DNA of 64,000 nt, taken from Candidatus Doudnabacteria bacterium (lineage in GTDB: Bacteria > Patescibacteriota > Doudnabacteria > UBA920 > 2-01-FULL-46-14). Shown piece after piece: positions 1 through 64,000 of the stretch. How positions within the stretch are numbered: position 1 is the first letter of the stretch; every line of letters starts with the position of its first letter. The stretch covers positions 213,504 to 277,503 of the forward strand of contig JBGQGB010000001.1 of assembly GCA_041497195.1 (NCBI GenBank), written 5' to 3'. The position numbers and the translations under genes were made by a program. The notes beneath the pieces are model-generated. The model saw only the letters and a program-made list of their open reading frames with translations. It did not search any database and was not told where the DNA came from.

Positions 1-19
1 CCCGCCCGCCTGACTCGTC

Positions 20-94
20 TGGTGACCTTGGTAGGAATCGAACCTACATCCGCGGCTTAGAAGGCCGCTGCTCTATCCATTGAGCTACAAGGCC
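20..94 (-). tRNA. tRNA-Arg (anticodon TCT), 75 nt including an encoded CCA
   Basis: The reverse complement folds as a cloverleaf: acceptor stem GGCCTTG/CAAGGTC, D arm GCTC-AATGGATA-GAGC, anticodon stem GCGGC/GCCGC with loop CTTCTAA, T arm GTAGG-TTCGATT-CCTAC, then discriminator A and CCA. Confidence 0.8.
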
Positions 95-111
95 GTCAGG
101 CGAGTCGGGCA

Positions 112-136
112 GGTATCCATTGAACTACGAGGGCTC
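112..136 (-). pseudogene. tRNA 5' fragment (acceptor plus D-arm, GCCCTCGTAGTTCAATGGATA) in tandem 17 nt upstream of tRNA-Arg(TCT)
   Basis: The sequence closely matches the 5' 21 nt of the tRNA-Arg(TCG) at 5214 (GCCCTCGTAGCTCAACGGATA) but lacks an anticodon arm and a 3' half. Confidence 0.3.
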
Positions 137-275
137 TTTTGACTGCTTGAAGTCTATCATTTTGTACCGCTCCCTTCAATCCACGACTCCAGTGAACAAA
201 TCCCAAGGCCTTGACCAACGAGGTTTTTTGGTCTATGATGAGCTGTCGTAATCATCCAAGGAGGATGTTGATTTT

Positions 276-725
276 ATGAAAAGGGTTCTTTTGGCGGTTA
301 TGGTAGTGATAGCCCTCGGAGTTGGCGGACTCCTGCGCCCCCAGCATATCTCAGTCACGAGCCTTCTCATCAGTGCCCTCATTGTGGTTTCGATTTTGGC
401 CGCGACCCTCGTGTTCATGCCAGTGACGAAATATATCGAGGTAGAAAAGCTGCTGGAACTGAGGCCGCCTAGTCTGGCTTTTTCACTCAACGGCTTGCGC
501 GGCGTTCCCGCGACCTTTCATTTCCGCCCAGGCACTGGCGAGCCCATCACTGGTAAACTCGTGGAGCGTCATAACTCCCGCGGCACTGTCGGCATCGAGG
601 TTGAAAAAAACGGCACGAAAATCATGGTCACAGTGCTTGTGGCCGACATATGCCGCCTTGGGGTCGAGGAATCAAATTGGCACAAAGCCAAAAGCCCGGC
701 CGAGGAGTACTCTGAAGCGAGATGA
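276..725 (+). CDS. hypothetical small membrane protein (149 aa, two N-terminal TM helices)
   Basis: A strong SD (AAGGAGGA) lies 8 nt upstream of the ATG. The N-terminus is hydrophobic. The stop overlaps the ORF-track ATG at 722. Confidence 0.5.
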   Translation: MKRVLLAVMVVIALGVGGLLRPQHISVTSLLISALIVVSILAATLVFMPVTKYIEVEKLLELRPPSLAFSLNGLRGVPATFHFRPGTGEPITGKLVERHNSRGTVGIEVEKNGTKIMVTVLVADICRLGVEESNWHKAKSPAEEYSEAR

Positions 726-752
726 AGCAAAGCAGATTCTTTCGCCACTCTA

Positions 753-792
753 GCGCCGAACCAGGCACCAACAGGTTCGGCGCTATTTTTTT
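753..792 (+). terminator. rho-independent terminator after gene 276-725
   Basis: A perfect 10-bp stem (GCGCCGAACC...GGTTCGGCGC) with an 11-nt loop is followed by TATTTTTTT. Confidence 0.6.
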
Positions 793-800
793 AGTCGTGT

Positions 801-809
801 GTTATAATC
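801..809 (+). promoter_or_regulatory. extended -10 promoter element (TGTGTTATAAT) for zwf
   Basis: A TGn plus TATAAT element sits 15 nt upstream of the zwf ATG at 824. There is no clear -35. Confidence 0.4.
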
Positions 810-823
810 AAAGTACTTTGATT

Positions 824-2269
824 ATGGAAAAAAAGCTAAAAATTAGAGTCGAACCGACTATCATCACTATCTTTGGCGCGACAGGAGAGCTGAATCGCAC
901 CCGTATCCTGCCTGCGCTTTTTGAATTGTACCGGCACAAGATGCTGCCGAAGATGTTCTATATCGTCGGTTTTGCGCGAAGTGAATTTTCTCACGAGGAG
1001 TTCAGAGAAAAGATCAAACTCGATGGAGACAAAAAACTTTGGAAAAAATTTGCCAAAAATATTTACTATGTCCCGGGCAACTTCACGAGCCACGAGGATT
1101 TTTTCAAGCTTTCCAAACAACTCCAGCAAATTGAAGGACGAGGCCACTCCTGCGCCAACCGGCTTTTCGTGTACGCCACCCTGCCCAGCCATTTCGAAAC
1201 CATTTCTCATGAATTGAAAAGGACTGGCTTGCTCATCGGCTGTGCGATGCACAAACGACAAACCCGTGTGATTGTCGAAAAACCTTTCGGCTCTGACTTG
1301 AGGTCAGCGCAAAAACTAGACATGGTGCTGGATCAATATTTCAAAGAGGAGCAAATCTACCGGATTGACCACTATCTCGGCAAAGAAGCGGTCCAAAACC
1401 TCATCGCATTTCGCTTCGCCAACACCATTTTTGAACCAGTCTGGAACCGCGAGTACGTCGATCATATCCAGATTTCCTCGCTCGAGGACACAGGTATCGG
1501 CAATCGCGGCGCCTACTATGAAGAAGCTGGGGTGCTGCGTGACATGATGCAAAATCACATGATGCAGCTCTTGGCTGTCACTGCCATGGAAATACCGGCA
1601 GAACAGATTCCTGACGCGACCCGCGATGAACGCGCCAAAGTCATCAGAGCGATTCGCAAGCCAAAAGAAAAAGATCTGCAAACTGACTTGGTGGTGGGGC
1701 AATACAAAAACTACCGTGCAGAACCGAATGTCTCCCCTCACTCCAAAATCGAAACATATGCCGCAGTCAAACTTTTCGTGGACAACCCGCGCTGGGAAGG
1801 AGTCCCCTTTTATCTGCGCACCGGCAAACAGCTGCGAAAAAAAATTGCTGAGATCTCGATCGTGTTCAAAGAACCTCTCGGCCACCTTTTCGACAATCAT
1901 GATGAACCGCCCAATGTTCTGACTTTTCAAATCCAGCCGGGCGAGTCTATCGATCTCGCCTTCCTGGTCAAAGACCCGGGATTTGTGACGCAGCTGCGGC
2001 CTCTGGCCATCGACCTGCCCTATGCCAAAAACCTCTCGAACGAAATTCCGGGAGCTTACGAACGGCTCTTGCTCAATTTCATGCAAGGCGACCAGGGTCT
2101 GTTCGCGCGTATGGACGAAATTGAAAACGCGTGGAAATATATTGATGTGCTCGCAGCACACCTTCGCCACAGCCACAAACAGCCAAGAGAATACGAACAA
2201 CGGTCTTGGGGCCCAAAACAAGCTGATAATTTGATAAACAAGGATAAACGACAATGGCTAATCAGATGA
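824..2269 (+). CDS. zwf: glucose-6-phosphate 1-dehydrogenase
   Basis: N-terminal IFGATGELNRTRILPALFEL (NADP-binding), EKPFG, and the RIDHYLGKE active-site signature. The start is moved to the Met after the terminator/promoter, since the ORF-track start at 722 runs through the terminator. Confidence 0.9.
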   Translation: MEKKLKIRVEPTIITIFGATGELNRTRILPALFELYRHKMLPKMFYIVGFARSEFSHEEFREKIKLDGDKKLWKKFAKNIYYVPGNFTSHEDFFKLSKQLQQIEGRGHSCANRLFVYATLPSHFETISHELKRTGLLIGCAMHKRQTRVIVEKPFGSDLRSAQKLDMVLDQYFKEEQIYRIDHYLGKEAVQNLIAFRFANTIFEPVWNREYVDHIQISSLEDTGIGNRGAYYEEAGVLRDMMQNHMMQLLAVTAMEIPAEQIPDATRDERAKVIRAIRKPKEKDLQTDLVVGQYKNYRAEPNVSPHSKIETYAAVKLFVDNPRWEGVPFYLRTGKQLRKKIAEISIVFKEPLGHLFDNHDEPPNVLTFQIQPGESIDLAFLVKDPGFVTQLRPLAIDLPYAKNLSNEIPGAYERLLLNFMQGDQGLFARMDEIENAWKYIDVLAAHLRHSHKQPREYEQRSWGPKQADNLINKDKRQWLIR

Positions 2270-3210
2270 GTCTGGGGGTCTTGGGTCTCGGCCGCATGGG
2301 TATGCAGATTGCTCGGCGGCTTCACAAAAACAAATTCAAGGTCGTGGCATGGAATAGAAGTCCCGAACCGCGCGAAGAATTCAAAAAATTCGCTCTTCGA
2401 CAAGACTCAGAGTCTGGGAGCGGAGTGGTTGCAACCCCGCAAGAACTGATTAAAGAGCTTCCGCAGCCAAGAATCCTCTGGTTTATGCTGCCAGCTGGCG
2501 ATCTTTTGGATGAGATGTTGTTTGGCGAAACAGGATTGGCAGCCGAACTGTCAAAAGGCGACATCATTATCGACGGGGGCAACTCCTTCTATCAGGATTC
2601 GCAGCGCCGCGCCCAGAAACTCGAGGGAGCTGGCGTGCATTTTTTCGACGCTGGCACTTCCGGCGGAGTCTGGGGGGGGAAAAACGGATTTTCCCTGATG
2701 GTCGGCGGCCCAGCACCACTTTGGTCAACAGTTGAACCAATTTTTAAGGCATTAGCAGCAGGGAACGGGAAAAACTACGGTTTAGTTGGAAAAAGTGGTG
2801 CCGGGCATTTTGTGAAAATGGTGCACAATGGCATCGAATATGGGATGATGGAGGCAATCGGTGAAGGCTTGGCTGTGCTCAAAGCTTCGGACTTTGATCT
2901 CAATCTTTCCCAAGTGACAGAAATTTGGAGCAAAGGCTCAGTTGTCTCTTCGTGGCTAGTGGAACTGGCGAAAAACGCTCTCGACACCGAAGATCTGAAT
3001 AAAGTCTTGGGCTACATCCACCACACTGGCGAGGGCGAGTGGACAATCAAAGAAGCAAAAAAACTCGGGGTCGACGTCCGAGTCATCGAAGATGCTTTCA
3101 AAATCCGCCAAGAATCAGCAGATCCGAAAAATCAAGAAAAATTTTCCAACAAAATCGTGGCACTCTTGCGCAAGCAATTCGGCGGCCATGACGTCAAGTA
3201 TAAAGAATAG
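2254..3210 (+). CDS. gnd: 6-phosphogluconate dehydrogenase, decarboxylating (short YqeC/Gnd-like form)
   Basis: N-terminal GVLGLGRMG Rossmann motif, GNSFYQDS, 318 aa, and a 16-nt overlap with zwf. Confidence 0.8.
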   Translation: MANQMSLGVLGLGRMGMQIARRLHKNKFKVVAWNRSPEPREEFKKFALRQDSESGSGVVATPQELIKELPQPRILWFMLPAGDLLDEMLFGETGLAAELSKGDIIIDGGNSFYQDSQRRAQKLEGAGVHFFDAGTSGGVWGGKNGFSLMVGGPAPLWSTVEPIFKALAAGNGKNYGLVGKSGAGHFVKMVHNGIEYGMMEAIGEGLAVLKASDFDLNLSQVTEIWSKGSVVSSWLVELAKNALDTEDLNKVLGYIHHTGEGEWTIKEAKKLGVDVRVIEDAFKIRQESADPKNQEKFSNKIVALLRKQFGGHDVKYKE

Positions 3211-3802
3211 CTCGCGCCGGAGAGCCATCACCGCCGATTAATTTGAGAGGTAAAATGACCAGGTTGTAGCGACCTGGTTTTACTTTTCCCAAATCCAATC
3301 CTTCCACCACGACTATTCCTGTTCGCAACAACTCTTTGTGCACCGGGTGTCCAGGAGCGCTTTTGGACTCAATCCCATAGTAATCAATCCCGACCAGGTC
3401 AATTTTTTTGGACGCCAAATAGCGCGCAGCCTCAAAAGATAGAGAAACGTAATCAGCAGTAAATTTCTTTTGCTTCAGAAGGCTTGAATTTCGCGTCTTA
3501 AACAAAATTTTATCCCCACGCTGCGGTTTGAATTTTTTTACTTCCGCCAAGGAAATAAGGCTTTGGGCCCTTGACCCCACTACCCGAGCCGGCCCCACTA
3601 ATTTCTGCAATGGCAGCCTGTCCACACCAGAGCTTTCGAACAGGAAATGCTTTGGTGCGTCGACATGCGTACCCGTGTGTGAAGACATCATGATTTTTGA
3701 GACGATGGCACTACTTCGACTCTCTACTCGCGAAAACTTGGTATCATTCGGCCACACTACCATCCCCTCTCGCACTGGCAATGTAATATCAATGAATTTC
3801 AT
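3194..3802 (-). CDS. cyclase-family protein (kynurenine formamidase/arylformamidase-like)
   Basis: HTGTHVDAPKHF matches the HxGTHxDxPxH metal-binding signature of the putative cyclase family. Confidence 0.55.
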   Translation of the reverse strand: MKFIDITLPVREGMVVWPNDTKFSRVESRSSAIVSKIMMSSHTGTHVDAPKHFLFESSGVDRLPLQKLVGPARVVGSRAQSLISLAEVKKFKPQRGDKILFKTRNSSLLKQKKFTADYVSLSFEAARYLASKKIDLVGIDYYGIESKSAPGHPVHKELLRTGIVVVEGLDLGKVKPGRYNLVILPLKLIGGDGSPARAILYT

Positions 3803-3809
3803 AAAATCT

Positions 3810-4868
3810 TTAGTGGACTCGTTCCGGCTCAGTAGCCTTGCGGAAAAATAATGTCAATAAAAGTTTTCCCGATTCCTCCGAGGTTTTAAGCCGGTAGTCG
3901 ATCGCCTTGAGATCCCGAAGCAGCCGGATGAGGCGAGTAGTTGTAAATTTTTTGGCAAGCTTGAGATTGATCCAGACGCGCCCCGGTTTCCAGTCGAGAA
4001 TTTTCGCAATTTCCTCAGGGGAATTCTGCCCTTCCAGATCCTTCACCAAAAGCAGTGACCGGATTTGCGCGGCCAGGATGCCAACGATTTGGATTGGCTG
4101 CGATTTGACATCGCTGGCTTGGACGTCCTGAAACATTTGTTCCATAAGTAATATCGCCTCCTGCAACTGGCCGTTGGCGACCAGGTCAGTGAGACCAAAT
4201 ATCTCCCGGGAAATATTGCGAAACCCTAGCTTCTGGACGTCTTGCGGTCCGATTGTCTTGTCATCCAGCCGATAGAGGATAAGTTTTTCCAATTCCGTCT
4301 CCACTTGCCACATGTCGTAGTCCTCCCCCAGTCTCGACACTAGATCTGCCATTGCCGCAGGTTTGATCTCGTAGCCGTCTCTGGCAAGACGATTCTTAAT
4401 CCAAGAAGTGAGGTCGCTCCCAGAGGGAATCTGAAAATCTTTTGTTTCAGCGATTTTTTGCAACTGTTTGAAAAAACGCAAACGTTTATCAGTACCCTCT
4501 TGCTCTACAAACAACGCTTCTACAGTTTTGCTGAGTTTGGGCAGGACTTCGAGTAAATACTTCCCTGTTTTCGGGCAATCGTTGAGCTCATCCACAAAAT
4601 CCCGCAAAATCAAAAATTTCCGGTCTGCGAACAGGCTGCGACTCTCCAACAGCTCCTGCAAACGAATCCGCAATGATTCATCCGTAAACCCTTCAGAACC
4701 CGAAAGTTCCTCTATCACTCCCTGCGGGTATTTCTGGCGAAACGTTTCGCGCAAAATTTGCACTTCCCGCAAAAGGTCTAGCGAATCTTCACCATAAAAC
4801 AAATAAACCCCGCTGCCGGTATCTCCTCGTTTGGTTGCTGATTTTTTTTCTAGCCTAACTCTCTCCAT
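3810..4868 (-). CDS. holA: DNA polymerase III delta subunit
   Basis: N-terminal LFYGEDSLDL, SLFADRKFLILRD, and a C-terminal region (IFGLTDLVANG...ILAAQIRSLLLVK) typical of HolA domain III. Confidence 0.55.
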   Translation of the reverse strand: MERVRLEKKSATKRGDTGSGVYLFYGEDSLDLLREVQILRETFRQKYPQGVIEELSGSEGFTDESLRIRLQELLESRSLFADRKFLILRDFVDELNDCPKTGKYLLEVLPKLSKTVEALFVEQEGTDKRLRFFKQLQKIAETKDFQIPSGSDLTSWIKNRLARDGYEIKPAAMADLVSRLGEDYDMWQVETELEKLILYRLDDKTIGPQDVQKLGFRNISREIFGLTDLVANGQLQEAILLMEQMFQDVQASDVKSQPIQIVGILAAQIRSLLLVKDLEGQNSPEEIAKILDWKPGRVWINLKLAKKFTTTRLIRLLRDLKAIDYRLKTSEESGKLLLTLFFRKATEPERVH

Positions 4869-4916
4869 TTTCTCTTGCTCTAAAAAATGAAAATGTACTG
4901 CAGCGAAAAAACTGAT

Positions 4917-5129
4917 TTAGAAAAGTCGCGATCCCTTATCCTCTCGGTTTATATTGATTCTCTGGTTGATGGTTTTGTTGAGGTCAATAACCCGCACTTT
5001 CCATTCTTTGCCAATTTTAAAAGCCGGGAGTTTGCCTTTTTTGCACCATTCCCAAATGGTTTTTTCGGTCACACCAAAAAACTTCGCCAGCTCCGGAGCG
5101 CCGTAAATTTTGTCCTTTTCGTCAGCCAT
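4917..5129 (-). CDS. excisionase/MerR-type helix-turn-helix DNA-binding protein (about 70 aa)
   Basis: The motif LAKFFGVTEKTIWEWCKKGKLPAFKIGKEWKV matches the excisionase-family HTH. The start is taken at MADEKDK because the longer ORF-track start would overlap the tRNA at 5214-5285. Confidence 0.6.
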   Translation of the reverse strand: MADEKDKIYGAPELAKFFGVTEKTIWEWCKKGKLPAFKIGKEWKVRVIDLNKTINQRININREDKGSRLF

Positions 5130-5213
5130 AGCTCCTCTATTATACCACTGCTGATTGAAAAAAATAAGCCTGTTCCCTATACTATTTACGCACGGGCTTC
5201 TGCCAATGCCTGT

Positions 5214-5285
5214 GCCCTCGTAGCTCAACGGATAGAGCACTGGTCTTCGGAACCAGTGATGTGGGTTCAATTCCTGCCGAGGGCA
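5214..5285 (+). tRNA. tRNA-Arg (anticodon TCG), CCA not encoded
   Basis: Acceptor stem GCCCTCG/CGAGGGC, D arm GCTC-AACGGATA-GAGC, anticodon stem CTGGT/ACCAG with loop CTTCGGA, and T arm GTGGG-TTCAATT-CCTGC with two G-U pairs. Confidence 0.7.
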
Positions 5286-5322
5286 ATGGCATTGGTGGAA
5301 CATCGATCCTCCAGTTTAGGCG

Positions 5323-5346
5323 GATCAAATCCCTCCGGGCGCACCA
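5323..5346 (+). repeat. tRNA 3'-end-like fragment (GATCAAATCCCTCCGGGCGCACCA) resembling the 3' end of tRNA-Lys at 6227-6302
   Basis: There is a 10/10 match to GGGCGCACCA, and with a 1-nt indel an ATCCCT match as well. It is in direct orientation, about 900 bp upstream of the intact tRNA-Lys. Confidence 0.4.
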
Positions 5347-5350
5347 ATAA

Positions 5351-5382
5351 AAAAACAGCCGATAGGGCTGTTTTTTTTTTTT
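5351..5382 (+). terminator. rho-independent terminator after tRNA-Arg(TCG)
   Basis: Stem AAACAGCC/GGCTGTTT with loop GATAG, followed by a 12-nt T run and preceded by an A run. Confidence 0.7.
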
Positions 5383-5482
5383 GCGTTCCTCAAAGTTGAC
5401 GAAGCTTAGAAAAAGTGTTAGTATCTTTTGTCAAGCTAAAACAACAGGCTTGCAATCCAACTAAAAGAGGAGGAACAAACTC

Positions 5483-6121
5483 ATGAGCCAAACCTGGCGA
5501 GAATGGCTTGCTGAAAGGCGAGCGGCGTCAAGTATGAGTGTTGAGGTAGTTCCACTCACAGACGTACCAGGCTGGGGCCTACAAGACGATGGCTCTTGCT
5601 ATCGCCGACCGGATAGAAAATTCTTTGAAATCGTTGGCATGCAAATCAGTGTCCCCAGACCAGAACAGCGCGAAGTTGTATCGTGGGGACAGCCTGCGAT
5701 CTGCGAGGTCGGCCAAGGAGCAGTAGTCTTGGTGGAAACCACGCTGGGCTTTCTGATTCAAGCTAAAGCCGAGCCAGGAAACGATGCTAAGGGACGGGTA
5801 CTTCTGGCCCCCACGCTCCAAGCAAGTCAATCCAACTTGGACGGCGCCCACGGAGGGCCTCGGCCGCCACGCGCTGACCTGCTGGATAATACGTTCCCTG
5901 CCTGGACCGAACTGCGGCAAGACGGCGGTCGGTTCTTCAACAAAGTCAACTGCTATGCAGCGATTTTTGTGGTCGGCGTTGGCAATGAACTTCAACTGCG
6001 CGAAGACGAGCGCTGGTTCACGCCGGCAGAACTGAACGAAGCCGTGCTCGCCGGAGAAGTCAACGAACACCTAACCCAGGTCTTCGCGATCTGGCACGCT
6101 CATAGCCACGGCAAAGGCTAA
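5483..6121 (+). CDS. single-domain NDP-hexose 2,3-dehydratase-like protein (Nudix-fold hexose dehydratase family), GC-rich
   Basis: WLAERRAA, VEVVPL..GW, FFEI.G, SWGQP and LIQAKAEPGN closely match motifs remembered from the N-terminal domain of TylX3/EvaA-type 2,3-dehydratases. A strong SD (AAAGAGGAGG) is present. GC is about 57% against about 45% in flanking DNA. Confidence 0.5.
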   Translation: MSQTWREWLAERRAASSMSVEVVPLTDVPGWGLQDDGSCYRRPDRKFFEIVGMQISVPRPEQREVVSWGQPAICEVGQGAVVLVETTLGFLIQAKAEPGNDAKGRVLLAPTLQASQSNLDGAHGGPRPPRADLLDNTFPAWTELRQDGGRFFNKVNCYAAIFVVGVGNELQLREDERWFTPAELNEAVLAGEVNEHLTQVFAIWHAHSHGKG

Positions 6122-6135
6122 GAAATCCAAGCGGC

Positions 6136-6181
6136 GGGGAATCGGTCTTCCGGTTCCTCGCCCAATTTTTTTATATTTGCT
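6136..6181 (+). terminator. rho-independent terminator after gene 5483-6121
   Basis: GC-rich hairpin GGCGGGGAATCGG-TCTT-CCGGTTCCTCGCC followed by TTTTTTT. Confidence 0.55.
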
Positions 6182-6206
6182 ATCTCAGCGAAAAATCTGA
6201 TAAAAT
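6177..6206 (+). promoter_or_regulatory. sigma70-type promoter for tRNA-Lys (-35 TTGCTA, 18-nt spacer, -10 TAAAAT)
   Basis: The hexamers are spaced for a transcription start about 14 nt upstream of the tRNA. Confidence 0.45.
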
Positions 6207-6226
6207 TTGAAGGCTCCTGATGTCGA

Positions 6227-6302
6227 GCGCCCATAGCTCAGTTGGTAGAGCAGTTGCCTCTTAAGCAAACGGTCGCAGGTTCGATCCCTGCTGGGCGCAC
6301 CA
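6227..6302 (+). tRNA. tRNA-Lys (anticodon CTT) with encoded CCA
   Basis: Acceptor stem GCGCCCA/TGGGCGC, D arm GCTC-AGTTGGTA-GAGC, anticodon loop CTCTTAA, T arm GCAGG-TTCGATC-CCTGC, then ACCA. Confidence 0.85.
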
Positions 6303-6327
6303 GAAACGTTCCTTAGTTCATGAAGGT

Positions 6328-6981
6328 ATGAATCCAGAAATTGAAACTCGTTTCGAGAATACCCGGAAATCCCAAACTTTTCACAACCTAGTCAGCGCTT
6401 TTGATTTGGACAAAAAAATGGTTTTGGACATCGGTTGCTCCTACGGCGAATTTCTCAACAATTTCGGCAGTGGCAGCGTCGGGATCACGATTGCCAAGGA
6501 AGAAATCGAATACGGCAAACAAAGGGGCCTAGATGTCAGATATGGCAATATTGAATCTGATAATTTTATTTTACAGGAAAAATTTGACGTTATTTTCGCC
6601 AACAATCTATTGGAACATTTATACTCGCCTCATAACTTTCTCTGGAAAATCAAAACATATCTCAAGCCCAACGGCATGCTGATCCTCGGCGTTCCTTGCA
6701 TACCAAAAATTGTTTCGCTGCTGCGTACGAAAAAATTTCAAGGAAGCTTGGCCGGAGCCCATATCAATTTTTTTACTAGGGAGACTCTAGTAAAAACCGT
6801 ACAGAGGGCCGGCTGGAAACCGGCCACAACAAGAGGTTTCCATTTTGCCAGCAAAATATTAGATTGGCTGTTGACCCCCATATATCCTCACTTTTACGTA
6901 GTCGCGACAGTCGAGCAGAATTTTCAATATCCAGAAAAGAGACAGAAAGAACTGGCAGATAGATTAGCACCAACAAGCTAA
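6328..6981 (+). CDS. class I SAM-dependent methyltransferase
   Basis: VLDIGCSYGEF glycine-rich SAM motif, with an acidic residue after the beta-2 strand. Confidence 0.65.
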   Translation: MNPEIETRFENTRKSQTFHNLVSAFDLDKKMVLDIGCSYGEFLNNFGSGSVGITIAKEEIEYGKQRGLDVRYGNIESDNFILQEKFDVIFANNLLEHLYSPHNFLWKIKTYLKPNGMLILGVPCIPKIVSLLRTKKFQGSLAGAHINFFTRETLVKTVQRAGWKPATTRGFHFASKILDWLLTPIYPHFYVVATVEQNFQYPEKRQKELADRLAPTS

Positions 6982-7137
6982 AAACATAGAAAACTTATAG
7001 AGATAGATCGGGAGTAGATTAAGTATTTCTTGTCGCTACAATTTCCGGCCAGCTATTCGCTTCCTCTCCGTCAATAATTCCTAATCCTGCCCATAGGTCT
7101 CTATACTTTGCGAAGTATCTCGATCTACACCCGAACC

Positions 7138-7173
7138 ACAACAAATTCCCGCCTAAAAGCGGGAATTTGTTGT
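7138..7173. terminator. perfect 15-bp inverted repeat (ACAACAAATTCCCGC-CTAAAA-GCGGGAATTTGTTGT) between convergent genes
   Basis: It is a strong hairpin but has no U-tract on either strand, so terminator function is uncertain. Confidence 0.35.
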
Positions 7174-7188
7174 CAGTTCAAAAAAAGT

Positions 7189-7485
7189 TTATTTATACTC
7201 TGCAACTGGATTTTCGCGACCATTGACCCCTTGTTGTAATTTATAAGGCGGCTCCACATAACCCTGTCTTGATTTTAGCCATGTTTGGAACTCTTGATCA
7301 GTTTTCGCATCAATTGTGATAGCCGGCTGGGCAGTTTGCTGCGGGGGTGTCTCGAGCTCCCGGAAGTTAAGATAGAGATATTTATACGTAACTAAAATCT
7401 CAACAAGGATCGTGATGAGAAACAGAACCCACAATATAGTCTGCAAGCTTAAATGGAAGCGAAGATTTTTCGCGGAAATTTTCAT
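7189..7485 (-). CDS. small membrane protein, last gene of the pilMNO operon (98 aa, one TM)
   Basis: Shares an ATGA overlap with pilO and has a hydrophobic segment ILWVLFLITILVEILV. Confidence 0.4.
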   Translation of the reverse strand: MKISAKNLRFHLSLQTILWVLFLITILVEILVTYKYLYLNFRELETPPQQTAQPAITIDAKTDQEFQTWLKSRQGYVEPPYKLQQGVNGRENPVAEYK

Positions 7486-8102
7486 GGCTTTTTAATCAAA
7501 AAAACACCTTCGATGTTACTAGTGACCGTCCCGACATTGCCCAAAAGCTGATTTGGTCCCGCTTGCTCTTTGTCTGCCGTCATACTTAAGGAACTTATCT
7601 CACTCATAAAAGAAAGATTTTCTAAATTGACAAAAAAATCAATCAACTGGCGGTATGTTCCCCCGAGTTTCAAAAAATAATGAACTTCTTCAACATTTTT
7701 GAGACCTGGCACCACTGAAGGAAGCTTCTCTTGACTTGCTTTACTTCCAGGGCCAGCCTCGGCACTATCTACAATTGATAAAACTGCGGTAGGTCCACTT
7801 TTATCAATAGCACTTTCAACTCCTTCTACCAATCCTACGATCTCCTCGCGTTTGGGAAACATTTCGTTTAGACTTTGCTGATCGCTACCCAATTGTTTGA
7901 GCTGAATTGATAAATTTTTCAAACTTTCAATATCTGCCTGGATTTGCTGGAAATCACTCTGATTCTGCTTGATCGCTTCATCCGTGCTTTGAAAATTGCG
8001 CAACATCGGAAGGATGAAAAAAGTTACAACCAAAACCGCCCCAACAATAACCGCGATGACGCTGAGAATAATTTTAGTTTGAGAAGAAAAAGCTCTGAAC
8101 AT
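7482..8102 (-). CDS. pilO: type IV pilus assembly protein PilO-like
   Basis: Single N-terminal TM, coiled-coil region, position after pilM/pilN. The start is moved to the Met at 8100-8102, 1 nt after the pilN stop. Confidence 0.55.
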   Translation of the reverse strand: MFRAFSSQTKIILSVIAVIVGAVLVVTFFILPMLRNFQSTDEAIKQNQSDFQQIQADIESLKNLSIQLKQLGSDQQSLNEMFPKREEIVGLVEGVESAIDKSGPTAVLSIVDSAEAGPGSKASQEKLPSVVPGLKNVEEVHYFLKLGGTYRQLIDFFVNLENLSFMSEISSLSMTADKEQAGPNQLLGNVGTVTSNIEGVFLIKKP

Positions 8103-8103
8103 A

Positions 8104-8658
8104 TTAGTTGAGTATTTCTGGTCGAATATAAAATCGAAACTTCCAAACTGCATCTGTTCGCTTTTCGAGATTCAGCAGAGGAAAATTGACGTTGTTAAAA
8201 TAAGAAGAAGCCAAGAGGTTTTGCCTTAATTGTAAAACGGATTTTCTATCACTGGCACGGCCGCTTGCCTCAACCTTCAGGCTACTTCTACTAATAGTCA
8301 AACTATCGACAGTCAGCCCCGCGGGTAACAATCTGGCAAATTCGATCAAAACTGGAGATAGATTTTGATGTCTGGCGCTAAGGGTCCGAAAATTAGTCAA
8401 ATTTAGATTGAAGTCACCTGCGGCTTTTTGAATTCCCTGCTCTTGAAGCTTGTTAAAAGCAATTTGTTCGGTCTGAACTCGTTGTTGTGAAATCTTTAAT
8501 TCTTCCTGCAAAAAAGTCTGGGCAGCAAAAATCAAAACCGCCAAAATAAGAAAACTTAACCCCAACCAAAATCCAAAACTCCATAACTCTGTATGAATTA
8601 GTTGGAGTTTATACTCCTTTTGCTCGTCAGACGGAAGAAGATTGACAAATTTTTTCAT
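8104..8658 (-). CDS. pilN: type IV pilus assembly protein PilN-like
   Basis: 184 aa with a single TM (FGFWLGLSFLILAVLIFAA) followed by coiled coil. It lies immediately downstream of pilM. Confidence 0.6.
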   Translation of the reverse strand: MKKFVNLLPSDEQKEYKLQLIHTELWSFGFWLGLSFLILAVLIFAAQTFLQEELKISQQRVQTEQIAFNKLQEQGIQKAAGDFNLNLTNFRTLSARHQNLSPVLIEFARLLPAGLTVDSLTISRSSLKVEASGRASDRKSVLQLRQNLLASSYFNNVNFPLLNLEKRTDAVWKFRFYIRPEILN

Positions 8659-8667
8659 AAAATGTCC

Positions 8668-9795
8668 CTAATCAATTTCCCTGAGTCCCAAACCTATTGC
8701 AGTTGCAAAACTCAAAGAATCATCACGTGATAATGGCGGGGTTTGGCCTTTTGCCAAAACATTTGCCCAAGGATTTCCCAATTCGATTTTCAAATCTAGA
8801 AGTGAACGAAGAGGATGAGCATTGTCAGTTTGATGAGAAAGTTTTTGGTGCAAAAAAGACGGCAGATGCTTCAATTTACTTGATCCTCCACAAAGTACCA
8901 AGCGTGAAATTTTGCTGCTCCCGCTGGAGTGTTCTTCAAAAAAACGAATAGTATTTTTTATTTCTTCGATCAAGTTATTTAGCGGCGATCTCAAAGCTTG
9001 CTTCACCGTCCCATGCTCCGCTTCTTCATCAATTCCCACCTCGCGTTTCAGCCGCTCAGCGACTTCTCTATCTATCCCCAAAGATTTGGCAATGGCATCG
9101 GTAAAAACATCTCCGGCGATTGCAAAGGATGACGTAAATTGAAGCGTGCCGTGATCGCTAATGATTAGACTTGTACGGACTGTATCAATATCCACAATCA
9201 AAACTGCCTCTTGCGTTTTGGACATCAGGCTGCGAGCAGTCGCTTGGGATTCCACTTCCAAAGCAACTGGTTGAAGTCCTGCATCTTTCAAAACTTTGAC
9301 CAAACTATCTACATAATCTTTCGGAGCCGCGGTAATGAGTACCGTCATTTTCTTGCCCGAGGTCTGTGCCTCTCCGCCCAAGTCTAAACTAGGTAAAGTG
9401 GGCGAAAGAACGACCCAATCGAGATAAACCTGACTAATAGGAAGGGGTATGTAAGCTTCGGCTTCCCAAGGAACTGCCTCAACGGCCTCTGCCTCGGATA
9501 ATGCAGGCATTTGAATTACCCGGACAAATGATTTTGTCTCCGGTATCGAGGCGACCACTTGTTTTGTAGTCACTTTGCCAAATTTCGGCGATGCGATGGC
9601 TGACCTAATCGTTTTGACCAGAGCATTTGGATCCTGAATTTTGTCGCCCGAAAAAATCGCCTTTGACATTGTGTAATCTGAATAAGCCTGAACGTTCTTT
9701 TTTCCGTCTAGCCGATAAAACTGAATCAACTTTACGGAAATATCACTAATATCAAGCCCCAAAGGTGATTTGTGGTCGCTGAAAATATTAAGCAT
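8668..9795 (-). CDS. pilM: type IV pilus assembly protein PilM (actin-like ATPase fold)
   Basis: N-terminal GLDISDISVKLIQ, LVVDIDTVRTSLII and GGSSKLKHLPSFL motifs are typical of PilM/FtsA-like proteins. Confidence 0.8.
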   Translation of the reverse strand: MLNIFSDHKSPLGLDISDISVKLIQFYRLDGKKNVQAYSDYTMSKAIFSGDKIQDPNALVKTIRSAIASPKFGKVTTKQVVASIPETKSFVRVIQMPALSEAEAVEAVPWEAEAYIPLPISQVYLDWVVLSPTLPSLDLGGEAQTSGKKMTVLITAAPKDYVDSLVKVLKDAGLQPVALEVESQATARSLMSKTQEAVLIVDIDTVRTSLIISDHGTLQFTSSFAIAGDVFTDAIAKSLGIDREVAERLKREVGIDEEAEHGTVKQALRSPLNNLIEEIKNTIRFFEEHSSGSSKISRLVLCGGSSKLKHLPSFLHQKLSHQTDNAHPLRSLLDLKIELGNPWANVLAKGQTPPLSRDDSLSFATAIGLGLREID

Positions 9796-9844
9796 TGGTT
9801 TGTCTAAGACAGAATTTTTGTTTCAATTTGGAGAACTTATTTAT

Positions 9845-9853
9845 ATTATAGCA
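9845..9853 (-). promoter_or_regulatory. extended -10 element (TGCTATAAT on minus strand) upstream of pilM
   Basis: Sits in the 110-nt gap between the 453-aa gene and pilM. The -35 is weak. Confidence 0.3.
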
Positions 9854-9905
9854 CAAATCGAACCAAAAGTAAAACAAAACGCAAAACGATACATCCAAGC
9901 TTTCT

Positions 9906-11267
9906 TCAATTTATTTCTCTCCAAGTACCTCGCTCAATTTTCCACGACCCACCAGGCCCACCAGTAAAATTAACACTAGCCAAACCAGTCTCATAAGTTA
10001 TTATTGAATTGTTTGACAAGGAAATCTGCCAGCCAGTAACTTCCCGAAGTTGGGCATTGTTCGCGACGGCCACGGTTCCGTTTGCCGCGTAAGCGATCAA
10101 AGCATCGGCGTTATTGGCGATTGAAAAAGCACTGCCACTAAATGAGGTCGTCAGCATCATTATATAACTACTCGGGCCGGCTTTTTGAAAAATTGCATCA
10201 TTGGAGACGTCGATTATTCCATCCGCAACGATGACCTCGCTACCGTTTCCATAACTCGGCGACAAAGTGATGATGGCGTTATTGGAAACTGAGATTTTTC
10301 CGTTTACCCAAATGGGGCCGGTCAAGGTCAATTCTGCTCCGTTTGAAAGCGTCAAATTTCCCGTTATTTTTTTTGGTCCGATAGTTGCTTGGGCGAAATT
10401 GCTCAAGGCATAATCTCCAATAATCGTCCCACCGCTTGTCGCCTGATTCTCCCAATCTGTGATTTCCTGATTAGAGATGGGTAAAGGAATGCTTTGTGGG
10501 TTAGGCTCGCCTGGATATGGAGTATTTTGCGATCCGCTGATTGTACAAGAAGTTTTTGTCGTATAAGAAGCGTTACCGCCGACCGTACAGTTACTAACTG
10601 AGTACATAAAAGCGCTTGCACCAACCGTGACATTGTCCATGGCGTAGCCATAGGCGTTGGCCCCGACAGCGACGTTAGTATCGATTTGATTGGCATGAGC
10701 GTTACCATCAATCTGCACACGATCAAAAATCCTACCGGTCGCACCGCTCGAATAAGCATCGCCGGTAATGTGGGCTCCGGCTGCACCATCAATGGTTCCA
10801 TCACTGTAAACACTGCCATTGATTAGAGAATTATTACTCATCACGAGTCCCCCCTGGCCAACTTGCACCCCATAATTAAAACTCACGTTCGTGGTGTCAA
10901 TACTCACCCGCACTTTTATCTGTTTCGTTACTTGCGGAGCGGCTTTGTTTGGAATATAACCTGTTGCAGTAATTTCTCGTAGACTTGAAGAAAGGTTGCT
11001 GATACTAGTATCAAAGACCCCGGCCCCTAGAATGGTTCCGGTTTCACCAGTATAACCACCTGCTGTTTGGTTCAGTTGCCAAACGGCTTTGTCGATAGCT
11101 GCTTCTGCCAATTGCAACGCTTGCTCTTTGGCCACCGCAATTCTTGTCGCGCGGACATTTAGAAAAACGTACGAAAGCAGAGCGGAAACCAAAGTCATAA
11201 CCACTACCAAAAAAATAATCGAAAGGATCATGATTTGACCAGACGAATATGATTTATTCATAGGCAT
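9906..11267 (-). CDS. pilus-associated secreted repeat protein (453 aa) with an N-terminal TM/pilin-like anchor and Gly/Asn/Ser/Thr-rich, beta-helix-like repeats
   Basis: Its start overlaps the stop of the pseudopilin gene by 1 nt. It has a hydrophobic N-terminus without the GFxxxE motif, and repeated (N/S)xxVGxN / GxAxxxG segments. Confidence 0.45.
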   Translation of the reverse strand: MPMNKSYSSGQIMILSIIFLVVVMTLVSALLSYVFLNVRATRIAVAKEQALQLAEAAIDKAVWQLNQTAGGYTGETGTILGAGVFDTSISNLSSSLREITATGYIPNKAAPQVTKQIKVRVSIDTTNVSFNYGVQVGQGGLVMSNNSLINGSVYSDGTIDGAAGAHITGDAYSSGATGRIFDRVQIDGNAHANQIDTNVAVGANAYGYAMDNVTVGASAFMYSVSNCTVGGNASYTTKTSCTISGSQNTPYPGEPNPQSIPLPISNQEITDWENQATSGGTIIGDYALSNFAQATIGPKKITGNLTLSNGAELTLTGPIWVNGKISVSNNAIITLSPSYGNGSEVIVADGIIDVSNDAIFQKAGPSSYIMMLTTSFSGSAFSIANNADALIAYAANGTVAVANNAQLREVTGWQISLSNNSIITYETGLASVNFTGGPGGSWKIERGTWREIN

Positions 11268-11860
11268 TATTTATTTCGTAAAGTCACGGAACCGCTTATT
11301 TGTTCTGAGGCAGGAAAACGACCGGAGTCAGCAAGGCTAAATTGATAATCGACAGCATGGGCCAAATTAAAATCAGAATTGTCATAGCTCAAATTGATAC
11401 TGTTCAATTTATTAGAAAGTTCAAGAAAACGACCGTGACGATTGCTAGCCGGGTCTGGCGCGACCGTCAGAATTAAACGAGCAGAATTGTTCGGGTCTTG
11501 ACCGATGATCGCGTAATCGTAAGTATTTGGAATTATTTGATTAGAGCTATCAAGTGACGGCAATTGCAAAACAATAAGGTTCGCCCCGGTCGTGTACGTT
11601 ACCGAATTGTAAACATGCGAAGGAACAAAAGCGATAGCGGTACGAACGTAAAGTACTAACTGATCTGCCGCTTCTCGAGCTTCATTGTTAAACCTAACCC
11701 CCCCGGATTGCGTCTGATAAAATTGATTGCTGGAAAGAAAAATACCTACCCCCAAAACTACCAAAATTGCCATCAAAGCAGTCACTACAAGAATTTCTGA
11801 CAAAGTAAAGCCAGAAAAAAACGATTCAAGAGTGAAGGTGCGGTTTTTATGGTTTGCCAA
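11267..11860 (-). CDS. pseudopilin/minor pilin with prepilin-type N-terminal cleavage/methylation domain
   Basis: SGFTLSEILVVTALMAILVV matches the class III signal (G-F-T-L-x-E). Confidence 0.7.
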   Translation of the reverse strand: MANHKNRTFTLESFFSGFTLSEILVVTALMAILVVLGVGIFLSSNQFYQTQSGGVRFNNEAREAADQLVLYVRTAIAFVPSHVYNSVTYTTGANLIVLQLPSLDSSNQIIPNTYDYAIIGQDPNNSARLILTVAPDPASNRHGRFLELSNKLNSINLSYDNSDFNLAHAVDYQFSLADSGRFPASEQISGSVTLRNK

Positions 11861-12224
11861 GTCCGATGCTGCCTATTAAAGTTTCTAAACTCACACTGTG
11901 CGAGCCGCTAGCGTCAGACCAAGAAATTGTCACGACCGCGTCCTTGATTTTAGCGCTACTCTGATAGCTAGCCACTGTCAAGTTTGCACTGCCGGAGGGC
12001 AATTCGGCCAGAGCCGCGTCATTGTAAGAACCACTGGCGGGCAGAGACGCATATGACGTATTTCGAAGTTCCTCAATTTTCTTCGCCGCCAGATGATACG
12101 CAAGGTTTTGATTCCGCGCCGTTTTTATCAGAGGAAGAGACGATATCACCAAACCGAAAATAGTCATGGTAACCAAAAGGAACGCCAGGGCAATAATTAC
12201 CTCCACAAGGGTAAAACCTTTCAT
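11847..12224 (-). CDS. type IV pilin (prepilin N-terminal methylation domain), Ser-rich C-terminal half
   Basis: MKGFTLVEVIIALAFLLV, 125 aa, with an ATGA overlap with pilC. Confidence 0.75.
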   Translation of the reverse strand: MKGFTLVEVIIALAFLLVTMTIFGLVISSLPLIKTARNQNLAYHLAAKKIEELRNTSYASLPASGSYNDAALAELPSGSANLTVASYQSSAKIKDAVVTISWSDASGSHSVSLETLIGSIGLGKP

Positions 12225-13438
12225 ATATTTTGACCAATATTGTAAATCGGCAAAATCAAACCCACGGCTAACACGCCGACAATCGCGCCAATCACAATCA
12301 CCAAGATAGGTTCGATGATTGATGAGAGATTTTTCATGGTATCGTCAACCTCCGTTTCGTAGAAATTGGCGACTTGGGCCAAAACTTTCTCCATGGTTCC
12401 TGATTCCTCGCCGACCTGAATCATTTGGGTGACCATTGACGTAAAAAGCTTGGGATATTTTTCCAGTGCGACCACGAGATCCACCCCAATTTTAACTTTG
12501 TCGGCAGCGTCGGCGAGAGCTTTCTGATAATAAATATTGGTCATCGTATCGCTTGTAATTTTCAAAGCTTGAACAATAGGCATCCCCGAACGCAACAAAC
12601 CGCTGAAAATAATGGTAAAGCGGGCCAGGTTGAGTTTTTTCACAATTTTGCCGATAATGGGCAGGGTGATATAAATTTTATGCATGACAGCGCGTCCTCC
12701 CTTGGTCTTTTGCCAAAACCAAAACGACGCAAATAGTGCGATAAAAACCAAAAGCACGAGAAATGAATATTTAGACATAATGTCAACGACTCTGATAATC
12801 ACGACGGTTAAGAGGGGTAACTGAGTATTAAACTCTTTGAAACTGGCAGTCAATTTCGGCAGGACGAATGCGAACATAAGATAGCCAATGATTACCAGGG
12901 CCACCAAAACCACTGCAGGATACATCAAAGCACCACGGGTCCTGCGCAACAAATTGTAGTCCCGGTCAATTTGCACTCCCAAATATTCTAAAGTCTCGTC
13001 CAGATTTCCGGTCTCCTCCCCGACTTTCACCATATTCGTGAGCATGGGCGAAAATACTTTCGGGAAGGCCTCCATACTTTCGGACAAAGTCTTACCCGTC
13101 TCCACATCATGGGCAATAGTCGCCACAACGCTTTGAAAATAGGGGTTTGGCATTTGTTTAGACAGGACGTGAATAGCCTTGGCAACTGGCAAACCGGCCT
13201 TGATAGTGACCGATAAATTGTTTATAAAGGTCAATTTTTCTAAAAGCGAAACATGGGAAAAAATTTTCCTAAAAAGATCGTTGAAATTCAGCGACCCTGA
13301 TCGTTTTTCCACGATTGCAGTCGGGAGAAGTCCTTGACTGCGCAGCATTTGTCCGACCGCTTCTCGCGACGGTGCATCAAGCACGTCGGTAATAGTTCTA
13401 CCTTCCCGATTACGGGCGGTATAAGCAAATGATGGCAT
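12221..13438 (-). CDS. pilC: type IV pilus platform protein PilC (GspF family)
   Basis: 405 aa, three TM segments and a duplicated GspF domain (..GETGNLDE.. and ..GEESGTMEK..). Confidence 0.85.
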   Translation of the reverse strand: MPSFAYTARNREGRTITDVLDAPSREAVGQMLRSQGLLPTAIVEKRSGSLNFNDLFRKIFSHVSLLEKLTFINNLSVTIKAGLPVAKAIHVLSKQMPNPYFQSVVATIAHDVETGKTLSESMEAFPKVFSPMLTNMVKVGEETGNLDETLEYLGVQIDRDYNLLRRTRGALMYPAVVLVALVIIGYLMFAFVLPKLTASFKEFNTQLPLLTVVIIRVVDIMSKYSFLVLLVFIALFASFWFWQKTKGGRAVMHKIYITLPIIGKIVKKLNLARFTIIFSGLLRSGMPIVQALKITSDTMTNIYYQKALADAADKVKIGVDLVVALEKYPKLFTSMVTQMIQVGEESGTMEKVLAQVANFYETEVDDTMKNLSSIIEPILVIVIGAIVGVLAVGLILPIYNIGQNI

Positions 13439-13441
13439 ATT

Positions 13442-15196
13442 TTATTCCTTACTTACTCTCAAAACCTCGGCAATTGTCGTCAAACCTAGATGAGCTTTGA
13501 TGAAACCATCTTGCCACATCAAGACCATCCCATCCTGAACAGCTTGCTCCTGGATTTGGTTGGTAGTCGAGCGAGCTAGAATCAATTTGGCGACGCTTTC
13601 CGTGATATCCAAAACTTCATAAATGCCCATGCGACTCTTATAACCAGAGTGTCCGCATTTATCACACCCGCGTCCTTCGTAAAATTCCGCGTCTTGGATG
13701 TGTTTTATCTTTTTGTCCAAAACCTGTTCCCGTTTCATAACCTCCAGCAAATGGTCAAGATTAAAATCCAGCGACAAACTCTGAACCATCTTCTCGTCCA
13801 ATTTTACCTGGGCTTTACAATCGGGACAAATTTTTCGAACCAAACGTTGACCAATGATAGTGTTGAGAGTTGAAGCGATGAGATAAGGCTCGACGCCAAT
13901 ATCCAACAACCGTGGAATCGCGCCGGCCGCATTATTGGTGTGTAGTGTCGACAAGACGATATGGCCGGTCATGGCCGCATGGACGGCTTCTTCCGAAGTC
14001 TCCAAATCACGAATTTCTCCGATCATAATGATATTGGGGTCTTGCCGCAACAGCGCCCGCAACCCAATCGCAAAAGTCAGTCCGATCTTCGGATTGACTT
14101 GCATTTGATTTACTCCAGGCATCCGGTATTCAATCGGGTCTTCGATGGTGCTGATGTTAATGCCTTTAACATTCAGTTTGGTCAAAAAGGTATACAAAGT
14201 GGTGGATTTGCCTGAACCGGTCGGGCCAGTGATGAGCGTCATTCCATGCGGCCTTGTTAAATTACGCTTGATGACCTCAAGCGACGTCCGCGCAAATCCG
14301 AGCTCTTCAAAAGTCAAGGCTTTGGCCCCTTCATCCAACAGACGCAAGACGACTTTTTCTCCGTCAAACACCGGAATAGTCGAGACTCGGAAAGAAATAT
14401 TATACTCGTCGGTTTGAAGCTTGAAACGCCCGTCTTGCGGCAACCGGTGTTCGTCTATTTTCAGATTGGACAGGACTTTCAGGCGGGCAACCAAGGCTGG
14501 TTGAATAATTTTTGGCAGAGTCATCACGTCATGAAGAATCCCGTCAATTCGATAGCGGACAATGACTTCCTTTTCTTGCGGTTCAATGTGGATGTCCGAA
14601 GCCCCTTCAAAAATTGCGTATTCGAGAAGGGTGTCGACTACGCGCACTACCGGAATTTCTTCGGCCATTTTCTTGAGGGACTGGTCTCCCTCACTTTCCA
14701 CACTTTCTGTCGCCGGAGCCCCTTGTTTTTTGGTAGTGAGGATTTTTTCAAACTCAGCCTTTAGGCTGCTATGGTACTGGGCGAGAGCGAATTCCATCCC
14801 GGTCTTTGTAGCGAGATGCGGCTTGATGACGAATCCGGTTTTCTTTTTGACAAATTCCCTGGTCTGCAGGTCCTCGGGGTCGGTCATGGCCAAATCCAAC
14901 TCCTCGCCGCGTTTTTTGAAAGCCACGACCTGGTGCCGATGCGCAATCGGCTCGGGGATAATCTTCAAAACTTCCTCGGGAATCTTAATCTGCGTCAAAT
15001 CCACGAGCGGAATTTTGAGAAAATCACTAACTAATTTGGCAAGCCGCTCCTCGGGAATAATTTTCCGGACAACTAAATAATTCACCAGGGGCTGCTTTTT
15101 GTCCTGGGCTTCTTTTTCCAATTCTGCAAAATCAACATCTTTGATTATCTGTTGATCCACAAGAATTCGCTTGAGGTCAGTTGAGGCCAGAGCCAT
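13442..15196 (-). CDS. pilB: type IV pilus assembly ATPase PilB (GspE family)
   Basis: N-terminal T2SSE_N domain, Walker A GPTGSGKST, Asp and His boxes, and a tetracysteine motif CPDC...CDKCGHSGY. Confidence 0.9.
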   Translation of the reverse strand: MALASTDLKRILVDQQIIKDVDFAELEKEAQDKKQPLVNYLVVRKIIPEERLAKLVSDFLKIPLVDLTQIKIPEEVLKIIPEPIAHRHQVVAFKKRGEELDLAMTDPEDLQTREFVKKKTGFVIKPHLATKTGMEFALAQYHSSLKAEFEKILTTKKQGAPATESVESEGDQSLKKMAEEIPVVRVVDTLLEYAIFEGASDIHIEPQEKEVIVRYRIDGILHDVMTLPKIIQPALVARLKVLSNLKIDEHRLPQDGRFKLQTDEYNISFRVSTIPVFDGEKVVLRLLDEGAKALTFEELGFARTSLEVIKRNLTRPHGMTLITGPTGSGKSTTLYTFLTKLNVKGINISTIEDPIEYRMPGVNQMQVNPKIGLTFAIGLRALLRQDPNIIMIGEIRDLETSEEAVHAAMTGHIVLSTLHTNNAAGAIPRLLDIGVEPYLIASTLNTIIGQRLVRKICPDCKAQVKLDEKMVQSLSLDFNLDHLLEVMKREQVLDKKIKHIQDAEFYEGRGCDKCGHSGYKSRMGIYEVLDITESVAKLILARSTTNQIQEQAVQDGMVLMWQDGFIKAHLGLTTIAEVLRVSKE

Positions 15197-15291
15197 ATTG
15201 GTTTTGATTTCAGGTGAAGCAGAAACAGCAAATACAAATATCAGATCAGAGTTCCCGACATCTGTATTGTTCTACGATGTAGAGTTATTTA

Positions 15292-15300
15292 ATTATATCA
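15292..15300 (-). promoter_or_regulatory. extended -10 element (TGATATAAT on minus strand) upstream of pilB
   Basis: About 95 nt upstream of the pilB ATG. It overlaps the last codons of the Wzy_C gene. Confidence 0.35.
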
Positions 15301-17748
15301 TTTTTTGCAGGTTGTTTCCAGTTCGTGCAAAAATTGCTGGCCCTGAACAGCGTAAGCATTGTCGATCTGGACTGCCGCCTGAACTTGCTCTCGCGCATTC
15401 ACCAAATCACACATTTGTCCGTATATCGAGGCCAACTGGGCATGCAGAACAGGACTACCCTGATTCATGACCAACGCTGCTTTGTAATTTTCGATGGCTT
15501 TAGAATTGTTGCCGGCTTGCAGATATGCTTGGGCCATGCTTTCGTATTCCTGTTCAGTAAAATGGATATTCAAAATATCAAGGATATATTTCGTCTCAGA
15601 GGCAACGAGACCCTCGCGTCCAGAAATGATTGCAGCCAACAAATAATTAAACCGTGTTTCTTTGGTGGTGGGGTTTAACTCCACTGCTTTTTGAAACTGG
15701 TACAGACCTGTCGGGTAATCTTTTTTGGAAAAATATGCCTGACCTAATTCAACATAAATCTGGGAACGAGTCGGGGAGAGACTCAAGGCCTTTTGCCCTA
15801 ATGTGACGACTTCGCTTAGGGCATTTTGATCGCTGGAATAACGATTTAAAAGACTCATCTCATACAAATAACTTTTCACATCTTGCGGGGCTTCCTTGAT
15901 GCTTTTCTGTATCTCGCTAGTCGCGTATTGATAAAACTCGGCCTTTTCCTGAGGAGACAGGTCCGGGCTGCCTTGCGCGGCGTTGACGTAATCAACCATC
16001 CGTTCCCTGATTTCTTGGTCCATATAAGTTCCGTACGATAGGGCGTGTTTGAAAGCCGGCTCCACCGCTCGATAATTTTGTAGAGCTCCCATTTTTATTC
16101 CCTGGGTCGCATAATAATTGGCAAAGGCTGGCTTGAAATTGACAAAAAGCGCGACAGTAAAAACAATCACTCCCAGAATTATCGGGAAAACTAATCCGGG
16201 ATTGTAGCTGGTTCCTGCCCCCGGCATTTGATCCTCGCTGTCAGAAAAGTTTTTGAGAAAGGCAATGAAACCCAAAAACGTAAAAAACATCAAATAGGTA
16301 GCCTGCGTATCGAAGACAAACATATTCTGGATGAAATAAGCCAAAAGCGTAACCGTCAAAATCAGCGGAAACTGCCAGGGCAAATCCGCAGCATTCTTTC
16401 TGAAAAGTTTCCACAATGTGCCAAAAGCGGCCCCAAAAATTCCCAAATATGCAATCAACCCGACTAAGCCAGAGGTGACGCCGACATCGAAAAATATATT
16501 GTGGGCTCGGTCAAACCAAATTTGACTGCCTTGTTTTTTGAAAATCCTGGCTGGGAAATATTTATTGAAAGCGACATTGTAATTTTCATAGCCGTAACCG
16601 AGAAAAAAACGATCCTTCCAACCCTTCCAAGAGGCTTGCCAGGTATCCAGACGAGACTGTGTCGTAGTATCGTTCACGGAAATGGTCGTCATTCTGAAAA
16701 GGGTACGATTTTGCTTGACCCAATTAGCGTTGCGACTAGCATAAATCAGCGCCGCGGAGAGAATGAGAAAAAAAAGCAGGCCTGATGACACTAATTTGAC
16801 AGATTTGCTAGAAGATTTAAAAATATAAAACAAAAAGTATACAAGCAGAGCAACGAACATGGCGACAAGCGCCCCGCGAGTTTGGGTTTGAAATAAAATC
16901 AACAACTGAAAGAAAAAGGCGGCAGCCAAAAACGGCTTGGTAAATTTTCCTGCCGCAAAAACCACGGCAGCAGCCACAACCAAGTAGACGACAAAATATG
17001 GAAAATAAATCAGCTGGCCGAAACTATCAAACGAGTGAGCTTCGTTGAGTTGAAACAGCAAAGCCAGAACGACTGCAAAAAGAGCCATCAGCCAAAGGGG
17101 TAAAGTAATCGGTTCGTCTTTTTTGATGGAAAAAAACAAATACAGGCTAAGAAATGCCCCGAAGATCAGGAAAGCAGCATAAAACGCGGCATTACCGATC
17201 GTCGCGGAGATCCGATCCCCCCCTGTCGGCAATAGCCTGGCGCAGAAAGCATTCTGGTCAGGTGAAATCTGGGCATTACAATTCAATTGGGCAAAACCAT
17301 ATAGAGCGGTACAGGTGATTATAATGATGGCAATTAGAAAAAAACGCGACCATTCCTTTTTCGATCGCAGGGTGCTGGCTAAAATCGTAAAATAAGCGGC
17401 GAAATGAAGAATCGTGACGATCCCTTCACCTCTCTCCACTGTGCCAAAGAAGCTGCGATGAAAATTCACGCCAAAAAGACTTGCAATCAAAATCACAGCG
17501 ACGTAAATCCACACCGCGCGCATTAGCCAGTTCCATCGCGGACGAACTTCTGGATACCGAAGCGCCAAAATCAAATAAATACAAAGAGCGATTTCGACCA
17601 ACAACCGGAAAAACAAAATTTTGGTAGTGATGAAGGGAAACAAAAACATGCTCCAGACCCACACAGGTGTGAGCAAAAGAGCATATAAAATAACCTTTAA
17701 AAATTTGTAAAGGCGGCTATCATCTAAGGCCGCGACTGGATTAGCCAT
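15298..17748 (-). CDS. Wzy_C (O-antigen ligase/PglL/PilO-like) polytopic membrane protein with C-terminal TPR repeats (816 aa)
   Basis: At least 10 TM helices, a periplasmic loop with R...H and the GYGYENYNVAF motif typical of Wzy_C, and a C-terminal roughly 300-aa TPR region. Confidence 0.6.
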   Translation of the reverse strand: MANPVAALDDSRLYKFLKVILYALLLTPVWVWSMFLFPFITTKILFFRLLVEIALCIYLILALRYPEVRPRWNWLMRAVWIYVAVILIASLFGVNFHRSFFGTVERGEGIVTILHFAAYFTILASTLRSKKEWSRFFLIAIIIITCTALYGFAQLNCNAQISPDQNAFCARLLPTGGDRISATIGNAAFYAAFLIFGAFLSLYLFFSIKKDEPITLPLWLMALFAVVLALLFQLNEAHSFDSFGQLIYFPYFVVYLVVAAAVVFAAGKFTKPFLAAAFFFQLLILFQTQTRGALVAMFVALLVYFLFYIFKSSSKSVKLVSSGLLFFLILSAALIYASRNANWVKQNRTLFRMTTISVNDTTTQSRLDTWQASWKGWKDRFFLGYGYENYNVAFNKYFPARIFKKQGSQIWFDRAHNIFFDVGVTSGLVGLIAYLGIFGAAFGTLWKLFRKNAADLPWQFPLILTVTLLAYFIQNMFVFDTQATYLMFFTFLGFIAFLKNFSDSEDQMPGAGTSYNPGLVFPIILGVIVFTVALFVNFKPAFANYYATQGIKMGALQNYRAVEPAFKHALSYGTYMDQEIRERMVDYVNAAQGSPDLSPQEKAEFYQYATSEIQKSIKEAPQDVKSYLYEMSLLNRYSSDQNALSEVVTLGQKALSLSPTRSQIYVELGQAYFSKKDYPTGLYQFQKAVELNPTTKETRFNYLLAAIISGREGLVASETKYILDILNIHFTEQEYESMAQAYLQAGNNSKAIENYKAALVMNQGSPVLHAQLASIYGQMCDLVNAREQVQAAVQIDNAYAVQGQQFLHELETTCKK

Positions 17749-17813
17749 GGACTCAGTTTAACGAATCCGGAATGACTGGTCAAATCTCGAAATTTTGCTA
17801 TAATTAGAAGGAA

Positions 17814-19193
17814 ATGTTGTTAAATCGCTTCAAAAAAATTTTCCTCTTCGTCGGAGATTTGGCAGTTTTGTACTCATCTTTGTATCTCACCCTGCTGATC
17901 CGTTTCCGTGCATTCCCGACCCTCCAGACCTGGAACGTCCACTTCAGGCCTTTCACCATCTTGTTTGTGGTGTGGGTTCTGGTTTTCTACATCGACGGAC
18001 TTTACGAAATCGCGACGAGTAAAAACGACGTCGAATTTTATAATAAAATCCTGCGAAATCTTCTGATAAACTATGGGCTGGCGGCCGCATATTTTTATCT
18101 CTTGACTAATAAGCTCTTTTCCATTAAGCCACAAACCGTATTTTTTATATTCATGGGCGTAGTGGCCGTATTATTTTTCCTGTGGCGATATTGGTATAAC
18201 GAACTGGTCCAAAGTCCTACCTTGTCACGCAACGTGCTCGTCATCGGGATGAAAGACGAGGCACGCGAGCTGATCGAGGAAATTATCAAAAAACCACAAC
18301 TTGGTTACCGTATTAGCGCTATCATTCACGATGGCTATCGAAAGGATTACGATTTTCCGAACGTGAAAATTTTTGGCAGTTCAGTGAGCCTAAAAAAATT
18401 GCTTCGAGAAGAAAAAATCAGCACTGTGGTGACTGCATTTGATCCCCACGCCAATCAGGCTCTCGTGCAGAATCTCTTTGAGAGTTTAGCCCTCAAACTT
18501 CAATTTTCTGATTTACCAACCTTTTACGAAAAGCTTACTGGCAAAATACCTGTCACCACGATTGGACATATCTGGTTTTTGGAAAATCTGGCGGAGAGCG
18601 AAAAAGATGTATATGATTCGATCAAGCGAGGATTAGATATTATCTTCGCCGTACTCGGCTTGATTATTTCCGTCCCTCTGATTCCGTTCATCAGCTTGGC
18701 AATCAAACTAAACGGCCATGGCACTTTACTGTTCAGACAAACTCGCGTCGGTCTTTTAGGCAAACATTTCGTGGCCACAAAATTTCGGAGCATGATTGTC
18801 GGTGCGGAAAAAGAGGGCGAACCGCAGTGGGCAAAAAAAAATGACCCGCGGGTGACAAATGTCGGCAAATTTCTCAGGAAAACCCGCATGGATGAAATTC
18901 CACAACTTTTCAACGTGTTGCGCGGAGAGATGTCTTTCATCGGACCACGACCGGAGCGCCCCGAGTTCGTGAAAAATTTACAAAGCATGATTCCTTTCTA
19001 TAACGAACGCCACTTGGTAAAACCCGGGCTGACGGGTTGGGCACAAATCAACTTCCAGTATGGCGCTTCAACCGGGGACGCTTTGAAAAAACTCCAATAT
19101 GATCTCTTTTACATCAAAAACCGATCCCTTGCTCTGGATGTCGGCGTGATGTTGAAAACGATCAATATCATTCTGACTGGGCGCGGACAATAA
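17814..19193 (+). CDS. polyprenyl-phosphate sugar-1-phosphate transferase (WbaP/bacterial sugar transferase family), the initiating enzyme
   Basis: C-terminal signature FRQTRVG..FVATKFRSM..DPRVTNVGKFLRKTRMDEIPQLFNVLRGEMSFIGPRPERPEF, with 4-5 N-terminal TM helices. Confidence 0.85.
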   Translation: MLLNRFKKIFLFVGDLAVLYSSLYLTLLIRFRAFPTLQTWNVHFRPFTILFVVWVLVFYIDGLYEIATSKNDVEFYNKILRNLLINYGLAAAYFYLLTNKLFSIKPQTVFFIFMGVVAVLFFLWRYWYNELVQSPTLSRNVLVIGMKDEARELIEEIIKKPQLGYRISAIIHDGYRKDYDFPNVKIFGSSVSLKKLLREEKISTVVTAFDPHANQALVQNLFESLALKLQFSDLPTFYEKLTGKIPVTTIGHIWFLENLAESEKDVYDSIKRGLDIIFAVLGLIISVPLIPFISLAIKLNGHGTLLFRQTRVGLLGKHFVATKFRSMIVGAEKEGEPQWAKKNDPRVTNVGKFLRKTRMDEIPQLFNVLRGEMSFIGPRPERPEFVKNLQSMIPFYNERHLVKPGLTGWAQINFQYGASTGDALKKLQYDLFYIKNRSLALDVGVMLKTINIILTGRGQ

Positions 19194-19199
19194 TAGAAT

Positions 19200-19562
19200 T
19201 TAGCGGGCGATGAGCACTAAACCGAAAATGACCAAAACGACGCCGGCGAATTGCATCAGACTGATTGTCTCGCGCAAAAACAACCAAGAAAAAAATAGCA
19301 CCAAAATGTAGTTCAAACTGGTAAAAGGTATCGCGACACTTAATTTCAGCTTGGACAGAACCAAGAGCCAGAACATAAAACCAAAACCGAGGCTCACCAA
19401 CCCCAGAAATAAATAGAGATTTGTGAAAACTTTCGGAATGAGGTCCAAAAAATTCCGCAGGGAAAACTCCACTACCCCAATTTTGGTCATGCCCAATTTG
19501 ATGAGCACTTGGGCCGCAACTGTCAGAATAATGCTGACGAACAACAATACGTAAGTTATCAT
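19200..19562 (-). CDS. small 4-TM membrane protein (SMR/EamA-like; ArnE/ArnF-type flippase candidate)
   Basis: 120 aa with four hydrophobic helices, sited in the glycan cluster. Confidence 0.4.
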   Translation of the reverse strand: MITYVLLFVSIILTVAAQVLIKLGMTKIGVVEFSLRNFLDLIPKVFTNLYLFLGLVSLGFGFMFWLLVLSKLKLSVAIPFTSLNYILVLFFSWLFLRETISLMQFAGVVLVIFGLVLIAR

Positions 19563-21589
19563 AATTGGTTTATTTGATTTAAAACGTAAATATCTACGGT
19601 TTGAAGCGAGCGTTGCAAATGATAAGAACTCTGAATGCCCCGGAGAAAATATTCGACCTGGTCATTGCGGTAAGCATCGCGGCCAACTAGCACTACAGGC
19701 AATCGGTTTTGCCGAACCTGACGAATGTATTTATCCATTTCGGACTGGAAATATATCGTGAAGGTATAATAAAAATCAAAATAATTCGCTTTGTCTGCAT
19801 ATATTAGAAATTTCGTGTCGTTCTTGGACATGATCGGGATGCGCTCGGTAGCGAAATTTTGGGAGACAAATTTGGCATCCTGATAAGTGCTCTGATCCTC
19901 CGGCCGCACTCCCAACAAATTCTGTCGCATTGTCGCATATTGTCTGACGGAGAATTCTACTGGCAGTTTAAAACAAAATAGCAATAAAGCATACACCAGT
20001 AATCCGAAAAACGCCCCGCTAATCAGCTTGCCGGAATCGCTCGGCCCCTCCCGGTCCTGAACATATTTAAAAGCGTAAAACACAATCAGGATGAACGGCA
20101 CCGTTACGACATAGAGTAGCTGCCACGTGGACTCTCCAACATAATAAATCAGCGAAGTCGCGCCAAAAGCTCCCAAAAAGAACAAGGGCATGTCAATCAT
20201 TGGTTCTTTTTTCCAGAGGCGGTAAACCGCGACTAGCAAAACAACTAGGTAAGAAAAATAAAAAAGCTCGTACAAACCAATAGGCGGCAATGGATACATT
20301 CCCGCGCCCTGAGTAAAGTACTTCGTTTCTTTGAGAAAAAGGTGCCAGTCTGGCCACCCGCCATAAATGCCATGATTAATGAGATTGATTGCGGCAAACA
20401 GACCCACCGCGTAAAGTCCGTAGAACAGGATGATTTTCAATACTCTCTTGAGATCCCAATTATGTGCCAACTCGCGATAGATGAGGGTCGCCACAGTCGC
20501 CACAGTCAGATATAATCCAGAATCAAAATTCCAAAATATGGCGACAGCAGATAGCGCCAAAGCCACGTGCATAAATTTTGGCTTTAGCGTTTTGGAATAT
20601 TGATAAATTGCCAATAAAGTCGGCAAATAGAGCCCCCACCGAAACGGGCTCATCCCGGGAAAAAACAAGACCGATCTTGAAAAACTGTTTTGAAAAAAAT
20701 AAAGGATAGAAACAATCGTCGCAGTCGCCAAGCTAGCGAGAGTGTAGGATTTTAGCCAAAGCCGGGCAAACAAAAAAATTCCGATAAAAAGCAAAAAATA
20801 ACACACAGTAATTATGAGGGCCAGCATCGGGTAAGTCATGGGAATAAGCTTAAACACCCCGGCCAGCAAGTATACGTCGAGCAATCCATATAGATGCGAA
20901 GACTCATATAACATGGCCTTACCGTGGTAGACGTCGTTCACTGCTCCAAGGTAATAATTGAAATGGTGGGTATCAAGCGGAAAACTTGGGTTAAAAATCA
21001 AGATTCCGAGGATAATAACCAAAACTGGCCAAAATCTTCGAAAAAATTTCTCCGTACGCTCGTGCGAATAAAATTTAGTATTGTATTTGCCCAGAAAATA
21101 AAAACCAGCCACAAACAAACCGCTCAAAAGCAAAACTGCGTGGGCGACTAGAATCCGCTTTGTCGTAAGCAACCACAAAATATGCCAGATCCCTTTTTTT
21201 TCCACAAGACTCAACAAAGCCCCCAGCTTAATGAGGCTCGAAAGTTTCTTTAGAACAACTGCTCCAGCGCCAAGCAAGGCAATCAAGGATAAACCGATTA
21301 GATGTTTTTTTCTGATTCGCGAAACGAGCGGCACCAATACTAAAGCTAAAGTTGGAACCACCAAATAACTCAGGACATAGAGCGGGGCCTCAAACGGCTC
21401 AGCTTGCATAAATGTCGGGCCAAAGCTGAGGAAAAGACCGACCGGCCTTCCATCAATGCCCATGTAATGATAAAGCCAATTCTGGAAATACCGGGCTGAC
21501 AAAAAATAAATGATTGTGCCGGTTCCGAGGGCCAGGAAATACTGTTTCTTGTTGCTCAGCACTGAATCCAAGCTCATTTCAATTCGCAA
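19559..21589 (-). CDS. large polytopic membrane protein (676 aa), GT-C-like candidate; paralog of 34681-36711
   Basis: At least 12 TM helices. Shares blocks with the second copy (PFExPLYxLSY, LYE..YG.L..YL.A, FWN.D.G.Y, YYVG.S.W). Confidence 0.45.
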   Translation of the reverse strand: MRIEMSLDSVLSNKKQYFLALGTGTIIYFLSARYFQNWLYHYMGIDGRPVGLFLSFGPTFMQAEPFEAPLYVLSYLVVPTLALVLVPLVSRIRKKHLIGLSLIALLGAGAVVLKKLSSLIKLGALLSLVEKKGIWHILWLLTTKRILVAHAVLLLSGLFVAGFYFLGKYNTKFYSHERTEKFFRRFWPVLVIILGILIFNPSFPLDTHHFNYYLGAVNDVYHGKAMLYESSHLYGLLDVYLLAGVFKLIPMTYPMLALIITVCYFLLFIGIFLFARLWLKSYTLASLATATIVSILYFFQNSFSRSVLFFPGMSPFRWGLYLPTLLAIYQYSKTLKPKFMHVALALSAVAIFWNFDSGLYLTVATVATLIYRELAHNWDLKRVLKIILFYGLYAVGLFAAINLINHGIYGGWPDWHLFLKETKYFTQGAGMYPLPPIGLYELFYFSYLVVLLVAVYRLWKKEPMIDMPLFFLGAFGATSLIYYVGESTWQLLYVVTVPFILIVFYAFKYVQDREGPSDSGKLISGAFFGLLVYALLLFCFKLPVEFSVRQYATMRQNLLGVRPEDQSTYQDAKFVSQNFATERIPIMSKNDTKFLIYADKANYFDFYYTFTIYFQSEMDKYIRQVRQNRLPVVLVGRDAYRNDQVEYFLRGIQSSYHLQRSLQTVDIYVLNQINQL

Positions 21590-21614
21590 ATATTAAGTAG
21601 GTAATCTAGGAATT

Positions 21615-22769
21615 TTATACGTCGATTGAAAAATCCTTTTGAAAGCGCAAACGGCCTTGCCGTCCGAATTCTCTGGCCAACTTCTTATCTCGAATCAGGG
21701 CGGCAATCGCGGCTGTAAACTCTTCTGTCTGCAAGGGATCCCGAATAAAACCTGTCTTCCCATCTTCCACCATTTCTCCGCTTCCCCCGAATATAGTGGC
21801 TACCACCGGACGCGCCGCCCGCATCGCTTCTAAAACCACGGTCGGCAGTGAATCAAAGCAAATTGAGGGAACAATCACCACACCGCAATCACGCATGGCC
21901 TCCTGATAACGAGTTTCATCCAACCAGCCGGTAAAGTTTAGTAAATTTTCCACGCCCAGACGGCGCGCCAAATCAAACATTTTTTCGGTTATCGGCCCCT
22001 GAGCTCCAACTATTCGCAACTTAACTTCAAGTTTATATTTTTCACGTAGTTTATGCAAATATTTTACCGCTTCCAATGCGCCTTTTGATGAAAAAAGTCT
22101 GCCCCCGAAAAAAATCGTGTCGTCAAAAATTTCGCTCGGCGCTTGCTTGAGGTCTGGGATTTTATTGTGCACAACTTTGTCAATCTCGATACCATTAGCG
22201 TTCAAAAAACTCGCCAGAGCTTGGCTTACGGCATAACGGACAGTGGCCAATCGCAAAAATCTGCGTATGAAAAAGTTGCGGAATGGATTGAAAGCAAACT
22301 TTGCTTGTTGCAGATGCCGCCACCAAGAATAGCGATACTGAAACCTGTAGCCATCGACCGAAGCACTATAAGGAATATTGCAGAATTTTACATACGGCGT
22401 AACGGAAACGACGTCGTGCAAAGTTATCACTGACTTGATGCCGCGACTCCTTAAAATGCGTAAACAATAATATGACCAGTTAGTGTGGATATTGTGAAGG
22501 TAGACTTCCTGCGGACGGAATCTGTTTAGCTCTTTCTGCAAAATTTTGATTGCGCGCGGGTGGTACAGTCCCAGATAGTTTCTCCACCGAGGATGATAAT
22601 CCAAATTATAAGTTCGGATCTGATACTCGGCCGGATTAAAACCAGCGGGGCTGTGGGCGGCAAGAACCAGGGCTTCATGCCCATGAGCCAAATGCTGGGC
22701 CTCTATCATAGCAATCGTGCCCGCTCCCCCGCCTGTGCCAAAATGGTCAGTCAAAATCAAAATTTTCAT
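21615..22769 (-). CDS. glycosyltransferase family 4
   Basis: Retaining GT-B layout, with a C-terminal ...FGGSGEMVEDGKTGF... (EX7E-like) motif. Confidence 0.7.
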   Translation of the reverse strand: MKILILTDHFGTGGGAGTIAMIEAQHLAHGHEALVLAAHSPAGFNPAEYQIRTYNLDYHPRWRNYLGLYHPRAIKILQKELNRFRPQEVYLHNIHTNWSYYCLRILRSRGIKSVITLHDVVSVTPYVKFCNIPYSASVDGYRFQYRYSWWRHLQQAKFAFNPFRNFFIRRFLRLATVRYAVSQALASFLNANGIEIDKVVHNKIPDLKQAPSEIFDDTIFFGGRLFSSKGALEAVKYLHKLREKYKLEVKLRIVGAQGPITEKMFDLARRLGVENLLNFTGWLDETRYQEAMRDCGVVIVPSICFDSLPTVVLEAMRAARPVVATIFGGSGEMVEDGKTGFIRDPLQTEEFTAAIAALIRDKKLAREFGRQGRLRFQKDFSIDV

Positions 22770-23452
22770 TTAGGTGATTTTTGAGAAGCTTCCTTGCGAC
22801 CTAAAAAATACATGCCGCCGGCAACCTTGGAAACATCCGGACGGCTTAGCAAAAAATAATCCAAATATTTCAGCGGAGCAACTAAAATTTTCATAGAATT
22901 TTTGAAGACAAATTTAAAAAAAGCACTTTTGGGCCAAAGCTGAGCGTACTCGACTAAGATCCAGGCGATCCCCGAACCTGGTCCATTGGTAATCCCTGTT
23001 TGCAGCTCTTTGAAATTCCGACACAGCAATCTCATTCCGCTGAGAGTCCAGCGCTGGTAATCTCCAGGCGCTTCATGATAGGGCTGTAAAAAGGGAAATT
23101 CAATATAAAGCTCCCCGCCAACTTTGAGCACGCGCCACGCTTCGTTAATTATTACTTGCGGCTCTTTCACATGTTCCAAAAGTCCACCATTGAATACGAC
23201 GTCTACGCTCTCGTCCAGAAAGGGCAAATTCTCCCCAAAAGCCTTGATAGTGTTTGGACCCCCTCGATAGGGATCAACATTTACAGCTCCCGGAACAGGA
23301 TCATAACCTCCGGATCCCACGTTGATAATTTTTTTCCCTTGTAAATTTTTATATCTTGCCAAAACTCTAGAATAATTATTGGTTGGATAGAAAATTCCGC
23401 CACGATAAAAAGACTTTCCTAACGTCTTTTTTATTTGCAAGAACATGTTCAC
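22766..23452 (-). CDS. class I SAM-dependent methyltransferase
   Basis: KIINVGSGG glycine-rich motif and an LKVGGELYIEF region. Shares an ATGA overlap with the upstream GT4. Confidence 0.6.
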   Translation of the reverse strand: MNMFLQIKKTLGKSFYRGGIFYPTNNYSRVLARYKNLQGKKIINVGSGGYDPVPGAVNVDPYRGGPNTIKAFGENLPFLDESVDVVFNGGLLEHVKEPQVIINEAWRVLKVGGELYIEFPFLQPYHEAPGDYQRWTLSGMRLLCRNFKELQTGITNGPGSGIAWILVEYAQLWPKSAFFKFVFKNSMKILVAPLKYLDYFLLSRPDVSKVAGGMYFLGRKEASQKSPK

Positions 23453-23459
23453 AAATTTA

Positions 23460-24218
23460 TCACTTTATCCCACAGGCTAAAATTTCAGTGAATAGATCAC
23501 GCTTAGTCGGCGGATCATATTCAATCATGAACGGATTCCATCCGAATAAAAAATAGAAAAAATTGACAAGCCAGGTCCCAAAATGCCTGTTACCAAAATT
23601 ACGAAATGTGTAACTATACAACCCATACCAAAAAATATGGTGAGTCAATTTGAGCTGAACCGCACTAAAATATTCTGCCATAATTTTTTCCAGTTCTTTC
23701 GGAAAAAACTCTCGGACATGATTCGAATCAGCAGGAATTTCTGAAAGCCGATGTGGAGTACTCAAAACCAATTTCCCTCCTGCACGCAAAACCCGCCTCG
23801 CTTCCATAAGCATTTTTTCCGGATACTGTAAATGCTCGATCACTTCGCAGCTAACCACCAAATCAAAGCTTTCTTCGGGAAAGGGCAATTCGTAAGCCGA
23901 GCCAAGGACAAAATCGTAACGAAGATTGTGTTTTCTATCTTGCGAAGCCAAATTTTCCTGTGCGAATTTAATTCCCAATTCTTCATTGTCGACGCCGGTA
24001 ATAATCGCCCCTTGTTCGGCCAAGAGAAAAGTCAGCGCCCCGTCCCCGCAACCCAGATCCAATATTTTCTTGCCCCGAATATCCCCGGCTATTTTGACGA
24101 TCCAATCATAACGAGCCTGCTGAAAAGCGTTAAATTTTCTAATGTCCCGACTGACCATCTCGCGCCAATGGATGCTGCCCCGGTCTTGGTACTTATTAAA
24201 TACTTTCTCTTCGGTCAT
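23460..24218 (-). CDS. class I SAM-dependent methyltransferase
   Basis: ILDLGCGDGALT and LRAGGKLVLSTP. The start is taken at MTEEK to limit overlap with the wzx gene. Confidence 0.65.
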   Translation of the reverse strand: MTEEKVFNKYQDRGSIHWREMVSRDIRKFNAFQQARYDWIVKIAGDIRGKKILDLGCGDGALTFLLAEQGAIITGVDNEELGIKFAQENLASQDRKHNLRYDFVLGSAYELPFPEESFDLVVSCEVIEHLQYPEKMLMEARRVLRAGGKLVLSTPHRLSEIPADSNHVREFFPKELEKIMAEYFSAVQLKLTHHIFWYGLYSYTFRNFGNRHFGTWLVNFFYFLFGWNPFMIEYDPPTKRDLFTEILACGIK

Positions 24219-25539
24219 TTTTTTGCGCAAAGAAAAATAAATATAAATAAGACAAAAAATTCGGCAGAAACGCAAAAATCAGAGTCGTCGCTATCAATCC
24301 TTTAATATGATGAAACCGAATTAGGTAATAAGAAGTGGGGATGAGGCACGTTAAATTGATGAACTGAATCGCAACCAAGACTCGCATTTTGTTCAGAGTT
24401 CGAAATAGCGGCGCAATGCCCACGTCCGCGGCAATGATTGCTGGATACAAAGCCAAACCGTAAATCAAGCGGATACTCGGTTTGTATTGCGGAAAAATCA
24501 GTTCAATGACCGGACTGGCTAACAAGACCATTAGGAGGATGATCGCTAGCATAACGGCTAAGGATACCAAACTGACTTGCCAAAACCGACGAAACAACTT
24601 CTGCGGACCCGCCGTTTGCGTAAAAGAAAATTGCACGTCCAAAAGTCTGGTTACTGGATCCAAAAGCAAAAGCGGCAAGGATACATAGGCCAAAGCAATC
24701 TTGTAAAATCCAATCCCTGAATCAGTTGCCATAAAATACCCCGTAAACAACAGCGGGACCGTACCTACAAATTTGATCAAATTTTTTCCCACCGCAATCT
24801 CCATGGAAAATCGGAAAAATTGCTTGAATTTTTTCCAGGAAAGTCGCTGGCGGAAAAATTCGCCCATCTTCGGGACCAATGGCTCGACTTTTACCAGCTG
24901 CTGATAAACTATAATGCCCACGATGCTAATGATTATGGTGGCAACAAGCTGGCCGATAACAATTCCGAAAACTTTGAGCCCCAGCAAAACCAAGCCCAAT
25001 GGGACGAGCGCCATCAAAATTTTGTTGCTGGATTCCAAAATCGCCAGTGATTTCATTTTCCGCCAGACCTGAAGAACAATCGCAGCCAAAGGGTAAAAAA
25101 AGGTCAGGGCCGTGATTGCCACGACAATTGCCGCCAACTCCCCTAAATACCGATCATGATAAAATTTGTCTCCTAAATACGGGGCCAACAGAAAACCCGC
25201 AAGACCGGTAGTGAAGAGACCGATGATTGAAACTAACCCAAAAAAATTCAAAACCTGGTTAGTTTCTGCAAAATCGTTCTGACTTCGAGCCCTGGCCAAA
25301 AGGTTGATAGCTGCCTGACCAATCCCAAAGTCTTGAAAGATATTGATCGTTCCACCCAAGGCAAATACTAAACCGTAAAAACCATACTGTTCCGGCCCCA
25401 GGATCCGGGCAAAAATTAAAGACGCCAATACCGCGACAGCCCGGGCGAGGATTGAAGAAGTCTGCAAAACCGCGACGTCTTTTGTAAACGGATGGGAGAC
25501 CCACTTCAAAATTTTTTCTTTCAGACTAGGCAGATTCAT
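24196..25539 (-). CDS. wzx: oligosaccharide/polysaccharide flippase (Wzx, MOP superfamily)
   Basis: 447 aa, about 12 TM helices, polysacc_synt-type topology. Confidence 0.65.
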   Translation of the reverse strand: MNLPSLKEKILKWVSHPFTKDVAVLQTSSILARAVAVLASLIFARILGPEQYGFYGLVFALGGTINIFQDFGIGQAAINLLARARSQNDFAETNQVLNFFGLVSIIGLFTTGLAGFLLAPYLGDKFYHDRYLGELAAIVVAITALTFFYPLAAIVLQVWRKMKSLAILESSNKILMALVPLGLVLLGLKVFGIVIGQLVATIIISIVGIIVYQQLVKVEPLVPKMGEFFRQRLSWKKFKQFFRFSMEIAVGKNLIKFVGTVPLLFTGYFMATDSGIGFYKIALAYVSLPLLLLDPVTRLLDVQFSFTQTAGPQKLFRRFWQVSLVSLAVMLAIILLMVLLASPVIELIFPQYKPSIRLIYGLALYPAIIAADVGIAPLFRTLNKMRVLVAIQFINLTCLIPTSYYLIRFHHIKGLIATTLIFAFLPNFLSYLYLFFFAQKNDRRESI

Positions 25540-27920
25540 AGAGTATATTGAAAAACTATCCTGTGTTTCCCTGGCGGTATTGGTATGGCTTGATTGAGAT
25601 AATTGGCCCGGTAAACGGTCACGGAAATACCGTCAATGGTTGCGCGCCACCCAGGATAAAAATTCTGACCAAACAACATAATCCGCGACGTCTGGGCGCT
25701 CACCATAAATTCAAAATCACTGTTCGAACTTTTAAGCTCCGTGATATTCCCTTCCCCTGCTTGGTTCGTCGGGCACGGCTGATCGCATTCAACTAGCACT
25801 GCATCTCTTGTAGCGGCTTCCAAATTCTTCTGCCAAGACTGAGCTTCAGATAAAAGATTGTCAAAAACCACGTTATTAGCCAAATAATACCGCGGCTTGA
25901 CTTGTAAATTTTGATAGAGATACAGAGGAATCTCATACTTTGTGGCACGCCAGGTAAACACCTCCTTCAAAGTCGGATCAGTCAGCGGATAGGCACTGAC
26001 GACATATTTGACGTTATATTCCGACAGCAGGGGCAATCTCTCAAGAAACAACTTTATTTTATCGTCCAGAGAAAGCTTTTCGTCCACGAGAATGCCAGAA
26101 GTTTCCAGGGAGCGGTCGCTGCCTAAATAGGCTAGGAGCCGACTGTGGCGGCGATCCATGATGTTATCATAATAATCCAACGAATCCACCCCGTAATAAG
26201 GACCAAGATTGGGAACCAGCAGATTTTTTAATAATTCTACGTTCTGAACCGAATCATAACCGTACGGGGTATCAAGCTTGTCAAAAACGGTAAAACCGGA
26301 AAACAAAGTCAGTACTCGAAAATTGCTCTGGTCTCTTTTCAAATATTCTACCAGCGGAGGTGGAGTATTGAGCTGCTGTGCGCTGACAAAATTGAAACTG
26401 GCAAAATCAATTAAAACCAAATTCAAAAAAGTCAAACTAACAACGTAAAAAATAAAGCGGCGCTCTCCTAGACTCCGCCTAAAATAAAACAGTGTCGAGC
26501 CGAGTGCCAGCGAAATAACTGCTGCCGAAATCGGTATGTTCGGAAAAGTCGTCCCTGTTTTGATCTTCCCGACTAACTGCTCCACTACTTGATAATAGTG
26601 CTCTGTTGGTAAAGTCAGGCTGCCGCTCATGGCTCGATTTTGGATATAATGTGCGGCTTTGCTACTAGCTAGAAAACTAATTGTAGGAAAAATTATGGAC
26701 CAGGAGGCAAATATTCCGGCGATTGATAAAGTAATTACCATTAAAAACTTTGAAAGTTTCAAACCTAATGCGGGCTGTCGTAATAGAGTCTCAAACCCGT
26801 ATGCAGAAACGACGGTGGCAGCAAAAATTCCCACGTAAACTAGTCTTGATAAACCTCGAAAGGATTGAAACAAAGGTAAATGATGTATCACCCACATGAG
26901 GGGTGAATATTTTACCGACGCTGCTATCGATAAAACAGCAAGCCAGGCAAAAAATTTGTAAAATGCGCCTTTCGCTCCAAAAAAAGAAAAAATGACTAGG
27001 AGCGACGGCACGGCGCCCAGATAAAACAAGCCGGGCTGGGTGATGCCGACGGGCAGAGATAGATTGGGAAAAATCAAAGACAGTAAATCGCCTGGCAAAA
27101 CAGCGCCCAATTGTGCGTCTGCAAAACTCACCCCGCCTGCCCGCGAAGACAGCTGACTAGCTAGCAACGACGCGTGAAACTGCGGCCAAAATAAAACGGC
27201 CGCGATAGCCAAAGTAAACCCGGCAAATACAAGGGTTTGAAATTTAAAGAGGACGACGGTTCCCAGGTGTTTATTGTGGAAGTCCAAAAACAGCGCCCAA
27301 ACCCCTGCTGCAAAAAGGGCCTGCAGAGACCATTGAAAATGAGCGGCCAGCATGACTGTCCCGATGAGTCCTCCGGCAAATATAGCCATCAAGATAGATT
27401 TTTTGTAAGACTGGCTCGTGGAAAAATATAAAAAGAAAAAAAACAAAGCAGGCAACAATATGTCTCCCGAAGTCACCGTCATATTTGCGGACCAAACAAA
27501 GTACGCTGCCGTCCAGGGTAAAACGAGTCCGGCAAAAACGGCCACGACTTTTCTCAACCCAAGCCGCGATACCAATTCGAAAGTAAAAATCGAGATCAGC
27601 CAGACATTCACAAAAGTGACCCAAGAAAAAACGGCTAGCACTGAAAAATTTTTATAAAGCAACTGGTTGAGCCATGACAGCAACCCCCCCATCAACCCGG
27701 CGACGGGAACAAAACCAGTGAGAACATGCGGATTCCAAAAAATCGACTTTCCCGCCAGCAATGATTCACGCAAAAACTGTAAACTTGTATATTGCTGCAA
27801 AATGACGTCGCCGTCGGCAAAAATTTGTTTGGCAAACAAAATCGGAAAAAAAATAACAAGCCCGGGCAGGGCGAGTATTGAATAAATGGTTAATTTGCGA
27901 AATATAGTCCTAAAATTCAT
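25536..27920 (-). CDS. YfhO-like GT-C membrane glycosyltransferase candidate (794 aa)
   Basis: N-terminal FAKQIFADGDVILQQYTSLQFLRESLLAGKSIFWNPHVLTGFP is typical of the YfhO family. Many TM helices and a C-terminal soluble domain. Confidence 0.5.
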   Translation of the reverse strand: MNFRTIFRKLTIYSILALPGLVIFFPILFAKQIFADGDVILQQYTSLQFLRESLLAGKSIFWNPHVLTGFVPVAGLMGGLLSWLNQLLYKNFSVLAVFSWVTFVNVWLISIFTFELVSRLGLRKVVAVFAGLVLPWTAAYFVWSANMTVTSGDILLPALFFFFLYFSTSQSYKKSILMAIFAGGLIGTVMLAAHFQWSLQALFAAGVWALFLDFHNKHLGTVVLFKFQTLVFAGFTLAIAAVLFWPQFHASLLASQLSSRAGGVSFADAQLGAVLPGDLLSLIFPNLSLPVGITQPGLFYLGAVPSLLVIFSFFGAKGAFYKFFAWLAVLSIAASVKYSPLMWVIHHLPLFQSFRGLSRLVYVGIFAATVVSAYGFETLLRQPALGLKLSKFLMVITLSIAGIFASWSIIFPTISFLASSKAAHYIQNRAMSGSLTLPTEHYYQVVEQLVGKIKTGTTFPNIPISAAVISLALGSTLFYFRRSLGERRFIFYVVSLTFLNLVLIDFASFNFVSAQQLNTPPPLVEYLKRDQSNFRVLTLFSGFTVFDKLDTPYGYDSVQNVELLKNLLVPNLGPYYGVDSLDYYDNIMDRRHSRLLAYLGSDRSLETSGILVDEKLSLDDKIKLFLERLPLLSEYNVKYVVSAYPLTDPTLKEVFTWRATKYEIPLYLYQNLQVKPRYYLANNVVFDNLLSEAQSWQKNLEAATRDAVLVECDQPCPTNQAGEGNITELKSSNSDFEFMVSAQTSRIMLFGQNFYPGWRATIDGISVTVYRANYLNQAIPIPPGKHRIVFQYTL

Positions 27921-27922
27921 AC

Positions 27923-28666
27923 TCAGCGAACTTTGCGTCCGATAATTATGACCGATGACCCGATCGGAAAACTTAAAAATCTCAAGAGCCGAGATTCAAT
28001 TTTAGAAAAAAACACGAACATTTTGTTGAGTACCTCCGGTAATTCCACGTAGCTGAATTGGGGATGAAATCGTTTTTCTTGAAAATGCCCGACCGCTCGA
28101 TAAAAAAATACGAGAGGAAATACGAAAAAGAAAATGTAACTTGATTTGACGGTCACAAACCCAGCTTCCGCCAATTTGGCTTCCAAGTCTTTTCTTCGAT
28201 AACGCCTCACATGATGCACCGCGTCGTCGAGCTCACTCCACAAAAACTTGAACGCCGGCACGCTTAGCAAAACATATCCACTCAGTTTCAGAATTCGATT
28301 AATCTCCTGCAGCGCCTTCTTGTCGTCTTCAAAATGCTCCAAGACATCAAACATGGTTACCAGATCGGCTGATTTGTCAGGCAAGCCAGTTTCGTAAAAT
28401 CCCTTCATCAGAGCGACAGTGTCCAAACCCTTGCTGCGACAAAAATCCAAGGCGCGGGGTTCTATATCTAAACCGAGGACTTTTCCGTGTTTTCGCAACA
28501 TTACAAAATTTCCCCCCGTCCCGCAACCAATATCTACGATTTTGCTACTCTGCGCCGGCTGATGAAAAAAACGCTCCAACAGCTTATCAAAAATATAACG
28601 ACGCCCCAGATACCACCAATACCGATTTTCAAGCTCATCAGTCTTATCGTAGGCCTCTTGCCGCAT
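27923..28666 (-). CDS. class I SAM-dependent methyltransferase
   Basis: IVDIGCGTGGN. The start is moved to the Met that overlaps the upstream stop by 1 nt (TAATG). Confidence 0.65.
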   Translation of the reverse strand: MRQEAYDKTDELENRYWWYLGRRYIFDKLLERFFHQPAQSSKIVDIGCGTGGNFVMLRKHGKVLGLDIEPRALDFCRSKGLDTVALMKGFYETGLPDKSADLVTMFDVLEHFEDDKKALQEINRILKLSGYVLLSVPAFKFLWSELDDAVHHVRRYRRKDLEAKLAEAGFVTVKSSYIFFFVFPLVFFYRAVGHFQEKRFHPQFSYVELPEVLNKMFVFFSKIESRLLRFLSFPIGSSVIIIGRKVR

Positions 28667-29919
28667 TACAAAATCCTTTCTGACCCGATGGGGACGATGA
28701 ATTTGCCTCCGTTCTGGCGAAAGTTTTGTTCTTTTTCCAGCACAACGTTTTTGTAATTCCAAGCCAACAGAAAAGCATAATCCGTGTGATCTTTCCGAAA
28801 TTCGGACACATGGACTACGGGAACGTGCGTTCCCGGGGTATAGAGACCGATTTTCGAAGGAAGCTCCTCAGTAGAATAATCAAGAATATCTATCCCGATA
28901 CCGAAATAATTCAAGAGGGTGTTCCCTTTTGCCGGCGCGCCATAACCAACTATTTTTTTCCCCTGTTTTTTAAGGTCCCGTAACAGACTCACAACTTCAG
29001 CTTTTAATTCTGCAATACGGCGAGCTAGGTCTGTGTATGAGTCCAACTGGTTCAGTTTTAATTTCAGCTCTTTCGCGACTAGATTTTGCACCGAGGGCAT
29101 TATTGGTCTGGCTCCGTGTTTGCAAGCAAAAACTCGAATGGAATTGCCCTGTATTGGGTGAATCTCCACGTCAAAAATGTCCATATCATGTTGAGCAAAA
29201 AGTCGCAATAAGGGACGGGCTGCCAAATACGACAAATGTTCGTGATAAATCGTATCGAACGAAAGGTTTTCAAACATGTCCAAAAGATACGGCGCCTCGA
29301 ACACAAACACCCCGTCATCCGTCAACAATTCCCTGACGCCCTTCGCCAGATCGTGATGATTGTTGATATGCGCGACCACATTGTTGCCAACAATCACTTT
29401 TGCCCGACCCTGCTTGGTGGCGATGTGTTTGGCAATTTTTTCGGAAAAAAAATCAGGCAAGGTCGGAATCCCCCGCTTGTTGGCGCTTTCGGCGATATTC
29501 TTCGCTGGATCAATCCCCAGAATCCGGCATCCTGATTCTTTCACCACCGCCAGGAAATGACCGTCATTACTGCCAATTTCAACGGCCAAGTCATCTTTTG
29601 ACCCAATAAATTTCTGTACTATCGACTCCGCATAATCGCGAAAATGTTTCGAGGCTGGCATTCCTGAAGAAAAGTATAAATAATCACGAAACATGATCTT
29701 TGGATCGACTACGTCCCGGAGTTGCACTAGTCCGCAATCGTTGCAAAATACCACCCTCAGTGGATAAACAGGCTCTGGGGTACTGAGCTGGTCGGCGCGC
29801 AAAAAGGAATTTGCCAGAGGCTGCTCTCCCAGATCTAAAAATTGGACTAAAGAAGCATTGCCGCAAATGCGACAGCTAGATATTTGCCTAACTCCAGCGG
29901 CCATTCGATTGTCTTTCAT
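28666..29919 (-). CDS. NDP-hexose C-methyltransferase (TylCIII/EvaC family: zinc-ribbon plus class I MTase plus C-terminal C-MT domain)
   Basis: N-terminal CRICGN...FCNDCGLVQL zinc ribbon, EIGSNDG SAM motif, 417 aa. Confidence 0.7.
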   Translation of the reverse strand: MKDNRMAAGVRQISSCRICGNASLVQFLDLGEQPLANSFLRADQLSTPEPVYPLRVVFCNDCGLVQLRDVVDPKIMFRDYLYFSSGMPASKHFRDYAESIVQKFIGSKDDLAVEIGSNDGHFLAVVKESGCRILGIDPAKNIAESANKRGIPTLPDFFSEKIAKHIATKQGRAKVIVGNNVVAHINNHHDLAKGVRELLTDDGVFVFEAPYLLDMFENLSFDTIYHEHLSYLAARPLLRLFAQHDMDIFDVEIHPIQGNSIRVFACKHGARPIMPSVQNLVAKELKLKLNQLDSYTDLARRIAELKAEVVSLLRDLKKQGKKIVGYGAPAKGNTLLNYFGIGIDILDYSTEELPSKIGLYTPGTHVPVVHVSEFRKDHTDYAFLLAWNYKNVVLEKEQNFRQNGGKFIVPIGSERIL

Positions 29920-30952
29920 AGTGATCCAAAAAACCAGGTTTCAGGCGGATATTCTTCCACCAAGACTCATTCGCAACATACCAATTTACAACCTCCTCGA
30001 TGGCATTTTGAAAACTATGAATGCGCGACCAACCCAACTCTTTCTGAAGCTTGGAGGAATCGGGAGCATAGCGATTATCAGCTCCCGGCCGATCATTCAC
30101 GTGATGCCTATGCTCTTCCGGATTTTTTTGCAAATGTTTGGCCAGCGCAGCAATAACGGCCAAATTGGATAACTCTTCGCCGGCGACATTATAAACTGAA
30201 TGATTGGAAGCTTGCTGAATGATCAGATCAATGGCTCGACAAAAATCCTGCACATGCAACCAGCTGCGGATATGGCGGCCATCGCCGTGAATGGGAACTT
30301 TTTTGCCTTCGAGCATGTTCGTGACGGCTAGTGGAATCAGCTTTTCCGGATACTGATACGGGCCGTAATTATTGGAGCCGCGAACGATGATGGCGGGCAG
30401 ATTATGAGTCCGCATATAAGCTTGAACCATCAGGTCAGCCCCGGCTTTCGAAGCAGAATAGGGATTGGAAGGCCTAAGCGGCGCTTCCTCAGACGCGTAG
30501 CCTTCGCTCATCGAGCCGTAAACCTCGTCGGTGGAAACATGGATAAACCGCGGAACGCCGTATTTTCTCGCCGCCTCGATCAAGCAACGGGTACCGTCGA
30601 TATTGGTGCGAATAAAATGGATCACGTTGAAGATCGCCCGGTCGACGTGTGACTCGGCGGCAAAATGCACGATCAGATCAAATTTATGTTCGGAAAAAAT
30701 TTGGTCCAAAAGAGACTCGTTGCAGATATCGCCTTGAATAAATTCATACCTGCCGTCTTTCGGCTCCAGCTGAGCCTCCCGAAATTCGATGTCCTTGAGA
30801 TTGTCGGGATTTCCGGCATAGGTCAACAAATCGAGGTTGGTGATTCGCGCATGCGGATAAGTATGATAGAAATAACGAATAAAATTCGAGCCGATAAAGC
30901 CCGAACCACCAGTAATCAAAACTTTATGAAACCGCTGACTGGCACCGTTCAT
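29888..30952 (-). CDS. rfbB: dTDP-glucose 4,6-dehydratase
   Basis: VLITGGSGFIGSNF, YSASKAGAD (YxxxK), extended SDR, 354 aa. Confidence 0.8.
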   Translation of the reverse strand: MNGASQRFHKVLITGGSGFIGSNFIRYFYHTYPHARITNLDLLTYAGNPDNLKDIEFREAQLEPKDGRYEFIQGDICNESLLDQIFSEHKFDLIVHFAAESHVDRAIFNVIHFIRTNIDGTRCLIEAARKYGVPRFIHVSTDEVYGSMSEGYASEEAPLRPSNPYSASKAGADLMVQAYMRTHNLPAIIVRGSNNYGPYQYPEKLIPLAVTNMLEGKKVPIHGDGRHIRSWLHVQDFCRAIDLIIQQASNHSVYNVAGEELSNLAVIAALAKHLQKNPEEHRHHVNDRPGADNRYAPDSSKLQKELGWSRIHSFQNAIEEVVNWYVANESWWKNIRLKPGFLDHYERQSNGRWS

Positions 30953-31683
30953 TTCTGAGAATACAATCCCTTCTTATTTCTGATTAAAATTTTGAACATC
31001 CCGATGATGGAACGCCATGATTCCCAAAGCGGCCTGACTTGCGAACCGCGATAATCCGTCCAATTGACAGGTAGTTCTTGAAACTTCCAGCCGCGTTTCT
31101 CCCCCGCATAGACTATTTCCGCCTCGGCCAAAAAACTATTGTCGAACTGGTGGTTAAAAATATCCAAAGCCGCCTCACGCCGAAACATTTTGAAACCATT
31201 TACCCGATCGATCATCCGCCAGCCGAACATAATATGAGCCAAAAGCACGAAACCCCAGCCGAGCGCGATGCGGTGAAGGGGCTGGGGCGAGAGCACGCGC
31301 GCCCCTTTGATGTTGCGGCTGCCAATCAATACTTGTACTTCGGGGTGCGATGCGAAATATTTCAAAAAATCAATTATCGCCTCTTCCCCCACACTGCCAT
31401 CCGCGTCGGTTTCCAAAACAAACTTGCCGTTGCTGGCAAAAACCGCATCGCGCACGACGGCACCGCGACCGCGGTTTTTCGGGAAAGACAGAAGCCGCAG
31501 CTTGGGATACATTTCCGCATATTGTTTCACTGCGGCAACCGTCCCATCCGTACTGCCGTCATCCGCCACAATGACCTCATAATCACCGTGGTAGTGCACG
31601 TAAAAATAATCGAAAAGGCGCTTCAGGGTCCCAGGCAAGCGCTCTTGCTCGTTGTAAGCCGGAATGATTACTGACAGTTCCAC
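30949..31683 (-). CDS. GT2 polyprenol-phosphate glycosyltransferase (DPM1/GtrB-like, soluble form)
   Basis: LSVIIPAYNE, ADDGSTDGT, ETDADGS (DxD). Confidence 0.75.
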   Translation of the reverse strand: MELSVIIPAYNEQERLPGTLKRLFDYFYVHYHGDYEVIVADDGSTDGTVAAVKQYAEMYPKLRLLSFPKNRGRGAVVRDAVFASNGKFVLETDADGSVGEEAIIDFLKYFASHPEVQVLIGSRNIKGARVLSPQPLHRIALGWGFVLLAHIMFGWRMIDRVNGFKMFRREAALDIFNHQFDNSFLAEAEIVYAGEKRGWKFQELPVNWTDYRGSQVRPLWESWRSIIGMFKILIRNKKGLYSQK

Positions 31684-31752
31684 GTGATTAAATACACAGT
31701 TAAAAAGTCCACTTCAGTATAACAAAAAAATGCCCTTATTTCAAGCATTTTC

Positions 31753-32640
31753 TTAGCCGAGGCGTCTGTAAATTTTCTCCAAATTTCTGGTCACCCGGAG
31801 GCCATGTGCGATCCCGGTAATCGGTGTCTCGCCAGTTTGCACAGATCTGATAAAATGTTCAAGCTCGCTACGCAGGGGTTCGGTATCCAGCACTGTCGGC
31901 AGCGCAACAACGCTGCCTTTTACCGCCATTTGCAACTGGGTTTGACCCTCGATTTCGGTAAATGTCGCGACTCCGTTCTCGGCTGCAAATGTCATGCGGC
32001 GGGTCTTTTGCGGCGCAACGCTCGAAACCGCAAACGCCAACTGCACTCTCCCCTCAAACTCGACCATGGTCTGCGCGAAATCATCAAACTTCTCCTGCGT
32101 GATTTTCAAAATACTTCCCTGGGCCGTCGCCACCTCTGGACCGTCGCAAAGCCAATCAATGATGGATAGAGCATGCGGAGCTGCGTCCCAAAACGCGCCC
32201 ACGTCTTCCCGCACCGGGCCGGGGTAGAAATGTTCATATGAAATAAACCGAACTCGACCGAGCCGGCCACTGGTTATTTCATTTTTCAGCAGCTGAAGAT
32301 GCGCGTTGTAAACATACTGGTGTCCGACCATCATGACGACAGGACTCTTGTCGAGTAAATTTTTGATCACTTCCGCCTGCGCCACACTCAGAACCATGGG
32401 TTTTTCCACCAGCACATGCTTGCCGGCTTCGATGCCTCGACGCAAATAATCAAAATGCGTCGCGGCCGGAGTGGCAATCACAACGCAGTCAATTTCTCGG
32501 TCCCGTAAAACCGCATCTGGATCGCCGGACGACCGACTGACTACGGTTTTGAGCACCGCGCCCGGAAGACTCTGCAATATCCTCACGTAATGCTGCCCGA
32601 AGCGACCAGTACCGATCACAGCAAATCTCAGTGCAGCCAT
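31753..32640 (-). CDS. Gfo/Idh/MocA-family NAD(P)-dependent sugar oxidoreductase
   Basis: RFAVIGTGRFG Rossmann motif and an EKP motif (VLVEKP). The start is taken at the internal Met to avoid overlap with the cupin gene. Confidence 0.7.
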   Translation of the reverse strand: MAALRFAVIGTGRFGQHYVRILQSLPGAVLKTVVSRSSGDPDAVLRDREIDCVVIATPAATHFDYLRRGIEAGKHVLVEKPMVLSVAQAEVIKNLLDKSPVVMMVGHQYVYNAHLQLLKNEITSGRLGRVRFISYEHFYPGPVREDVGAFWDAAPHALSIIDWLCDGPEVATAQGSILKITQEKFDDFAQTMVEFEGRVQLAFAVSSVAPQKTRRMTFAAENGVATFTEIEGQTQLQMAVKGSVVALPTVLDTEPLRSELEHFIRSVQTGETPITGIAHGLRVTRNLEKIYRRLG

Positions 32641-32645
32641 GTTCT

Positions 32646-33023
32646 TTAGATTAATTTGACCCGAATCGTATCGTCTTCGTAATGTGCCTGATTGCGCGGC
32701 TGGGTCGAGAAAGTCCAAAATACGGTGTCTTCAAGAAATTTGACAGCGTGGATCGTCAGCGGCGGCGTGCAAACCATGTCACCGGCATTCAAAATTTCTT
32801 TTTCAATTTCTCCTCCAGACGCCGGTTTTTCGTACCATTCGGCTTTACCGGAGACGATATAGCACCAGTGCTGATCTTTTTTGTGATAATGATTGGAGCG
32901 GACTGAGCCAGTTTTGGATGTGATATAAAGGATGCTGTGAATCGGCTCCTCCGTATCCAAAACCCGCATGATGACTCCCCGCTCCTCGATGATTTCCGGC
33001 TTGATGTTTCTGGTAATATTCAT
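32646..33023 (-). CDS. cupin-fold protein (WxcM/FdtA-like sugar ketoisomerase candidate)
   Basis: 125 aa, HYHKKDQHW ... cupin motifs. Lies next to an oxidoreductase. Confidence 0.4.
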   Translation of the reverse strand: MNITRNIKPEIIEERGVIMRVLDTEEPIHSILYITSKTGSVRSNHYHKKDQHWCYIVSGKAEWYEKPASGGEIEKEILNAGDMVCTPPLTIHAVKFLEDTVFWTFSTQPRNQAHYEDDTIRVKLI

Positions 33024-33159
33024 GGATTGTGCAAAAATTTTAAACGCGAATGCTCATTCAGCATAACAAAAAAAAAGTCTTCCCGCAACTATTTATTACG
33101 GTTGACACTCCTGGTTTTTTCAAATACACTGAGATATTGTAAAACGAGAAGGAGAAACT

Positions 33160-33810
33160 ATGAACCCTCATGGGTGGAACTCACTAAACTTGTTTCGCGC
33201 TCAAACTTTGGCTCTGAGCGACGGGCCGCCAAAACCTGTGGATGCAATTTTTCTCCACACTCGAGCCAAGGGCGACGATGACCAACTTTTTGAAATTGCC
33301 GCTAAAGCGCTCCGAACTGGACTCGCTCGCTACGTGATTACTAACGGTTCTGACGGGCAGTCCCACCGGCGTGGGCCAGGCAGTGGTTGGGCCGGAAAAG
33401 ACGCATGGGTGAAAGCCCTGCGGAAGCTTGGTATTCGCGAAACAGCAATTTTGCTCTGCCAGCCCGCTCTCGACACGCGGGAAGAAAACACTCAATTTTT
33501 AGAAACGGCCGTAAGTCACGGATTCAAACGAGTCGCAATTCTGGCACAACCTCACCAGGTGCTCCGCGCCATGCTCGGACTGTTGAAAGAAATGGATTTG
33601 CAGAAGCATTACTTGCAAGTTTACGTGATGACGCCTCAGTCCTGCCCGTGGTGGCGCAAGGTCTACGGCTCCCAAGGGCTTCATTTGAAACCCCGGTTTG
33701 AGCATATAGAGGACGAAGCTTCTCGCATCGAAAAATATGCTACAAAAGGAGATCTAGCTACTCCCAGTGAATACTTCGCGTACCTGAAACACCGCGACCA
33801 GGTGAAATAA
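33160..33810 (+). CDS. DUF218 (YdcF/ElyC/SanA-like) domain protein, GC-rich
   Basis: Core pattern ...YVITNGSDG...ALDTREENTQFL...VAILAQPHQVLRA resembles the DUF218 fold. Confidence 0.45.
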   Translation: MNPHGWNSLNLFRAQTLALSDGPPKPVDAIFLHTRAKGDDDQLFEIAAKALRTGLARYVITNGSDGQSHRRGPGSGWAGKDAWVKALRKLGIRETAILLCQPALDTREENTQFLETAVSHGFKRVAILAQPHQVLRAMLGLLKEMDLQKHYLQVYVMTPQSCPWWRKVYGSQGLHLKPRFEHIEDEASRIEKYATKGDLATPSEYFAYLKHRDQVK

Positions 33811-33828
33811 AGTGAACCAGCCTGCAGA

Positions 33829-33865
33829 GCTGCTTAGGATCAAGTGGTCCTAAGCAGCTTTTTTT
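33829..33865 (+). terminator. rho-independent terminator
   Basis: Perfect 11-bp stem GCTGCTTAGGA/TCCTAAGCAGC with an 8-nt loop, followed by TTTTTTT. Confidence 0.65.
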
Positions 33866-33887
33866 ATTTCCTGCTACTTTTGAGGGG

Positions 33888-33916
33888 TTGACAGAACGCC
33901 AAAATCCTGCTAAAAT
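33888..33916 (+). promoter_or_regulatory. consensus sigma70 promoter (-35 TTGACA, 17-nt spacer, -10 TAAAAT)
   Basis: Near-perfect hexamers about 55 nt upstream of the AGGAGG/ATG of the gene at 33973. Confidence 0.6.
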
Positions 33917-33972
33917 CCATTTTCAAATAAAAATCAAGATCGCACTTTTTGCAACGCCCATTAGGAGGGAAC

Positions 33973-34557
33973 ATGAAAAAACTAAGGGGAAGTTTGCTAC
34001 AGGAGATTAAGGCTCATCGGCTCATTCGGCCTGGCCGGCTAAACTGGACCAACCTCGAAATTGCAATCGCCGTGTCTATTCTCAAAAAGTTCGCCACGTG
34101 TCGCCAAAATGGATGGATCGTTCCCTTCGCGGTATTTGAGGCTCACGCTGAAGGCACGAAACTGGTGAACTCTGATGTGGCAATTATTGACCCTCGCGGC
34201 CGGATCTACCTAATAGAACGCGGGGCCAAAGAGCTATGGGCTGGCCAACTGCATTTGCCGGGGTGCACGCATGCCTACGAAACCCTCAAACAGGCCACGC
34301 AACGGCTCCTCGACAACGAACTCAAACTCTTTAGGCTCAAGCTGGCTGATCTGTGTCACATCGGCGAGCCTCTCGAAATGCAGGATCTACCAAGAGGCCC
34401 GATCCAATCCAACCTGTTCATTGCACGTATCGAAAGGATTCCCCAAGGAATCAAGGGTCGCTTCTATGCAGCAAAAGAAATTCTGTGGAAGCGACTGGTG
34501 GTCTCCCACCGGAAGGTCTCTCTTCCGTGGTTAATAAACCACCACTACCTCAAATAG
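33973..34557 (+). CDS. hypothetical protein (194 aa), possibly a divergent Nudix-like fold
   Basis: AGGAGG SD 7 nt upstream of the ATG. The ORF-track start is a TTG inside the SD region. Confidence 0.4.
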   Translation: MKKLRGSLLQEIKAHRLIRPGRLNWTNLEIAIAVSILKKFATCRQNGWIVPFAVFEAHAEGTKLVNSDVAIIDPRGRIYLIERGAKELWAGQLHLPGCTHAYETLKQATQRLLDNELKLFRLKLADLCHIGEPLEMQDLPRGPIQSNLFIARIERIPQGIKGRFYAAKEILWKRLVVSHRKVSLPWLINHHYLK

Positions 34558-34680
34558 GGTTTCCTCTATCCTCTATTTACCCGGCGACTGCTTCATTTCT
34601 GGCGGTCGTCGTTTTTTTTGCGCCGATTTTTGCGAAACTGGGAATAAATAAATTCGTTCCGTTTTACAGTTCCGCAGTAT

Positions 34681-36711
34681 TCAAAAACCTTTTAAACGAT
34701 AAATCTTCAGGGTGTTCAGGGTTTTTTCCAACTCGTAGTGTTGTTTTGCAAAATTCTCAAGATCAGCTATCCGGACGTCATAATTTTTGTAAAGAAAAAC
34801 GTGTTCGGGCTGCGAAGCAGCTAATTGTTCCGTCAGCGCTTTGACCTGGCTATGAAAGACGATTTGATAGTCATCATACACGCGGTATAACTTCTGGCCG
34901 TTTTGGGTACTATAGAAAAAATTTATCTTCCCCGCCATCAGCAGCAACTTTCCGTCGTCAGGATGGAATAGCGGTATGGCTTCTTCTGAGTAATGCTCCT
35001 TGATATATCGGGCATCTTCGTAAATCTGCTGGTCCTTTGGCGCGATTGCGGTCAAGCTTATTTTGGAATAATCGCGATAAGCAAACACTACCGGCAATTT
35101 GGCCAAGCTTAGTGTGGCAAAAAAAGCGAGAAACGCGCCCAGAGCTGCCGACATGAACCGTTTCCAAGTTTTTTGATCGGAAAACGCAAAATAGCGGTAA
35201 AACGCGGACCACAACAAAAGCAGCATGGACAAAGACGTTGCATTCAAATAACTCCAGGCAGAATTACCGACATAATAAGTCAAAGCAAAAATGCCGTAAA
35301 CGGTGAAAAAAACGGTAAGTAAATGTTCGGGGCGCCGGCGCCACAACCCCGTCGCTATCCAAACGGCAAAGCCCGAATAGACCAGCACGAAGATTTCAAA
35401 CAGGCCGACTTTCGGCATCGGGAGCTTGCCAAACCCCTGCTCAAATCCGGTCAAAACCAACCAGACGAATCTCCATTTCGGCCACTGATGATAGAGGAGC
35501 CGATTGAGGCCGCCAATCACCCCAAAAACTATGGCGATATAGCCCGCCTGTTCCAAACCGGCAATCAGTATTTTTCGAAGTTTCGGCCAAAACCGGGCGA
35601 CGCGAATGTGAACGTCATAGCCCAAGGTGGCAAACACTGCGATATTGACATAAATTCCCGTATCAACGTTCCAAAATAAAGCCAAAGCCGAGAAAAAAAG
35701 AAGCAATTGTCTCTTTCCTGTACTGGGAAATTTAACGTACCGGGAGATCAGCCAAGCTAATACTATGTAAAACCCCTGCCGGTATACCGTCTGGCCGGGA
35801 AAATCATACGGCGTGAGATAAGGATCAGTAAGGAGGAAAAAATTCACGACAACCGCGAGCCATGTCCCCACCAGAGCGAACAGATCTGAATTCATCCAGT
35901 TTTTCAAGGTCCGGTAAACCAAAACGAAAAAGGTAAAATACAATACCATCAGGATTACCGAGAAAGCCTGGTACGATATCGGCAGCAGAAATTTCATGAT
36001 TGCGGCCACCAAATAAGTGTTCAAGATCCCATAGATACCGACGGTTTCATACAGCAGGGGTTGGCCCCGCAGCATCAGATCGACGGGAGAGACTACCATG
36101 TTCGTATATCCTTCGGCAGAAGGAAAATTGGGATGAAAAACGATCAGGGCTAGAAAGACAAAAAAATAAGGGACAATTTTTTTCAGGCGCGGAGACTGGT
36201 TGAGGGTCTGTAACCAGAGGGTTTTACTTTGCCGCCAAAACACGACCGAAAATGCAAAAATTGCGGCCAAAAAGGATAGCCGGACGATGTAAATCCTTTT
36301 GGTGAACAAAAGCCAAGCCAAGTGCCAGAGGCTTCTTCTCTGAAAATATCCCGTCGCAAAAGCCCAGCTTGGAAGATGGACGCGAAAAACCAGCCTCGAC
36401 GCATAAACAATACCCGCCAGGACCGCAGTTCCGGCAACATACTGGAAAACTTTCGAATTGCGCAGAGAATAAAAAACCAAGGCCAGAAGCGGGATGACCG
36501 CATAGCTGAGAAAATAAAGGGGAATTTCGAACGGTTCGGGCAAGATGGGAAATCCCGGATAGGCGTCAACCATTTCAAAATTCCAAAACGTGAAGTGGTT
36601 CTGAAACACCCGGGACGCAATAAAATAGATTAGTACGCTTGGTACCAGCCACAGCGCGTAACTGGCGAAATCGAATGTTTTGAATGATTCGAAAAATTTT
36701 ATGGACTTCAT
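34681..36711 (-). CDS. large polytopic membrane protein (676 aa), GT-C-like candidate; paralog of 19559-21589
   Basis: Same length and shared blocks with the first copy. At least 12 TM helices. Confidence 0.45.
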   Translation of the reverse strand: MKSIKFFESFKTFDFASYALWLVPSVLIYFIASRVFQNHFTFWNFEMVDAYPGFPILPEPFEIPLYFLSYAVIPLLALVFYSLRNSKVFQYVAGTAVLAGIVYASRLVFRVHLPSWAFATGYFQRRSLWHLAWLLFTKRIYIVRLSFLAAIFAFSVVFWRQSKTLWLQTLNQSPRLKKIVPYFFVFLALIVFHPNFPSAEGYTNMVVSPVDLMLRGQPLLYETVGIYGILNTYLVAAIMKFLLPISYQAFSVILMVLYFTFFVLVYRTLKNWMNSDLFALVGTWLAVVVNFFLLTDPYLTPYDFPGQTVYRQGFYIVLAWLISRYVKFPSTGKRQLLLFFSALALFWNVDTGIYVNIAVFATLGYDVHIRVARFWPKLRKILIAGLEQAGYIAIVFGVIGGLNRLLYHQWPKWRFVWLVLTGFEQGFGKLPMPKVGLFEIFVLVYSGFAVWIATGLWRRRPEHLLTVFFTVYGIFALTYYVGNSAWSYLNATSLSMLLLLWSAFYRYFAFSDQKTWKRFMSAALGAFLAFFATLSLAKLPVVFAYRDYSKISLTAIAPKDQQIYEDARYIKEHYSEEAIPLFHPDDGKLLLMAGKINFFYSTQNGQKLYRVYDDYQIVFHSQVKALTEQLAASQPEHVFLYKNYDVRIADLENFAKQHYELEKTLNTLKIYRLKGF

Positions 36712-37334
36712 AAATCACCGCTATTTTTAGTCGGTTCTTGTCTTTTAAGCCTGGCCAAAACCGCTACCGCTTCTGTAGAAAACTTCTTTCCTTGTTTCAC
36801 TTTAAGGATATCGAAATATTCCCTAATCAAACCTAGGTGTTTGTTTAGAGGGCGAATAAATTTGCCCCGATCATGGGAAGTCAAAAATCTCCCGATGTAA
36901 TTGTCCGGGCTTTGCTCAATTGGATCAAACGCAACGAGATATCCGGAAGTACGTTTAGCTAAACTGGCTAGCAGATCACGGGCATCGGGATCGGAAATGT
37001 GATGAAGTAAATCAACTAGCAGGGCGATCTCAAAAGTTCGTCCCTGTAAATCTGCATCCTGAAGCTTCACACATTGGAATTTCTTCTTTTCAGTCCCGTA
37101 ATGTTTGCTCGCGTATTCAATATACCGGCAATCCATGTCAATACCCAAATATTCTCCATCGGTCAGAGCGGAATGTTGTCCCGTCCCGCAGCCCACGTCA
37201 AGCATCGACACCGAACGATCAATATCGAACTCTCTAACTATTGCGTCTACGCCCCTATAACTGCCGAAGCATAAATCCAAAAGTTTGCGGAAAAAATTCC
37301 AAACATAGACGTTGTCAAGTACATGCATTGGCAA
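36708..37334 (-). CDS. class I SAM-dependent methyltransferase
   Basis: MLDVGCGTGQHS. Shares an ATGA overlap with the downstream paralogous membrane protein. Confidence 0.65.
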   Translation of the reverse strand: MPMHVLDNVYVWNFFRKLLDLCFGSYRGVDAIVREFDIDRSVSMLDVGCGTGQHSALTDGEYLGIDMDCRYIEYASKHYGTEKKKFQCVKLQDADLQGRTFEIALLVDLLHHISDPDARDLLASLAKRTSGYLVAFDPIEQSPDNYIGRFLTSHDRGKFIRPLNKHLGLIREYFDILKVKQGKKFSTEAVAVLARLKRQEPTKNSGDL

Positions 37335-37337
37335 AGT

Positions 37338-38558
37338 TTAAAAATATTTAGCCAAAAAAAACTTGAGTTTTGATTCCAAATATTGAAGTTGCAAATCGGC
37401 TAACCCCTGATGGCACCCAACGACAAAAGCATTTCGCATAATGTATTCAGTGTTGGAAAAATTCCGCGAACCAATCTTTCTGGGAATTTCTCTGAATCCC
37501 GGCTGTTTAAGAATATCCCCGGTAAATACCGGGCGAGTCTGGATATTATTTGCTTCCAAATATTTTACAATCTCGAGGCGGGAAAAAGGGGCATTTTTTT
37601 TAATAATCAATGGGAAAGCCAGCCAAGCCGTATAACTTTTGGCGGTTTGGGCTGGTAGGATAAAATACCTTTCGTAACGCTTGAAAAAATTATAAAGCCG
37701 CCTAAAGTTTTTTTGCCTGATTTTCACGAAGCCCGGAAACTTCTTGAGTTGGACCAAAGCGAAAGCGGCAGAGATCTCAAGCGGCAAAAAATTGTATCCG
37801 ATTTCCGAAAAAATGAACTTGGCGTCATATGGTATGCCGGAAAGTTTGGTTCGAAACCTATTTTCCACAAGTTCGGAACTTTGTTTCTCTCCAAACAATG
37901 AAGATTGTCTACCCCAACCGCGCAAAACTAGCAGCCTTTTGTACCAACGCGGATCATTGACGCAAACCATCCCGCCCCCACCAGCACCGTTAATAATGTG
38001 CGAGCCATAAAAACTGGTCGTGGAAATGTCAGAATAGGCACCGCTCGGCTTGCCCACAAATCTGCCGCCCAAAGTATCGCAGGAGTCTTCAATGAACCAG
38101 AGCTTGTGTTTACGCGCAATCTGCTGGAGCATCTTTAAATTGGGAATATTGCCAAGCAGGGACGGAATCATCAGGGCGCGGGTACGTTTGGTGATATTTT
38201 TTTCTATCTGCTCGATATCGATCAGATAGGTTCCCAAGCTGACATCAATAAATACCGGCACGAGTCCTTTTTGCACTATTGGCGCGACAGTGGTGGCAAA
38301 AGTCAAAAGCGGAGTAATCACTTCACTTCCTTTGGGCAGATTCAGAATCTCCAACGCCAAAAGATTGGCTGACGAGCCCGAATTGACCATGACTCCATAT
38401 TTTTTCCCGAAAAGTCTGGCGATTCGGTTTTCAAATTCCTGAGTTTTATCACCCAGGGCCGTATTGCCTCTGAGCACTTTTACTACAGCCTCTATCTCTT
38501 CGGGGCCATGAACCGAGAGTGCGTACGGCACGGATACAGATTTTTTTAGTTTCAACAT
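37338..38558 (-). CDS. DegT/DnrJ/EryC1/StrS-family PLP-dependent sugar aminotransferase/dehydrase
   Basis: 406 aa. N-terminus ...HGPEEIEAVVKVL..GDKTQEFE..FGKKYGVMVNSGSSANLLAL. The Lys-containing region is conserved. Confidence 0.8.
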   Translation of the reverse strand: MLKLKKSVSVPYALSVHGPEEIEAVVKVLRGNTALGDKTQEFENRIARLFGKKYGVMVNSGSSANLLALEILNLPKGSEVITPLLTFATTVAPIVQKGLVPVFIDVSLGTYLIDIEQIEKNITKRTRALMIPSLLGNIPNLKMLQQIARKHKLWFIEDSCDTLGGRFVGKPSGAYSDISTTSFYGSHIINGAGGGGMVCVNDPRWYKRLLVLRGWGRQSSLFGEKQSSELVENRFRTKLSGIPYDAKFIFSEIGYNFLPLEISAAFALVQLKKFPGFVKIRQKNFRRLYNFFKRYERYFILPAQTAKSYTAWLAFPLIIKKNAPFSRLEIVKYLEANNIQTRPVFTGDILKQPGFREIPRKIGSRNFSNTEYIMRNAFVVGCHQGLADLQLQYLESKLKFFLAKYF

Positions 38559-38604
38559 TAAAAAAAGGATATTAAGGCTTTCTTTTCTTATTATAGCAAG
38601 ATAT

Positions 38605-38662
38605 CAAACTCTGACAAAAAAAATACACCGGCTCTCGGAGAACAAAATTCGTCTCCAAAAGC
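38605..38662 (-). terminator. rho-independent terminator after gene 38694-39299
   Basis: Stem CACCGGCT/AGCCGGTG with an inner hairpin, followed on the minus strand by a T run. Confidence 0.45.
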
Positions 38663-38693
38663 CGGTGAACAAACCGGTTTTGCTGCAAGGGCA

Positions 38694-39299
38694 TCAAAGC
38701 CGCAAATTCTCACGCTTGAGAAAGTACTCTACCCCTGCTGGGATAAGCTTCTCCAGGTGGTGTGGGCAAACGTTTGGCGGGAGTTCCTTCACAGGAAACC
38801 AGCCCGTGCCCTCACCTGGCTGGTCGACGGGATCCGTCTCGAAAAACACGGCTACCGGCATGTGACAATACCACCCGCGTTCCTCCTGTTGGAAAAACTC
38901 CTTCCCGTAAAGGACTGAAAACTTTGCAACCGGGGCCTTGAATTTCGCTTCGGCCACCCGTCGCACGACTACCGCGTAATCTTCCCCATTCTGAATGGCG
39001 CTCCCTCCCACCTCATACTGGTTAGGGTAAGCTTCGTTGGGGCCACGCAAACGCAACCAGACCTCGAGTTTTTGTGTCTTCTGATTGCGACGAACGCAGA
39101 CTCCCTCGACGGCAAGGTGTGGATCAAGCCTGTTCAGCTCGTTAAACAGCTTGGCGCCATAGGGCTGGTCGGCATCGATCAGAGACAAAACTTTCGCCGC
39201 AAACAGCCGGAGCCGCTCGTGGAAAGTCTCTTGTGCTGATGCAGGGTTAAACAGACTGTGGAATGCTTGCCAAATCACTTCCCATGCTTCTTGCAACAT
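38694..39299 (-). CDS. hypothetical protein (201 aa), GC about 53%
   Basis: Strong SD (AAGGAGGAGGAGAG). No family recognised. Confidence 0.4.
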   Translation of the reverse strand: MLQEAWEVIWQAFHSLFNPASAQETFHERLRLFAAKVLSLIDADQPYGAKLFNELNRLDPHLAVEGVCVRRNQKTQKLEVWLRLRGPNEAYPNQYEVGGSAIQNGEDYAVVVRRVAEAKFKAPVAKFSVLYGKEFFQQEERGWYCHMPVAVFFETDPVDQPGEGTGWFPVKELPPNVCPHHLEKLIPAGVEYFLKRENLRL

Positions 39300-39471
39300 A
39301 TCTCTCCTCCTCCTTGAGTGCTTGCCCTAGAAAAACGACAATCCGAACAACCTGAGAAAGTGGATAATACCAATTTTTTCCTCTACTGTCAAGAGTATAA
39401 GGTGGGGTTGTTTCAAAACAAAAAACAGAATCTCTCGACCCTGTTTTTACCGATGAGAATTGGCGCTATAC

Positions 39472-39942
39472 CTATCTTTTCAGTTTCTTTCGGACTTTCT
39501 CCCAAACGTCTTTGTGTTCGTTGATTATAGCCCGCGGCATCTTGCCAAAAAACTTCCCATGTACGGGTTTCGTTTCGGTTTCACATAAAAAGACGAGAGA
39601 CACCGCATGGCCGCGTGGTCCACTCGTGTAATTCACTGGAAACAAAAATTTTGAGCGTACTACATCGACTCCAAGTTCTGTCAGCGCCGTCTGTTGAATC
39701 CGTTCCTCAAAAGTCTCGTTATACCGCAACAATCCCCCGGGAAAATGCCATCCTGTCCACCATTGATCGCGCCGCCACGTCAATAAAATCTGTTTCTTCG
39801 AGTTAACGACGACCAGTTCACACGCCACAAATGGAACAACTCTGACAAAACCGTTAAATACCGCGGGCGGCAACCCTTCGTGGGGATGGTCAATTTTCTT
39901 TAAAATTTTCAGCAACTGTCGGATCTCTTTGCTTCCTAACAT
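39472..39942 (-). CDS. NUDIX hydrolase
   Basis: The Nudix box PGGLLRYNETFEERIQQTALTELGV fits GX5EX7REUXEEXGU. Confidence 0.6.
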   Translation of the reverse strand: MLGSKEIRQLLKILKKIDHPHEGLPPAVFNGFVRVVPFVACELVVVNSKKQILLTWRRDQWWTGWHFPGGLLRYNETFEERIQQTALTELGVDVVRSKFLFPVNYTSGPRGHAVSLVFLCETETKPVHGKFFGKMPRAIINEHKDVWEKVRKKLKR

Positions 39943-39945
39943 AAT

Positions 39946-40338
39946 CTACGTTTTGAAAGTCCAGTGTTTATGGGCGAAAAAAGAAAACAGGACCATCACC
40001 ACCAAAAGCACGGTCTGGGCCGCAATCGGACGCCACTTTACCCACTCCACGAGCACCACCAGCCCGCCCAGACCAATCAGGTACTGGACGGCGTAAACGG
40101 CAAAAAACTTCAGAATTTCTCCGAAACGCCGGCTGGCAATGCGAAAGGTAAAGTATTTATTCCACAAATAGCTGTTGGTCACGGCTAGCGCGAAAGACAA
40201 AACTGACGCCAGCACGTAGTGCAATTTTAAAAAAACGAACAGGACGAAAAAACCATAGGCCACGCCGGTATTGAGCGCTCCCACCAAAAGAAATCTCGAA
40301 AACGGAGAGTTATTAACCCGGCTCCACGGTCCGTTCAT
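39946..40338 (-). CDS. GtrA-family 4-TM protein (polyprenol-P-sugar flippase candidate)
   Basis: 130 aa, FLLVGALNTGVAYGFFVLFV..., GtrA-like topology. Adjacent to a GtrB-like GT2. Confidence 0.65.
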   Translation of the reverse strand: MNGPWSRVNNSPFSRFLLVGALNTGVAYGFFVLFVFLKLHYVLASVLSFALAVTNSYLWNKYFTFRIASRRFGEILKFFAVYAVQYLIGLGGLVVLVEWVKWRPIAAQTVLLVVMVLFSFFAHKHWTFKT

Positions 40339-41278
40339 GCTTGTTCTGCGTCACTACCTCTTTAACAATGTAATTGGGGCGGTTTTTGGTTTCCTCGAAA
40401 ATAATAGCTATGTACTTGCCAACTACACTGATAGCCAAAACTTGGATGCCACCGAAAAACATGATCCCTAAAAATAACGTGGCCGATCCTTGAATCGGGT
40501 TGCCGGCGACAAGAACCCAGGCGATGTAAATAATTATTGAAATCACCGACAAGAACACAAAAAATAAACCAAGGTAGGTGATGAAATCGAGTGGCACGTT
40601 GGAAAAAGCAACCAGACCAGATTCGGCCGATTTCAAATAATTGAAAAAACTGTAACTGGACTTTCCATATTTCCGGGCTTGCCGATCATAAGGAATGAAT
40701 GTCCGTCGAAACCCGGCCCAAGCCAAAAGTCCCCGGTGAAACCGGTGCCTTTCGGGCATTTGTATGACTTCTCGATTTACCCGAGCATCATAAAGTCCAA
40801 ACCCTGTTACTCCGCGAGGAATATCTATATACGAAGTTTCTTTTAGTAATTTGTAGAAGAACCGTCGAAACCATCCAATCAAAAAATTATCTTCTGTTTT
40901 TTGAGTCTGCCCCAAAACCAAATCGTAGCCTTCCTCCCATTTCTTAATGAACTGCGGGATCAAACTTGGCGGTTCCTGAAGATCGGCAGGCAATGGAATG
41001 ATCGCCTCTCCGTGGGCATGGCGCAGCCCGGCCAAACCCGAGGCCTCGGGGCCAAAATTACGCGACAGCAAAACCGCTACGACTTTCGGGTCCTCACGAG
41101 CCAGCTTTTTCATCAATGCTGCCGACTGATCCATGCTCCCATTGTCGACAAAAATGATTTCATGTTCGTAATTAGGTAAGGTCGCCAAAACTCTCTTTAC
41201 CTCTTTGTAAGTATTGTTGATGTTTTCTTCCTCGTTATAACAAGGAATAACAATAGATATCAATTTCCGTTGTGTCAT
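40313..41278 (-). CDS. GT2 polyprenol-phosphate glycosyltransferase (GtrB/CsbB-like, two C-terminal TM helices)
   Basis: ISIVIPCYNEEENI, VDNGSMD and a DxD-equivalent, with C-terminal TMs. The start is taken at the internal Met MTQRK. Confidence 0.75.
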   Translation of the reverse strand: MTQRKLISIVIPCYNEEENINNTYKEVKRVLATLPNYEHEIIFVDNGSMDQSAALMKKLAREDPKVVAVLLSRNFGPEASGLAGLRHAHGEAIIPLPADLQEPPSLIPQFIKKWEEGYDLVLGQTQKTEDNFLIGWFRRFFYKLLKETSYIDIPRGVTGFGLYDARVNREVIQMPERHRFHRGLLAWAGFRRTFIPYDRQARKYGKSSYSFFNYLKSAESGLVAFSNVPLDFITYLGLFFVFLSVISIIIYIAWVLVAGNPIQGSATLFLGIMFFGGIQVLAISVVGKYIAIIFEETKNRPNYIVKEVVTQNKHERTVEPG

Positions 41279-41282
41279 AAAA

Positions 41283-42905
41283 TTACTCTTTTTTCGGCGA
41301 CCACTTACCAAGCGGCATCTCCTTCGAATCGGTAAATATCTCGCAAAGCACGGGGCCGGAAGACCGCAGGGCCTTGCGGGTAACGTTTATCAGATCAGCC
41401 CGATCGGCAATTCGAAAATAGCGCATATTAAAAGCGGCGGCGATCTTTTTCATATCCGGAATCCCTACACCGCTTTTTATCCCTGCGCCGTAAATCCGAC
41501 CAAAGTAGTTAAGCTGCGTGCGCGAAATGGATAAATAACCGTCGTTATTCATCACAAATAATTTAATGGGGAGCTTATGATAACTGATTGTTTCCAATTC
41601 TTGCAAATTGAACATAAGCGAGCCTTCGCCATCCACGCAGACCACAGGTTTCTTATCGACTGCAAAACAAGTTCCCACAGCCGCCGGCAAGGCGTGACCC
41701 ATTGATCCCATGCCCAAATTGACAATCAGACGCTGATTCTTTTTCAACGCTAAGGTTTTAAATGCCGCAACCGAAGCCGATGGACCGTTACCTACAACAA
41801 TCGGCAATTTGGTATCTAAGTGATCAAAAAACTCATAGGAAGCGAGTTTTTTAGGCAGCTTGTATCGCTGGGGTTTTACTTGCACTGGCCATCTATGTAA
41901 AAGTAAAGGCTCTTTTAATAAGGCTCTTAAAAAATCTTTTATATCTGCCGCAACTGGCAGGTTCAAGCTTAAAGTTTTTTTATGCAGTTCGGCCGGATCA
42001 ATGTCTACCATAATCTGGTAAGCTTGCCTGGCAAAATATTCATAATCAAAGGAAACCTGCTGGATGCTCATACGCGTGCCCAAGATTAAAAGCAAATCAC
42101 ATTCCCCTACCGCTTGATTAGCCGTCTCCCCTCCAGCCATTCCCTGCAAGCCCAAAAAATAAGGATAAGCCTTGGTGACTAAGCCCAAACCACTAACGGA
42201 AACCACGGCATTAATTTTGGTTCTGGCTAAAAGCTTCTGGAGTTCCGATTCTGCGTGAGCCAACCTCACTCCGTTGCCAACCAATAACAAAGGATGTTTC
42301 GCTGCCCTCAACTTTTGGGCGACTTTTTTAATTAACTCAGCTGATACGACGTGTCTTAGTTTTGGCGGTCGAAACCCTTTTAATTTTTCCGGATTAATTT
42401 TCGTCCGTTGGATGTCCAAAGGAATATCCAACCAGACCGGGCCAGGCCTTCCATGGGTCGCAATATGCAGAGCCTTCTCCAGTTCGTAACGAATCAACCG
42501 GGGGTCGGTGATCATTACTATGTATTTAGTAACCGGCTGGGCAATCTTTTTGATATCAGCCTCCTGTTCGGCCAGGAGCCGCAAACCCCCACTGGCTTGG
42601 ACTTGAGTCCGGACCTGACCGCTCAAAATGATCATGGGTATAGAATCGGTCCAAGCACCAGCCACTCCATTTAGAGCATTGAGACTTGCTGGACCGCTGG
42701 TAATACAAATAGCGCCCATGCTTCCAGTCATGCGCGCGTAAGCCTCCGCGGCCATTGCGCAAGCTTGCTCGTGATGACAACACACGTAATTCATACCAAG
42801 CCGTCCAATACTGTCGTTCAGATACATGGCACTGCCACCAGTGACCATAAATATCGTCTTGACATGCTTTTTTATTTCTAGAATTACGTAATCGGACAAC
42901 AACAT
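41283..42905 (-). CDS. thiamine-pyrophosphate-dependent enzyme, acetolactate-synthase large-subunit-like (YerE-like branched-sugar synthase candidate)
   Basis: 540 aa, TPP N-, central and C-domains (GGSAMYLND...; GDG-like motif GMGSMGHALPAAVG; ...NNDGYLSI). Confidence 0.7.
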   Translation of the reverse strand: MLLSDYVILEIKKHVKTIFMVTGGSAMYLNDSIGRLGMNYVCCHHEQACAMAAEAYARMTGSMGAICITSGPASLNALNGVAGAWTDSIPMIILSGQVRTQVQASGGLRLLAEQEADIKKIAQPVTKYIVMITDPRLIRYELEKALHIATHGRPGPVWLDIPLDIQRTKINPEKLKGFRPPKLRHVVSAELIKKVAQKLRAAKHPLLLVGNGVRLAHAESELQKLLARTKINAVVSVSGLGLVTKAYPYFLGLQGMAGGETANQAVGECDLLLILGTRMSIQQVSFDYEYFARQAYQIMVDIDPAELHKKTLSLNLPVAADIKDFLRALLKEPLLLHRWPVQVKPQRYKLPKKLASYEFFDHLDTKLPIVVGNGPSASVAAFKTLALKKNQRLIVNLGMGSMGHALPAAVGTCFAVDKKPVVCVDGEGSLMFNLQELETISYHKLPIKLFVMNNDGYLSISRTQLNYFGRIYGAGIKSGVGIPDMKKIAAAFNMRYFRIADRADLINVTRKALRSSGPVLCEIFTDSKEMPLGKWSPKKE

Positions 42906-42933
42906 AAAAAAATAAATTATCGGATTTACTGAT

Positions 42934-43866
42934 CTAATTCTTAGGCCTGGTCTGAGCGCGGACTTGAACTAGATACTCATCATTAATTATTGCTTCCCTG
43001 TCTAATTGAGAGGCTAGACCTTTGTAGTAATCGAATAAACTCTTGATCCCGTCCCTGATACCAGTAAATTGGACTCCGGGTAATTCTTGTCGCAACCGGG
43101 CGTTGCTGCCAGTGTATTCATAGCTGTTTCCCTGATTCAAGGTCGAGACCTTGGATTGAAACTCGGAAATGCCATTGATCATCTGACAAATGTCCACCAA
43201 TTCCACTGTTTGGTCTGGGACCACGTTGTAACTTTTATAATGCGCTTTGTGTGTGAGAAAATACTCTACAACCGGCCCAAGATCGGTAACGTATAGATAA
43301 CTAAATTTGGCGTTTCGGTTGACTTTCAGGTCCTGCTTGAGAAGATTTTTTACAATACTGTTAGAAATAAAGGAAAAAAGATAATTTTCCCCAGGCCCGT
43401 AAATACCAAATAGGCGCAAGCAAATCAGATTTTCTGCTCGCTCAATATATTGAGAGATAGCGTATTTATAAAATCCGTAGTCGTCTTTAGGAACGTACTT
43501 TCCAAACTCCTCCTCACCAACCTTCACGAGAGGGCGAAATTTGCCATACTCCGCGCCCGAACCGAGAACAATGAACTTTTCCAAGTGATCTAAGTTTGCC
43601 GCCAGGTTAAAAAAAATTCGCAAATTGCGTTCCACCATTTCGTAGGACTCAGATGACTTCCCCGGTTTTTGGTGAGCACAGTGCACAACAGCGGCGATCT
43701 GGTTTACGGCTATGTAATCTACAACTGCTTGCGCATCAGTCAACTCTAGTTCATCGTGTCGCGGCGCAAAAATTTTATAGCTCTGCTCCAAATAGCGCTT
43801 TAAGTATCCTCCAATAAACCCGCTTCCACCGGTAACGATAATATTCGTCTTTTTGGATGAAATCAT
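42934..43866 (-). CDS. NAD(P)-dependent SDR epimerase/reductase (dTDP-4-dehydrorhamnose-reductase/YerF-like)
   Basis: IIVTGGSGFIGGYL Rossmann motif, YxxxK (YKYAISQYIE). The start is taken at MISSKK. Confidence 0.6.
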   Translation of the reverse strand: MISSKKTNIIVTGGSGFIGGYLKRYLEQSYKIFAPRHDELELTDAQAVVDYIAVNQIAAVVHCAHQKPGKSSESYEMVERNLRIFFNLAANLDHLEKFIVLGSGAEYGKFRPLVKVGEEEFGKYVPKDDYGFYKYAISQYIERAENLICLRLFGIYGPGENYLFSFISNSIVKNLLKQDLKVNRNAKFSYLYVTDLGPVVEYFLTHKAHYKSYNVVPDQTVELVDICQMINGISEFQSKVSTLNQGNSYEYTGSNARLRQELPGVQFTGIRDGIKSLFDYYKGLASQLDREAIINDEYLVQVRAQTRPKN

Positions 43867-44041
43867 ATATTTTATTTGCGACGCTGCGCAAGCACGTGTC
43901 ACCAGACTTCTTTTCTCCCTGCATTATAGAATAATCGTCTGAATTTGGAAAGGTGCTCTCGTCAGCTGAATTCTGGGTTTGGTAGTTGATTTTTTACGAC
44001 AAATCTTTTAAAATATGCGTAGATGCCAAATTTAAAAAACG

Positions 44042-45043
44042 ATGAATCACTACGACAACAAAGCCATTCTCATCACCGGCGGGACCGGATCATTTGGTAA
44101 AAATTTTACCAAGTTCCTTCTGAAAAATCCACTCGTAAAACGAGTCACAATCTTCAGTCGTGACGAGTTCAAGCAGCACTACATGCAAAAGGAGCTCACT
44201 GACCCTCGACTGCGTTTTTTTATCGGCGACGTGCGTGACCTGCCTAGACTAGAACGCGCTTTTCAAGGAGTGGATATCGTTATTCACGCGGCCGCTCTCA
44301 AACATATTCCCGCCCTCGAATACAATCCTTTTGAGGCAGTAAAAACTAATATCATGGGGACTCAAAATGTCATTGAAGCTGCCATCGATCAAAAAGTTGC
44401 TCAGGTACTCTTGATTTCGACTGATAAAGCCGCTCAACCAACTAATTTGTATGGCGCCACCAAACTCTGCGCGGAAAAACTATTCGTATCCGGCAACTCC
44501 TACACCCGCGGCAAAACTACTTTTAGCGCCGTAAGATACGGCAACGTCATAGGAAGTCGTGGCAGTATTGTCGAAATGTTATTAGAAAACAAAGGCAGCG
44601 GCAAAGTCCCAATTACCGATCTGGAAATGACCAGATTTTGGATTACTTTTGCACAAAGTTTTCAACTCGTGACTTTTGCCTTAGAAAATATGGAGGGAGG
44701 CGAAATTTTCGTCCCCAAAATTCCCAGCATGAAATTGATTGATCTTTTTAATATTTTGGCTCCTGGGGTTGAAAAAGAAGTTATCGGAATTAGGCCGGGG
44801 GAAAAACTGCATGAAGTACTGCTGACCGAGCATGAATCGAGACATACCATTGAACTTTCTGACTATTTTGTCATCTTACCGGAATTCACGCACTTTAGCG
44901 GGGAGAGAGGACTTTACGGTAAATACAAAGAGCGGGGGCAAAAACTCGATTCAAAATTCTCTTTTGTGAGCCATACAAATGAAAAATGGCTGACGTCTGA
45001 AGAACTGATATTGATTTTAAAAGAAGCTAGCCTGGAATTATGA
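44042..45043 (+). CDS. pseB: UDP-N-acetylglucosamine 4,6-dehydratase (inverting), PseB/FlaA1/CapD-like
   Basis: ILITGGTGSFGKNF, RVTIFSRDEFKQ, FIGDVRD. Confidence 0.8.
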   Translation: MNHYDNKAILITGGTGSFGKNFTKFLLKNPLVKRVTIFSRDEFKQHYMQKELTDPRLRFFIGDVRDLPRLERAFQGVDIVIHAAALKHIPALEYNPFEAVKTNIMGTQNVIEAAIDQKVAQVLLISTDKAAQPTNLYGATKLCAEKLFVSGNSYTRGKTTFSAVRYGNVIGSRGSIVEMLLENKGSGKVPITDLEMTRFWITFAQSFQLVTFALENMEGGEIFVPKIPSMKLIDLFNILAPGVEKEVIGIRPGEKLHEVLLTEHESRHTIELSDYFVILPEFTHFSGERGLYGKYKERGQKLDSKFSFVSHTNEKWLTSEELILILKEASLEL

Positions 45044-46146
45044 TTCCCTATGGTCACCAAACTGTCGATAAGCTGGACATCCAAGCGGTTAAAAAAGTTT
45101 TAGAATCGGACTATCTGACGACCGGGCCGAAAGTAGTAGAATTTGAATCAGCTGCGAGTAAACTAATAGGAACAAAGTACGCTGTAGCCGTAGCAAACGG
45201 CACTGCGGCTTTACATTTATCCTATTTGGCTGCCGGACTGGGTCCGGGGGATGAAGTCATTACTAGCCCAAACACTTTTGTCGCAACTACTAACATGCTT
45301 TTAGCGGTCGGGGCTAAACCGGTTTTCTGCGACATCCGCACGGATACTCACAATATAGACGAGGATAAAATCGAAAAACTAATCAATCGTAAGACCCGCG
45401 CCATCGTTCCGATGCATTTTGCCGGACATCCGTGCGAGATGGATAAAATTTGGAGATTGGCAAAAAAAAATAAGCTTTTGGTGATTGAAGACGCGGCCCA
45501 CGCTTTTGGAGCAAAATACCGCAATCGCTATATCGGAGGCGGCAAGAGCGACTTAACGACGTTTAGTTTTCATCCTGTCAAATCGATAACCACTGGCGAA
45601 GGCGGTCTGATAGTGACCAACAATCCAAAATTGCACGTAAAACTAAAACTTTTACGCAATCACGGCATAAAAAAAGATAAAAACGGTTTTAATGTGATGA
45701 CCGTTCTGGGCTACAATTTCCGCCTGACCGAGCTACAAGCAGCTTTGGGACTGAGTCAACTGAGCAAACTAAAAAAATTCCTAAACTTGCGCCACCAAAT
45801 GGCGAAATTGTACCGAAATAATTTGAAGCGTCTCCCACAAATTGCGCTACCGGTGGAACACCAGGATTGTTACAGCGCCTGGCACATCTATGTTATTAAT
45901 CTAAAAAATCCGAAACATCGGCTACCTCTTTACCGGCACTTACTCAAAAATGGCATCGGTGCCAACTTCCATTACCCTGCCGTCTATAAGCATCCTTACT
46001 ACCGAAAACTAAATTTGACGGCCTCCTGTCCAGTAGCAGATAACTATAGCGCATCGGCTATAACTTTACCCTTATTCCCTGAACTATCTTCCACTGAAGT
46101 AAAATTTATCTGCAACAAAATTTCAGAATATTTTCAAGCTTTATAA
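45040..46146 (+). CDS. pseC: DegT-family aminotransferase, PseC-like (UDP-4-amino-4,6-dideoxy sugar transaminase)
   Basis: IPYGHQTVDKLDIQAVKKVLESDYLTTGPKVVEFE. The Lys region FSFHPVKSITTGEGG. ATGA overlap with pseB. Confidence 0.75.
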   Translation: MIPYGHQTVDKLDIQAVKKVLESDYLTTGPKVVEFESAASKLIGTKYAVAVANGTAALHLSYLAAGLGPGDEVITSPNTFVATTNMLLAVGAKPVFCDIRTDTHNIDEDKIEKLINRKTRAIVPMHFAGHPCEMDKIWRLAKKNKLLVIEDAAHAFGAKYRNRYIGGGKSDLTTFSFHPVKSITTGEGGLIVTNNPKLHVKLKLLRNHGIKKDKNGFNVMTVLGYNFRLTELQAALGLSQLSKLKKFLNLRHQMAKLYRNNLKRLPQIALPVEHQDCYSAWHIYVINLKNPKHRLPLYRHLLKNGIGANFHYPAVYKHPYYRKLNLTASCPVADNYSASAITLPLFPELSSTEVKFICNKISEYFQAL

Positions 46147-46154
46147 CTCTTTGC

Positions 46155-46772
46155 ATGGCCAAGGAAAAAACCGCTATTATCATTTTGGGAGGAGGTTTGA
46201 AAAGGAATAAAAATGGAAGCTGGCGAACAGCCAATTATGGCAAAGCAGGCGACAAATTCGGCATGACCGGGGACCGCTTGCGGATAATCGCCGGCGCATA
46301 TTTGGCTCAAGACCACGGCGAATACCTTGTTCTTGCGGCGGGCGGGCGGGGCCAATATAAAAATATCCCCGGGTCTCCTAATATTTCTAGGGTAATTAAA
46401 AATGAGCTTCTAGAACTAGGGGTCCCTAAAAAACAAATTCTGGAAGAGAGCAAGTCAGATACGACTTACCGGCAGCTGCAGAATGTCACCAGATTAGTTC
46501 GCAAGCTGCGAGTTATTAAAGTTTTTATCCTAACCAACCAATGGCATATTCCGCGAATTCTGGCTTTACTAAAACATAACCCTGGGCTACGTAAACTCGC
46601 CGGATACGAGCCAGAACTGCTCTCAGCGGAAACCATTGTGTTAAAATATGATCGGAAAAAATGGAGAAAAATCATTCAAACAGCCCGTTCCAGCAAAGAG
46701 TTTAAAAAACGTGTGAAGCTTGAAATGAATGGCATTAAAGCTATTAAAAATCAAACCTACTTTTACAAATAA
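46155..46772 (+). CDS. DUF218 (YdcF/ElyC/SanA-like) domain protein
   Basis: AIIILGGG...LVLAAGGRG...SKSDTTYRQL pattern. Confidence 0.5.
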   Translation: MAKEKTAIIILGGGLKRNKNGSWRTANYGKAGDKFGMTGDRLRIIAGAYLAQDHGEYLVLAAGGRGQYKNIPGSPNISRVIKNELLELGVPKKQILEESKSDTTYRQLQNVTRLVRKLRVIKVFILTNQWHIPRILALLKHNPGLRKLAGYEPELLSAETIVLKYDRKKWRKIIQTARSSKEFKKRVKLEMNGIKAIKNQTYFYK

Positions 46773-46775
46773 TAT

Positions 46776-47858
46776 ATGAGCCGGAAAATAACAATTCAAA
46801 CACCCAAAGGGAAACGCCACATTGGCCCTAACGAACCGGTTTTTATTGTCGCTGAAATGTCTGGCAATCATAATCAGGATATCAACCGAGCGTTTGCGAT
46901 TATTGATGCGGCAGCAGAAGCGGGCGCCGATGCCGTCAAATTGCAGACGTATACCGCTGATACTTTGACTATAAATTCGGATAAAAAATGGTTCCGGGTC
47001 GAAGTTAACAAAGCATGGAAAGGACGGACTTTGTACCAATTATACCAGGAGGCCCATACGCCCTGGGATTGGCAACCCAAACTAAAAAAATATGCGGAAA
47101 GCAAAGGCCTGGTCTTGTTTTCGACACCTTTTGACGAAACCTCGGTAGATTTCTTGGAGAGATTGGATGTTCAACTCTATAAAATTGCCTCTTTTGAAAA
47201 CGGCGATTTAGAATTGTTACAAAAAATTGGCCAAACGAAAAAACCAGTAATCATATCGCGTGGCATGAGTTCGATCGAGGATTTAAAGCTCTCCCTCCGG
47301 ACGCTCAGATCGGCTGGTGCTCCGGAAATTGCCGTACTGCACTGCATCAGTTCCTACCCCGCAACCCCTGATCAGATGAATTTGGCAACGATTCCCGACA
47401 TCGCCAAACGTTTCAAAGTCATATCGGGATTGTCTGATCACACCCTCGGCATTAATGTGGCTATAGGTGCCGTAGCTCTGGGGGCATCCATCATAGAGAA
47501 ACATTTTACGCTCAAACGATCGGGCGGAGGGGTGGATGCCGAGTTTTCCCTCGAACCGCATGAGCTAAAAAAGCTGGTGCAAGCCATACGAGAAACAGAA
47601 ATAGCCATCGGCAAGCCCACTTACGAAATAGAATCTAAAGAGGCCGAAAATCTAGTCTTCCGCCGCTCATTATTTATCGTAAAAAACATCAAGGCCGGAG
47701 AAAAACTGACTTCAAAAAACGTTAGATCAATTCGTCCGGGATACGGGCTTCCGCCTAAATATCTAAAGAGAATTTTGGGAAAAACCGTAAAAAAAAATTT
47801 AGATCGAGGAACTCCGCTGTCTTGGAGTTTAATAAATTCGGGAAGCAATGTTGATTAA
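46776..47858 (+). CDS. pseI: NeuB-family nonulosonic acid synthase (pseudaminic/legionaminic/sialic acid synthase) with C-terminal SAF domain
   Basis: IVAEMSGNHNQDINRAFAIIDAAAEAGADAVKLQTY and a C-terminal antifreeze-like domain. Confidence 0.8.
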   Translation: MSRKITIQTPKGKRHIGPNEPVFIVAEMSGNHNQDINRAFAIIDAAAEAGADAVKLQTYTADTLTINSDKKWFRVEVNKAWKGRTLYQLYQEAHTPWDWQPKLKKYAESKGLVLFSTPFDETSVDFLERLDVQLYKIASFENGDLELLQKIGQTKKPVIISRGMSSIEDLKLSLRTLRSAGAPEIAVLHCISSYPATPDQMNLATIPDIAKRFKVISGLSDHTLGINVAIGAVALGASIIEKHFTLKRSGGGVDAEFSLEPHELKKLVQAIRETEIAIGKPTYEIESKEAENLVFRRSLFIVKNIKAGEKLTSKNVRSIRPGYGLPPKYLKRILGKTVKKNLDRGTPLSWSLINSGSNVD

Positions 47859-48516
47859 TATAGTCACTGACAATAAAAAAAGCTGGTTTTACAGCAAAGT
47901 TATAAGACTGGCCAAACGGATCAGAGCCCTCAGCCACCGTGTTAAAATATTATCTGATGCCGCAAAATTGCCGAGTCGCTCGGATATTACATTTTTTTTA
48001 AGCTACGAAAACTACATTCCCCGCAAAGTCCGCTACCAAAGCCGTCATAATATCGTGATTCACGCCAGTGATCTGCCACGAGGCCGCGGCATGTCCCCGG
48101 CTACATGGCAAATTGTAGCTGGGCAAAAAACGATCCCGGTTACGTTATTTGAGGTTGCCGACGGTTTTGACTCGGGGGATTTCTACCTAAAAGACAAATT
48201 TCATCTAGACGGGACAGAATTGATAGAGGAGTGGCGGGAAAAACTTTACCTATGCATGGAGAGAATGATTTTGAAATTTGTAAATAATATTAACAACCTG
48301 GAACCTCTGAAACAACGGGGAAAAATAAGCGTCTATCCACGTCGGACTTTCGAAAACAGCAAGCTTGATATCAACAAGTCGCTAAAATCGCAGTTCAACC
48401 TTCTGAGAGTGACAGACAACGAAAGGTACCCCGCCTTTTTCAACCACCGCGGTAACAAATATATTTTGAAGGTTTATAAAAAATCGGCAAATCACAAAGG
48501 TAATAAAGAAAAATAG
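47848..48516 (+). CDS. formyltransferase-family protein (Fmt/PurN N-domain-like; sugar N-formyltransferase candidate)
   Basis: HASDLPRGRGMSPATWQIVAGQK contains the conserved Asn/His/Asp catalytic-region pattern of formyltransferases. 222 aa. Confidence 0.6.
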   Translation: MLINIVTDNKKSWFYSKVIRLAKRIRALSHRVKILSDAAKLPSRSDITFFLSYENYIPRKVRYQSRHNIVIHASDLPRGRGMSPATWQIVAGQKTIPVTLFEVADGFDSGDFYLKDKFHLDGTELIEEWREKLYLCMERMILKFVNNINNLEPLKQRGKISVYPRRTFENSKLDINKSLKSQFNLLRVTDNERYPAFFNHRGNKYILKVYKKSANHKGNKEK

Positions 48517-48653
48517 CTGATCATAGTCAGTTGTCTAAGCGTATTCGAGGTGAACTCTGGTCAAATTTCCAAAACATCTCCTGGCGAAAAAGCGCCGGGA
48601 TTTCTTTCTGCTTTATAAAGCGGAAATAAATATTTTAATTCCTCAATTTTATA

Positions 48654-49511
48654 TTAAAACACAATTTCAGCGCGCAAATTGTTTGCCAGTCCCAACCAAC
48701 AATCAACTGGCAGAACCCTTAGAATGCGCAACAAAGACGACAAAAACGGCCCCTCCGGAATGCAATTCACCTCCTCCAGCCTACGAATCCCCCGCTGGCG
48801 CACTGTGCAGGAAACACCAAGACCGGATACCATGGCGCGCAGCGATCGAGAGGTGAACAGATTGATGTGGGCTGACGCTACCGTCGGAACAGCTCCAATT
48901 GCCCGATACAACCTCGCTCTCCATTTCAGTCCTCGTTCGTTCGGCACGTCTATCAGTACTTTGGACCTTGGAGGCAAGATCGTTTTCAAAAAAACGAATA
49001 TCTCTCTCGGATTGACCAAATGTTCAAGCACATTATCAAGGTACACCAATACTGGTCCGTTCAACTGCCTGAGCGCTTCCTCCAGGGAGGCGTGAATTGT
49101 TACCCTGTCGCCCAGTCTCTGTTTCAACTGCTTTACGAAAAAAGTATAAGGTTCAACAACGTGATATGAAACGTCCGGCTGCAATTCCAAAAAAGCCTCA
49201 GCGGCCAACCCCAGGCCGGGACCGACTTCCAACACCGACATTCCTCTGTGAAAGGCGCTGATCAGCCAAACCGCCTGATTTTTAGCAAAGAACTTACGAC
49301 GTTCGAAAAATGCTGGTTCAAGGTAAACATTGTCATAATTTTTGGCCATGAGCTCAGGGTTCTCAATCTCCCCGATATACGGATCTTTATGCCCGCCACC
49401 GCAAGACCGACATCGCACCCAAAAGTGGCCATTCCAAGTTAAGTACGGCTCAAAAACAGACTGCATGCCACAAATCGGGCATGACCCAATCACCGCCGCA
49501 CTTAATTCCAT
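48654..49511 (-). CDS. SAM-dependent methyltransferase with N-terminal zinc ribbon
   Basis: CPICG...CRSCGGGH, then VLEVGPGLGLAAEAF. Confidence 0.55.
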   Translation of the reverse strand: MELSAAVIGSCPICGMQSVFEPYLTWNGHFWVRCRSCGGGHKDPYIGEIENPELMAKNYDNVYLEPAFFERRKFFAKNQAVWLISAFHRGMSVLEVGPGLGLAAEAFLELQPDVSYHVVEPYTFFVKQLKQRLGDRVTIHASLEEALRQLNGPVLVYLDNVLEHLVNPREIFVFLKTILPPRSKVLIDVPNERGLKWRARLYRAIGAVPTVASAHINLFTSRSLRAMVSGLGVSCTVRQRGIRRLEEVNCIPEGPFLSSLLRILRVLPVDCWLGLANNLRAEIVF

Positions 49512-49687
49512 AATTTGCTCTTTGTTATTATCAAGATATTCTTTCTCAATAGATATCTAACTGAGCCCTGCTTTGCAACTAACGTTTTTTTATATCACAG
49601 GCGCCTCTTTCGCCATACTTTTACGCCACCTGCTTAAAAAGATGATAATCTAGAAATTCTGGCACAAATAAATTTTTTAATATCTTT

Positions 49688-50662
49688 CTATTTATTTGGA
49701 GTTTCTTCAAAATATTTTTTATACCAAATGTAAGTTTCCTTAACCCCTTCTTCGAAACTGTATTTCGGCTCCCAAGCCAAAAGCCGTCGCGCTTTCTCAT
49801 TGCTAATGCTTTGCTCCTGAATTTCATTTTTATGATTATTCAAGACTCGGTACTGACAAGTTTGTCCTAAAATTGAGGAAATTTTTTCGATCATTGCTTT
49901 TACGGAAAAATTGGAGTTCGCGCTAAAATTGAATGCCTCACCGGCAATCTTATCAATTTTCTCAGCCAATAATACATACCCCTCCACTACGTCTTTGACG
50001 TAAAGATAGTCCCGTGTAAAATTTCCGTCACTTCTGACTTCTAAAACCTTTTGGTTTATGACGGCATCCATGATCCCCGGGATCAAACGACTAAAGTTTA
50101 GGTCTCCCGGGCCGAAAATATTTCCAAACCTGCTCACGGCAACTGGTAACCCATAAGTTTTATAATAAGAAAGAGCGATCAGGTCGGCACTCGATTTGGA
50201 AACTTCATAAGGATGATCGCCCGCGAGTTTTTGAACCTCAGTAGCCTTCAGGCAGTCTTTGCCGTAAGCCTTATCACTTGACGCCACGATGACCGCTTTT
50301 ATATAAGGCGAGCGGCGCGCCGCTTCCAAAATATGCACGGTGCCCATGACGTTCGTTAAAAAAGTCTCATACGGATTGACGTAAGCGGCTGTAACCGTAG
50401 ACTGAGCGGCCACATGAAAAATATATTCGATTTCGTATTTGGTGACTACGTCTATGACCCGTCGAAAATCGGTTATGTCGCACCACGCGTTCACAACCTT
50501 TGTCCCTAAGCTGCGACCAGCAAAATAGGATTGCGGATTATGAGACCGGGTGGTGATGTGGACCTTGGCACCCCGGGCAACTAAGCTTTCCGTCAAATGT
50601 CCGCCGACTAGCCCGGTACCACCCGTAACCAAAACCCTTTTTTTTGTCAGTGCTTGCATCAT
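49688..50662 (-). CDS. rfbG: CDP-glucose 4,6-dehydratase-like SDR
   Basis: VLVTGGTGLVGGHL, YEVSKSSAD (YxxxK). Lies directly downstream of the cytidylyltransferase. Confidence 0.7.
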   Translation of the reverse strand: MMQALTKKRVLVTGGTGLVGGHLTESLVARGAKVHITTRSHNPQSYFAGRSLGTKVVNAWCDITDFRRVIDVVTKYEIEYIFHVAAQSTVTAAYVNPYETFLTNVMGTVHILEAARRSPYIKAVIVASSDKAYGKDCLKATEVQKLAGDHPYEVSKSSADLIALSYYKTYGLPVAVSRFGNIFGPGDLNFSRLIPGIMDAVINQKVLEVRSDGNFTRDYLYVKDVVEGYVLLAEKIDKIAGEAFNFSANSNFSVKAMIEKISSILGQTCQYRVLNNHKNEIQEQSISNEKARRLLAWEPKYSFEEGVKETYIWYKKYFEETPNK

Positions 50663-50664
50663 AT

Positions 50665-51492
50665 CTATTTTTCATCCTTCCAGACTTTCCAAAAAGGTTC
50701 ATGTGCCCACTGCGAATTCAATTCTTCCATATCCCGATGGGTATCCATACACTTCCAACCCCCAGGGTGACTATACATGGACAATTGTTTAATTTCCGAC
50801 AACGGAACAAATACCTCTTCGATCATACTGTTGAGTTGTACGAAATCGAAAACTTCCTTTTTAAAAACCATAAAACCGCCATTAATATAATCTTGCCCTG
50901 TGCCCGCACGCGAATTTTGTAATTTTTTTGCATTTTCACTTAGACTGACAACCCCGGATTGGTGAAATCCCGTGACCTTTTGCCGGCTGCCGTCAAGCAA
51001 AATAACTCCAAAACGAGTCAAAAGGCGAACCCCGGTAATCGTGCCGATAGTATTTTGCTCTTTATGAAACTTCAAAAGTTCAATCAGGTTGACGTCGCCT
51101 ACACCGTCGCCGTAGGTGACCATAAAATTTTCGTCCCCGTCCAAATAAGGCGCAACGCGGCGTAATCGTTCTCCTGTCAGGGTATCTTGTCCGGTATCGA
51201 CGAATGTAACCTTAAAACCGTCGCCATTATCATTATGAAAGACTAATTTGTTTGTCTCGGTATTTAAAGAAAAATCATTCGCATAAATCCGCTGCCTTAA
51301 GAAATAATCCTTGATCATATCCCCCTTATACCCCAAACATAAAATAAAATCTTTGTAGCCATAATGAGAATAAATTTTCATAATATGCCAAAGAATCGGT
51401 CTTCCTCCGATTTCTACCAAGGGTTTGGGTTTAAATTCAGTTTCTTCGCGCAGGCGAGTGCCCTTGCCTCCGCACAAAATAACGACTTTCAT
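50665..51492 (-). CDS. rfbF: glucose-1-phosphate cytidylyltransferase
   Basis: MKVVILCGGKGTRLREETEFKPKPLVEIGGRPILWHIMKIYSHYGYKDFILCLGYKG. Confidence 0.85.
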   Translation of the reverse strand: MKVVILCGGKGTRLREETEFKPKPLVEIGGRPILWHIMKIYSHYGYKDFILCLGYKGDMIKDYFLRQRIYANDFSLNTETNKLVFHNDNGDGFKVTFVDTGQDTLTGERLRRVAPYLDGDENFMVTYGDGVGDVNLIELLKFHKEQNTIGTITGVRLLTRFGVILLDGSRQKVTGFHQSGVVSLSENAKKLQNSRAGTGQDYINGGFMVFKKEVFDFVQLNSMIEEVFVPLSEIKQLSMYSHPGGWKCMDTHRDMEELNSQWAHEPFWKVWKDEK

Positions 51493-51533
51493 AGTAAGAA
51501 AATTATACTAGAATGAAACAAAATTATCAAGCC

Positions 51534-52559
51534 TCAAGGAATCATGGAAAATCCTGCAAGTGTCATCAGCAACAATGACTGAAAAACTGAACGGTTGCCG
51601 CCCCAGGCAAAGTCTATGAACAGTCCCGATTTCTCGCTGAATATAATCGCCAGGGAATCATACAAACCCCCTACGGACAGATATTCAACTCGACCAAAAA
51701 TTAAATCCATAAGCCCCCGGATCTTCATAGTCGTCATTAGATTGCTCTCTGGTAGATCTACGCCAATAAATTGCAGATACTTCCGATCCAGGTCATCAGG
51801 TGTTTGGTCTTGCCCGTCCAAACGCAGTCCTCGGTAAATCCCACCCTCGACCTTATAATCAAGGCGAGACAGGTTAGGGCCGCTCAAATCATAATCCGCG
51901 ATCGCACCGCCCTCTCCGATTATATGGAACTTGCCGACGCTGTAGTCGCGCGGCTCGACAATGCTCGCTTTGATCCCGTTCCGGAATATTATTTGCCGTT
52001 CGGCAATTTTCCCGTGCGAATAGGTATTTTTTATTTTGGAAATATAATTTACCCCGGTTAGCATTTTCAAAGTTGCCAGGGCATGATAACGATAGCCGCT
52101 GTGAATCAAGCTTATTTCTTTAATCTTGCCGATCTGGCCTTGGTCAATAAGTTTGCGCGCCAGCACAAAAGGGGGCAAAGTGATTGAGTCTTCCGAAACG
52201 CCAACGGATCTAAATTTTTTAAAATATCTGGCACAGCGGATGTCATGCAAACTCAAAACAGGCGTATCAATCAGTAATCGCACGTGCTGTGTATTATAAA
52301 CGGCCAATTTCTTGAGCACATCGGGAACCTGTTCCAAAGTTACTGCCACCATAATCAAATCCAGGGATCGAAAATCGATTCTCGAGAAATCATTGATCGT
52401 CTGGATTTGCATTTTCCGGTTGAAAAGCGAAATATCTTTAATTGACCGCGAATAAACAGCAAGCAATTCAAATTCATCTTGCAAGCAGTAGATTGCCGGC
52501 AAAATAGTATTTTGGACCCGCTGACCTGAACCAATCACCAGAACGTTTTTCTTAGGCAT
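51534..52559 (-). CDS. Gfo/Idh/MocA-like oxidoreductase (divergent)
   Basis: NVLVIGSGQRVQNTILPAI N-terminal Rossmann-like motif. The start is set at MPKKN, 8 nt overlapping the upstream stop. Confidence 0.4.
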   Translation of the reverse strand: MPKKNVLVIGSGQRVQNTILPAIYCLQDEFELLAVYSRSIKDISLFNRKMQIQTINDFSRIDFRSLDLIMVAVTLEQVPDVLKKLAVYNTQHVRLLIDTPVLSLHDIRCARYFKKFRSVGVSEDSITLPPFVLARKLIDQGQIGKIKEISLIHSGYRYHALATLKMLTGVNYISKIKNTYSHGKIAERQIIFRNGIKASIVEPRDYSVGKFHIIGEGGAIADYDLSGPNLSRLDYKVEGGIYRGLRLDGQDQTPDDLDRKYLQFIGVDLPESNLMTTMKIRGLMDLIFGRVEYLSVGGLYDSLAIIFSEKSGLFIDFAWGGNRSVFQSLLLMTLAGFSMIP

Positions 52560-53991
52560 TTGATTTGATATGATCAGCCAGTCTGATCGCCAAGGCAATA
52601 ATAGTTGCCGTGGGATGTGCATACCCAGCAGTCGGAAATAGCGAACTGCCTGCGACGTATAAATTATTAAGCGTATGGACTTTGCAGTTTTGGTCCACGA
52701 CAGACGTTTTCGGCTCAGTTCCCATGCGCGTCGTACCCATGTGATGCGAAGCGTCAGTTTTGATTGGCCATTCGGCCGCAGTCTCATCCAACAAGGGACT
52801 CTCCAAATCCCCTATTTTCATTCGGTTTAATTCCGCCTTGAGGGTCTCATGCAAGATGCGCATGGTTTTTTTCTCCAAATTGCTTACTGACCAAAAAATT
52901 TCGGCCCGCGGCCTGCCGAACGCGTCCCGAGTCTGACCCAATGCAATCCGGTTCTCCGGATTCGGCTCCTGCTCCATGAAGTTCCGGAGTGAAATCGAGA
53001 CCGGCTTTGGATTGACAATTTTCCGGATGAATTTGGCAAAAATTGAAGATCGTCCAAAATTCGGCTGTAGCTGAACATAGCTGTTCAGAACTTGTTCGTG
53101 TTTCTGGATCTGTTCGCTCAAGCCCAGCCCAATGAAGTACTGTCCGAATTGGTCGTAGCCGTCCCAAAAACCGCTCAAATCCAGATTCTGATCGGATAAC
53201 CTAATCGTTCCCACTTTTCCTTTAGGATGGTCCATATAGTATCGGCCAACCTGGTCAGATTCGTTTCCGATGCCAGATAGCAAAAGCAAACGAGCATTTT
53301 CAATCCCGCCGCAAGCCAAAATGAAGACTTTCGCATTAACACGGAAAGCATTACCGGCGAAAGTTTTCACCGCCACGTTCTCCACTCCGGAATTAGCTGC
53401 CCCAGCCGGCAAATTCAAAGCAACGGCATTGAAATAGACTTGGATATTTGACGATTGTTCAAAACGAGTATAAAAAACTTTTGCAAAATTGATTTTGTCC
53501 TGGTCCATGCGCCGCACGATGGTCGGGTTTACAGTACTCCGGGCAAATAAATTTTCATGGGGCCCAAAGGCTTCTGGGCTTGGAGCCTGGACCAATTTCG
53601 CAGCCCGTTCGTAATACGCGTCCAAATCCTCCCGGCCTATCGGCCAGCCCGAATGCGGCACCCAAGGCCGTGCAGCAAAATCAATCTGGTCATGGAGTTT
53701 CCAAATGCCGGCCCAGACCTGCGTCGTCCCACCAAAGCCTTGGGTCCGGGATTTTGGCGAGATTGGCAAACCAGTTGTTCCAAACTCATACAGTGCATCA
53801 AGTTCGGTCTGATTTTCCAGCGCGCCGCTTTCCAAAACGCAGATGCTTTTTTGTTGACTTTCCAGTTCGAGCGCCAGCGGGATACCTGCCGCGCCCGTGC
53901 CGATGATACAAATATCAGCCTCGATAATCGTATCATCTGCAATGGTCCGCGCGTCAATGAACATATTCCAAGCCTTTCCAAACTTCCGCAA
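52552..53991 (-). CDS. GMC-family FAD-dependent oxidoreductase
   Basis: DICIIGTGAAGIPLALEL (FAD GxGxxG) and C-terminal HHMGTTRMG (GMC active-site His region). Confidence 0.75.
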   Translation of the reverse strand: MRKFGKAWNMFIDARTIADDTIIEADICIIGTGAAGIPLALELESQQKSICVLESGALENQTELDALYEFGTTGLPISPKSRTQGFGGTTQVWAGIWKLHDQIDFAARPWVPHSGWPIGREDLDAYYERAAKLVQAPSPEAFGPHENLFARSTVNPTIVRRMDQDKINFAKVFYTRFEQSSNIQVYFNAVALNLPAGAANSGVENVAVKTFAGNAFRVNAKVFILACGGIENARLLLLSGIGNESDQVGRYYMDHPKGKVGTIRLSDQNLDLSGFWDGYDQFGQYFIGLGLSEQIQKHEQVLNSYVQLQPNFGRSSIFAKFIRKIVNPKPVSISLRNFMEQEPNPENRIALGQTRDAFGRPRAEIFWSVSNLEKKTMRILHETLKAELNRMKIGDLESPLLDETAAEWPIKTDASHHMGTTRMGTEPKTSVVDQNCKVHTLNNLYVAGSSLFPTAGYAHPTATIIALAIRLADHIKSNA

Positions 53992-55012
53992 AGGTAATAT
54001 CTCTCATGCAGCGGGAAAAATCCTCGCGCAAAGCATTCGGGCAATTCATCATGTAGCATTTCGGATGTACTGGCTCCTGGCACTCGCCCACAATCACAGC
54101 TTTTGCTCCCTGCGGGCGCTGGCTCGTGCTACAGCACGGGCCCATTAAATCCACCACCGGCACAGCCAAAGCGTCAGCGATATACAAGGGTCCAGTATCA
54201 GCGGAAACAAACACTGAAAAAATGCTTACTAAAGCTGCCAATTGACTTAATGAAAACAAACCTGCTGTATTGAAAAACATGCCGCGGTCCACACTTAAGG
54301 CCAGTTTCTCCAATTTCTCCCGCTCCGGTAGCGAACCGACTCCAATCACGCAAAATCCAGACTCATTTAATCGGTTCACCAAGTGCGCAAAGTTCTCAAT
54401 TCCCCATTCTTTGAAATCCTTTCCCGCAGTGACGGAGATTCCCGCTAACTTTTTGCCTTGTAATCCGTACTGGTTTAAAAATTGGTCGGCTACCACGCGA
54501 TCTTGCGCATCAAAATAAACCTCTCGCCGCCGGACCGGATTTGTGACCCCCAATGCTTTCGCCATCTCCAAATAATGATCCTGGGCCGCGGTGACGAAAT
54601 CATAGTTAAACTTCTTGGTCAAAAAAAACGAATAAAGTTTTTCCTTTTTTGACATTTTGTCATGCACGGTCCCGAGCAAATTCGGAATTCCCGCGACAAC
54701 GCACCTTTTCAAGATTTCCACGCTGGGCATCAAAATCAATACGTGCGAATATTGTTTCTGTCTGAGTATCCGGATACTTACTGTTCTGGGCAAAATTTCT
54801 CCGACCGCATCATTGCCTTTCAGAACTTCTTCAGCAAAAGTACCGGCTACTACATCAACCGGTTCGGCAAAATTGTTTTTCAGCGTTCGAAACAAAGGCG
54901 TCGTGCAGACCAAATCCCCGATTTTTCCCTCTTGTACGACTAAAACCCGGCGCCTGCCGGTAGACGATTTCAAAAATAAGCGAGCCGTGAGCGTTGTGAG
55001 GAAATCAAACAT
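53954..55012 (-). CDS. glycosyltransferase family 9 (ADP-heptose-dependent heptosyltransferase)
   Basis: VLVVQEGKIGDLVCTTPLFRTLK N-terminal motif. GT-B, 352 aa. Confidence 0.7.
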   Translation of the reverse strand: MFDFLTTLTARLFLKSSTGRRRVLVVQEGKIGDLVCTTPLFRTLKNNFAEPVDVVAGTFAEEVLKGNDAVGEILPRTVSIRILRQKQYSHVLILMPSVEILKRCVVAGIPNLLGTVHDKMSKKEKLYSFFLTKKFNYDFVTAAQDHYLEMAKALGVTNPVRRREVYFDAQDRVVADQFLNQYGLQGKKLAGISVTAGKDFKEWGIENFAHLVNRLNESGFCVIGVGSLPEREKLEKLALSVDRGMFFNTAGLFSLSQLAALVSIFSVFVSADTGPLYIADALAVPVVDLMGPCCSTSQRPQGAKAVIVGECQEPVHPKCYMMNCPNALREDFSRCMRDITFAEVWKGLEYVH

Positions 55013-55964
55013 TCAAGTAATTTTTGACATAATCATTGATGCCGTCTTCCAATTCGAAAAAGGCTTCCGAATAACCGGCTCTCCGCAAACTGCTGACATC
55101 AGCTTGAGTGAAATACTGATACTTTTGCCGAATCTCCCGGGGCATCTCGAAAAATTCTAGATTTGGCTCTCGGTTGAGCGAGGCGAAAAGTGCTTTACCC
55201 AGATCCAGAAAACTCCTAGCCTTTCCCGTCCCGACATTAAATATCCCGCTGTGTTGCGGATTATCCAAAAAAAACATAATCACCTTCAGCACATCCTTGG
55301 CGTAAACGAAATCTCGCTTCTCGCCCCCATCCGCCAATCCGGGCTGGGATGACTTAAATAAACGCATCTTCCCGGTTTGTTTTATTTGTTCATAGCCCTG
55401 GCAGATAAGCGAGGCCATCTTACCTTTATGACCCTCATTCGGCCCATAGACATTGAAAAATTTCAAGCCGACCCATTGACCGGGTTTTTGCCTGCTATCC
55501 AAGACCATTTCGTCAAACCAATATTTCGAATAACCATACAGATTCAGCGGGGTGAACCGCCGTGCCTGATCGCTGAACCCTTGACTGCCGTCTCCATACG
55601 TTGCTGCCGAAGACCCGTAAATAAAGCGCGAGCCGGCTCGAACGCAATAATCAAACAAAACTTTTGAGTACTGGGTGTTGTTCTCGCGGAAATATTGCTC
55701 ATCCTGCACGGTAGTATCCGTACAGGCGCCCAAATGGATGATGGTTTCGATTCCCGTAAGCTCGGGGAGTATAGTTAAAAATTCGTTCTTGCCAAAATAG
55801 CGCTCGTATTTCAAATTTTGCAAATGAGTTTTTTTCCGCTCATAGTCAAGCTGATCCACGACATAAAGCGACTGGAGGCCACGCAGGTTCAGCGCCTGGA
55901 CCAAATTTGAGCCGATGAACCCGGCGGCTCCAGTGACGACGATTTTGTTACTTTGCTCCGACAT
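55005..55964 (-). CDS. hldD: ADP-L-glycero-D-manno-heptose 6-epimerase
   Basis: IVVTGAAGFIGSN, YGSSAATYG, NLYGYSKYWFDE, FNVYGPNEGHKG, KRDFVY, FNVGTG, YFTQAD, LRRAGY. Block-by-block match to E. coli HldD. Confidence 0.9.
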   Translation of the reverse strand: MSEQSNKIVVTGAAGFIGSNLVQALNLRGLQSLYVVDQLDYERKKTHLQNLKYERYFGKNEFLTILPELTGIETIIHLGACTDTTVQDEQYFRENNTQYSKVLFDYCVRAGSRFIYGSSAATYGDGSQGFSDQARRFTPLNLYGYSKYWFDEMVLDSRQKPGQWVGLKFFNVYGPNEGHKGKMASLICQGYEQIKQTGKMRLFKSSQPGLADGGEKRDFVYAKDVLKVIMFFLDNPQHSGIFNVGTGKARSFLDLGKALFASLNREPNLEFFEMPREIRQKYQYFTQADVSSLRRAGYSEAFFELEDGINDYVKNYLNV

Positions 55965-56958
55965 TGAAAATCTTACTTACTGCGCTTTTCAGGTCGCGGG
56001 CATAAAAATTCGGCTCCAGTTTTAGATCTCTAGGCATGGGGGGACCCAGCTTAATCGTGTTTGCATTGACCTCACGGCCCATAACAATATCCGCAGGTCC
56101 ATCTCCAATCACCCAACTATGATTGAGGTTCAAATGAAAATCTTTTACTGCCTGCATGATGAGTACTGTCCCTGGTTTCCGGCAATCGCAGTGATCAGCG
56201 GGTTTGTGTGGACAAATATAAATGGCATCGAGCCGGATACCCCGCATGCGGAGTTCCCGCTTCATGTGTTGGTGAAGTTTTATGGTGTGGCTTTTCGGAA
56301 AATAGCCGCGACCGATGCCAGATTGATTGGTAATCACAATGATTTTATACTCCGATTTACTGAGTCTCTTTAGGGCCTGGGGAGTGCCGGGTACGAATTC
56401 GAAGTCTTCGATTTTGTGAATGTATCCCCGTTTATTTAAATTAATCGTTCCGTCTCTATCAAGGAAGACAGCTCGAGGCGAGGAGCTGGCATTTGCGTTT
56501 TTGAATTTTTTTATCAAATTCGAAGTTGAGTAGCCTAGCTTCAATTTTATTACCGCGACGCGGCCACCGTATCTCTCAACGGTAGCGCGTTCAATGCAAT
56601 TTTTTCCCCAGTCCGACCCGTTTGCGTGAATCGCCGGGCGTACAACAGACAAAATTATTTTTGGGTTGATCTCGTCAAACAAACACACATAATCAACGCA
56701 CTCCAAAGCCGCAAGCAAAACCGCACGGGCGTTCTGGTCAAGAATCGGCCGCTGCGACCCTTTATAGCTTCTGACTGACTTATCGCTATTCAAAAGAACC
56801 GCGAGCCGATCGCCTTGGGCCCTGGCTTGGCGCAACAACTCCAAATGGCCGGGGTGCAGAATATCAAAACTCCCGTTCACGGTGACCAGCTTTTGTTTCT
56901 GGTTTTTCATTTGACGGGAGATGGCGGCTAACTGCTTTCTGGATCTAAACTTTTTCAT
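55948..56958 (-). CDS. hldC: fusion of D-beta-D-heptose-1-phosphate adenylyltransferase (HldE domain II/HldC) and D,D-heptose-1,7-bisphosphate phosphatase (GmhB)
   Basis: N-half: LVTVNGSFDILHPGHLELLRQARAQGDRLAVLLNSD..GYSTSNLIKK (cytidylyltransferase-like). C-half: LDRDGTIN..., ITNQSGIGRGYF and CDCRKP (HAD/GmhB). The start is set at MKKFRSRKQ. Confidence 0.75.
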   Translation of the reverse strand: MKKFRSRKQLAAISRQMKNQKQKLVTVNGSFDILHPGHLELLRQARAQGDRLAVLLNSDKSVRSYKGSQRPILDQNARAVLLAALECVDYVCLFDEINPKIILSVVRPAIHANGSDWGKNCIERATVERYGGRVAVIKLKLGYSTSNLIKKFKNANASSSPRAVFLDRDGTINLNKRGYIHKIEDFEFVPGTPQALKRLSKSEYKIIVITNQSGIGRGYFPKSHTIKLHQHMKRELRMRGIRLDAIYICPHKPADHCDCRKPGTVLIMQAVKDFHLNLNHSWVIGDGPADIVMGREVNANTIKLGPPMPRDLKLEPNFYARDLKSAVSKIFNVGAK

Positions 56959-58264
56959 AATCGCCGAGGTTGATTTTTTTGCTTTCTTCAAAACGATTAG
57001 TATCAGCTTCCTCGTGATGTGTACTGATCTCCAAAATTTCCGAGTTCTCCATTCCCGTGAAACGGTGTACGGTCCCTGGAGGGATCCGAATATAATTATT
57101 CTCCCGGAGATGCAAAACTTTGTCACCTAGCTCCAAACGAACATGCCCTTTGGTGATGAGAAACATCTCATCTTTCACCTTGTGGGAGTGCAGACTGCAT
57201 TGATACCCTTTATTCAAAGACAGCAATTTGGAGCAATATTTGTCGTTATTTTCAAGCCACTTTTCAAATCCCCAAACCTTTGGAACAACTTCCACAGCGC
57301 TCACATCATGGTGAGAGACGAGAGCTGACAGTAATTCTTCAGCTGAGAGAGTGGCAGTACCAAATTTTTGCACGACTATTTCACCCGCCAAATTTCCTAA
57401 ATGGGCCGCCTCTGCCAAGTTCAAGTCGCACACCATGCCCAAAGCCACTACCGCGACAACCGTATCTCCCGCGCCGCTGACGTCAAATACTTTGACTTTT
57501 CTCGAGGGTAAATGCTTCGCCGGTTTTGCTTTTTCGAAAACATAAATTCCGTTTTCTCCCATGGTCAAAACTACAGATGCATTGAAATCTTTGACTAATT
57601 GCGGGCCAATTTCTTCGAGAGTAATGGAACCGGTCATTTCCATACCTTCTTTTACGTTTGGCGTTATCACGTCAACGCCATAAAAAATTTTTTTATTGCT
57701 TGGCTTGAGGTCGGCAACGATTAACTTGTGGCCTTTTTTCCCCAGCTTGATGATCTCCGCCACCGCCCGTTCGGACAAAGCCCCTTTCGCATAGTCGGAA
57801 AAAATTATCGCCTCGCAGGCTGGCAGCAGCCGTTTGACTGTTGTAATCAGCCGATCCTCCTCGTCCGTATCCAAAGACTTCACAACCTCGTCATCAACGC
57901 GGAGAAGCTGATGGCCAGCTGCCACTAGCCGATGCTTCAAAATTGTCGGACGAGTGGTGAAATCCAGAACGCCAGCGGCAGAAATCCGATTCTTCTTCAA
58001 TAATTCGAGAATCTTGGTTTTCCTTGAATCGTCCCCAACAAAACCACAGAGAGTAACGCGGGCGCCCAAGGCCGCTGCATTATTGGCCACATTTGCCGCC
58101 CCTCCCAACACAAAATTTTCCTCTAATTTATGCAGTATCGGGACCGGGGCTTCGGGCGACATACGTGTTACTTCGCCATAGGTGTACTGGTCGAGCATGA
58201 TGTCGCCGACTACTAAAATCCCTTTTCCGGCAAATTGTTTGATGGCGCGGCGCAGATGTTCCAT
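56945..58264 (-). CDS. hldA: D-beta-D-heptose-7-phosphate kinase (HldE domain I/HldA, PfkB family) fused to a C-terminal phosphomannose-isomerase type II-like cupin domain
   Basis: N-terminus ILVVGDIMLDQYTYGEVTRMSPEAPVPIL...GGAANVANN...GFVGDD, and a GAGD motif later. The C-terminal roughly 115 aa (VPKVWGFEKWL...SLHSHKVKDEMFLITKGHVRLE...YIRIPPGTVHRF..ILEIS..EEADTNRFE) matches the cupin PMI domain of ManC/AlgA-type enzymes. Confidence 0.75.
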   Translation of the reverse strand: MEHLRRAIKQFAGKGILVVGDIMLDQYTYGEVTRMSPEAPVPILHKLEENFVLGGAANVANNAAALGARVTLCGFVGDDSRKTKILELLKKNRISAAGVLDFTTRPTILKHRLVAAGHQLLRVDDEVVKSLDTDEEDRLITTVKRLLPACEAIIFSDYAKGALSERAVAEIIKLGKKGHKLIVADLKPSNKKIFYGVDVITPNVKEGMEMTGSITLEEIGPQLVKDFNASVVLTMGENGIYVFEKAKPAKHLPSRKVKVFDVSGAGDTVVAVVALGMVCDLNLAEAAHLGNLAGEIVVQKFGTATLSAEELLSALVSHHDVSAVEVVPKVWGFEKWLENNDKYCSKLLSLNKGYQCSLHSHKVKDEMFLITKGHVRLELGDKVLHLRENNYIRIPPGTVHRFTGMENSEILEISTHHEEADTNRFEESKKINLGDYEKV

Positions 58265-58277
58265 AGGTTTTTAAATT

Positions 58278-59414
58278 CTATTTTATTTTTCGAGAGGAGT
58301 CAATGCTCGCCAAGATGTGCAGTACTCGTTCCTGCCATGAATACTGCCATACGAAATTCCGGTTTTCTGAAAAATCTCGGGCTTGGGCTCGGCGGATTGC
58401 TTGTGCCAAAGCCACGGGGTCGTCCGGACGAGTAAACTCAACCTGGGACTTAGAAACAATTTCCCGCACCGAGGGCAAATCGGCAGCCACGATTGGTCGT
58501 CCTATGGCTAAATACTCAAACAGTTTCAAGGGTGAGGTATACAAACTGGATATTTCAGCTTTTGCAGAATTGGGCAAAACCAAAACATCGGCCGCGTTCA
58601 GGTACTGAGGAATTTTGTCATAGGAGATATGGCCAACCAACATGATATTGCCGGGCTGGTGCAGTTTTTCCCCCAGATATTTTTTAAAAGCGCTCATCTC
58701 GTGGGGTGAACCGCCGACCAAAACAAATAAATAATCATCCGCAAAACTCCGCGCTGCTTCAGCCAGAACATACACTCCCTTCCAAGCAAAAAAATTCCCA
58801 GTATACATGATGATCTGTTTGTCCTGCGGCAGTCCAAGCTGTTGCCGACTATGGGTTTTCGATTCAGTTATCTGGAACTGTTTGAGGTCAACCCCGTCGG
58901 GTAAAACAATAATTTTTTCTGCCGGATAGCCCAATCGTTCCAAAGCTTCCCGCAGGCCGTGGCTGATCACAACAATTCGCTGTAAACGCTTGGCCAACGG
59001 CTGGACGCTGCGCCGAATGGTGCGTGAAATATTGTGCACTTCCAAAAACACCGGCGCTCCGGGCGGAAACCCGCGCGCTGATAATTCGTCGCGGGTATAG
59101 ATCAAATCGGACTGATGGTGTCCCAGATACCTGCGGACTGCTCTGGCAAATGACCAGCTCTGCAAAACGCTCAAGAGCTTCGGAATCAAATCGCTCCACC
59201 GGATCAAATCCAAAGTCGGCAGATACACTATCTCAAACGAGGGCTTGAGCCCATAGTATACAAAAGCGTTACCAGCAATATGAGAGACCCGACGCGGGAC
59301 TATCAATACTACCTCGTGATTAAGGTTGGCAAAAGCTTCGCACATTTTCATGATTTGAACGCCGTGGGCTTTCTCCGTGGGAATACGGGCATTGGCAATA
59401 TAAAATATTTTCAT
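58278..59414 (-). CDS. glycosyltransferase family 4
   Basis: GT-B group 1 layout. The C-terminal domain has the conserved acidic EX7E-like region. Confidence 0.65.
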   Translation of the reverse strand: MKIFYIANARIPTEKAHGVQIMKMCEAFANLNHEVVLIVPRRVSHIAGNAFVYYGLKPSFEIVYLPTLDLIRWSDLIPKLLSVLQSWSFARAVRRYLGHHQSDLIYTRDELSARGFPPGAPVFLEVHNISRTIRRSVQPLAKRLQRIVVISHGLREALERLGYPAEKIIVLPDGVDLKQFQITESKTHSRQQLGLPQDKQIIMYTGNFFAWKGVYVLAEAARSFADDYLFVLVGGSPHEMSAFKKYLGEKLHQPGNIMLVGHISYDKIPQYLNAADVLVLPNSAKAEISSLYTSPLKLFEYLAIGRPIVAADLPSVREIVSKSQVEFTRPDDPVALAQAIRRAQARDFSENRNFVWQYSWQERVLHILASIDSSRKIK

Positions 59415-59419
59415 GATTC

Positions 59420-60478
59420 TTAATTCAAGTTTAATTGAAACAAAAGCTCCTGACCAATGGCAAGGGGAGTGAATTTTTGAGTGTAAAGCTCGTAGGTATT
59501 CTGCGCCAATGTCTCACGAAGAGCCTGATCGTCGCGAAGGGACAATATCGCTTCTGCCAATGCGCGCGGATCTGCTGGCGCGCAAGTTATCAGGGTTCCG
59601 CTCGGAAATGCCTCCCTGATTGCCGGGGTGTCGGCCGTGATGACTGGCTTGCGGCATGCAACGGCTTCAAAAATTTTATTCGGTACGACTAGCGCGGTTT
59701 TTTTATTCTTTCCAAAAACCCCCAAACAGAGATCAGCCTGGTTCAGAGCGTCAGCTAGCCCGTGATAATCAGTCTCCGGAAAAAACACTATATTGTGAAG
59801 TTGTAATTGTTGGGCCTGGACTTTCAAACTTCGATATTGACTATTAAACCGGGTAATCAGATGAAATTCTATGTCTGGCCTTGATTGGAGCAATGCCGCG
59901 GCCTGCAAAATTGTCTCTGCCCCGTGGAAAGGAACAATATGTCCGTGCCAGTGCACGACAAATTTGGAAAGGCTTGTTGTCGGCGAAGGTCGTGCCCGAG
60001 GAAAAAAAATTTCATTATCTGCTCCCACCAGAACCCGAATAAATTTTTGGGGGGAAAGGTGGTATTGGGTGACGAAATAATCTATCTGTACTTGGGTATC
60101 CAGAAGCACCCGGTAAGCCAAGTTGCAAGCGGATTTTTCCAAACATCGCAGGTACCAGCTCCGCCACCCGTTCCGCGGCGACCGAGCCCGATCCTCAATC
60201 TCAGTCAAATAGAGAGACACAAACGCATCTAGAACCACTGGTTTTTTAGTCAGCAACCGGGCAAACCACATCAATGAATAGCCGGCCATGCCGACCAGCA
60301 AAACATCGTAGGAATTTTTCAGCCTGCGATGCTGCCGATACAAACCCCAATATTTTGCGAAGCCGCGGCGGCGGGTTTGACATTCGACGATATGGACGCC
60401 ATTTGCCGTCAAGCCTTTCTTCAGCACCACAATGCGCGGGTAATCGGGAATATAATTTCCAAAAAAACAGATGGTCAT
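59420..60478 (-). CDS. glycosyltransferase family 4-like
   Basis: GT-B group 1-like, 352 aa. Confidence 0.6.
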   Translation of the reverse strand: MTICFFGNYIPDYPRIVVLKKGLTANGVHIVECQTRRRGFAKYWGLYRQHRRLKNSYDVLLVGMAGYSLMWFARLLTKKPVVLDAFVSLYLTEIEDRARSPRNGWRSWYLRCLEKSACNLAYRVLLDTQVQIDYFVTQYHLSPQKFIRVLVGADNEIFFPRARPSPTTSLSKFVVHWHGHIVPFHGAETILQAAALLQSRPDIEFHLITRFNSQYRSLKVQAQQLQLHNIVFFPETDYHGLADALNQADLCLGVFGKNKKTALVVPNKIFEAVACRKPVITADTPAIREAFPSGTLITCAPADPRALAEAILSLRDDQALRETLAQNTYELYTQKFTPLAIGQELLFQLNLN

Positions 60479-61392
60479 GACAAAATCCGTTGCTTTAGGA
60501 TCCTAATACCCTCAAACCAATATTCTTCCCGACGAGGCCTTGTGTAATGCTTGACTACCGTATTTTGATCGACTCTGCCGCGAATGAAATATGTTTGCTT
60601 GTCGAGCGCCTGGATGCGGTTGTGGCGGCTTAAAACATACGCATGACCAGCCTGTTCAAAGAAATATAAATCACTTTGCGGACCAATTTTTTGGCAAAAT
60701 TCCTCCAAATCCGCTAATTGATAGTCCTGTTTTGCATAGCCGATTATCCCGGCGTTTAAAGTGGCAATATCGGCGGGAAATTTATTGTCTGCAAAAACAA
60801 AATTCATAGGCACGCGGCCGGCCAAAAAAAACGGGTGCGTTTGTTTATGAAGGAGGTCGAGAATTTCCGTAGGCGTGCGAAACCACAAAACATCGGTATC
60901 CAAAAGCAGACGCGCGGATGCTGGGGAGACAAAATATGGATCAACTAACTTGGTGGCAAAAACGACTTTTTGGTTTTGCCGAAACGAACGGGCATAAGGC
61001 GAGTTTTTAAGCCAAATTTCCAAAGCTTGTGTTGTCGCCCATTCATAATCAATAATTTCCGCCTGCGGAAATAATTTCGCGACAATTTTTCTATCCTCTT
61101 CAGAAAAACTCCCATCTTCGTGAATATAGACCCGACCTGACTGCAAAACAACCTGATACCATGATGCGAGCGACCAGAGCAGCATGTCGAGGTCTGTATG
61201 GGAGCAGAGAAAGTGAATGGAATAACTGGGGTCGAAGCTGGCCTGATCGAGCGGGTGCTCTAGAGTTCTGATCTTTGGGCCGAGGAAAAAACGATAATAA
61301 GCATAGGACAGAGGGCGGCGGTAGTGGAAAAAAACACGATAAAGATAGCGCAATTCTTGGTAAAAACGAAGTTTTTTTATAGAATTTTTCAT
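60475..61392 (-). CDS. hypothetical protein, possible GT-A-fold nucleotide-sugar transferase (DxD: LLDTDVLW)
   Basis: Context between GT4 genes with ATGA overlaps. It has a DxD-like motif only. Confidence 0.3.
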   Translation of the reverse strand: MKNSIKKLRFYQELRYLYRVFFHYRRPLSYAYYRFFLGPKIRTLEHPLDQASFDPSYSIHFLCSHTDLDMLLWSLASWYQVVLQSGRVYIHEDGSFSEEDRKIVAKLFPQAEIIDYEWATTQALEIWLKNSPYARSFRQNQKVVFATKLVDPYFVSPASARLLLDTDVLWFRTPTEILDLLHKQTHPFFLAGRVPMNFVFADNKFPADIATLNAGIIGYAKQDYQLADLEEFCQKIGPQSDLYFFEQAGHAYVLSRHNRIQALDKQTYFIRGRVDQNTVVKHYTRPRREEYWFEGIRILKQRILS

Positions 61393-62474
61393 CCAGAAAA
61401 CTCCTTCCCTATTCGTTTCACCAAGTTTTCAAGATTATGCTCCGCTTCCACCCAAAAACGCAGTTTCTCAGTTAATTTCTCTCGTTCACTAAGCGGTAAA
61501 TTCTTAAGATACAAAATTTTCCCAGCCAAATCATTAGGGTTATTACTTTCAAATAACAGCAACGGAGAAATTTTTTTCAGGGGCTGGAGGAATGCTTCGT
61601 TTGAAGTAAGTACCAAAGTCCCCGAGGCGGCTGCTTCCAAAACGGATTTATCCATACTCCCGGTCTGGCTCAAATTAACAAACAAATCACCTTCTCGATA
61701 TTGCTCCTGCACCTGCTCGTAATTTTGTTTCCCTTTAAATTCCACAATTCCCTCCAGACCAGTCTCGCGGACGAGTGCCACCAGTGAATCAAAATAAGAT
61801 TGCTGCGTGGGCAAGCCCAGGCCGCCGTAAATGTCAATCTTCAAATTTTTTTCTCCCTGATCGCGTAAAATCTTGGCGGCTTTGATCAAAATTTCATAAC
61901 TTTTGACTGGGCTAATCCGACCTATACTCACTATCCGAAAATCTGGCGATTGTTTTTTCGAGACTGGATGAAATTTCTCTAAATCAATGCCGTGACCAAC
62001 GACTTTAACTTTGTGGGAAGTGAGGCGAAAACTCTCCTTTGAAGCCGTCAAAACTGCGTCAACGAGCCAGGTTGCGAGTCGCAATTTTAGATCGACTGAT
62101 TTATGTGTATACCAGAGAACCATTTTGGCGCCTTTTTTGCCGAACAACTTCAGCAAAGGCCAAGCTGCAATGGCATAGATTGGGTGCATGTGAATAAAAA
62201 TTCCGTCTGCTCCGGGGAGCAATTCTCTCAAATACCTCCAATAATTCAGAAGTTCTCTGCTGCGTGATTTTCCTTTCTCTTTGCCCATGGAATAAACGGT
62301 CGCATTAGCCGGAAGGCCAGAATCGTCGCCACACTCCAAACAAATGATTTCAATACGTGCGACTGCGACCGAAAGCTTTTCCAACCACATAAAAACAAAC
62401 CCTGTCCGGGCATCTCCTCGATCGATTTTGCGCGTCACAAAAATTAGCTTCATCGGTGCACTACCTCTTTCCAA
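61389..62474 (-). CDS. glycosyltransferase family 4
   Basis: GRISPVKSYEIL...TGSMDKSVLEAAASGTLVLTSNE. Confidence 0.7.
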   Translation of the reverse strand: MERGSAPMKLIFVTRKIDRGDARTGFVFMWLEKLSVAVARIEIICLECGDDSGLPANATVYSMGKEKGKSRSRELLNYWRYLRELLPGADGIFIHMHPIYAIAAWPLLKLFGKKGAKMVLWYTHKSVDLKLRLATWLVDAVLTASKESFRLTSHKVKVVGHGIDLEKFHPVSKKQSPDFRIVSIGRISPVKSYEILIKAAKILRDQGEKNLKIDIYGGLGLPTQQSYFDSLVALVRETGLEGIVEFKGKQNYEQVQEQYREGDLFVNLSQTGSMDKSVLEAAASGTLVLTSNEAFLQPLKKISPLLLFESNNPNDLAGKILYLKNLPLSEREKLTEKLRFWVEAEHNLENLVKRIGKEFSG

Positions 62475-63535
62475 AAATTAACAATCGACTCGATTGCTCT
62501 ATCGTTATCGACTCTGATGGTTTGCTCTGCCTTGAACCCCAATTGCCTGGCCAAATCAGGATTGCCCAAAAGCTCGAGTATTGCTGCTGTTAATGCTTCG
62601 GCCTCGTTGATCGGAACTAGTATGCCATTTTCATGATCTCGGATGAGAGTACCGGGACCGGCCGTCAGTGTGGCAACAACAGGCTTGCCTGAAGCAGCGG
62701 CTTCTACAATCACTTTCCCATAACTTTCCACTGTTGAGGGAAGGACGAGAAAATTGCAGGCCGCATAATAATCGCGCAACTCCTGGGAAGAAAAAGTGCC
62801 TAAAAAATTGACTCGTTTGAGCTCCTGAGCTTGTTTGACGAGTTTTAATTTTTCCGAACCGTCACCTAAGACCAAAAGTCGGGCAGTTGGCGACCTGTCC
62901 TCGACCGCGCGCCAGCTTTTCAGCAACAAAGAAACATTTTTTTCCGGTTCCAAGCGGCCTACATATAAAACCAAACTTTCCTGCGGGAAGAGCTTCAAGA
63001 TTTTTTCCCCGTCCCCGTTAGCAACCTTTTGGGCATCCACTGGCGTTGGTAAAACAAAAATTGTTCCCGGGTCAAAACCTAGCGCATTCAGTTTCCGCTG
63101 CTGAGGCGGAGTATTGACCTTGATAGCATCAGCGCGACGCAAATTGCTCTCTCCTATTTTCAATTTGAGCGGGTGAGCATACCCCCAAAAATCACCGTGT
63201 AGATTGATAATCAATTTGGCCCGAGGGTGATATCTCCGAAACCACCTCGCTAAAATTGCCGTCCAGAAAGGGTCCTGGGCCAGAAAAATATCATAATGAT
63301 TCTGCCGGGCCAGGCCCCTACCTATCCCGTAAGCCACAAAAAAACGCACCAGCTTGCTGCCTCCGGGACTGGGATATGTCCTGAGTTTTCCCAAATTCCA
63401 GGAGCGGCCATCAGTCAAAACAATATCATCAATCTGCCCGGCTAAGGCTGCATACTTTTGGTGCCGCAGGAGGGCCTCAGCGTCCTCAACCGGCCCTACC
63501 AGGCTCGGGTCCAGGCTAAACATCAAAATCTTCAT
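62450..63535 (-). CDS. glycosyltransferase family 4
   Basis: GRLEPEKNVSLLL...ESYGKVIVEAAASGKPVVAT. Confidence 0.7.
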   Translation of the reverse strand: MKILMFSLDPSLVGPVEDAEALLRHQKYAALAGQIDDIVLTDGRSWNLGKLRTYPSPGGSKLVRFFVAYGIGRGLARQNHYDIFLAQDPFWTAILARWFRRYHPRAKLIINLHGDFWGYAHPLKLKIGESNLRRADAIKVNTPPQQRKLNALGFDPGTIFVLPTPVDAQKVANGDGEKILKLFPQESLVLYVGRLEPEKNVSLLLKSWRAVEDRSPTARLLVLGDGSEKLKLVKQAQELKRVNFLGTFSSQELRDYYAACNFLVLPSTVESYGKVIVEAAASGKPVVATLTAGPGTLIRDHENGILVPINEAEALTAAILELLGNPDLARQLGFKAEQTIRVDNDRAIESIVNFWKEVVHR

Positions 63536-64000
63536 AAAAGCCTCCCGAGGGAGACGATGGTGTCATTGACCATTCTGTCAAAACCAAACTTTTCCTGAAC
63601 CAAGGTTTTTCCGTTTCTGATGATATGCTTGCGCAAACCCTCGTCATGCAAAAATCGCAAAATTTCTCGTTCAAATACTGCCAAATCATTGTAGGGAAAC
63701 AATAAACCAGTGAGGCCTGCCTGAACAATCTCACGATTGCCGCCCACGTCCGAAACCAACACCGGAGTTCCCGCAGCCAAGCTCTCCAAAATCACGTGCG
63801 AAAGGCCTTCCCAAGAGGAATTCAAAACGAACAAATCAGCGGCGGCGATATACTCGGCAGTCTCAGTTTGAGAAAGCCGGCCGGTCAGACGGACGTGATT
63901 TTGCAAACCTAGTTTTTCGATCAGCGCTTTGAGCCTGCCTTCCTCCTGCCCCTCGCCGACAATCACCAAGTATAAATCAGGAATTTTATCCCGAAGGCGG
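63532..64000 (-). CDS. glycosyltransferase family 4, C-terminal part only (5' end beyond window edge)
   Basis: SSWEGLSHVILESLAAGTPVLVSDVGGNREIV. The reading frame stays open to the window end. Confidence 0.65.
   Translation of the reverse strand, partial: RLRDKIPDLYLVIVGEGQEEGRLKALIEKLGLQNHVRLTGRLSQTETAEYIAAADLFVLNSSWEGLSHVILESLAAGTPVLVSDVGGNREIVQAGLTGLLFPYNDLAVFEREILRFLHDEGLRKHIIRNGKTLVQEKFGFDRMVNDTIVSLGRLL

Follow-up and report, generated by a model that had tools for sequence, protein, structure and literature searches.

A putative lineage-specific insertion of a single-domain 2,3-dehydratase-family gene between two tRNA genes of a Candidatus Doudnabacteria genome, beside the likely remnant of an older, split tRNA-Arg

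The spacer between tRNA-Arg(TCG) and tRNA-Lys(CTT) in this Candidatus Doudnabacteria (CPR) genome holds a gene for a 212-aa protein of the NDP-hexose 2,3-dehydratase family, which probably was inserted here as a cassette, and next to it lies a tRNA-like relic that would have a separate origin, in an older tRNA-Arg split by a repeat-clamped tRNA-Arg; we give this combined reading a probability of about 70%. The cassette of ~0.8 kb (about 5347-6170: promoter, Shine-Dalgarno sequence, ORF and terminator) would have entered the Arg-Lys spacer only in the lineage of the window, as we call the whole stretch of 64,000 nucleotides that was analysed. Our best guess for its entry is illegitimate recombination, or homologous recombination in a rearrangement-prone locus. 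The older tRNA-Arg(TCG), for its part, would have been split between positions 33 and 34 by a clamped, complete tRNA-Arg entering its anticodon loop, the cargo tRNA-Arg then taking over the function while the split resident gene decayed.

The tRNA-Arg(TCG) and tRNA-Lys(CTT) genes form, beside HTH_17-holA, a conserved pair in this lineage, and the genes flanking the pair are conserved core genes; the methyltransferase that follows tRNA-Lys is 71% identical to the gene in the same place in one relative (L012; handles of this kind denote related loci). Three separate predicted promoter-to-terminator units make up the region (Table 1). The first-pass annotation had described a gene boxed between the two tRNAs, with its own Shine-Dalgarno sequence and GC-rich terminator and no integrase, and on these points it held: both tRNAs were found by ARAGORN and Rfam, the ribosome-binding site and the terminator stem were located together with a promoter-like site, and the search for an integrase or recombinase between tRNA-Arg and tRNA-Lys was negative, the PF03559 gene being the sole ORF there. 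The region around the promoter-like site of the tRNA-Arg unit (attataccact...ttgaaaaaa...tatact) recurs in L012 and L025.

Table 1 Features of the tRNA-Arg/tRNA-Lys region and of a second nested tRNA in the window.
Position	Strand	Feature	Basis
1-134	-	second, clearer nest (tRNA-Arg(TCT))	fold; in-silico excision via L001
4917-5129	-	HTH_17 small DNA-binding protein gene, 70 aa	Pfam PF12728, E 1e-12
5155-5183	+	promoter-like site TTGAAA-17-TATACT, tRNA-Arg unit	consensus scan
5198-5212	+	left arm of inverted repeat clamping tRNA-Arg, shortened form of CCTGCCCGCCAATGCCTG	inverted-repeat search, fold
5213-5286	+	inner, intact tRNA-Arg(TCG)	ARAGORN; Rfam tRNA 68.4 bits
5287-5300	+	right arm of inverted repeat, ATGGCATTGGTGGA	inverted-repeat search, fold
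5303-5346	+	putative relic, 3' part (anticodon TCG to CCA) of older split tRNA-Arg(TCG)	similarity, position
5349-5385	+	intrinsic terminator, end of tRNA-Arg unit	12-pair stem then T-run
5396-5424	+	promoter-like site TTGACG-17-TG-TAGTAT, inserted gene	consensus scan
5467-5473	+	Shine-Dalgarno sequence GAGGAGG, 9 nt before ATG of inserted gene	sequence
5483-6121	+	212-aa single-domain NDP-hexose 2,3-dehydratase-family gene (half-EvaA, predicted Nudix fold)	PF03559
6133-6172 (stem 6133-6162)	+	GC-rich intrinsic terminator, inserted gene	13 pairs, 9 GC, then T-run
6177-6206	+	promoter-like site, tRNA-Lys	consensus scan
6227-6302	+	intact tRNA-Lys(CTT), without flanking inverted repeat	ARAGORN, Rfam; leader-trailer duplex only -4.8 kcal/mol
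6328-6981	+	class I SAM methyltransferase (native context, outside insertion)	Pfam

Comparison with relatives supports a lineage-specific insertion of the gene between two otherwise near-adjacent tRNAs. The order PilMNO, tRNA-Lys, tRNA-Arg, HTH_17, holA, cyclase and 6PGD was kept in relatives with holA 42-55% identical, and their Arg-to-Lys spacers measured 4, 22, 46, 83, 106, 186, 206, 237, 392 (N run included) and 483 nt, against 940 nt in the window. No PF03559 ORF was present in this spacer in any of 11 distinct related Doudnabacteria loci, so that the gene at 5483-6121 is, as had been anticipated, absent between the two tRNAs elsewhere. A common leader upstream of tRNA-Lys was found in L013, L018, L020 and L025; it spans ~105-135 nt in several relatives and its place is occupied in the window by the inserted cassette, positions 6122-6226 giving no alignment with it. 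Because Rfam matched only tRNAs in these four loci, the leader matches no known family. In the search for repeats around the cassette, nothing convincing, whether direct or inverted, turned up at its ends besides the tRNA-related repeats. The closest holA among the relatives found was 55% identical and the sample held no true empty-site allele, and for lack of any closer relative the insertion boundaries, as well as the choice of gain here over loss elsewhere, rest on parsimony. Nine contigs encoding an identical protein all came from the same strain (at least 99.9% nucleotide identity) and, being of no use for synteny for that reason, were left out; the methyltransferase, tried as a route to closer relatives, was given up, its best match being 75% identical and the two contigs fetched showing unrelated contexts. 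If the gene was inserted as proposed, streamlined CPR genomes can gain single cargo genes in their tRNA spacers without an integrase signature.

Base composition had been put forward as a sign of foreign cargo. The ORF does have the highest GC content of the 60 ORFs in the window (0.568; mean 0.462, z 2.9), but its GC3 (0.568) deviates by only z 1.1, next to a GC1 of 0.68 and a GC2 of 0.455, and its synonymous codon usage lies inside the range of the window (z -1.3). The PF03559 homologue was likewise the GC-richest or second-richest gene in 7 of 7 homologue loci, by 7-12 points. The GC excess appears to be a property of the protein family, and GC content was dropped as evidence of horizontal transfer because the excess falls in GC1 and GC2 and is seen in all seven of those loci.

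With GC3 and codon usage in the native range, it may also be asked whether the ORF is native rather than acquired, that is, already present at this position in the ancestor of the window's sub-lineage or earlier still, with losses in the relatives sampled. The distance of the nearest of these (holA at most 55% identical) leaves room for such a history, and the hypervariability of the spacer makes losses plausible. We nevertheless regard it as rather unlikely: the gene is missing from all 11 loci, which are spread across the clade, no protein homologue came closer than 57% identity, and homologues elsewhere lie in sugar clusters and not between these tRNAs. The state of the window, moreover, would be the derived one, because four relatives have the tRNA-Lys leader that it lacks.

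An apparent sign of an integration event was a 24-nt segment (5323-5346) taken for a direct repeat of the tRNA-Lys 3' end. Part of this claim stood. The 10-mer GGGCGCACCA is exact, occurs in the window only at 5337-5346 and 6293-6302 (2 copies versus 0.11 expected by chance) and is preceded in both places by ATCCCT. The 24-mer, however, is only the tail of a 44-nt relic, which opens with the Arg anticodon TCG right after the right arm of the inverted repeat and which, over 25 nt ungapped, is only 72% identical to tRNA-Lys. The best local match of the relic was the tRNA-Arg of L020 (24/28). Against tRNA-Arg(TCG) 3' halves it scored 27-29 identities out of 41 in 10 of 13 relatives, compared with 25/41 for both the window's own tRNA-Lys and its own tRNA-Arg, and one relative's tRNA-Lys reached 28/41; by a weak margin, the relic thus seems closer to tRNA-Arg 3' halves than to tRNA-Lys. 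Rfam gave no match on 5301-5360, a start-anchored search included, the relic being too decayed. L015 displays the matching left junction, where the outer 5' half is complete (GCGCCCG...GGCT) and is followed by the left repeat arm and then the inner tRNA-Arg; the GCGCCCG of that half pairs with the relic's acceptor strand, CGGGCGC.

Four relatives (L012, L013, L022 and L023) have no ORF and show, behind tRNA-Arg, ATGGCACTGG... followed by a tRNA-Arg 3' half whose first bases are TCG. Because these equivalents follow tRNA-Arg where the ORF is lacking, the relic is best read as what is left of an earlier tRNA-Arg(TCG) and not as an att site of the ORF insertion. Integration into the 3' end of a tRNA gene leaves a partial copy downstream of the intact gene. 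Here the relic lies 956 nt upstream of the tRNA-Lys 3' end, and since this is the wrong side for a 3'-end integration, it would not be a tRNA-Lys integration scar either; being Arg-like and matched in the four ORF-less relatives, it speaks against the site-specific integration that had been proposed. We left the sharing of GGGCGCACCA with tRNA-Lys as coincidental, the two acceptor stems (GCGCCCG and GCGCCCA) being alike.

A different use of the same repeat would treat it as real. The ORF and the present tRNA-Lys may have come as one segment, through microhomology of acceptor and CCA (…CCCT-C-GGGCGCACCA) with the tRNA-Arg relic, in which case the repeat is the junction of a recombination event and not an att site used by an integrase. 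The two tRNA 3' ends agree fully in their last 10 nt, ATCCCT stands at both segment ends, the usual tRNA-Lys leader is missing, and the acceptor of the window's tRNA-Lys is GCGCCCA, as against the GGGTCGG type of L012, L013, L023 and L025. We consider this improbable all the same, given that the tRNA-Lys acceptors of relatives vary freely (GCCCTGT, GGGCCAT, GCCCCCA and others), that the methyltransferase 3' of tRNA-Lys is syntenic with L012 and no donor is known, and that 10 nt of identity between two tRNA 3' ends, 4 nt of them the shared ACCA, is a weak signal.

The HTH gene upstream of tRNA-Arg had been taken for an excisionase-type gene, a view that the relatives overturned. A 69-aa HTH_17 orthologue lies directly upstream of holA in L010-L013, and HTH_17 adjoins holA in all relatives checked, with identities (85% in L010, 73% in L012) well above those of holA itself (55% and 51%). 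By this conservation, HTH_17 is a core partner of holA and not part of an island. A decayed integrative element in the tRNA-Lys 3' end, with 24-nt attL/attR, its excisionase kept and its integrase lost later, is accordingly hard to sustain and in our judgement very improbable: an exact 10-mer found only twice and preceded both times by ATCCCT, a gene missing at the site in relatives and the highest ORF GC in the window would suit it, whereas the partial copy stands upstream instead of downstream of tRNA-Lys, the relic opens with an Arg anticodon and is no less similar to tRNA-Arg than to tRNA-Lys, the equivalent relics of the four ORF-less relatives contradict it, the HTH gene belongs with holA, and third-position GC and codon usage are ordinary, the GC excess being apparently intrinsic to the family. 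What the locus has in common with the islands that tyrosine integrases insert at tRNA genes is a foreign gene by tRNAs and a partial copy resembling a tRNA 3' end nearby; it differs from them in having no integrase, an Arg-like partial copy on the wrong side that also occurs in gene-less relatives, and a core gene in the role of the excisionase. For annotation this is a caution, as a tRNA-like fragment, an HTH gene and high GC together mimicked an island scar, and comparative data gave another cause for each of these clues.

The 212-aa protein matched PF03559 once (102.7 bits, cut-off 25; E 2.4e-29; profile positions 5-190 of 203), in agreement with its first description as single-domain and 2,3-dehydratase-like. 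In Pfam it matched this family alone, with no NUDIX-family match, and no NCBIfam model matched it. PF03559 also comprises EvaA (the dTDP-4-keto-6-deoxyglucose 2,3-dehydratase of Amycolatopsis orientalis; PDB 4J7G/4J7H), TylX3, OleV and SpnO. EvaA consists of two tandem domains (~450-480 aa, with an active pocket A and a vestigial pocket B), whereas the ORF protein has one, which aligns separately to both EvaA domains (41-229 and 264-446). The AlphaFold2 model reached a pLDDT of 95.4, and Foldseek retrieved EvaA (4j7g, E 1e-11, TMq 0.67-0.72), followed by Nudix NDP-sugar hydrolases; the protein is confidently modelled as half an EvaA with a Nudix-like fold. These next-best structural matches, of ~180-200 aa, were homodimeric enzymes such as the E. 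coli GDP-mannose hydrolase YffH (3O61) and ADP-ribose pyrophosphatases, from which the ORF protein differs by its low identity (10-17%) and by a family signature that is that of the dehydratases. Nudix NDP-sugar hydrolases bind nucleotide-sugars across the dimer interface. We infer that the ORF protein may work as a homodimer acting on an NDP-4-keto-6-deoxyhexose.

Two positions bear on its putative activity. Glutamate 97, in the motif QAKAEPGN, aligns with E139 of EvaA and was invariant in 46 homologues; an essential catalytic role is assigned to EvaA E139 (review PMC8987622). The second essential glutamate of EvaA, E190, aligns with Q146, and only the adjacent D147 is acidic; D147, conserved in 90% or more of the sequences, fits the EEGGRF motif in the EvaA C-domain. 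The protein therefore combines the QAKxEPGN motif of the N-domain with a C-domain-like DGGRF motif, Q146/D147 standing as the counterpart of E190. A single domain had been thought unusual, a view that did not survive the database comparison: single-domain PF03559 proteins of 200-230 aa made up dozens of clusters at 50% identity and form a distinct subfamily. The gene points to this uncharacterised single-domain branch of the EvaA family, which probably resembles the form that preceded the gene duplication behind EvaA.

Homologues usually lie in rml-type dTDP-sugar clusters, and like EvaA most of them stand beside dTDP-sugar genes: 6 of 7 homologue loci had neighbours of RmlB, RmlC, RmlD, NTP-transferase, DegT or FdtA type. 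The gene of the window stands alone between its tRNAs with no sugar-pathway partner nearby, outside any sugar or antibiotic cluster, unlike EvaA-type genes, and dehydratase activity is putative. No rml genes were found in the scanned 52-64 kb region of the window, which contains heptose and glycosyltransferase genes. There was no sign that the ORF is phage-borne, because the search of viral contigs for its relatives returned only three distant matches (27-32% identity).

The relic belongs to a pattern that recurs in the lineage, in which complete tRNA genes, each clamped by a GC-rich inverted repeat, lie seamlessly nested in tRNA genes of the same anticodon. At tRNA-Arg(TCG), an inverted repeat (I1) pairs 5198-5220 with 5278-5300 (23 nt, 83% complementary); the leader-trailer duplex had an energy of -23.2 kcal/mol, compared with -13.0 ± 2.7 in shuffles, and the fold of the region placed a 13-bp stem beneath the cloverleaf. 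A full-length left arm precedes the same tRNA-Arg type in L015, and ATGGCAYTGG follows tRNA-Arg also in L012, L013, L022 and L023. The second nest of the window, on the minus strand, comprises the 5' part of an outer tRNA-Arg(TCT) (134-114), a left arm (113-95), an inner tRNA-Arg(TCT) (94-20) and a right arm (19-1), the outer 3' part lying past the left edge of the window, where the sequence carries on in L001. When arms and inner tRNA were cut out in silico, ARAGORN recognised a tRNA-Arg(TCT) in this nest (via L001), in L018 and in L019; such seamless restoration could not be shown for the decayed relic at 5303-5346. Strong leader-trailer duplexes (-23 to -38 kcal/mol) were found in 6 of the ~36 tRNA genes scanned, and the tRNA-Arg(TCT) nest of the window, read through L001, supplied a seventh. 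In these nests the intact copy of the anticodon is the insert itself and not the interrupted outer gene. The outer copies were damaged (in L018 C56 has become T, in the 1-134 nest the anticodon loop measures 9 nt, and at 5213 the 5' half is missing), and because of these damaging mutations the possibility that the outer halves form a functional split tRNA was judged unlikely.

Tentatively, and at slightly less than even odds, we suggest that Doudnabacteria host an undescribed kind of selfish insertion: a complete tRNA clamped by an inverted repeat would enter a tRNA gene of the same anticodon and take over its function, and the resident would decay. The clamp would be a GC-rich inverted repeat of 13-19 bp and entry would take place at a D-loop or anticodon-loop position without target duplication, repeated rounds stacking one insertion inside another like Russian dolls, as in the triply nested case of L019. 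For tRNA-Arg(TCG), a chain of replacements may have run from a GCGCCCG type invaded by a GCCCTCG type to, in another lineage, a GCCCTCG type invaded by a GCCCCCA type. The window would contain two instances, 1-134 and 5198-5346, and the supposed att repeat would be debris of one of them. If such nested tRNAs are mobile, they represent a novel means by which a selfish element avoids doing harm: it supplies a replacement for the very gene that it destroys. A literature search for nested tRNA genes in CPR bacteria found no report, which, given its limited coverage, is weak evidence of novelty. Matches in viral contigs to the repeat arms TGGCAGGCGGGGCAGG (at least 120) and GAGTCAGGCGGGCGGG (21) were treated as chance, because the matches fetched had no tRNA gene within 150-200 nt and those to GAGTCAGGCGGGCGGG were set in contigs of 51-73% GC.

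Disrupted tRNA genes have so far been discussed mainly for archaea, and the nests, if our interpretation is true, would be their bacterial counterpart. The archaeal genes were reportedly treated by Fujishima in 2009 and 2010 (cited in PMC10714607). They resemble the present nests in their seamless breaks at the D-loop or anticodon loop, in the GC-rich complementary sequences that join the halves and in the occurrence of 5' and 3' tRNA fragments beside mobile DNA; the nests differ in that the host is bacterial, the insert is a complete tRNA of the same anticodon and the outer genes are decayed. The archaeal cases comprise bulge-helix-bulge introns that are mobile and occupy non-canonical positions, together with split or tri-split tRNAs (PMC10714607; Sugahara 2012, PMC3293823).

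In L025 and L021, small GIY-YIG ORFs were observed that have a truncated tRNA on one side and its intact counterpart on the other (tRNA-Lys and tRNA-His, respectively). A comparable arrangement exists in phage T4, whose SegB, a homing endonuclease of the GIY-YIG type, is free-standing and encoded within a cluster of tRNA genes (PMC2330249); the likeness lies in the position of the ORFs by truncated and intact tRNAs. Putative free-standing GIY-YIG nucleases at the same loci of relatives could conceivably drive the nested insertions, although the window's locus has no GIY-YIG gene, and any connection of these ORFs with the clamped tRNA cassettes is purely hypothetical. In L010, RtcB and Archease adjoin holA, which is only a hint toward splicing.

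The 212-aa PF03559 gene (hereafter, the ORF) lies between tRNA-Arg(TCG) and tRNA-Lys(CTT), and the promoter-like sites and terminators belonging to tRNA-Arg, the ORF and tRNA-Lys predict three separate transcription units. Both tRNA genes, the ORF, its upstream GAGGAGG and its terminator were all located, so the observation of the first-pass annotation, a boxed gene with its own SD and a GC-rich terminator, was largely correct.

An identical protein is encoded on nine public contigs, all from one strain (identity of at least 99.9%), and the loci of relatives were obtained via holA homologues, whose identity was at most 55%. The gene order kept in these relatives was PilM/N/O, a 98-aa gene, sometimes a methyltransferase, tRNA-Lys(CTT), tRNA-Arg(TCG), HTH_17, holA, cyclase, 6PGD and G6PD. 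The PF03559 gene was absent from all the Arg-to-Lys spacers measured in them, and synteny, a check that had been proposed at the outset, thus supports the claim of a gene inserted between the two tRNAs. In four relatives (L013, L018, L020 and L025), tRNA-Lys is preceded by a common leader, about 105-135 nt long (GGGGNCCCC-A5...T5GGGGAGAGCGGGA...GCGAAAATCG...CACGCGA), which had no match in Rfam and is missing from the window. By parsimony, the absence of the ORF from the relatives and of the leader from the window indicates that the state of the window is derived, and the ORF cassette (~5347-6170) would have been inserted at the former place of the leader. Two groups of genomes (L017, L018, L020 and L021 versus the window, L010, L012, L016, L025 and L036) differ in orientation, the tRNA pair running in the direction of HTH_17-holA in one and away from it in the other, indicating that the pair, or its neighbours, had been inverted. 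At this site tRNA-Lys was not detectable in L021, L030 and L032, where tRNA-Arg is present.

Features of the tRNA-Arg/tRNA-Lys region, the nested tRNA genes and related loci. L numbers are handles of fetched database loci, those from L010 to L036 including related Doudnabacteria tRNA sites; positions without a handle are those of the window.
Feature	Position or length	Strand	Remark
tRNA-Arg(TCG)	5213-5286	+	ARAGORN, Rfam
tRNA-Lys(CTT)	6227-6302	+	ARAGORN, Rfam
212-aa ORF	5483-6121	+	between both tRNAs
GAGGAGG	5467-5473		upstream of ORF; sequence
Promoter-like site, ORF	5396-5424
Terminator, ORF	6133-6162		13 bp, GC-rich
Promoter-like site, tRNA-Arg	5155-5183
Terminator, tRNA-Arg	5349-5377
Promoter-like site, tRNA-Lys	6177-6206
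HTH_17 gene	4917-5129	-	70 aa, upstream
holA	3810-4868	-	upstream
Class I methyltransferase			downstream of tRNA-Lys
Arg-to-Lys spacer, L033	4 nt
Arg-to-Lys spacer, L017	22 nt
Arg-to-Lys spacer, L016	46 nt
Arg-to-Lys spacer, L010	83 nt
Arg-to-Lys spacer, L036	106 nt
Arg-to-Lys spacer, L020	186 nt
Arg-to-Lys spacer, L018	206 nt
Arg-to-Lys spacer, L013, L022, L023	237 nt
Arg-to-Lys spacer, L012	392 nt		run of N counted in
Arg-to-Lys spacer, L025	483 nt
Arg-to-Lys spacer, window	940 nt
tRNA-Arg(TCT) nest, outer 5' part	134-114	-	GCCCTCGTAGTTCAATGGATA
tRNA-Arg(TCT) nest, left arm	113-95	-	CCTGCCCGACTCGCCTGAC
tRNA-Arg(TCT) nest, intact inner tRNA	94-20	-
tRNA-Arg(TCT) nest, right arm	19-1	-	GACGAGTCAGGCGGGCGGG
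tRNA-Arg(TCT) nest, outer 3' part	past window edge		GAACACTGGCC...CCGGGGGTACCA, via L001
Nest locus	L010 5400-5660
Nest locus	L016 4480-4610
Nest locus	L020 4270-4440
Nest locus	L018 10830-11000
Nest locus	L019 6960-7190
Nest locus	L015 1-240
Nest loci	L012, L013, L022, L023		after tRNA-Arg
GIY-YIG ORF, 86 aa	L025 4196-4456	-	tRNA-Lys
GIY-YIG ORF, 78 aa	L021 ~9280-9516	+	tRNA-His
tRNA genes near another PF03559 gene	L042 6734-6818
tRNA genes near another PF03559 gene	L043 6669-6743
tRNA genes near another PF03559 gene	L166 5413-5666

A 24-nt fragment downstream of tRNA-Arg had been interpreted as an att repeat left by integration of an island into the 3' end of tRNA-Lys. The similarity behind that claim is real, since GGGCGCACCA occurs in the window only at 5337-5346 and 6293-6302, versus 0.11 expected, and ATCCCT stands directly ahead of both copies. 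The present tRNA-Arg is clamped by inverted-repeat arms (5198-5220 and 5278-5300, 83% complementary), with a 13-bp stem predicted to fold beneath the cloverleaf and a leader-trailer duplex of -23.2 kcal/mol, versus -13.0 ± 2.7 in shuffles. Its right arm is immediately followed by TCG, the Arg anticodon, and then by a T-arm-like segment and an acceptor strand down to CCA, a 44-nt relic (5303-5346) that contains the fragment and was not recognised by Rfam. The best local match of the relic was the tRNA-Arg of L020 (24/28), and over 41 nt it shared 27-29 identities with the tRNA-Arg 3' halves of 10 of the 13 relatives and 25 with the window tRNA-Lys, which at the sequence level suggests a modest margin of Arg over Lys. 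In four loci devoid of the ORF (L012, L013, L022 and L023), tRNA-Arg is likewise followed by ATGGCACTGGCAAGGCGGG and a tRNA-Arg 3' half beginning exactly at TCG. The left junction is preserved in L015, where a complete outer 5' half (GCGCCCG...GTGTGGCT, positions 1-33) leads through CCTGCCCGCCAATGCCTG into tRNA-Arg; the first 16 nt of this inner tRNA-Arg and of the window tRNA-Arg are identical (GCCCTCGTAGCTCAA), and the acceptor strand of the relic, CGGGCGC, pairs with the outer GCGCCCG of L015.

When tRNA-targeting integrases use a tRNA 3' end, the intact gene stays upstream and the partial copy comes to lie on its 3' side. The relic lies upstream of tRNA-Lys, a geometry that speaks against an att site, and the same arrangement in the ORF-less relatives was decisive, indicating, together with context and identity, that the repeat was not made by the ORF insertion. 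Judging from these comparisons, we concluded that 5303-5346 is probably a decayed remnant of an earlier tRNA-Arg(TCG) gene, namely its 3' part; that gene would have been split at 33|34 through insertion of the present clamped tRNA-Arg. The GGGCGCACCA microhomology, exactly common to the relic and tRNA-Lys and preceded in both by ATCCCT, would then reflect the likeness of their acceptor stems (GCGCCCG and GCGCCCA); that it took part in some recombination event is less probable.

Some further features of these sites were recorded. A run of N in L012 (5351-5469) carries the same tRNA-Arg relic sequence on both flanks, present as one copy in the near-identical L013, L022 and L023; the doubling must have arisen in scaffolding, as an artefact, or by tandem duplication of the relic. 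L012 (5590-5720) and L015 (65-225, tRNA sense) share a leader of ~110 nt before tRNA-Arg, in which a tRNA-Arg 5' fragment (GCGCCC..TAGCT) precedes two hairpins, TCCRCC...GGCGGA and GAAGC...GCGAAG. Hairpins resembling TCCGCC/GGCGGA interrupt tRNA fragments in L017, L030, L033 and L036, and one forms the 'anticodon arm' of the window relic.

The fragment is one case of something less usual, the nesting of tRNA genes, in which a complete inner gene clamped by inverted-repeat arms sits inside a split outer gene. Several other cases are far better preserved, and the nesting merits systematic study of its own. The window tRNA-Arg(TCT) is such a nest, with 19-nt arms, its full sequence being taken from L001 (~4440-4660), which continues window positions 1-134. 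The inner gene seamlessly interrupts an older tRNA-Arg(TCT) within its D-loop, and once arms and inner gene were removed in silico, ARAGORN called tRNA-Arg(tct), as it also did for L018 and, in the triple nest of L019, for the middle layer; this restoration of the outer tRNAs indicates insertions without target duplication. In L010, L016 and L020 a tRNA-Lys lies within the D-arm of an outer tRNA-Lys, whose anticodon loop (CTCTTAA) is still legible in L020. A leader-trailer scan found clamps at 6 of ~36 tRNA genes, the tRNA-Arg(TCT) nest completed via L001 being a seventh; the clamp sequences form several families (CCTGCCCGACTCGCCTGAC, ACCTGCCCGCCANTGCC, CCCCGTTAGGCA) and the two arms can always pair, the differences between L010 and L020 being compensatory. 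The nested kinds are tRNA-Lys, tRNA-Arg(TCG) and tRNA-Arg(TCT), inserted at the D-loop or the anticodon loop, and inner and outer anticodons were identical in every nest found. For tRNA-Arg(TCG), a GCCCTCG type lies inside a GCGCCCG-type gene in the window and L015, and a GCCCCCA type inside a GCCCTCG-type gene in L012; the GCGCCCG and GCCCTCG genes were invaded independently, both at 33|34. That the outer halves work as split tRNAs was judged unlikely, since damaging changes mark them as relics: L018 has T for C56, the anticodon loop of the window nest has 9 nt, and halves are missing elsewhere.

Candidate insertion mechanisms include homing via double-strand-break repair, hairpin-guided single-strand transposition and reverse splicing at the RNA level. 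In L025 and L021, a small GIY-YIG ORF (Pfam E 3e-17 and 4e-16) separates a truncated tRNA from its intact counterpart, an arrangement that recalls T4 SegB (PMC2330249). The truncated tRNA-His of L021 has an 'empty' CCTGCCCGCCA...GCGGGCGGG hairpin in its D-loop, and a further GIY-YIG gene is found in L013, close to that of the cyclase. The literature searchable to us, which was limited, yielded no description of nests of this kind from CPR bacteria.

The HTH_17 gene had been taken for an excisionase. Its protein shares 85% and 73% identity with the orthologues in L010 and L012, far above the adjacent holA (55% and 51%), a degree of conservation that marks it as a core neighbour rather than part of an island. 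HTH_17 adjoins this rearrangement-prone site in those examined relatives in which it, holA and the tRNAs can all be seen. Archease and RtcB (RNA ligase and activator) stand immediately 3' of holA and beside the nested tRNA locus in L010 (7001-8862), and are absent from the corresponding position in the window.

The GC content of the ORF (0.568) is indeed the highest among the 60 window ORFs (mean 0.462, sd 0.037), as had been noticed, but its reading as a signal of transfer was not supported. The excess resides in codon positions 1 and 2 (0.681 and 0.455), GC3 is 0.568 versus 0.50 on average in the window (z 1.1), and the synonymous-codon likelihood score (z -1.3) falls within the native range. 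Furthermore, in 7 of 7 other genomes, with a mean GC of 35-64% in the surrounding genes, the single-domain homologue is the richest or second-richest gene of its neighbourhood, by 7-12 points, indicating that the anomaly is intrinsic to this family of proteins (Gly, Ala, Arg and Pro make up 32% of the ORF product) and, as far as composition tells, probably not a mark of recent transfer. An integrated island was therefore unsupported on all four counts: tRNA-Lys 3' end, att repeats, excisionase and GC signal. The second GC-richest ORF in the window (149 aa, 276-725, plus strand, 0.549, z 2.4), with no Pfam match, directly adjoins the tRNA-Arg(TCT) nest.

The ORF protein matched PF03559, the family initially proposed, with 102.7 bits, and no NCBIfam model. 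EvaA was the sole sequence match among solved structures, aligning through both its domains (41-229 and 264-446), and an AlphaFold2 model built with 46 homologues as input (pLDDT 95.4) superposed on EvaA (E 1e-11, TMq 0.67-0.72), followed by homodimeric Nudix NDP-sugar hydrolases. EvaA uses E139 and E190 in pocket A, pocket B being a vestige of gene duplication (PMC8987622). E139 corresponds to E97 of the ORF protein, invariant across the family, and E190 aligns with Q146, adjoining the nearly invariant D147. An exhaustive search returned 949 relatives. Single-domain proteins of 200-230 aa, in dozens of clusters at 50% identity, had the top scores, with the two-domain enzymes (410-500 aa) scoring below. 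The single-domain form, considered unusual at first, is thus an established, uncharacterised subfamily, and the novelty of the ORF is modest, as a new member of this branch of a known family. Genes for RmlB-, RmlC- or RmlD-like proteins, NTP-transferase, DegT or FdtA adjoin the homologue in 6 of 7 loci; one homologue, on a Patescibacteria contig, stands alone. We infer that the ORF product is a homodimeric NDP-4-keto-6-deoxyhexose 2,3-dehydratase.

In other genomes, too, single-domain PF03559 genes were seen near tRNA genes, at distances of 116 nt (tRNA-Leu), 42 nt (tRNA-Glu) and ~800 nt (a Glu-Gln-Lys cluster). As two of these loci, L042 and L166, are related to each other, the association is suggestive at most. 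No pathway partner of the ORF was found in the scanned parts of the window; its 52-64 kb region, without rml genes, encodes an ADP-heptose-like pathway and glycosyltransferases. The cluster there (52552-63535, minus strand) comprises a GMC oxidoreductase, a GT9 heptosyltransferase, an epimerase, a cytidylyltransferase-HAD fusion, a PfkB kinase-cupin fusion and four GT4-type glycosyltransferases, and looks like an ADP-heptose-type glycan pathway.

Follow-up and report, generated by a model that had tools for sequence, protein, structure and literature searches.

Gene content of the locus

The window, as we call the whole 64-kb stretch of DNA that was analysed, comes from an ultra-small bacterium of the CPR/Patescibacteria and encodes a protein of 816 amino acids (aa) in which a Wzy_C membrane domain is joined to a C-terminal tetratricopeptide repeat (TPR) domain. 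The gene for this Wzy_C-TPR protein lies between a type IV pilus operon and a gene for an initiating polyprenyl-phosphate hexose-1-phosphate transferase (PGT). The features of the locus, by position within the window, are as follows.

7189..8658, minus strand: pilN, pilO, and a 98-aa membrane ORF, at the end of the operon (PilN, E 7e-07; PilO, E 5e-06)
8668..9795, minus strand: pilM (PilM_2, E 7.8e-43; TIGR01175, 190 bits)
9906..11267, minus strand: 453-aa Ser/Thr/Asn-rich protein with a hydrophobic N terminus lacking Glu5, in a PilX/GspK-like position
11267..11860, minus strand: prepilin-type protein of 197 aa, minor-pilin-like (N_methyl; TIGR02532)
11847..12224, minus strand: prepilin-type protein of 125 aa with the N-terminal motif MKG/FTLVE (N_methyl; weak ComGF/PilV/GspI matches)
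12221..13438, minus strand: pilC, platform protein, 405 aa (T2SSF, E 3.7e-63)
13442..15196, minus strand: pilB, type IV pilus assembly ATPase, 584 aa (TIGR02538, 582 bits; T2SSE, E 1e-126; MshEN)
15197..15297: gap of 101 bp between the Wzy_C-TPR stop codon and the pilB start
15298..17748, minus strand: Wzy_C-TPR protein, 816 aa, with a WaaL-fold polytopic membrane domain and a C-terminal TPR domain
17749..17813: divergent intergenic region of 65 bp with promoter-like sites on both strands (consensus scan)
17814..19193, plus strand: PGT, WbaP/WcaJ-like, 459 aa (PF02397 Bac_transf, E 1.5e-63)
24196..25539, minus strand: Wzx-type flippase, 447 aa (Polysacc_synt, E 2.9e-23)

From pilB through pilC and the three pilin-like genes to pilMNO, the pilus genes form one minus-strand operon directly downstream of the Wzy_C-TPR gene, which is divergent from the PGT gene. 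Consensus matches, and these only, place candidate promoters on both strands of the region between the divergent genes: TGGTCA-16-TATAAT on the plus strand (17777-17804) and TTGACC-17-TAAACT on the minus strand (17783-17755). A promoter-like TGaTATAAT also overlaps the stop codon of the Wzy_C-TPR gene, with a weak hairpin after it. Beyond the PGT gene, from 19.2 to 64 kb, nearly all ORFs are sugar-nucleotide, glycosyltransferase, or methyltransferase genes, making up a glycan block of about 45 kb; GT9 and heptose genes are present among the window ORFs, as are three uncharacterised polytopic proteins, two of 676 aa and one of 794 aa. The arrangement given in a preliminary description of this DNA, of a pilus operon abutting a Wzy_C-TPR protein and a divergent WbaP-type transferase, followed by a Wzx flippase and some 45 kb of glycan genes, is thus borne out.

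Pilus operon and its pilin-like proteins

The operon encodes a type IVa-like pilus set that is complete for PilB, PilC, and PilMNO and includes prepilin-type subunits. Genes for PilQ, PilT, and PilD and further pilin genes outside the operon were not found in the 64-kb window, and a major pilin was identified neither in the window nor in the 10-kb flanks of members of the same clade (see below). A secretin gene is missing from the operon, consistent with a monoderm envelope.

The 125-aa protein had been labelled the major pilin, and this label is unsupported. Its family matches are weak, confined to the N terminus, and all to minor pilins (ComGF, PilV, GspI, and ComGE). Its AF2 model (pLDDT 91) has one long helix and a three-stranded sheet; Foldseek gave nothing below E 0.1 in the PDB, and phmmer gave no PDB match. 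Judged by its sequence, the 125-aa protein is more likely a PilV/GspI-like minor pilin than a major pilin, and the trio of 125-, 197-, and 453-aa proteins that it heads resembles a GspI/J/K- or PilV/W/X-type set. The 453-aa protein found no match in scans with family models, and homologs of it occupy the same operon position in relatives. Patescibacteria are known in which the major pilin gene lies outside the machinery operon, and pilus operons of this kind without a major pilin have been described in Saccharibacteria (PMC12206443).

Another part of the earlier description, a Ser/Thr-rich C-terminal half of the 125-aa protein, stands: Ser and Thr make up 28% of residues 55-125, versus 10-13% of pilB, pilC, and PGT. 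The protein also has a conserved Ala/Ser/Pro-rich loop, “SLPASGSF,” directly after its N-terminal helix, at a position that we take to be like that of the glycosylated Ser63 of Neisseria pilin.

Fold, catalytic residues, and topology of the Wzy_C-TPR protein

The Wzy_C model (PF04932) matches residues 276-435 of the 816-aa protein with 80.6 bits (gathering score, 31.7), and TPR models match at about residues 600-800. The membrane domain has a WaaL-like polytopic fold; a profile of this domain alone retrieved 7TPG from the PDB, whereas the full protein, searched by phmmer, returned TPR matches only. All of the 115 full-length family members keep five residues unchanged (R291, R366, D413, R414, and H416). 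The spacing of R291, R366, and H416 (75 and 50 residues) matches that of the conserved Arg/Arg/His positions of Escherichia coli WaaL (R215/R288/H338) and Neisseria meningitidis PglL (R224/R298/H349) (PMC3643930), and the catalytic residues align to the TRGA, RLKIW, and AHN motifs of WaaL. The His equivalent to H416 is required in Wzy_C O-oligosaccharyltransferases (O-OTases) (PMC9829042). Two parts of the protein, both encoded on the minus strand, bear on its function.

16480..16737, minus strand: large extracytoplasmic catalytic loop, residues 338-423, with invariant R366, D413, R414, and H416
15301..16083, minus strand: TPR domain, residues 556-816, about 7 helical-hairpin repeats, predicted to be extramembrane (AF2 helix map)

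H416 starts an H-N-X9-G-X2-G motif, a signature of WaaL and O-OTases reportedly described by Schild et al. (2005), that reaches G427 and G430 just beyond the span of the catalytic loop. Sequence and fold are compatible with an O-OTase, a Wzy polymerase, or a different kind of ligase alike. Neither PglL_A (PF15864) nor Wzy_C_2 gave a match at an E value of ≤10 when the membrane domains of the window protein and two relatives were searched. The absence of such matches, the occurrence of Wzy_C and of this fold class among Wzy polymerases, and the presence of a Wzx flippase all count against an O-OTase.

In the AF2 helix map, taken with hydropathy and the positive-inside rule, the catalytic loop is followed by four TM helices and then by the TPR domain, and the K/R-rich loops lie on the opposite face. 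The TPR domain and the active-site loop are thus predicted to share one side of the membrane, the extracytoplasmic one. Of the 115 relatives, 54 have both Cys780 and Cys814 and 61 have neither; since the two never occur singly, a disulfide between them is implied. A second pair of Cys residues, in an outer loop, is complete in 19 relatives, reduced to one residue in 1, and missing from 95. Among the top Foldseek matches are the TPR domains of OGT and SPY.

The JGI protein name, “O-antigen ligase/Tfp pilus assembly protein PilF,” would give the TPR domain a PilF/PilW-like role in pilus assembly, with pilus biogenesis rather than glycan transfer as the main function of the protein. PilF and PilW are pilots of the diderm PilQ secretin. 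The domain does have a weak match to TIGR02521, but at 30 bits, against a cutoff of 154, we rejected a PilF/PilW identity. Furthermore, the operon lacks a secretin gene, the same TPR domain occurs in clades with no pilus link, and the catalytic residues are invariant, which together make a pilus assembly factor highly improbable.

Phylogeny and gene neighbourhoods

The Wzy_C-TPR family comprises at least 1,794 clusters at 50% identity, has a typical length of 700-850 aa, and is uncharacterised; all of its taxon-named members are CPR/Patescibacteria. A scan of genome contigs with the single sequence gave 6 loci, and a scan of metagenomes with an alignment gave 80. Wzy_C-TPR genes also adjoin pilB in 11 related loci, drawn from other metagenomes and from genomes, so the adjacency in the window is not a one-off. 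Together with the window, these 11 loci form one monophyletic clade (82% bootstrap) with within-clade identity down to 36%. Throughout this clade, the Wzy_C-TPR gene immediately precedes pilB in the same orientation, and the two are 4-133 nucleotides (nt) apart, with gaps of only 4 and 19 nt among them. The order Wzy_C-TPR-pilB-pilC-pilMNO is kept in two members (L008 and L091) that have no pilin gene in the operon, and the 98-aa membrane ORF is also kept in L002, L008, and L091. An identity of ≥42% was considered as the limit of pilus linkage and was ruled out, since P0042 (41%) and P0051 (37%) carry the pilus operon; the limit is instead that of the monophyletic clade.

Outside this clade, 60 more distant loci had 2 kb or more of downstream sequence, and not one of them has pilus genes within 10 kb. 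In sister clades, the position of pilB is taken by a gene for a signal-peptide-bearing Peptidase_S8/FG-GAP protein (17 of the 60 loci, usually within 60 nt), which indicates that the pilus link arose once; this gene has no homolog in the window. The single origin of the pilus link counts against the function proposed below. In both conserved contexts, the downstream neighbours concern exported proteins, either the pilus machine or the Peptidase_S8/FG-GAP protein.

The divergent PGT gene is more widespread. Among 55 more distant loci, 19 have it upstream of the Wzy_C-TPR gene (17 of these within 500 nt), and so does most of the pilus-linked clade, where it has been lost or moved in L093, L008, and L001. 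The conserved partner of the Wzy_C-TPR protein across the family is therefore the divergent PGT and not the pilus. In L004, a homolog of Asn synthase adjoins the PGT gene, and an ORF of similar size occupies the same position in L005.

These patterns bear directly on whether the protein could be a dedicated pilin O-OTase, like TfpO, PglS, and TfpM, with a TPR domain that recognises the 125-aa “major pilin” and a catalytic domain that glycosylates the Ser/Thr-rich C-terminal half of that pilin. The same-strand adjacency to pilB held across the whole clade, a pilB link at least as stable as the PGT link, and the Ser/Thr-rich pilin-like proteins with their conserved loop are all consistent with such an enzyme. 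However, orthologs in the sister clades have the same divergent PGT with no pilus genes nearby, two operons within the clade do without a pilin gene, and the adjoining gene encodes a cytoplasmic ATPase rather than a pilin. The 125-aa protein is minor-pilin-like, and a major pilin gene elsewhere in the genome is documented for Patescibacteria. We thus consider an enzyme dedicated to pilin unlikely. In favour of the pilin O-glycosylation system first suggested for this locus are the WaaL/PglL catalytic residues, the predicted outward-facing TPR domain, a host lineage not known to make LPS, the PGT and Wzx at hand, and the clade-wide adjacency to pilB; the dedication to pilin does not fit the PGT as family-wide partner, the Peptidase_S8/FG-GAP gene of the sister clades, or pilB, and not a pilin gene, as the immediate neighbour.

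Proposed function

We propose that the 816-aa protein faces outward and performs the final step of an undecaprenyl-pyrophosphate (Und-PP)-linked glycan pathway, as a WsfB/PglL-like O-OTase for surface proteins generally, and assign this reading a probability of roughly 45%. The divergent PGT would prime the lipid carrier at the cytoplasmic face, the glycosyltransferases of the adjoining locus would extend the glycan, and Wzx would flip it to the outer face. There, the WaaL-fold domain, with R291, R366, and H416 and its outer loop, would take the glycan off the lipid as one unit and attach it to an acceptor bound by the TPR domain, which a disulfide would stabilise and which may be positioned above this face as well. 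For this acceptor, a protein is the most likely candidate, and this would make the enzyme an O-OTase of the monoderm type, as proposed for WsfB, and akin to PglL. Since one clade has retained the gene in front of a type IV pilus operon, pilins are plausible clients.

A possible but less favoured alternative is that the protein is a Wzy-type polymerase, or a ligase to a nonprotein acceptor such as a glycolipid or wall polymer, that builds a surface polysaccharide. The TPR domain would then serve as a scaffold for other machinery of the envelope, and the gene would lie next to the pilus operon because the building of surface structures is coordinated or through descent alone. Polymerases and ligases have the Wzy_C domain in common (PMC3643930). 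The gene lies at the edge of the 45-kb glycan locus with Wzx 5 kb away, its most widely conserved partner is a PGT whose best score is against an exopolysaccharide model (TIGR03025 EPS_sugtrans; 394 bits, cutoff 295), and no other recognisable Wzy is present in the window, so the 816-aa protein could be the polymerase. However, any of the three large polytopic proteins of the window could fill that role themselves, and Pfam scans of nearly every window ORF of at least 110 aa found no Wzz/PCP or LCP ligase domain. The invariant His in its H-N-X9-G-X2-G context and the genes for exported proteins conserved downstream in both sister clades also argue against this alternative. Moreover, we know of no characterised Wzy polymerase with a large outward-facing TPR domain.

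Returning to an O-OTase for surface proteins, a more far-reaching form of this reading seems somewhat doubtful to us. According to this form, the WaaL-fold/TPR enzymes of this family, each with a PGT as partner, would be the general protein O-OTase of Patescibacteria, and a Doudnabacteria-like clade would have recruited the gene to the head of its pilus operon, where pilus subunits would be glycosylated during assembly. Literature searches for an O-antigen ligase or oligosaccharyltransferase of CPR bacteria returned nothing relevant.

Almost all Patescibacteria have type IV pili, and the few members in culture require them to attach to their hosts and to move (PMC12206443). Until now, glycosylation of their pilins was only a guess based on a sequence predictor, and no enzyme had been put forward for it; a candidate enzyme family can now be named, which brings with it a catalytic residue (H416), a predicted extracellular TPR domain, and two gene contexts, pilus and subtilase, that suggest substrates. 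It is reasonable to regard the family as a candidate for glycosylating surface proteins, pilins being possible clients. If it is a protein O-OTase, protein glycosylation of the Wzy_C type would extend to a very large uncultivated radiation, and the family might supply new enzymes for glyco-engineering. If recruitment to the pilus is also true, the modification would concern the very organelles that such episymbionts use to locate and keep hold of their hosts. Should the family instead be a polymerase or a nonprotein ligase, it would be an ordinary component of a surface-polysaccharide locus.

Comparison with known systems

WaaL of Cupriavidus metallidurans (PDB 7TPG/7TPJ) shares 16% identity with the window protein, lacks a TPR domain, and uses lipid A-core as its acceptor. 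No match to Lpx, Kdo, or other lipid A families was found among the approximately 60 window ORFs scanned, and, to our knowledge, CPR bacteria do not make LPS. O-GlcNAc transferase/SPINDLY and the TMTC O-mannosyltransferases offer a functional analogy only: in them, a TPR superhelix fused to a glycosyltransferase selects protein substrates, but neither their catalytic folds nor their donors are related to those here, and the catalytic domains are not homologous.

TfpO (PilO), TfpM, and PglS are smaller than the window protein and are not known to carry a TPR domain. Like it, they have a Wzy_C domain, in which the His is essential (PMC9829042), and are genetically tied to type IV pilus genes, although the adjoining gene encodes the cognate major pilin in their case and PilB here. 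PglL of Neisseria, Acinetobacter, Burkholderia, and Vibrio has Wzy_C and the same Arg/Arg/His spacing, receives Und-PP-glycans that originate from a PGT and are flipped to the outer face, and is often encoded near type IV pilin genes (PMC3643930). For example, pglL adjoins a pilin gene in 21 of 31 cases, and PilO/TfpO is encoded beside pilin (PMC3643930). In contrast, the window gene is upstream of pilB, with the pilin-like genes two genes on, past pilB and pilC, and belongs to a monoderm CPR host; its product is about 200 residues longer than PglL, has about 7 full TPR repeats, and lacks a PglL_A/Wzy_C_2 match.

WsfB of Paenibacillus alvei and the pair WsaB and WsaA of Geobacillus stearothermophilus are predicted O-oligosaccharyltransferases for S-layer proteins in monoderm Firmicutes (PMC2943079). 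In the Geobacillus system, for which WsaP is the PGT, the TPR domain is on a separate protein, unlike in the fused window protein. The slg loci use an ABC transporter where the window locus has Wzx, and they direct their glycans to Tyr, Ser, or Thr of an S-layer protein, whereas the window has a pilus operon as the neighbour and no identified S-layer gene. The likeness to WsfB, by architecture only, lies in a Wzy_C domain with a C-terminal TPR domain and in a WbaP-like PGT, WsfP, in its locus (PMC2943079). It extends to a monoderm host without LPS and to the Asn-synthase homolog encoded by wsfA in its locus (PMC2943079), which has a counterpart in the relative L004.

Gene organization around the Wzy_C-TPR protein

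An ORF listing and family scans confirmed the layout claimed in the preliminary description, in which a type IV pilus operon is joined by a Wzy_C-TPR gene, a gene for an initiating phosphoglycosyltransferase (PGT), and a flippase gene.

Features of the region (window coordinates, strand, feature)
Pilus operon, - strand: pilM, pilN, pilO, and a 98-aa membrane ORF
Pilus operon, - strand: 453-aa protein, Ser/Thr/Asn-rich, hydrophobic N terminus, without Glu5
Pilus operon, - strand: 197-aa prepilin-type protein
11847-12224, - strand: 125-aa protein, canonical prepilin N terminus (MKG|FTLVE)
12221-13438, - strand: pilC (family scan)
13442-15196, - strand: pilB (TIGR02538, 582 bits)
15298-17748, - strand: Wzy_C-TPR protein, 816 aa (Wzy_C and TPR matches)
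17814-19193, + strand: PGT (Bac_transf, E 1.5e-63), opposite to the Wzy_C-TPR gene and 65 bp from it
24196-25539: Wzx-type flippase (family scan)

The Wzy_C match covers residues 276-435 of the 816-aa protein (80.6 bits; cutoff, 31.7), TPR models match from about residue 600 to 800, and the PGT scores 394 bits with TIGR03025, which exceeds the model cutoff. The Wzy_C-TPR gene is close to the start of pilB (101 bp upstream, same strand), and beyond the flippase the remaining window to 64 kb consists almost wholly of sugar-nucleotide, glycosyltransferase, and methyltransferase genes, including a nonulosonic-acid cassette and heptose genes.

An extended -10-like sequence (TGaTATAAT; 15292-15320, - strand) overlaps the Wzy_C-TPR stop codon, and pilB may thus have its own promoter in the window; in relatives, the gap between the two genes is down to 4-23 nt. 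The first 6.3 kb contain three tRNA genes (Arg-TCT, Arg-TCG, and Lys-CTT). A 170-aa ORF at 4887-5399 (+ strand), which has no family match, is probably not a real gene because it overlaps tRNA-Arg (5213-5286).

Catalytic domain and position of the TPR domain

A membrane-domain profile finds WaaL, the Cupriavidus metallidurans O-antigen ligase, by sequence (E 1.6e-11). The PglL_A and Wzy_C_2 models do not match the 816-aa protein even at E ≤ 10. The TRGA, RLKxW, and AHN motifs of the family align with their WaaL counterparts, and R291, R366, D413, R414, H416, G427, G430, and D480 are invariant in 115 full-length relatives. H416-N-X9-G427-X2-G430 fits H[NSQ]X9GXX[GTY], which is reportedly a WaaL motif. 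The R291-R366-H416 spacing (75/50) corresponds to that of R215/R288/H338 in Escherichia coli WaaL, residues reported to be functionally important and conserved in PglL (PMC3643930), and to that of R224/R298/H349 in Neisseria meningitidis PglL. Wzy_C O-oligosaccharyltransferases (O-OTases) need the His equivalent to H416 (PMC9829042). Because the invariant residues, spacing, and motifs all agree, the ligase/oligosaccharyltransferase catalytic apparatus is, as judged from sequence, intact.

We built an AlphaFold2 model from 25 family members, and its confidence is high (pLDDT 88, pTM 0.86). Together with hydropathy, the model places the catalytic loop at residues 338-423 and short Lys/Arg-rich loops on the opposite face; four membrane helices (about 424-442, 460-478, 483-501, and 518-536) follow the catalytic loop, and the TPR domain comes next. 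From this helix count and these loops, the ~7 TPR repeats are predicted to lie on the outer side, which they would share with the active site. In the last repeats, Cys780 and Cys814 occur together in 54 relatives, are both missing from 61, and are never found singly; Cys157 and Cys169, in an outer loop, are paired in 19, single in 1, and absent from 95. Such co-occurrence is the pattern expected for disulfides in an extracytoplasmic domain and lends independent support to an outer TPR domain. Since the repeats and the active site are predicted to be on the same side, the earlier idea that the TPR domain presents the acceptor is geometrically reasonable.

An insertion of ~57 residues (about 214-268; window 16945-17109, - strand), common to only a few relatives such as P0014, adds two transmembrane helices with the topology preserved and includes residues of low pLDDT (239-246).

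Linkage to the pilus among relatives

A library clustered at 50% identity contains at least 1,794 representatives of the Wzy_C-TPR family (E ≤ 1e-30), most of them 700-850 aa long, and the family did not turn up in the searchable literature. The closest homologs all come from MAGs of CPR/Patescibacteria (Doudnabacteria and Parcubacteria), and an identical protein is encoded on a 364-kb contig. We compared 86 related loci from genome and metagenome collections and 6 more from look-up of individual homologs. The Wzy_C-TPR gene is followed on the same strand by pilB and pilC in P0035 (Doudnabacteria), P0015, P0010, P0039, P0042, and P0051, whose proteins are 37-50% identical to the query, and likewise in L001, L002, L007, L008, and L009, with gaps to pilB of 4-133 nt among pilus-linked loci. 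The pilus arrangement is therefore more than an accident of a single genome.

In a neighbor-joining tree of 91 family proteins (100 bootstraps), all pilus-linked loci fall in one clade (82/100) with within-clade identity down to 36%, and thus the adjacency arose once and has since been kept. Its stability at least equals that of the PGT link, which is lost or relocated in L093, L008, and L001. Overall, the pattern argues, with moderate strength, that gene and pilus are functionally tied in this clade, which is nested among others that have the same divergent PGT and are linked to a gene for a Peptidase_S8 plus FG-GAP protein. In a distant set of 60 loci, whose proteins share <42% identity with the query and which extend ≥2 kb downstream, pilB, pilC, and pilM never occur within 10 kb; the S8/FG-GAP gene (~740 aa, signal peptide) is directly downstream in 17, and a divergent PGT lies upstream in 19 of 55, 17 of these within 500 nt. 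The adjacency is no evidence for pilus specificity of the whole family.

In sister clades, the S8/FG-GAP gene (L004, 12524-14776; L017, 12260-14476; L043, 12196-14400; about 16 further loci) is usually ≤60 nt from the Wzy_C-TPR gene, and its Peptidase_S8 domain is mycosin-like. In L004, the locus scanned for domains, GtrA, epimerase, GT2, DUF2304, and GT2 genes follow. The product of the S8/FG-GAP gene may be a glycoprotein client, or else a partner in the maturation of surface proteins; no homolog was found in the window. Tandem or near-tandem Wzy_C-TPR paralogs in several CPR loci (L006, L026, L031, L040/L054/L057, L041, and L063) suggest that donor or acceptor specificity has diversified.

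Function and possible clients

In the best-supported reading, to which we give a probability of about 0.45, the 816-aa protein is a terminal Und-PP-glycan transferase whose acceptors are most likely surface proteins, as has been suggested for WsfB and PglL. The divergent PGT would prime the glycan pathway that the 816-aa protein serves, and the latter would transfer the Und-PP-linked glycan, most likely to surface proteins. The main rival, rather less probable, is a polymerase function, or ligation to a nonprotein acceptor. A Wzy polymerase role retains some probability, as a Wzx is present and no other Wzy was recognized in the window, although three uncharacterized polytopic proteins there could act as the polymerase instead. 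Window scans found no Wzz.

Within the pilus-linked clade, pilins are plausible clients of the transferase. An enzyme dedicated to pilins is less likely than either reading above. The 125-aa protein had been called the major pilin; it is Ser/Thr-rich as claimed (28% over residues 55-125), but no feature supports the label. Family scans gave it only weak matches, at the N terminus, to the minor pilins ComGF, PilV, GspI, and ComGE, its JGI label is PilV, and it is the first of a trio (125, 197, and 453 aa, the last without Glu5) that resembles GspI/J/K or PilV/W/X sets. A confident model predicts a single long helix and a three-stranded sheet, and neither by fold nor by sequence did the protein have a significant match in the PDB. 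No pilin gene was found in the operons of clade members L008 and L091, and no prepilin-motif ORF in L092. A further pilin gene is missing from the window and from the 10 kb flanking the locus in other clade members, except for L008, where a 198-aa pilin-like ORF lies on the opposite strand. In Saccharibacteria, a major pilin encoded apart from the machinery operon has been described (PMC12206443).

A conserved Ala/Ser/Pro-rich segment of the 125-aa protein (SLPASGSF) lies in the loop right after the helix, roughly at what we take to be the place of the glycosylated Ser63 of Neisseria pilin; as a possible glycosylation site, it is only a lead. The earlier observation was essentially right save for the major-pilin label, and its interpretation is supported in part. 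The family is a lead worth experiments.

Other glycan genes in the window

Two paralogous 676-aa polytopic proteins (19559-21589 and 34681-36711, both - strand; 28% identical) have about 9-10 transmembrane helices and a C-terminal soluble part, and neither matches Pfam or NCBIfam; they may represent novel GT-C-like transferases or polymerases. The first adjoins a 120-aa EamA-like protein (19200-19562), a pair reminiscent of ArnE/F plus ArnT. A 794-aa membrane protein that is YfhO-like (25536-27920, - strand) and, elsewhere, a GtrA and GT2 pair (39946-41311, - strand) would supply the components of a three-component glycosylation route that uses Und-P-sugar and is distinct from the Und-PP pathway. 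The nonulosonic-acid cassette (pseudaminic/legionaminic type; 44042-48516, + strand) encodes a PseB-like dehydratase, a PseC-like aminotransferase, DUF218, NeuB, and a formyltransferase-like protein. A GT9 "heptosyltransferase" gene and split and fused heptose-nucleotide genes (PfkB kinase plus cupin; cytidylyltransferase-like plus HAD phosphatase) lie at 53954-58264 (- strand), in a lineage that, to our knowledge, is not expected to make LPS.

Comparison with known systems

CPR bacteria are not known to make LPS, and only on this ground is a WaaL function excluded for the 816-aa protein; the pilus operon has no secretin gene, which is consistent with a lack of LPS. The described bacterial O-OTase families PglL, PglS, TfpO, and TfpM all contain Wzy_C (PMC9829042), and genes of pilin-linked O-OTases adjoin a pilin gene, as do pilO and, in 21 of 31 cases, pglL (PMC3643930). 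In contrast, the Wzy_C-TPR gene adjoins pilB and no pilin gene; with this neighbor and without a PglL_A or Wzy_C_2 match, a PglL or TfpO label was rejected.

In architecture, the closest described counterpart is WsfB, a predicted S-layer O-OTase of the monoderm Paenibacillus alvei, which has Wzy_C with C-terminal TPR, a WbaP-like PGT as partner, and an Asn-synthase homolog in its locus (PMC2943079). In L004, an Asn-synthase homolog (6398-8266) adjoins the PGT, as wsfA is part of the locus for S-layer glycosylation in P. alvei; in L005, another relative's locus, a 614-aa ORF (6630-8474) lies at the corresponding position. The 816-aa protein adds to an enzyme type already known and does not represent a novel sort of system.

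Follow-up and report, generated by a model that had tools for sequence, protein, structure and literature searches.

The window analysed here is a 64,000-nucleotide stretch of a contig from a Candidatus Doudnabacteria bacterium, an uncultured, ultra-small member of the CPR/Patescibacteria. It contains a large sugar-coat gene island (Table 1), with type IV pilus genes (7482-15196) directly upstream. Within the island are two genes, here called A and B, and a check of the open reading frames of the window found both at the positions given in the original prediction, on the minus strand. According to that prediction, A and B belong, with a YfhO-like protein, to a multi-copy extracytoplasmic glycosylation set of the GT-C type, served by polyprenyl-phosphate-sugar synthases and flippases. 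The ArnE/F-like gene beside A, the Wzy_C/TPR gene and the genes for Wzx and the phosphoglycosyl transferase had been missed; the Wzy_C/TPR protein and the phosphoglycosyl transferase are candidate makers of an acceptor glycan.

Table 1. Genes of the island, with their positions in the window and principal characteristics.
Feature	Position	Strand	Remarks
Wzy_C (O-antigen ligase/polymerase-type) protein with TPR tail	15298-17748	-	
Initiating phosphoglycosyl transferase	17814-19193	+	
ArnF/ArnE-like EamA/SMR-like protein, 120 aa, 4 TM	19200-19562	-	start overlaps A stop by 4 nt
Paralog A	19559-21589	-	676 aa from TTG, 672 aa from ATG; B's family, separate ancient clade
GT4, two SAM methyltransferases, Wzx-type flippase	21615-25539	-	one co-directional operon
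Divergent YfhO-family GT-C protein, 794 aa	25536-27920	-	beta-rich C-terminal domain
Methyltransferase, sugar C-methyltransferase, NDP-sugar 4,6-dehydratase	27923-30952	-	upstream of YfhO-like gene
Soluble GT2, 244 aa	30949-31683	-	Pfam GT2 6e-30; no TM helix
Paralog B	34681-36711	-	676 aa; unclassified GT-C-like family
Soluble class I SAM methyltransferase	36708-37334	-	stop overlaps B start (ATGA)
RfbH-like PLP enzyme	37338-38558	-	NCBIfam RfbH E 1e-105, below cut-off; Pfam DegT
GtrA-family small membrane protein, candidate flippase	39946-40338	-	Pfam GtrA_DPMS_TM E 3e-26
GT2, ArnC/PgfS/GtrB-type polyprenyl-phosphate-sugar synthase	40313-41278	-	two C-terminal TM helices
TPP-dependent acetolactate-synthase-like enzyme, NAD epimerase/reductase	41283-43902	-	head of B operon

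That A and B are paralogs, as had been proposed, is borne out by BLASTP, which aligns them over their full length with 191 identities in 675 positions (28%), 48% positives and an E-value of 3e-72. Their equal length, correct for the open reading frames as listed, is partly a matter of start-codon choice, because A attains it only from a TTG at 21589; an ATG follows 12 nt later. Both copies had been described as overlapping a methyltransferase gene by ATGA. This holds for B, where the junction was read, but not for A, which has a GT4 gene immediately upstream at a gap of 25 nt; the methyltransferase gene at 22766-23452 overlaps this GT4 gene, which the original prediction had also placed in between. 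Two genes listed at 676 codons, each with a SAM methyltransferase nearby, might suggest a recent segmental duplication, within this genome, of a cassette comprising both. However, the proteins are only 28% identical and need a TTG start to be equal in length, blastn detects no DNA similarity between the two loci, and the methyltransferases at 22766-23452 and 36708-37334 have no significant match to each other. In a tree, A and B fall into different ancient clades, and several other genomes contribute orthologs to each (the closest A ortholog, 48% identical, is in the Parcubacteria MAG GCA_016196625.1). Since each copy has its own orthologs and the neighbouring methyltransferases are unrelated, a recent duplication is scarcely credible, and we regard it as refuted by these comparisons and the tree. 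Judged from the sequences, the duplication is ancient, and other Patescibacteria genomes carry orthologs of each copy.

B is the last gene of a nine-gene co-directional operon (from 42934-43902 downwards, with gaps of -26 to 172 nt) that holds sugar-nucleotide enzymes, an ArnC/PgfS-type synthase and a GtrA protein. The prediction that this GT2 is a polyprenol-phosphate-sugar synthase agrees with its two terminal helices and with its NCBIfam matches, of which PgfS is the closest (8e-79, below the equivalog cut-off), followed by ArnC (3e-44); its alignment with E. coli ArnC spans the whole protein (E 2e-45). The GtrA assignment is likewise upheld by Pfam. The RfbH-type step is presumably the 3-deoxygenation in 3,6-dideoxyhexose synthesis, and the TPP enzyme and the NAD epimerase/reductase are candidates for sugar branching and reduction steps. 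The synthase-GtrA-methyltransferase-B module recurs in two other genomes (loci L002 and L013), and in L002 and L009 B-type genes are accompanied by those for the TPP enzyme and the epimerase. Pairing of the methyltransferase with B-type genes is conserved across loci: an ortholog adjoins the B ortholog in L002, where the two genes overlap (50% identity), and in L007, where it is on the opposite strand (29%), and in L013 one (E 1e-69) is found about 2.9 kb upstream of a B-type fragment.

The small protein encoded next to A matches NCBIfam ArnF (4e-14) and ArnE (4e-10), both below cut-off, and Pfam EamA (9e-13), and is a candidate flippase for a polyprenyl-phosphate-sugar. The layout of the two genes is that of arnT-arnE in E. 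coli; among the other loci inspected, none showed such a neighbour next to its A ortholog. On the other side of A, the block containing the GT4 and Wzx genes separates it from the YfhO-like gene, and the same block adjoins A-type genes in locus L011.

The 794-residue protein had been described as having a YfhO-like N-terminus. Membership of the YfhO family stands, but the direct Pfam match is C-terminal (residues 726-793, E 1.2e-5, below the gathering score). As 15 of 16 aligned relatives match PF09586 (best 2.7e-33), the whole protein can be taken, by transitive homology, to be a divergent YfhO homolog. Its AF2 model (pLDDT 85) retrieves AftD (2.7e-6) and ArnT (8.4e-5) with Foldseek, and its first outer loop contains a DGD motif (residues 36-38). 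Upstream, the sugar C-methyltransferase has a Zn-binding N-terminal domain and a C-terminal domain, and an ortholog (62% identity) of the other methyltransferase keeps its place before the YfhO-like gene in loci L001, L007 and L009. The soluble GT2 had been counted as a second polyprenol-phosphate-sugar synthase; it is a GT2 protein, but its full-length matches to dolichyl-phosphate-hexose transferase/PpgS models are weak (about 5e-11, far below cut-off), and by sequence a DPM1/PpgS-type activity is only possible. For three putative GT-C enzymes, the island thus offers only two lipid-sugar synthases, one a strong and the other a doubtful assignment.

A and B match no Pfam or NCBIfam model, and nothing recurs when 65 family members are searched against Pfam at E-values up to 1. 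A profile search of the PDB with the family found nothing, and hhalign gave a probability of 6% against a YfhO-like profile and 1% against ArnT; none of these four approaches linked the family to any known GT-C family at the sequence level. Its members are marked by a PExxE motif and a loop of the form (H)xN..LGP.ND..GK..L....YG, and arrays of two to four copies occur in MAGs of Parcubacteria, Saccharibacteria, Doudnabacteria and Roizmanbacteria. One distant relative, with a CBM96 module, is encoded immediately after a GtrA gene; the gene of another, which has Laminin_G_3, lies next to that of a 245-residue GT2 inside a Wzx/Wzy_C cluster.

It is the predicted fold, together with gene context, that points to a GT-C assignment for A and B. 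The AF2 model of B (pLDDT 77, pTM 0.81) has about 15 predicted transmembrane helices and ends in an alpha/beta domain (about residues 558-676) with a predicted outside location. Its top 24 Foldseek matches in the PDB are all GT-C fold proteins, including STT3, PglB, AglB, Pmt4, AftA, Emb, ALG9, ALG3 and PIG-U, a GPI transamidase subunit. The E-values are weak (1e-3 to 1e-2) and the TM-scores are 0.3-0.48, with a probability of 1.00 for the best-ranked matches; unrelated membrane proteins appear only at probabilities below 0.1, and no transporter or non-glycosyltransferase family was matched. For calibration, the neighbouring protein of bona fide YfhO type was searched as well, and it yields the same list with somewhat better E-values. 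The topology is based on the positive-inside rule and the AF2 helices: K+R density alternates between successive loops (in sets of 11 and 113 family members), which indicates an inner N-terminus and an outer C-terminal domain, although loop 111-138 is K/R-rich despite its predicted outside position. Nearly all polar residues conserved in the family map to predicted outer loops, and acidic residues, whose absence there would by the original prediction have spoken against a GT-C assignment, are among them. Among the 113 members, E59 is E in 77%, E62 is D/E in 92%, and conservation is 86% in the D211/D219 column and 97% each at R311 and D350; K217, W347, P411 and W413 are conserved too. Loops bearing several of the motifs have low pLDDT in the model of B.

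It could be argued from the presence of PIG-U, which is non-catalytic, among the matches, from the weak fold E-values and from the lack of a sequence link to catalytic GT-C families that A and B are not enzymes at all, but polytopic scaffolds, exporters or flippases that resemble GT-C proteins. We consider this improbable: the strongly conserved acidic and basic outer-loop residues are typical of a catalytic site that binds phosphate-sugars, relatives bear carbohydrate-binding modules at the outer C-terminus, the island already has transport candidates in Wzx, GtrA and the ArnE/F-like protein, and no transporter fold exceeds a probability of 0.1.

We therefore regard A and B as probably catalytic, acceptor-specific transferases of an unclassified GT-C-fold family that add lipid-carried sugars outside the membrane. 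Alternatively, they might use polyprenyl-diphosphate oligosaccharides, either as oligosaccharyltransferases (the neighbouring pilins being possible acceptors) or as glycan polymerases or ligases. Evidence for this includes the oligosaccharyltransferases STT3, PglB and AglB as best Foldseek matches, the phosphoglycosyl transferase and Wzx, which can make and flip diphosphate-linked units, the proximity of the pilus genes, and the lack of a clear Wzy polymerase besides the Wzy_C/TPR protein. However, the GT-C subfamilies differ in Foldseek E-value by only about one log unit, and the ranking does not tell them apart; the family lacks a WWD motif and gives no Pfam signal for STT3 or Wzy_C; the partners conserved in its operons are a synthase of the monophosphate-sugar type and GtrA; short GT2 or GtrA genes adjoin those of its distant members; and the island already has a dedicated Wzy_C protein. 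This alternative is accordingly unlikely, if less so than a non-enzymatic role.

For the transferase role that we favour, the catalysis, lipid-linked donor, sugar and acceptor that we infer are as follows. The B operon would make a modified deoxy sugar as a nucleotide sugar, with the RfbH-like enzyme, the TPP enzyme, the epimerase and the methyltransferase as candidates; the ArnC/PgfS-like GT2 would move it onto polyprenyl phosphate, GtrA would flip the lipid-linked sugar over the membrane, and B would attach it to a glycan or protein of the cell surface. A may do the same with another donor or acceptor, with the overlapping ArnE/F-like protein as flippase, and the divergent YfhO protein would be the third transferase of the set. 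The acceptor is probably the island's own Wzx/Wzy-type polymer, or surface proteins. The original prediction of a GT-C-type set is thus supported, for A and B by fold and gene context. Systems of this kind, namely multi-component transmembrane glycosylation, are known; the GT-C-like family at the core of this one is undescribed.

The closest comparison is with the Gtr and CsbB/GtcA/YfhO systems (GtrA-GtrB-Gtr* of Shigella and Salmonella; Bacillus, Listeria, Staphylococcus and Lactococcus; reviewed in PMC8035078), which likewise bring together a GT2 synthase with C-terminal transmembrane helices, a GtrA-family protein and a large GT-C-like polytopic protein. Several GT-C genes per genome are also found in L. 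lactis (CsdB/D/F) and B. subtilis (YfhO/YkoS/YkcB), Pfam recognises no domain in several experimentally proven GT-C enzymes from such systems, and a single flippase can serve several GT-A/GT-C pairs (PMC8035078). In contrast, no sequence relation could be detected between the A/B family and YfhO, PMT_2 or other named families; the family has about 15 predicted helices and a small alpha/beta C-terminal domain, and occurs in a CPR host, where teichoic acids are not established. We propose that an unusual sugar, deoxy or branched and methylated, is also made by the B operon itself.

The Arn pathway of Enterobacteria (ArnC, ArnE/ArnF and ArnT; GT83) is resembled in the synthase, 29% identical to E. 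coli ArnC, and in the small gene that overlaps the A stop exactly as arnE overlaps arnT. It differs in that A and B lack profile similarity to ArnT, one small subunit replaces the ArnE/ArnF pair, with an ArnF match below cut-off, and lipid A is not expected in this organism.

GT136, founded on Citrobacter youngae ORF12 of the three-component pentofuranose systems, provides a precedent for a GT-C family without sequence similarity to existing families, known through structure prediction and gene context (PMC11127046). A C-terminal carbohydrate-binding module, as in some distant A/B relatives, and MATE or SMR-type flippase partners are counted as likenesses (PMC11127046). ORF12 has 11 transmembrane helices, and mutagenesis primers in the supplement encode LGDGHEY after TM1 (PMC11127046), unlike the PExxE and loop motifs of A and B, though GT136 was compared by description only; no PRPP-dependent polyprenyl-phosphoribose synthase, as in GT136 systems, was found here.

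Finally, there is the streptococcal O-glycosylation by Pgf and GtrB/PgtC2, in which surface proteins are the targets of YfhO-type GT-C enzymes bearing an extracellular DXD (bioRxiv 10.1101/2024.05.05.592596). The present case differs from it in the PgfS match below the equivalog cut-off, in that A and B are not of the YfhO family, and in that nothing in the window marks Ser/Thr-rich acceptor proteins; it is like it in that the synthase is closest to PgfS and in the DGD that the YfhO-like protein has in an outer loop.

The two polytopic membrane proteins of 676 residues encoded in the window, here called A and B, align end to end with 28% identity (E 3e-72) and are therefore true paralogs, as had been claimed for them as ORFs of the same length. 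The equal length follows from the start taken for A, which reaches 676 residues only from a TTG codon, with an ATG 12 nt downstream. The exact 676-residue translation of A is absent from a collection of 15 billion proteins, in which B and the 794-residue YfhO-like protein of the same island are present; the ATG is probably the start that gene callers choose for A. A search with family HMMs found no additional copy in the window besides A and B. It had also been proposed that each copy is preceded by an overlapping methyltransferase gene; this stands for B, the start of which is overlapped by the methyltransferase stop (ATGA), but A is directly preceded by a GT4 gene, which was also named there, with a gap of 25 nt. 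A recent segmental duplication that included the methyltransferase, raised earlier as a possible origin of the pair, is rejected: blastn gives no DNA similarity between the A and B loci, the methyltransferases adjacent to them have no significant match to each other, and A and B fall into separate clades of a neighbour-joining tree of 28 family members. Each of these clades spans several genomes, some of which are present in both. The closest ortholog of A (48% identity) is encoded in the Parcubacteria MAG GCA_016196625.1; orthologs of B are another gene on the contig that carries it (45% identity) and a gene of an ENA contig (43%).

At the level of sequence profiles, the comparison of A and B with YfhO and ArnT/PMT proposed in the original prediction is negative. 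The A/B profile aligns with a YfhO-type alignment at a probability of 6% and with E. coli ArnT at 1% (hhalign); PMT_2 is not matched among 65 members, and with a limit of E 1 Pfam finds YfhO (PF09586) in neither A nor B nor any of 65 relatives. Scanned against Pfam and NCBIfam, A and B give nothing meaningful, only a sub-threshold match to LiaI-LiaF; under the same limit of E 1, no Pfam family recurs across the 65 diverse members, and searches of PDB sequences with 11- and 65-member profiles give chance matches only. STT3 has no Pfam match and its WWD motif is absent from A and B, the Wzy_C domain is matched in neither, and the GT136-type LGDGHEY motif (inferred from primers; D31/E34/Y35) has no counterpart in either. 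Since the YfhO and ArnT profile tests fail and the WWD motif is missing, A and B are not members of YfhO, GT83/PMT_2, STT3 or Wzy_C; the likeness is one of fold only.

That fold is seen in an AF2 model of B, built from an 11-sequence alignment (mean pLDDT 77, pTM 0.81), in which about 15 long helices are accompanied by an alpha/beta domain at the C-terminus. The best 24 Foldseek PDB matches to the model are all GT-C fold proteins, among them STT3/PglB/AglB, Pmt4, AftA, EmbA/B/C, ALG9, ALG3 and PIG-U, and its helices agree with the large polytopic domain of 7-13 or more TM helices that marks the solved GT-C enzymes. In absolute terms the resemblance is weak (E 1e-3 to 0.3; TM-score at most 0.48), several motif-bearing loops of the model have low pLDDT, and A and B could be non-catalytic or transport proteins. 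We consider this very improbable: the placement among transporters or non-glycosyltransferases that was to speak against the original prediction did not appear, the top-ranked matches having a probability of 1.00 and unrelated membrane proteins all lying below 0.1.

The reading of A and B as acceptor-specific transferases of GT-C fold, which we regard as probable, also draws on their conserved residues. K+R density alternates from loop to loop in both 11-member and 113-member alignments, with loop 111-138 as the sole irregularity, and from this alternation the N-terminus is predicted to lie inside and the C-terminal domain outside. Nearly all family-conserved residues (numbered as in B) map to loops predicted outside. 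E59 and E62 of a PEPxE motif are invariant in 11 close members; across 113 members, 77% have E at position 59 and 92% have D or E at position 62. A further acidic position (D211 of B, which corresponds to D219 of A), D or E in 86% of the 113, shares a 55-residue loop, 192-246, and its two short helices with a G216/K217/L220/Y227/G228 block. R311 and D350 are each conserved in 97% of these members, and W347, P411, W413, Y479 and S484 are also conserved. The extracytoplasmic acidic motif near the N-terminal TM helices, the absence of which was likewise to count against a GT-C assignment, is thus represented in the predicted topology by E59/E62, the D211 column and D350. By analogy with the structures of ArnT, PglB and PMT (summarised in PMC11127046), this outer-face cluster of acidic and basic residues looks like a GT-C active site that would bind a polyprenyl-phosphate sugar.

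The 794-residue protein served to calibrate the fold search with B. Its AF2 model (pLDDT 85) gives the same Foldseek list as that of B, with AftD at 2.7e-6 and ArnT at 8.4e-5, and its fold is GT-C. It had been described as having a YfhO-like N-terminus; that position was not borne out, the protein's own match to PF09586 (24.3 bits, below the gathering score of 28.5) being confined to the C-terminus. Because 15 of its 16 aligned homologs match PF09586 (best 2.7e-33), a homolog of 788 residues aligns across 97% of it and its fold is GT-C, it is placed, by transitive homology, as a divergent YfhO. A DGD motif in its first outer loop matches the extracellular DXD of the YfhO-type proteins PgtC2/PgfM1 (bioRxiv 10.1101/2024.05.05.592596). 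Among loci in other genomes that carry A/B-family relatives (designated L001, L002 and so on), its ortholog travels with the family in L001/L007, L009, L010, L011 and L012.

The region from 15.3 to 64 kb of the window is a single long surface-glycan island, directly downstream of type IV pilus genes, and the window sequence is matched by a 364-kb contig from a JGI metagenome and by two MAGs at NCBI. The genes considered here lie in two co-directional operons.

Features of the glycan island and the adjoining pilus genes, in window coordinates
Feature	Position	Strand	Remarks
PilM/N/O	7482-9795		type IV pilus genes
Minor pilin-like genes			with the type IV pilus genes upstream of the island
ORFs without Pfam or NCBIfam match	9906-11860	minus	
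PilC	12221-13438		type IV pilus
PilB	13442-15196		type IV pilus
Wzy_C+TPR protein	15298-17748	minus	816 aa; Wzy_C domain E 1.4e-22; flanks operon 1
Bac_transf phosphoglycosyl transferase	17814-19193		divergent; flanks operon 1
Operon 1	33023 down to 19200	minus	cupin, GFO/IDH/MocA oxidoreductase, 244-aa GT2, NDP-sugar 4,6-dehydratase, sugar C-methyltransferase, SAM methyltransferase, 794-aa membrane protein, Wzx, two SAM methyltransferases, GT4, paralog A, 120-aa 4-TM protein
120-aa protein	19200-19562	minus	ArnE/F-like
Paralog A	19559-21589	minus	
794-aa protein	25536-27920	minus	YfhO-like
Sugar C-methyltransferase	28666-29919	minus	Methyltransf_13 zinc-binding domain and Methyltransf_14
ORFs without Pfam or NCBIfam match	33160-34557	plus	
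Operon 2 (B operon)	43902 down to 34681	minus	epimerase/reductase, TPP enzyme, GT2 with two C-terminal TM helices, GtrA, NUDIX protein, unknown protein, RfbH-like PLP enzyme, SAM methyltransferase, paralog B
Paralog B	34681-36711	minus	
SAM methyltransferase	36708-37334	minus	
RfbH-like PLP enzyme	37338-38558	minus	RfbH E 1e-105
ORF without Pfam or NCBIfam match	38694-39299	minus	
GtrA	39946-40338	minus	
ArnC-like GT2	40313-41278	minus	
TPP enzyme	41283-42905	minus	acetolactate-synthase-like
Nonulosonic-acid block	44042-48516	plus	
ORF without Pfam or NCBIfam match	51534-52787	minus	
Heptose-type genes	53954-58264	minus	

The GT2 of the B operon is a full-length synthase of the ArnC/PgfS type (PgfS 8e-79, ArnC 3e-44) with 29% identity to E. 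coli ArnC (E 2e-45). It is followed by GtrA and, with B, makes up a Gtr-type three-component set within one operon, B being GT-C at the level of fold only. The trio of GtrB-like synthase, GtrA and B-type protein is also found in L002 and L013, where the wider module of epimerase, ArnC-like GT2, GtrA, (RfbH-like enzyme), methyltransferase and B-type gene occurs again; L009 and L018 also have ArnC-like GT2 genes in the vicinity of their family arrays. Among distant superfamily members, one gene comes directly after a GtrA gene and one abuts a 245-aa GT2 within a Wzx/Wzy_C cluster. The 120-residue protein resembles ArnF (4e-14) and ArnE (4e-10), both below cut-off, and the start of its gene and the A stop overlap by 4 nt, the arrangement of arnT and arnE in E. 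coli K-12; in the further loci examined, no ArnE/F-like gene was found next to orthologs of A. From this operon context (ArnC-like synthase, GtrA, ArnF-like gene) we infer that the donor for A and B would be a polyprenyl-phosphate-linked sugar. Alternatively, they could use diphosphate-linked oligosaccharides, as oligosaccharyltransferases or polymerases; the STT3/PglB/AglB matches of the fold search might be read in that way, the missing WWD motif, the missing Wzy_C domain and the ArnC-like synthase would not be, and we regard it as improbable. The RfbH-like enzyme and the TPP enzyme of the B operon suggest, from pathway knowledge, a 3,6-dideoxy sugar, possibly branched. Both enzymes are also encoded with B-type genes on further CPR contigs (L002, L009); their pairing recalls the synthesis of branched-chain 3,6-dideoxyhexoses of the yersiniose type.

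Several other features of the island deserve mention. In addition to the sugar C-methyltransferase, it has six or more class I SAM methyltransferases scattered along its length, and so many methyltransferases suggest an unusually heavy methylation of the glycan. The strand opposite to the operons carries a block for nonulosonic acids of the pseudaminic/legionaminic type, made up of genes for a PseB/FlaA1-like dehydratase, a DegT aminotransferase, DUF218 and NeuB and of a formyltransferase-like gene. A GT9 heptosyltransferase-like gene stands beside PfkB kinase-cupin and cytidylyltransferase-HAD phosphatase fusions; taken together, these resemble a route of heptose activation, which would not be expected of a lineage for which LPS synthesis is not known. 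The Wzy_C protein, with its C-terminal TPR tail, is encoded immediately downstream of the pilus genes and, as enzymes of the Wzy_C family include pilin O-oligosaccharyltransferases, pilin glycosylation is one possible use of the island's glycan. The ORFs (197-453 aa) without a Pfam or NCBIfam match include a 453-residue protein beside the minor-pilin genes and the two plus-strand genes that separate the operons.

Members of the A/B family, that is, A, B and their relatives, are otherwise annotated only as 'hypothetical' or left unnamed. A word-indexed search yielded no more than nine relatives, with identities of 38-46% and all from Parcubacteria/Patescibacteria MAGs; an exhaustive profile search gave 1,481 cluster representatives (50% clustering) with E not above 1e-3, of which 759 reach 1e-10 and 89 reach 1e-30. 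In some distant members the C-terminus bears a Laminin_G_3 or CBM96 module. Among GTDB species representatives, scanned with an 11-member alignment that biases the list of taxa to close relatives, the family occurs in MAGs labelled Parcubacteria, Saccharibacteria, Doudnabacteria and Roizmanbacteria and in two labelled Gammaproteobacteria, a label that may be mistaken. Multiple copies are the rule, with four in L014, three in L007, L009, L016 and L017, and two each in L002, L008, L010, L011 and L012. Tandem arrays of distant members, three or four genes each and interleaved with methyltransferases, occur in L014 (2372-11841), L016 and L017, which are loci of Roizmanbacteria and of a MAG bearing the label Gammaproteobacteria.

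A 'hypothetical' family is present as multi-copy arrays in four CPR lineages, its GT-C nature recognisable only by fold and gene context. Our literature searches found no paper joining GT-C with Patescibacteria or the Candidate Phyla Radiation. A further-reaching proposal, which we think less likely than not, is that the family is a lineage-expanded, unclassified GT-C group and a candidate new CAZy family, the tandem arrays of two to four copies of which would build or elaborate, largely outside the membrane, an envelope glycan of CPR/Patescibacteria from lipid-linked, heavily modified sugars. These bacteria live attached to host cells and, to our knowledge, little is known of how their surface is constructed; if the proposal is true, such arrays could supply the missing surface-glycan chemistry of these episymbionts. 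Confirmation of the GT-C assignment would mean a new glycosyltransferase family, would show extracytoplasmic, lipid-carrier-dependent glycosylation to be both prominent and varied in such reduced genomes, and would offer named residues (E59, E62, D211, R311 and D350 of B) and a self-contained nine-gene module for heterologous work. The type of system being well known, the advance is the discovery of the family and its distribution, not a mechanism. Donor, acceptor and activity are all matters that we infer. The architecture is familiar from systems with several GT-A/GT-C pairs per genome, shared flippases and GT-C components without a Pfam family (PMC8035078); what is new is the A/B family itself and its expansion in CPR bacteria. 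Were the arrays to build an envelope glycan in the way proposed, they would stand closer to the Emb/Aft enzymes of mycobacterial arabinan than to the single side-chain decoration of the Gtr systems.
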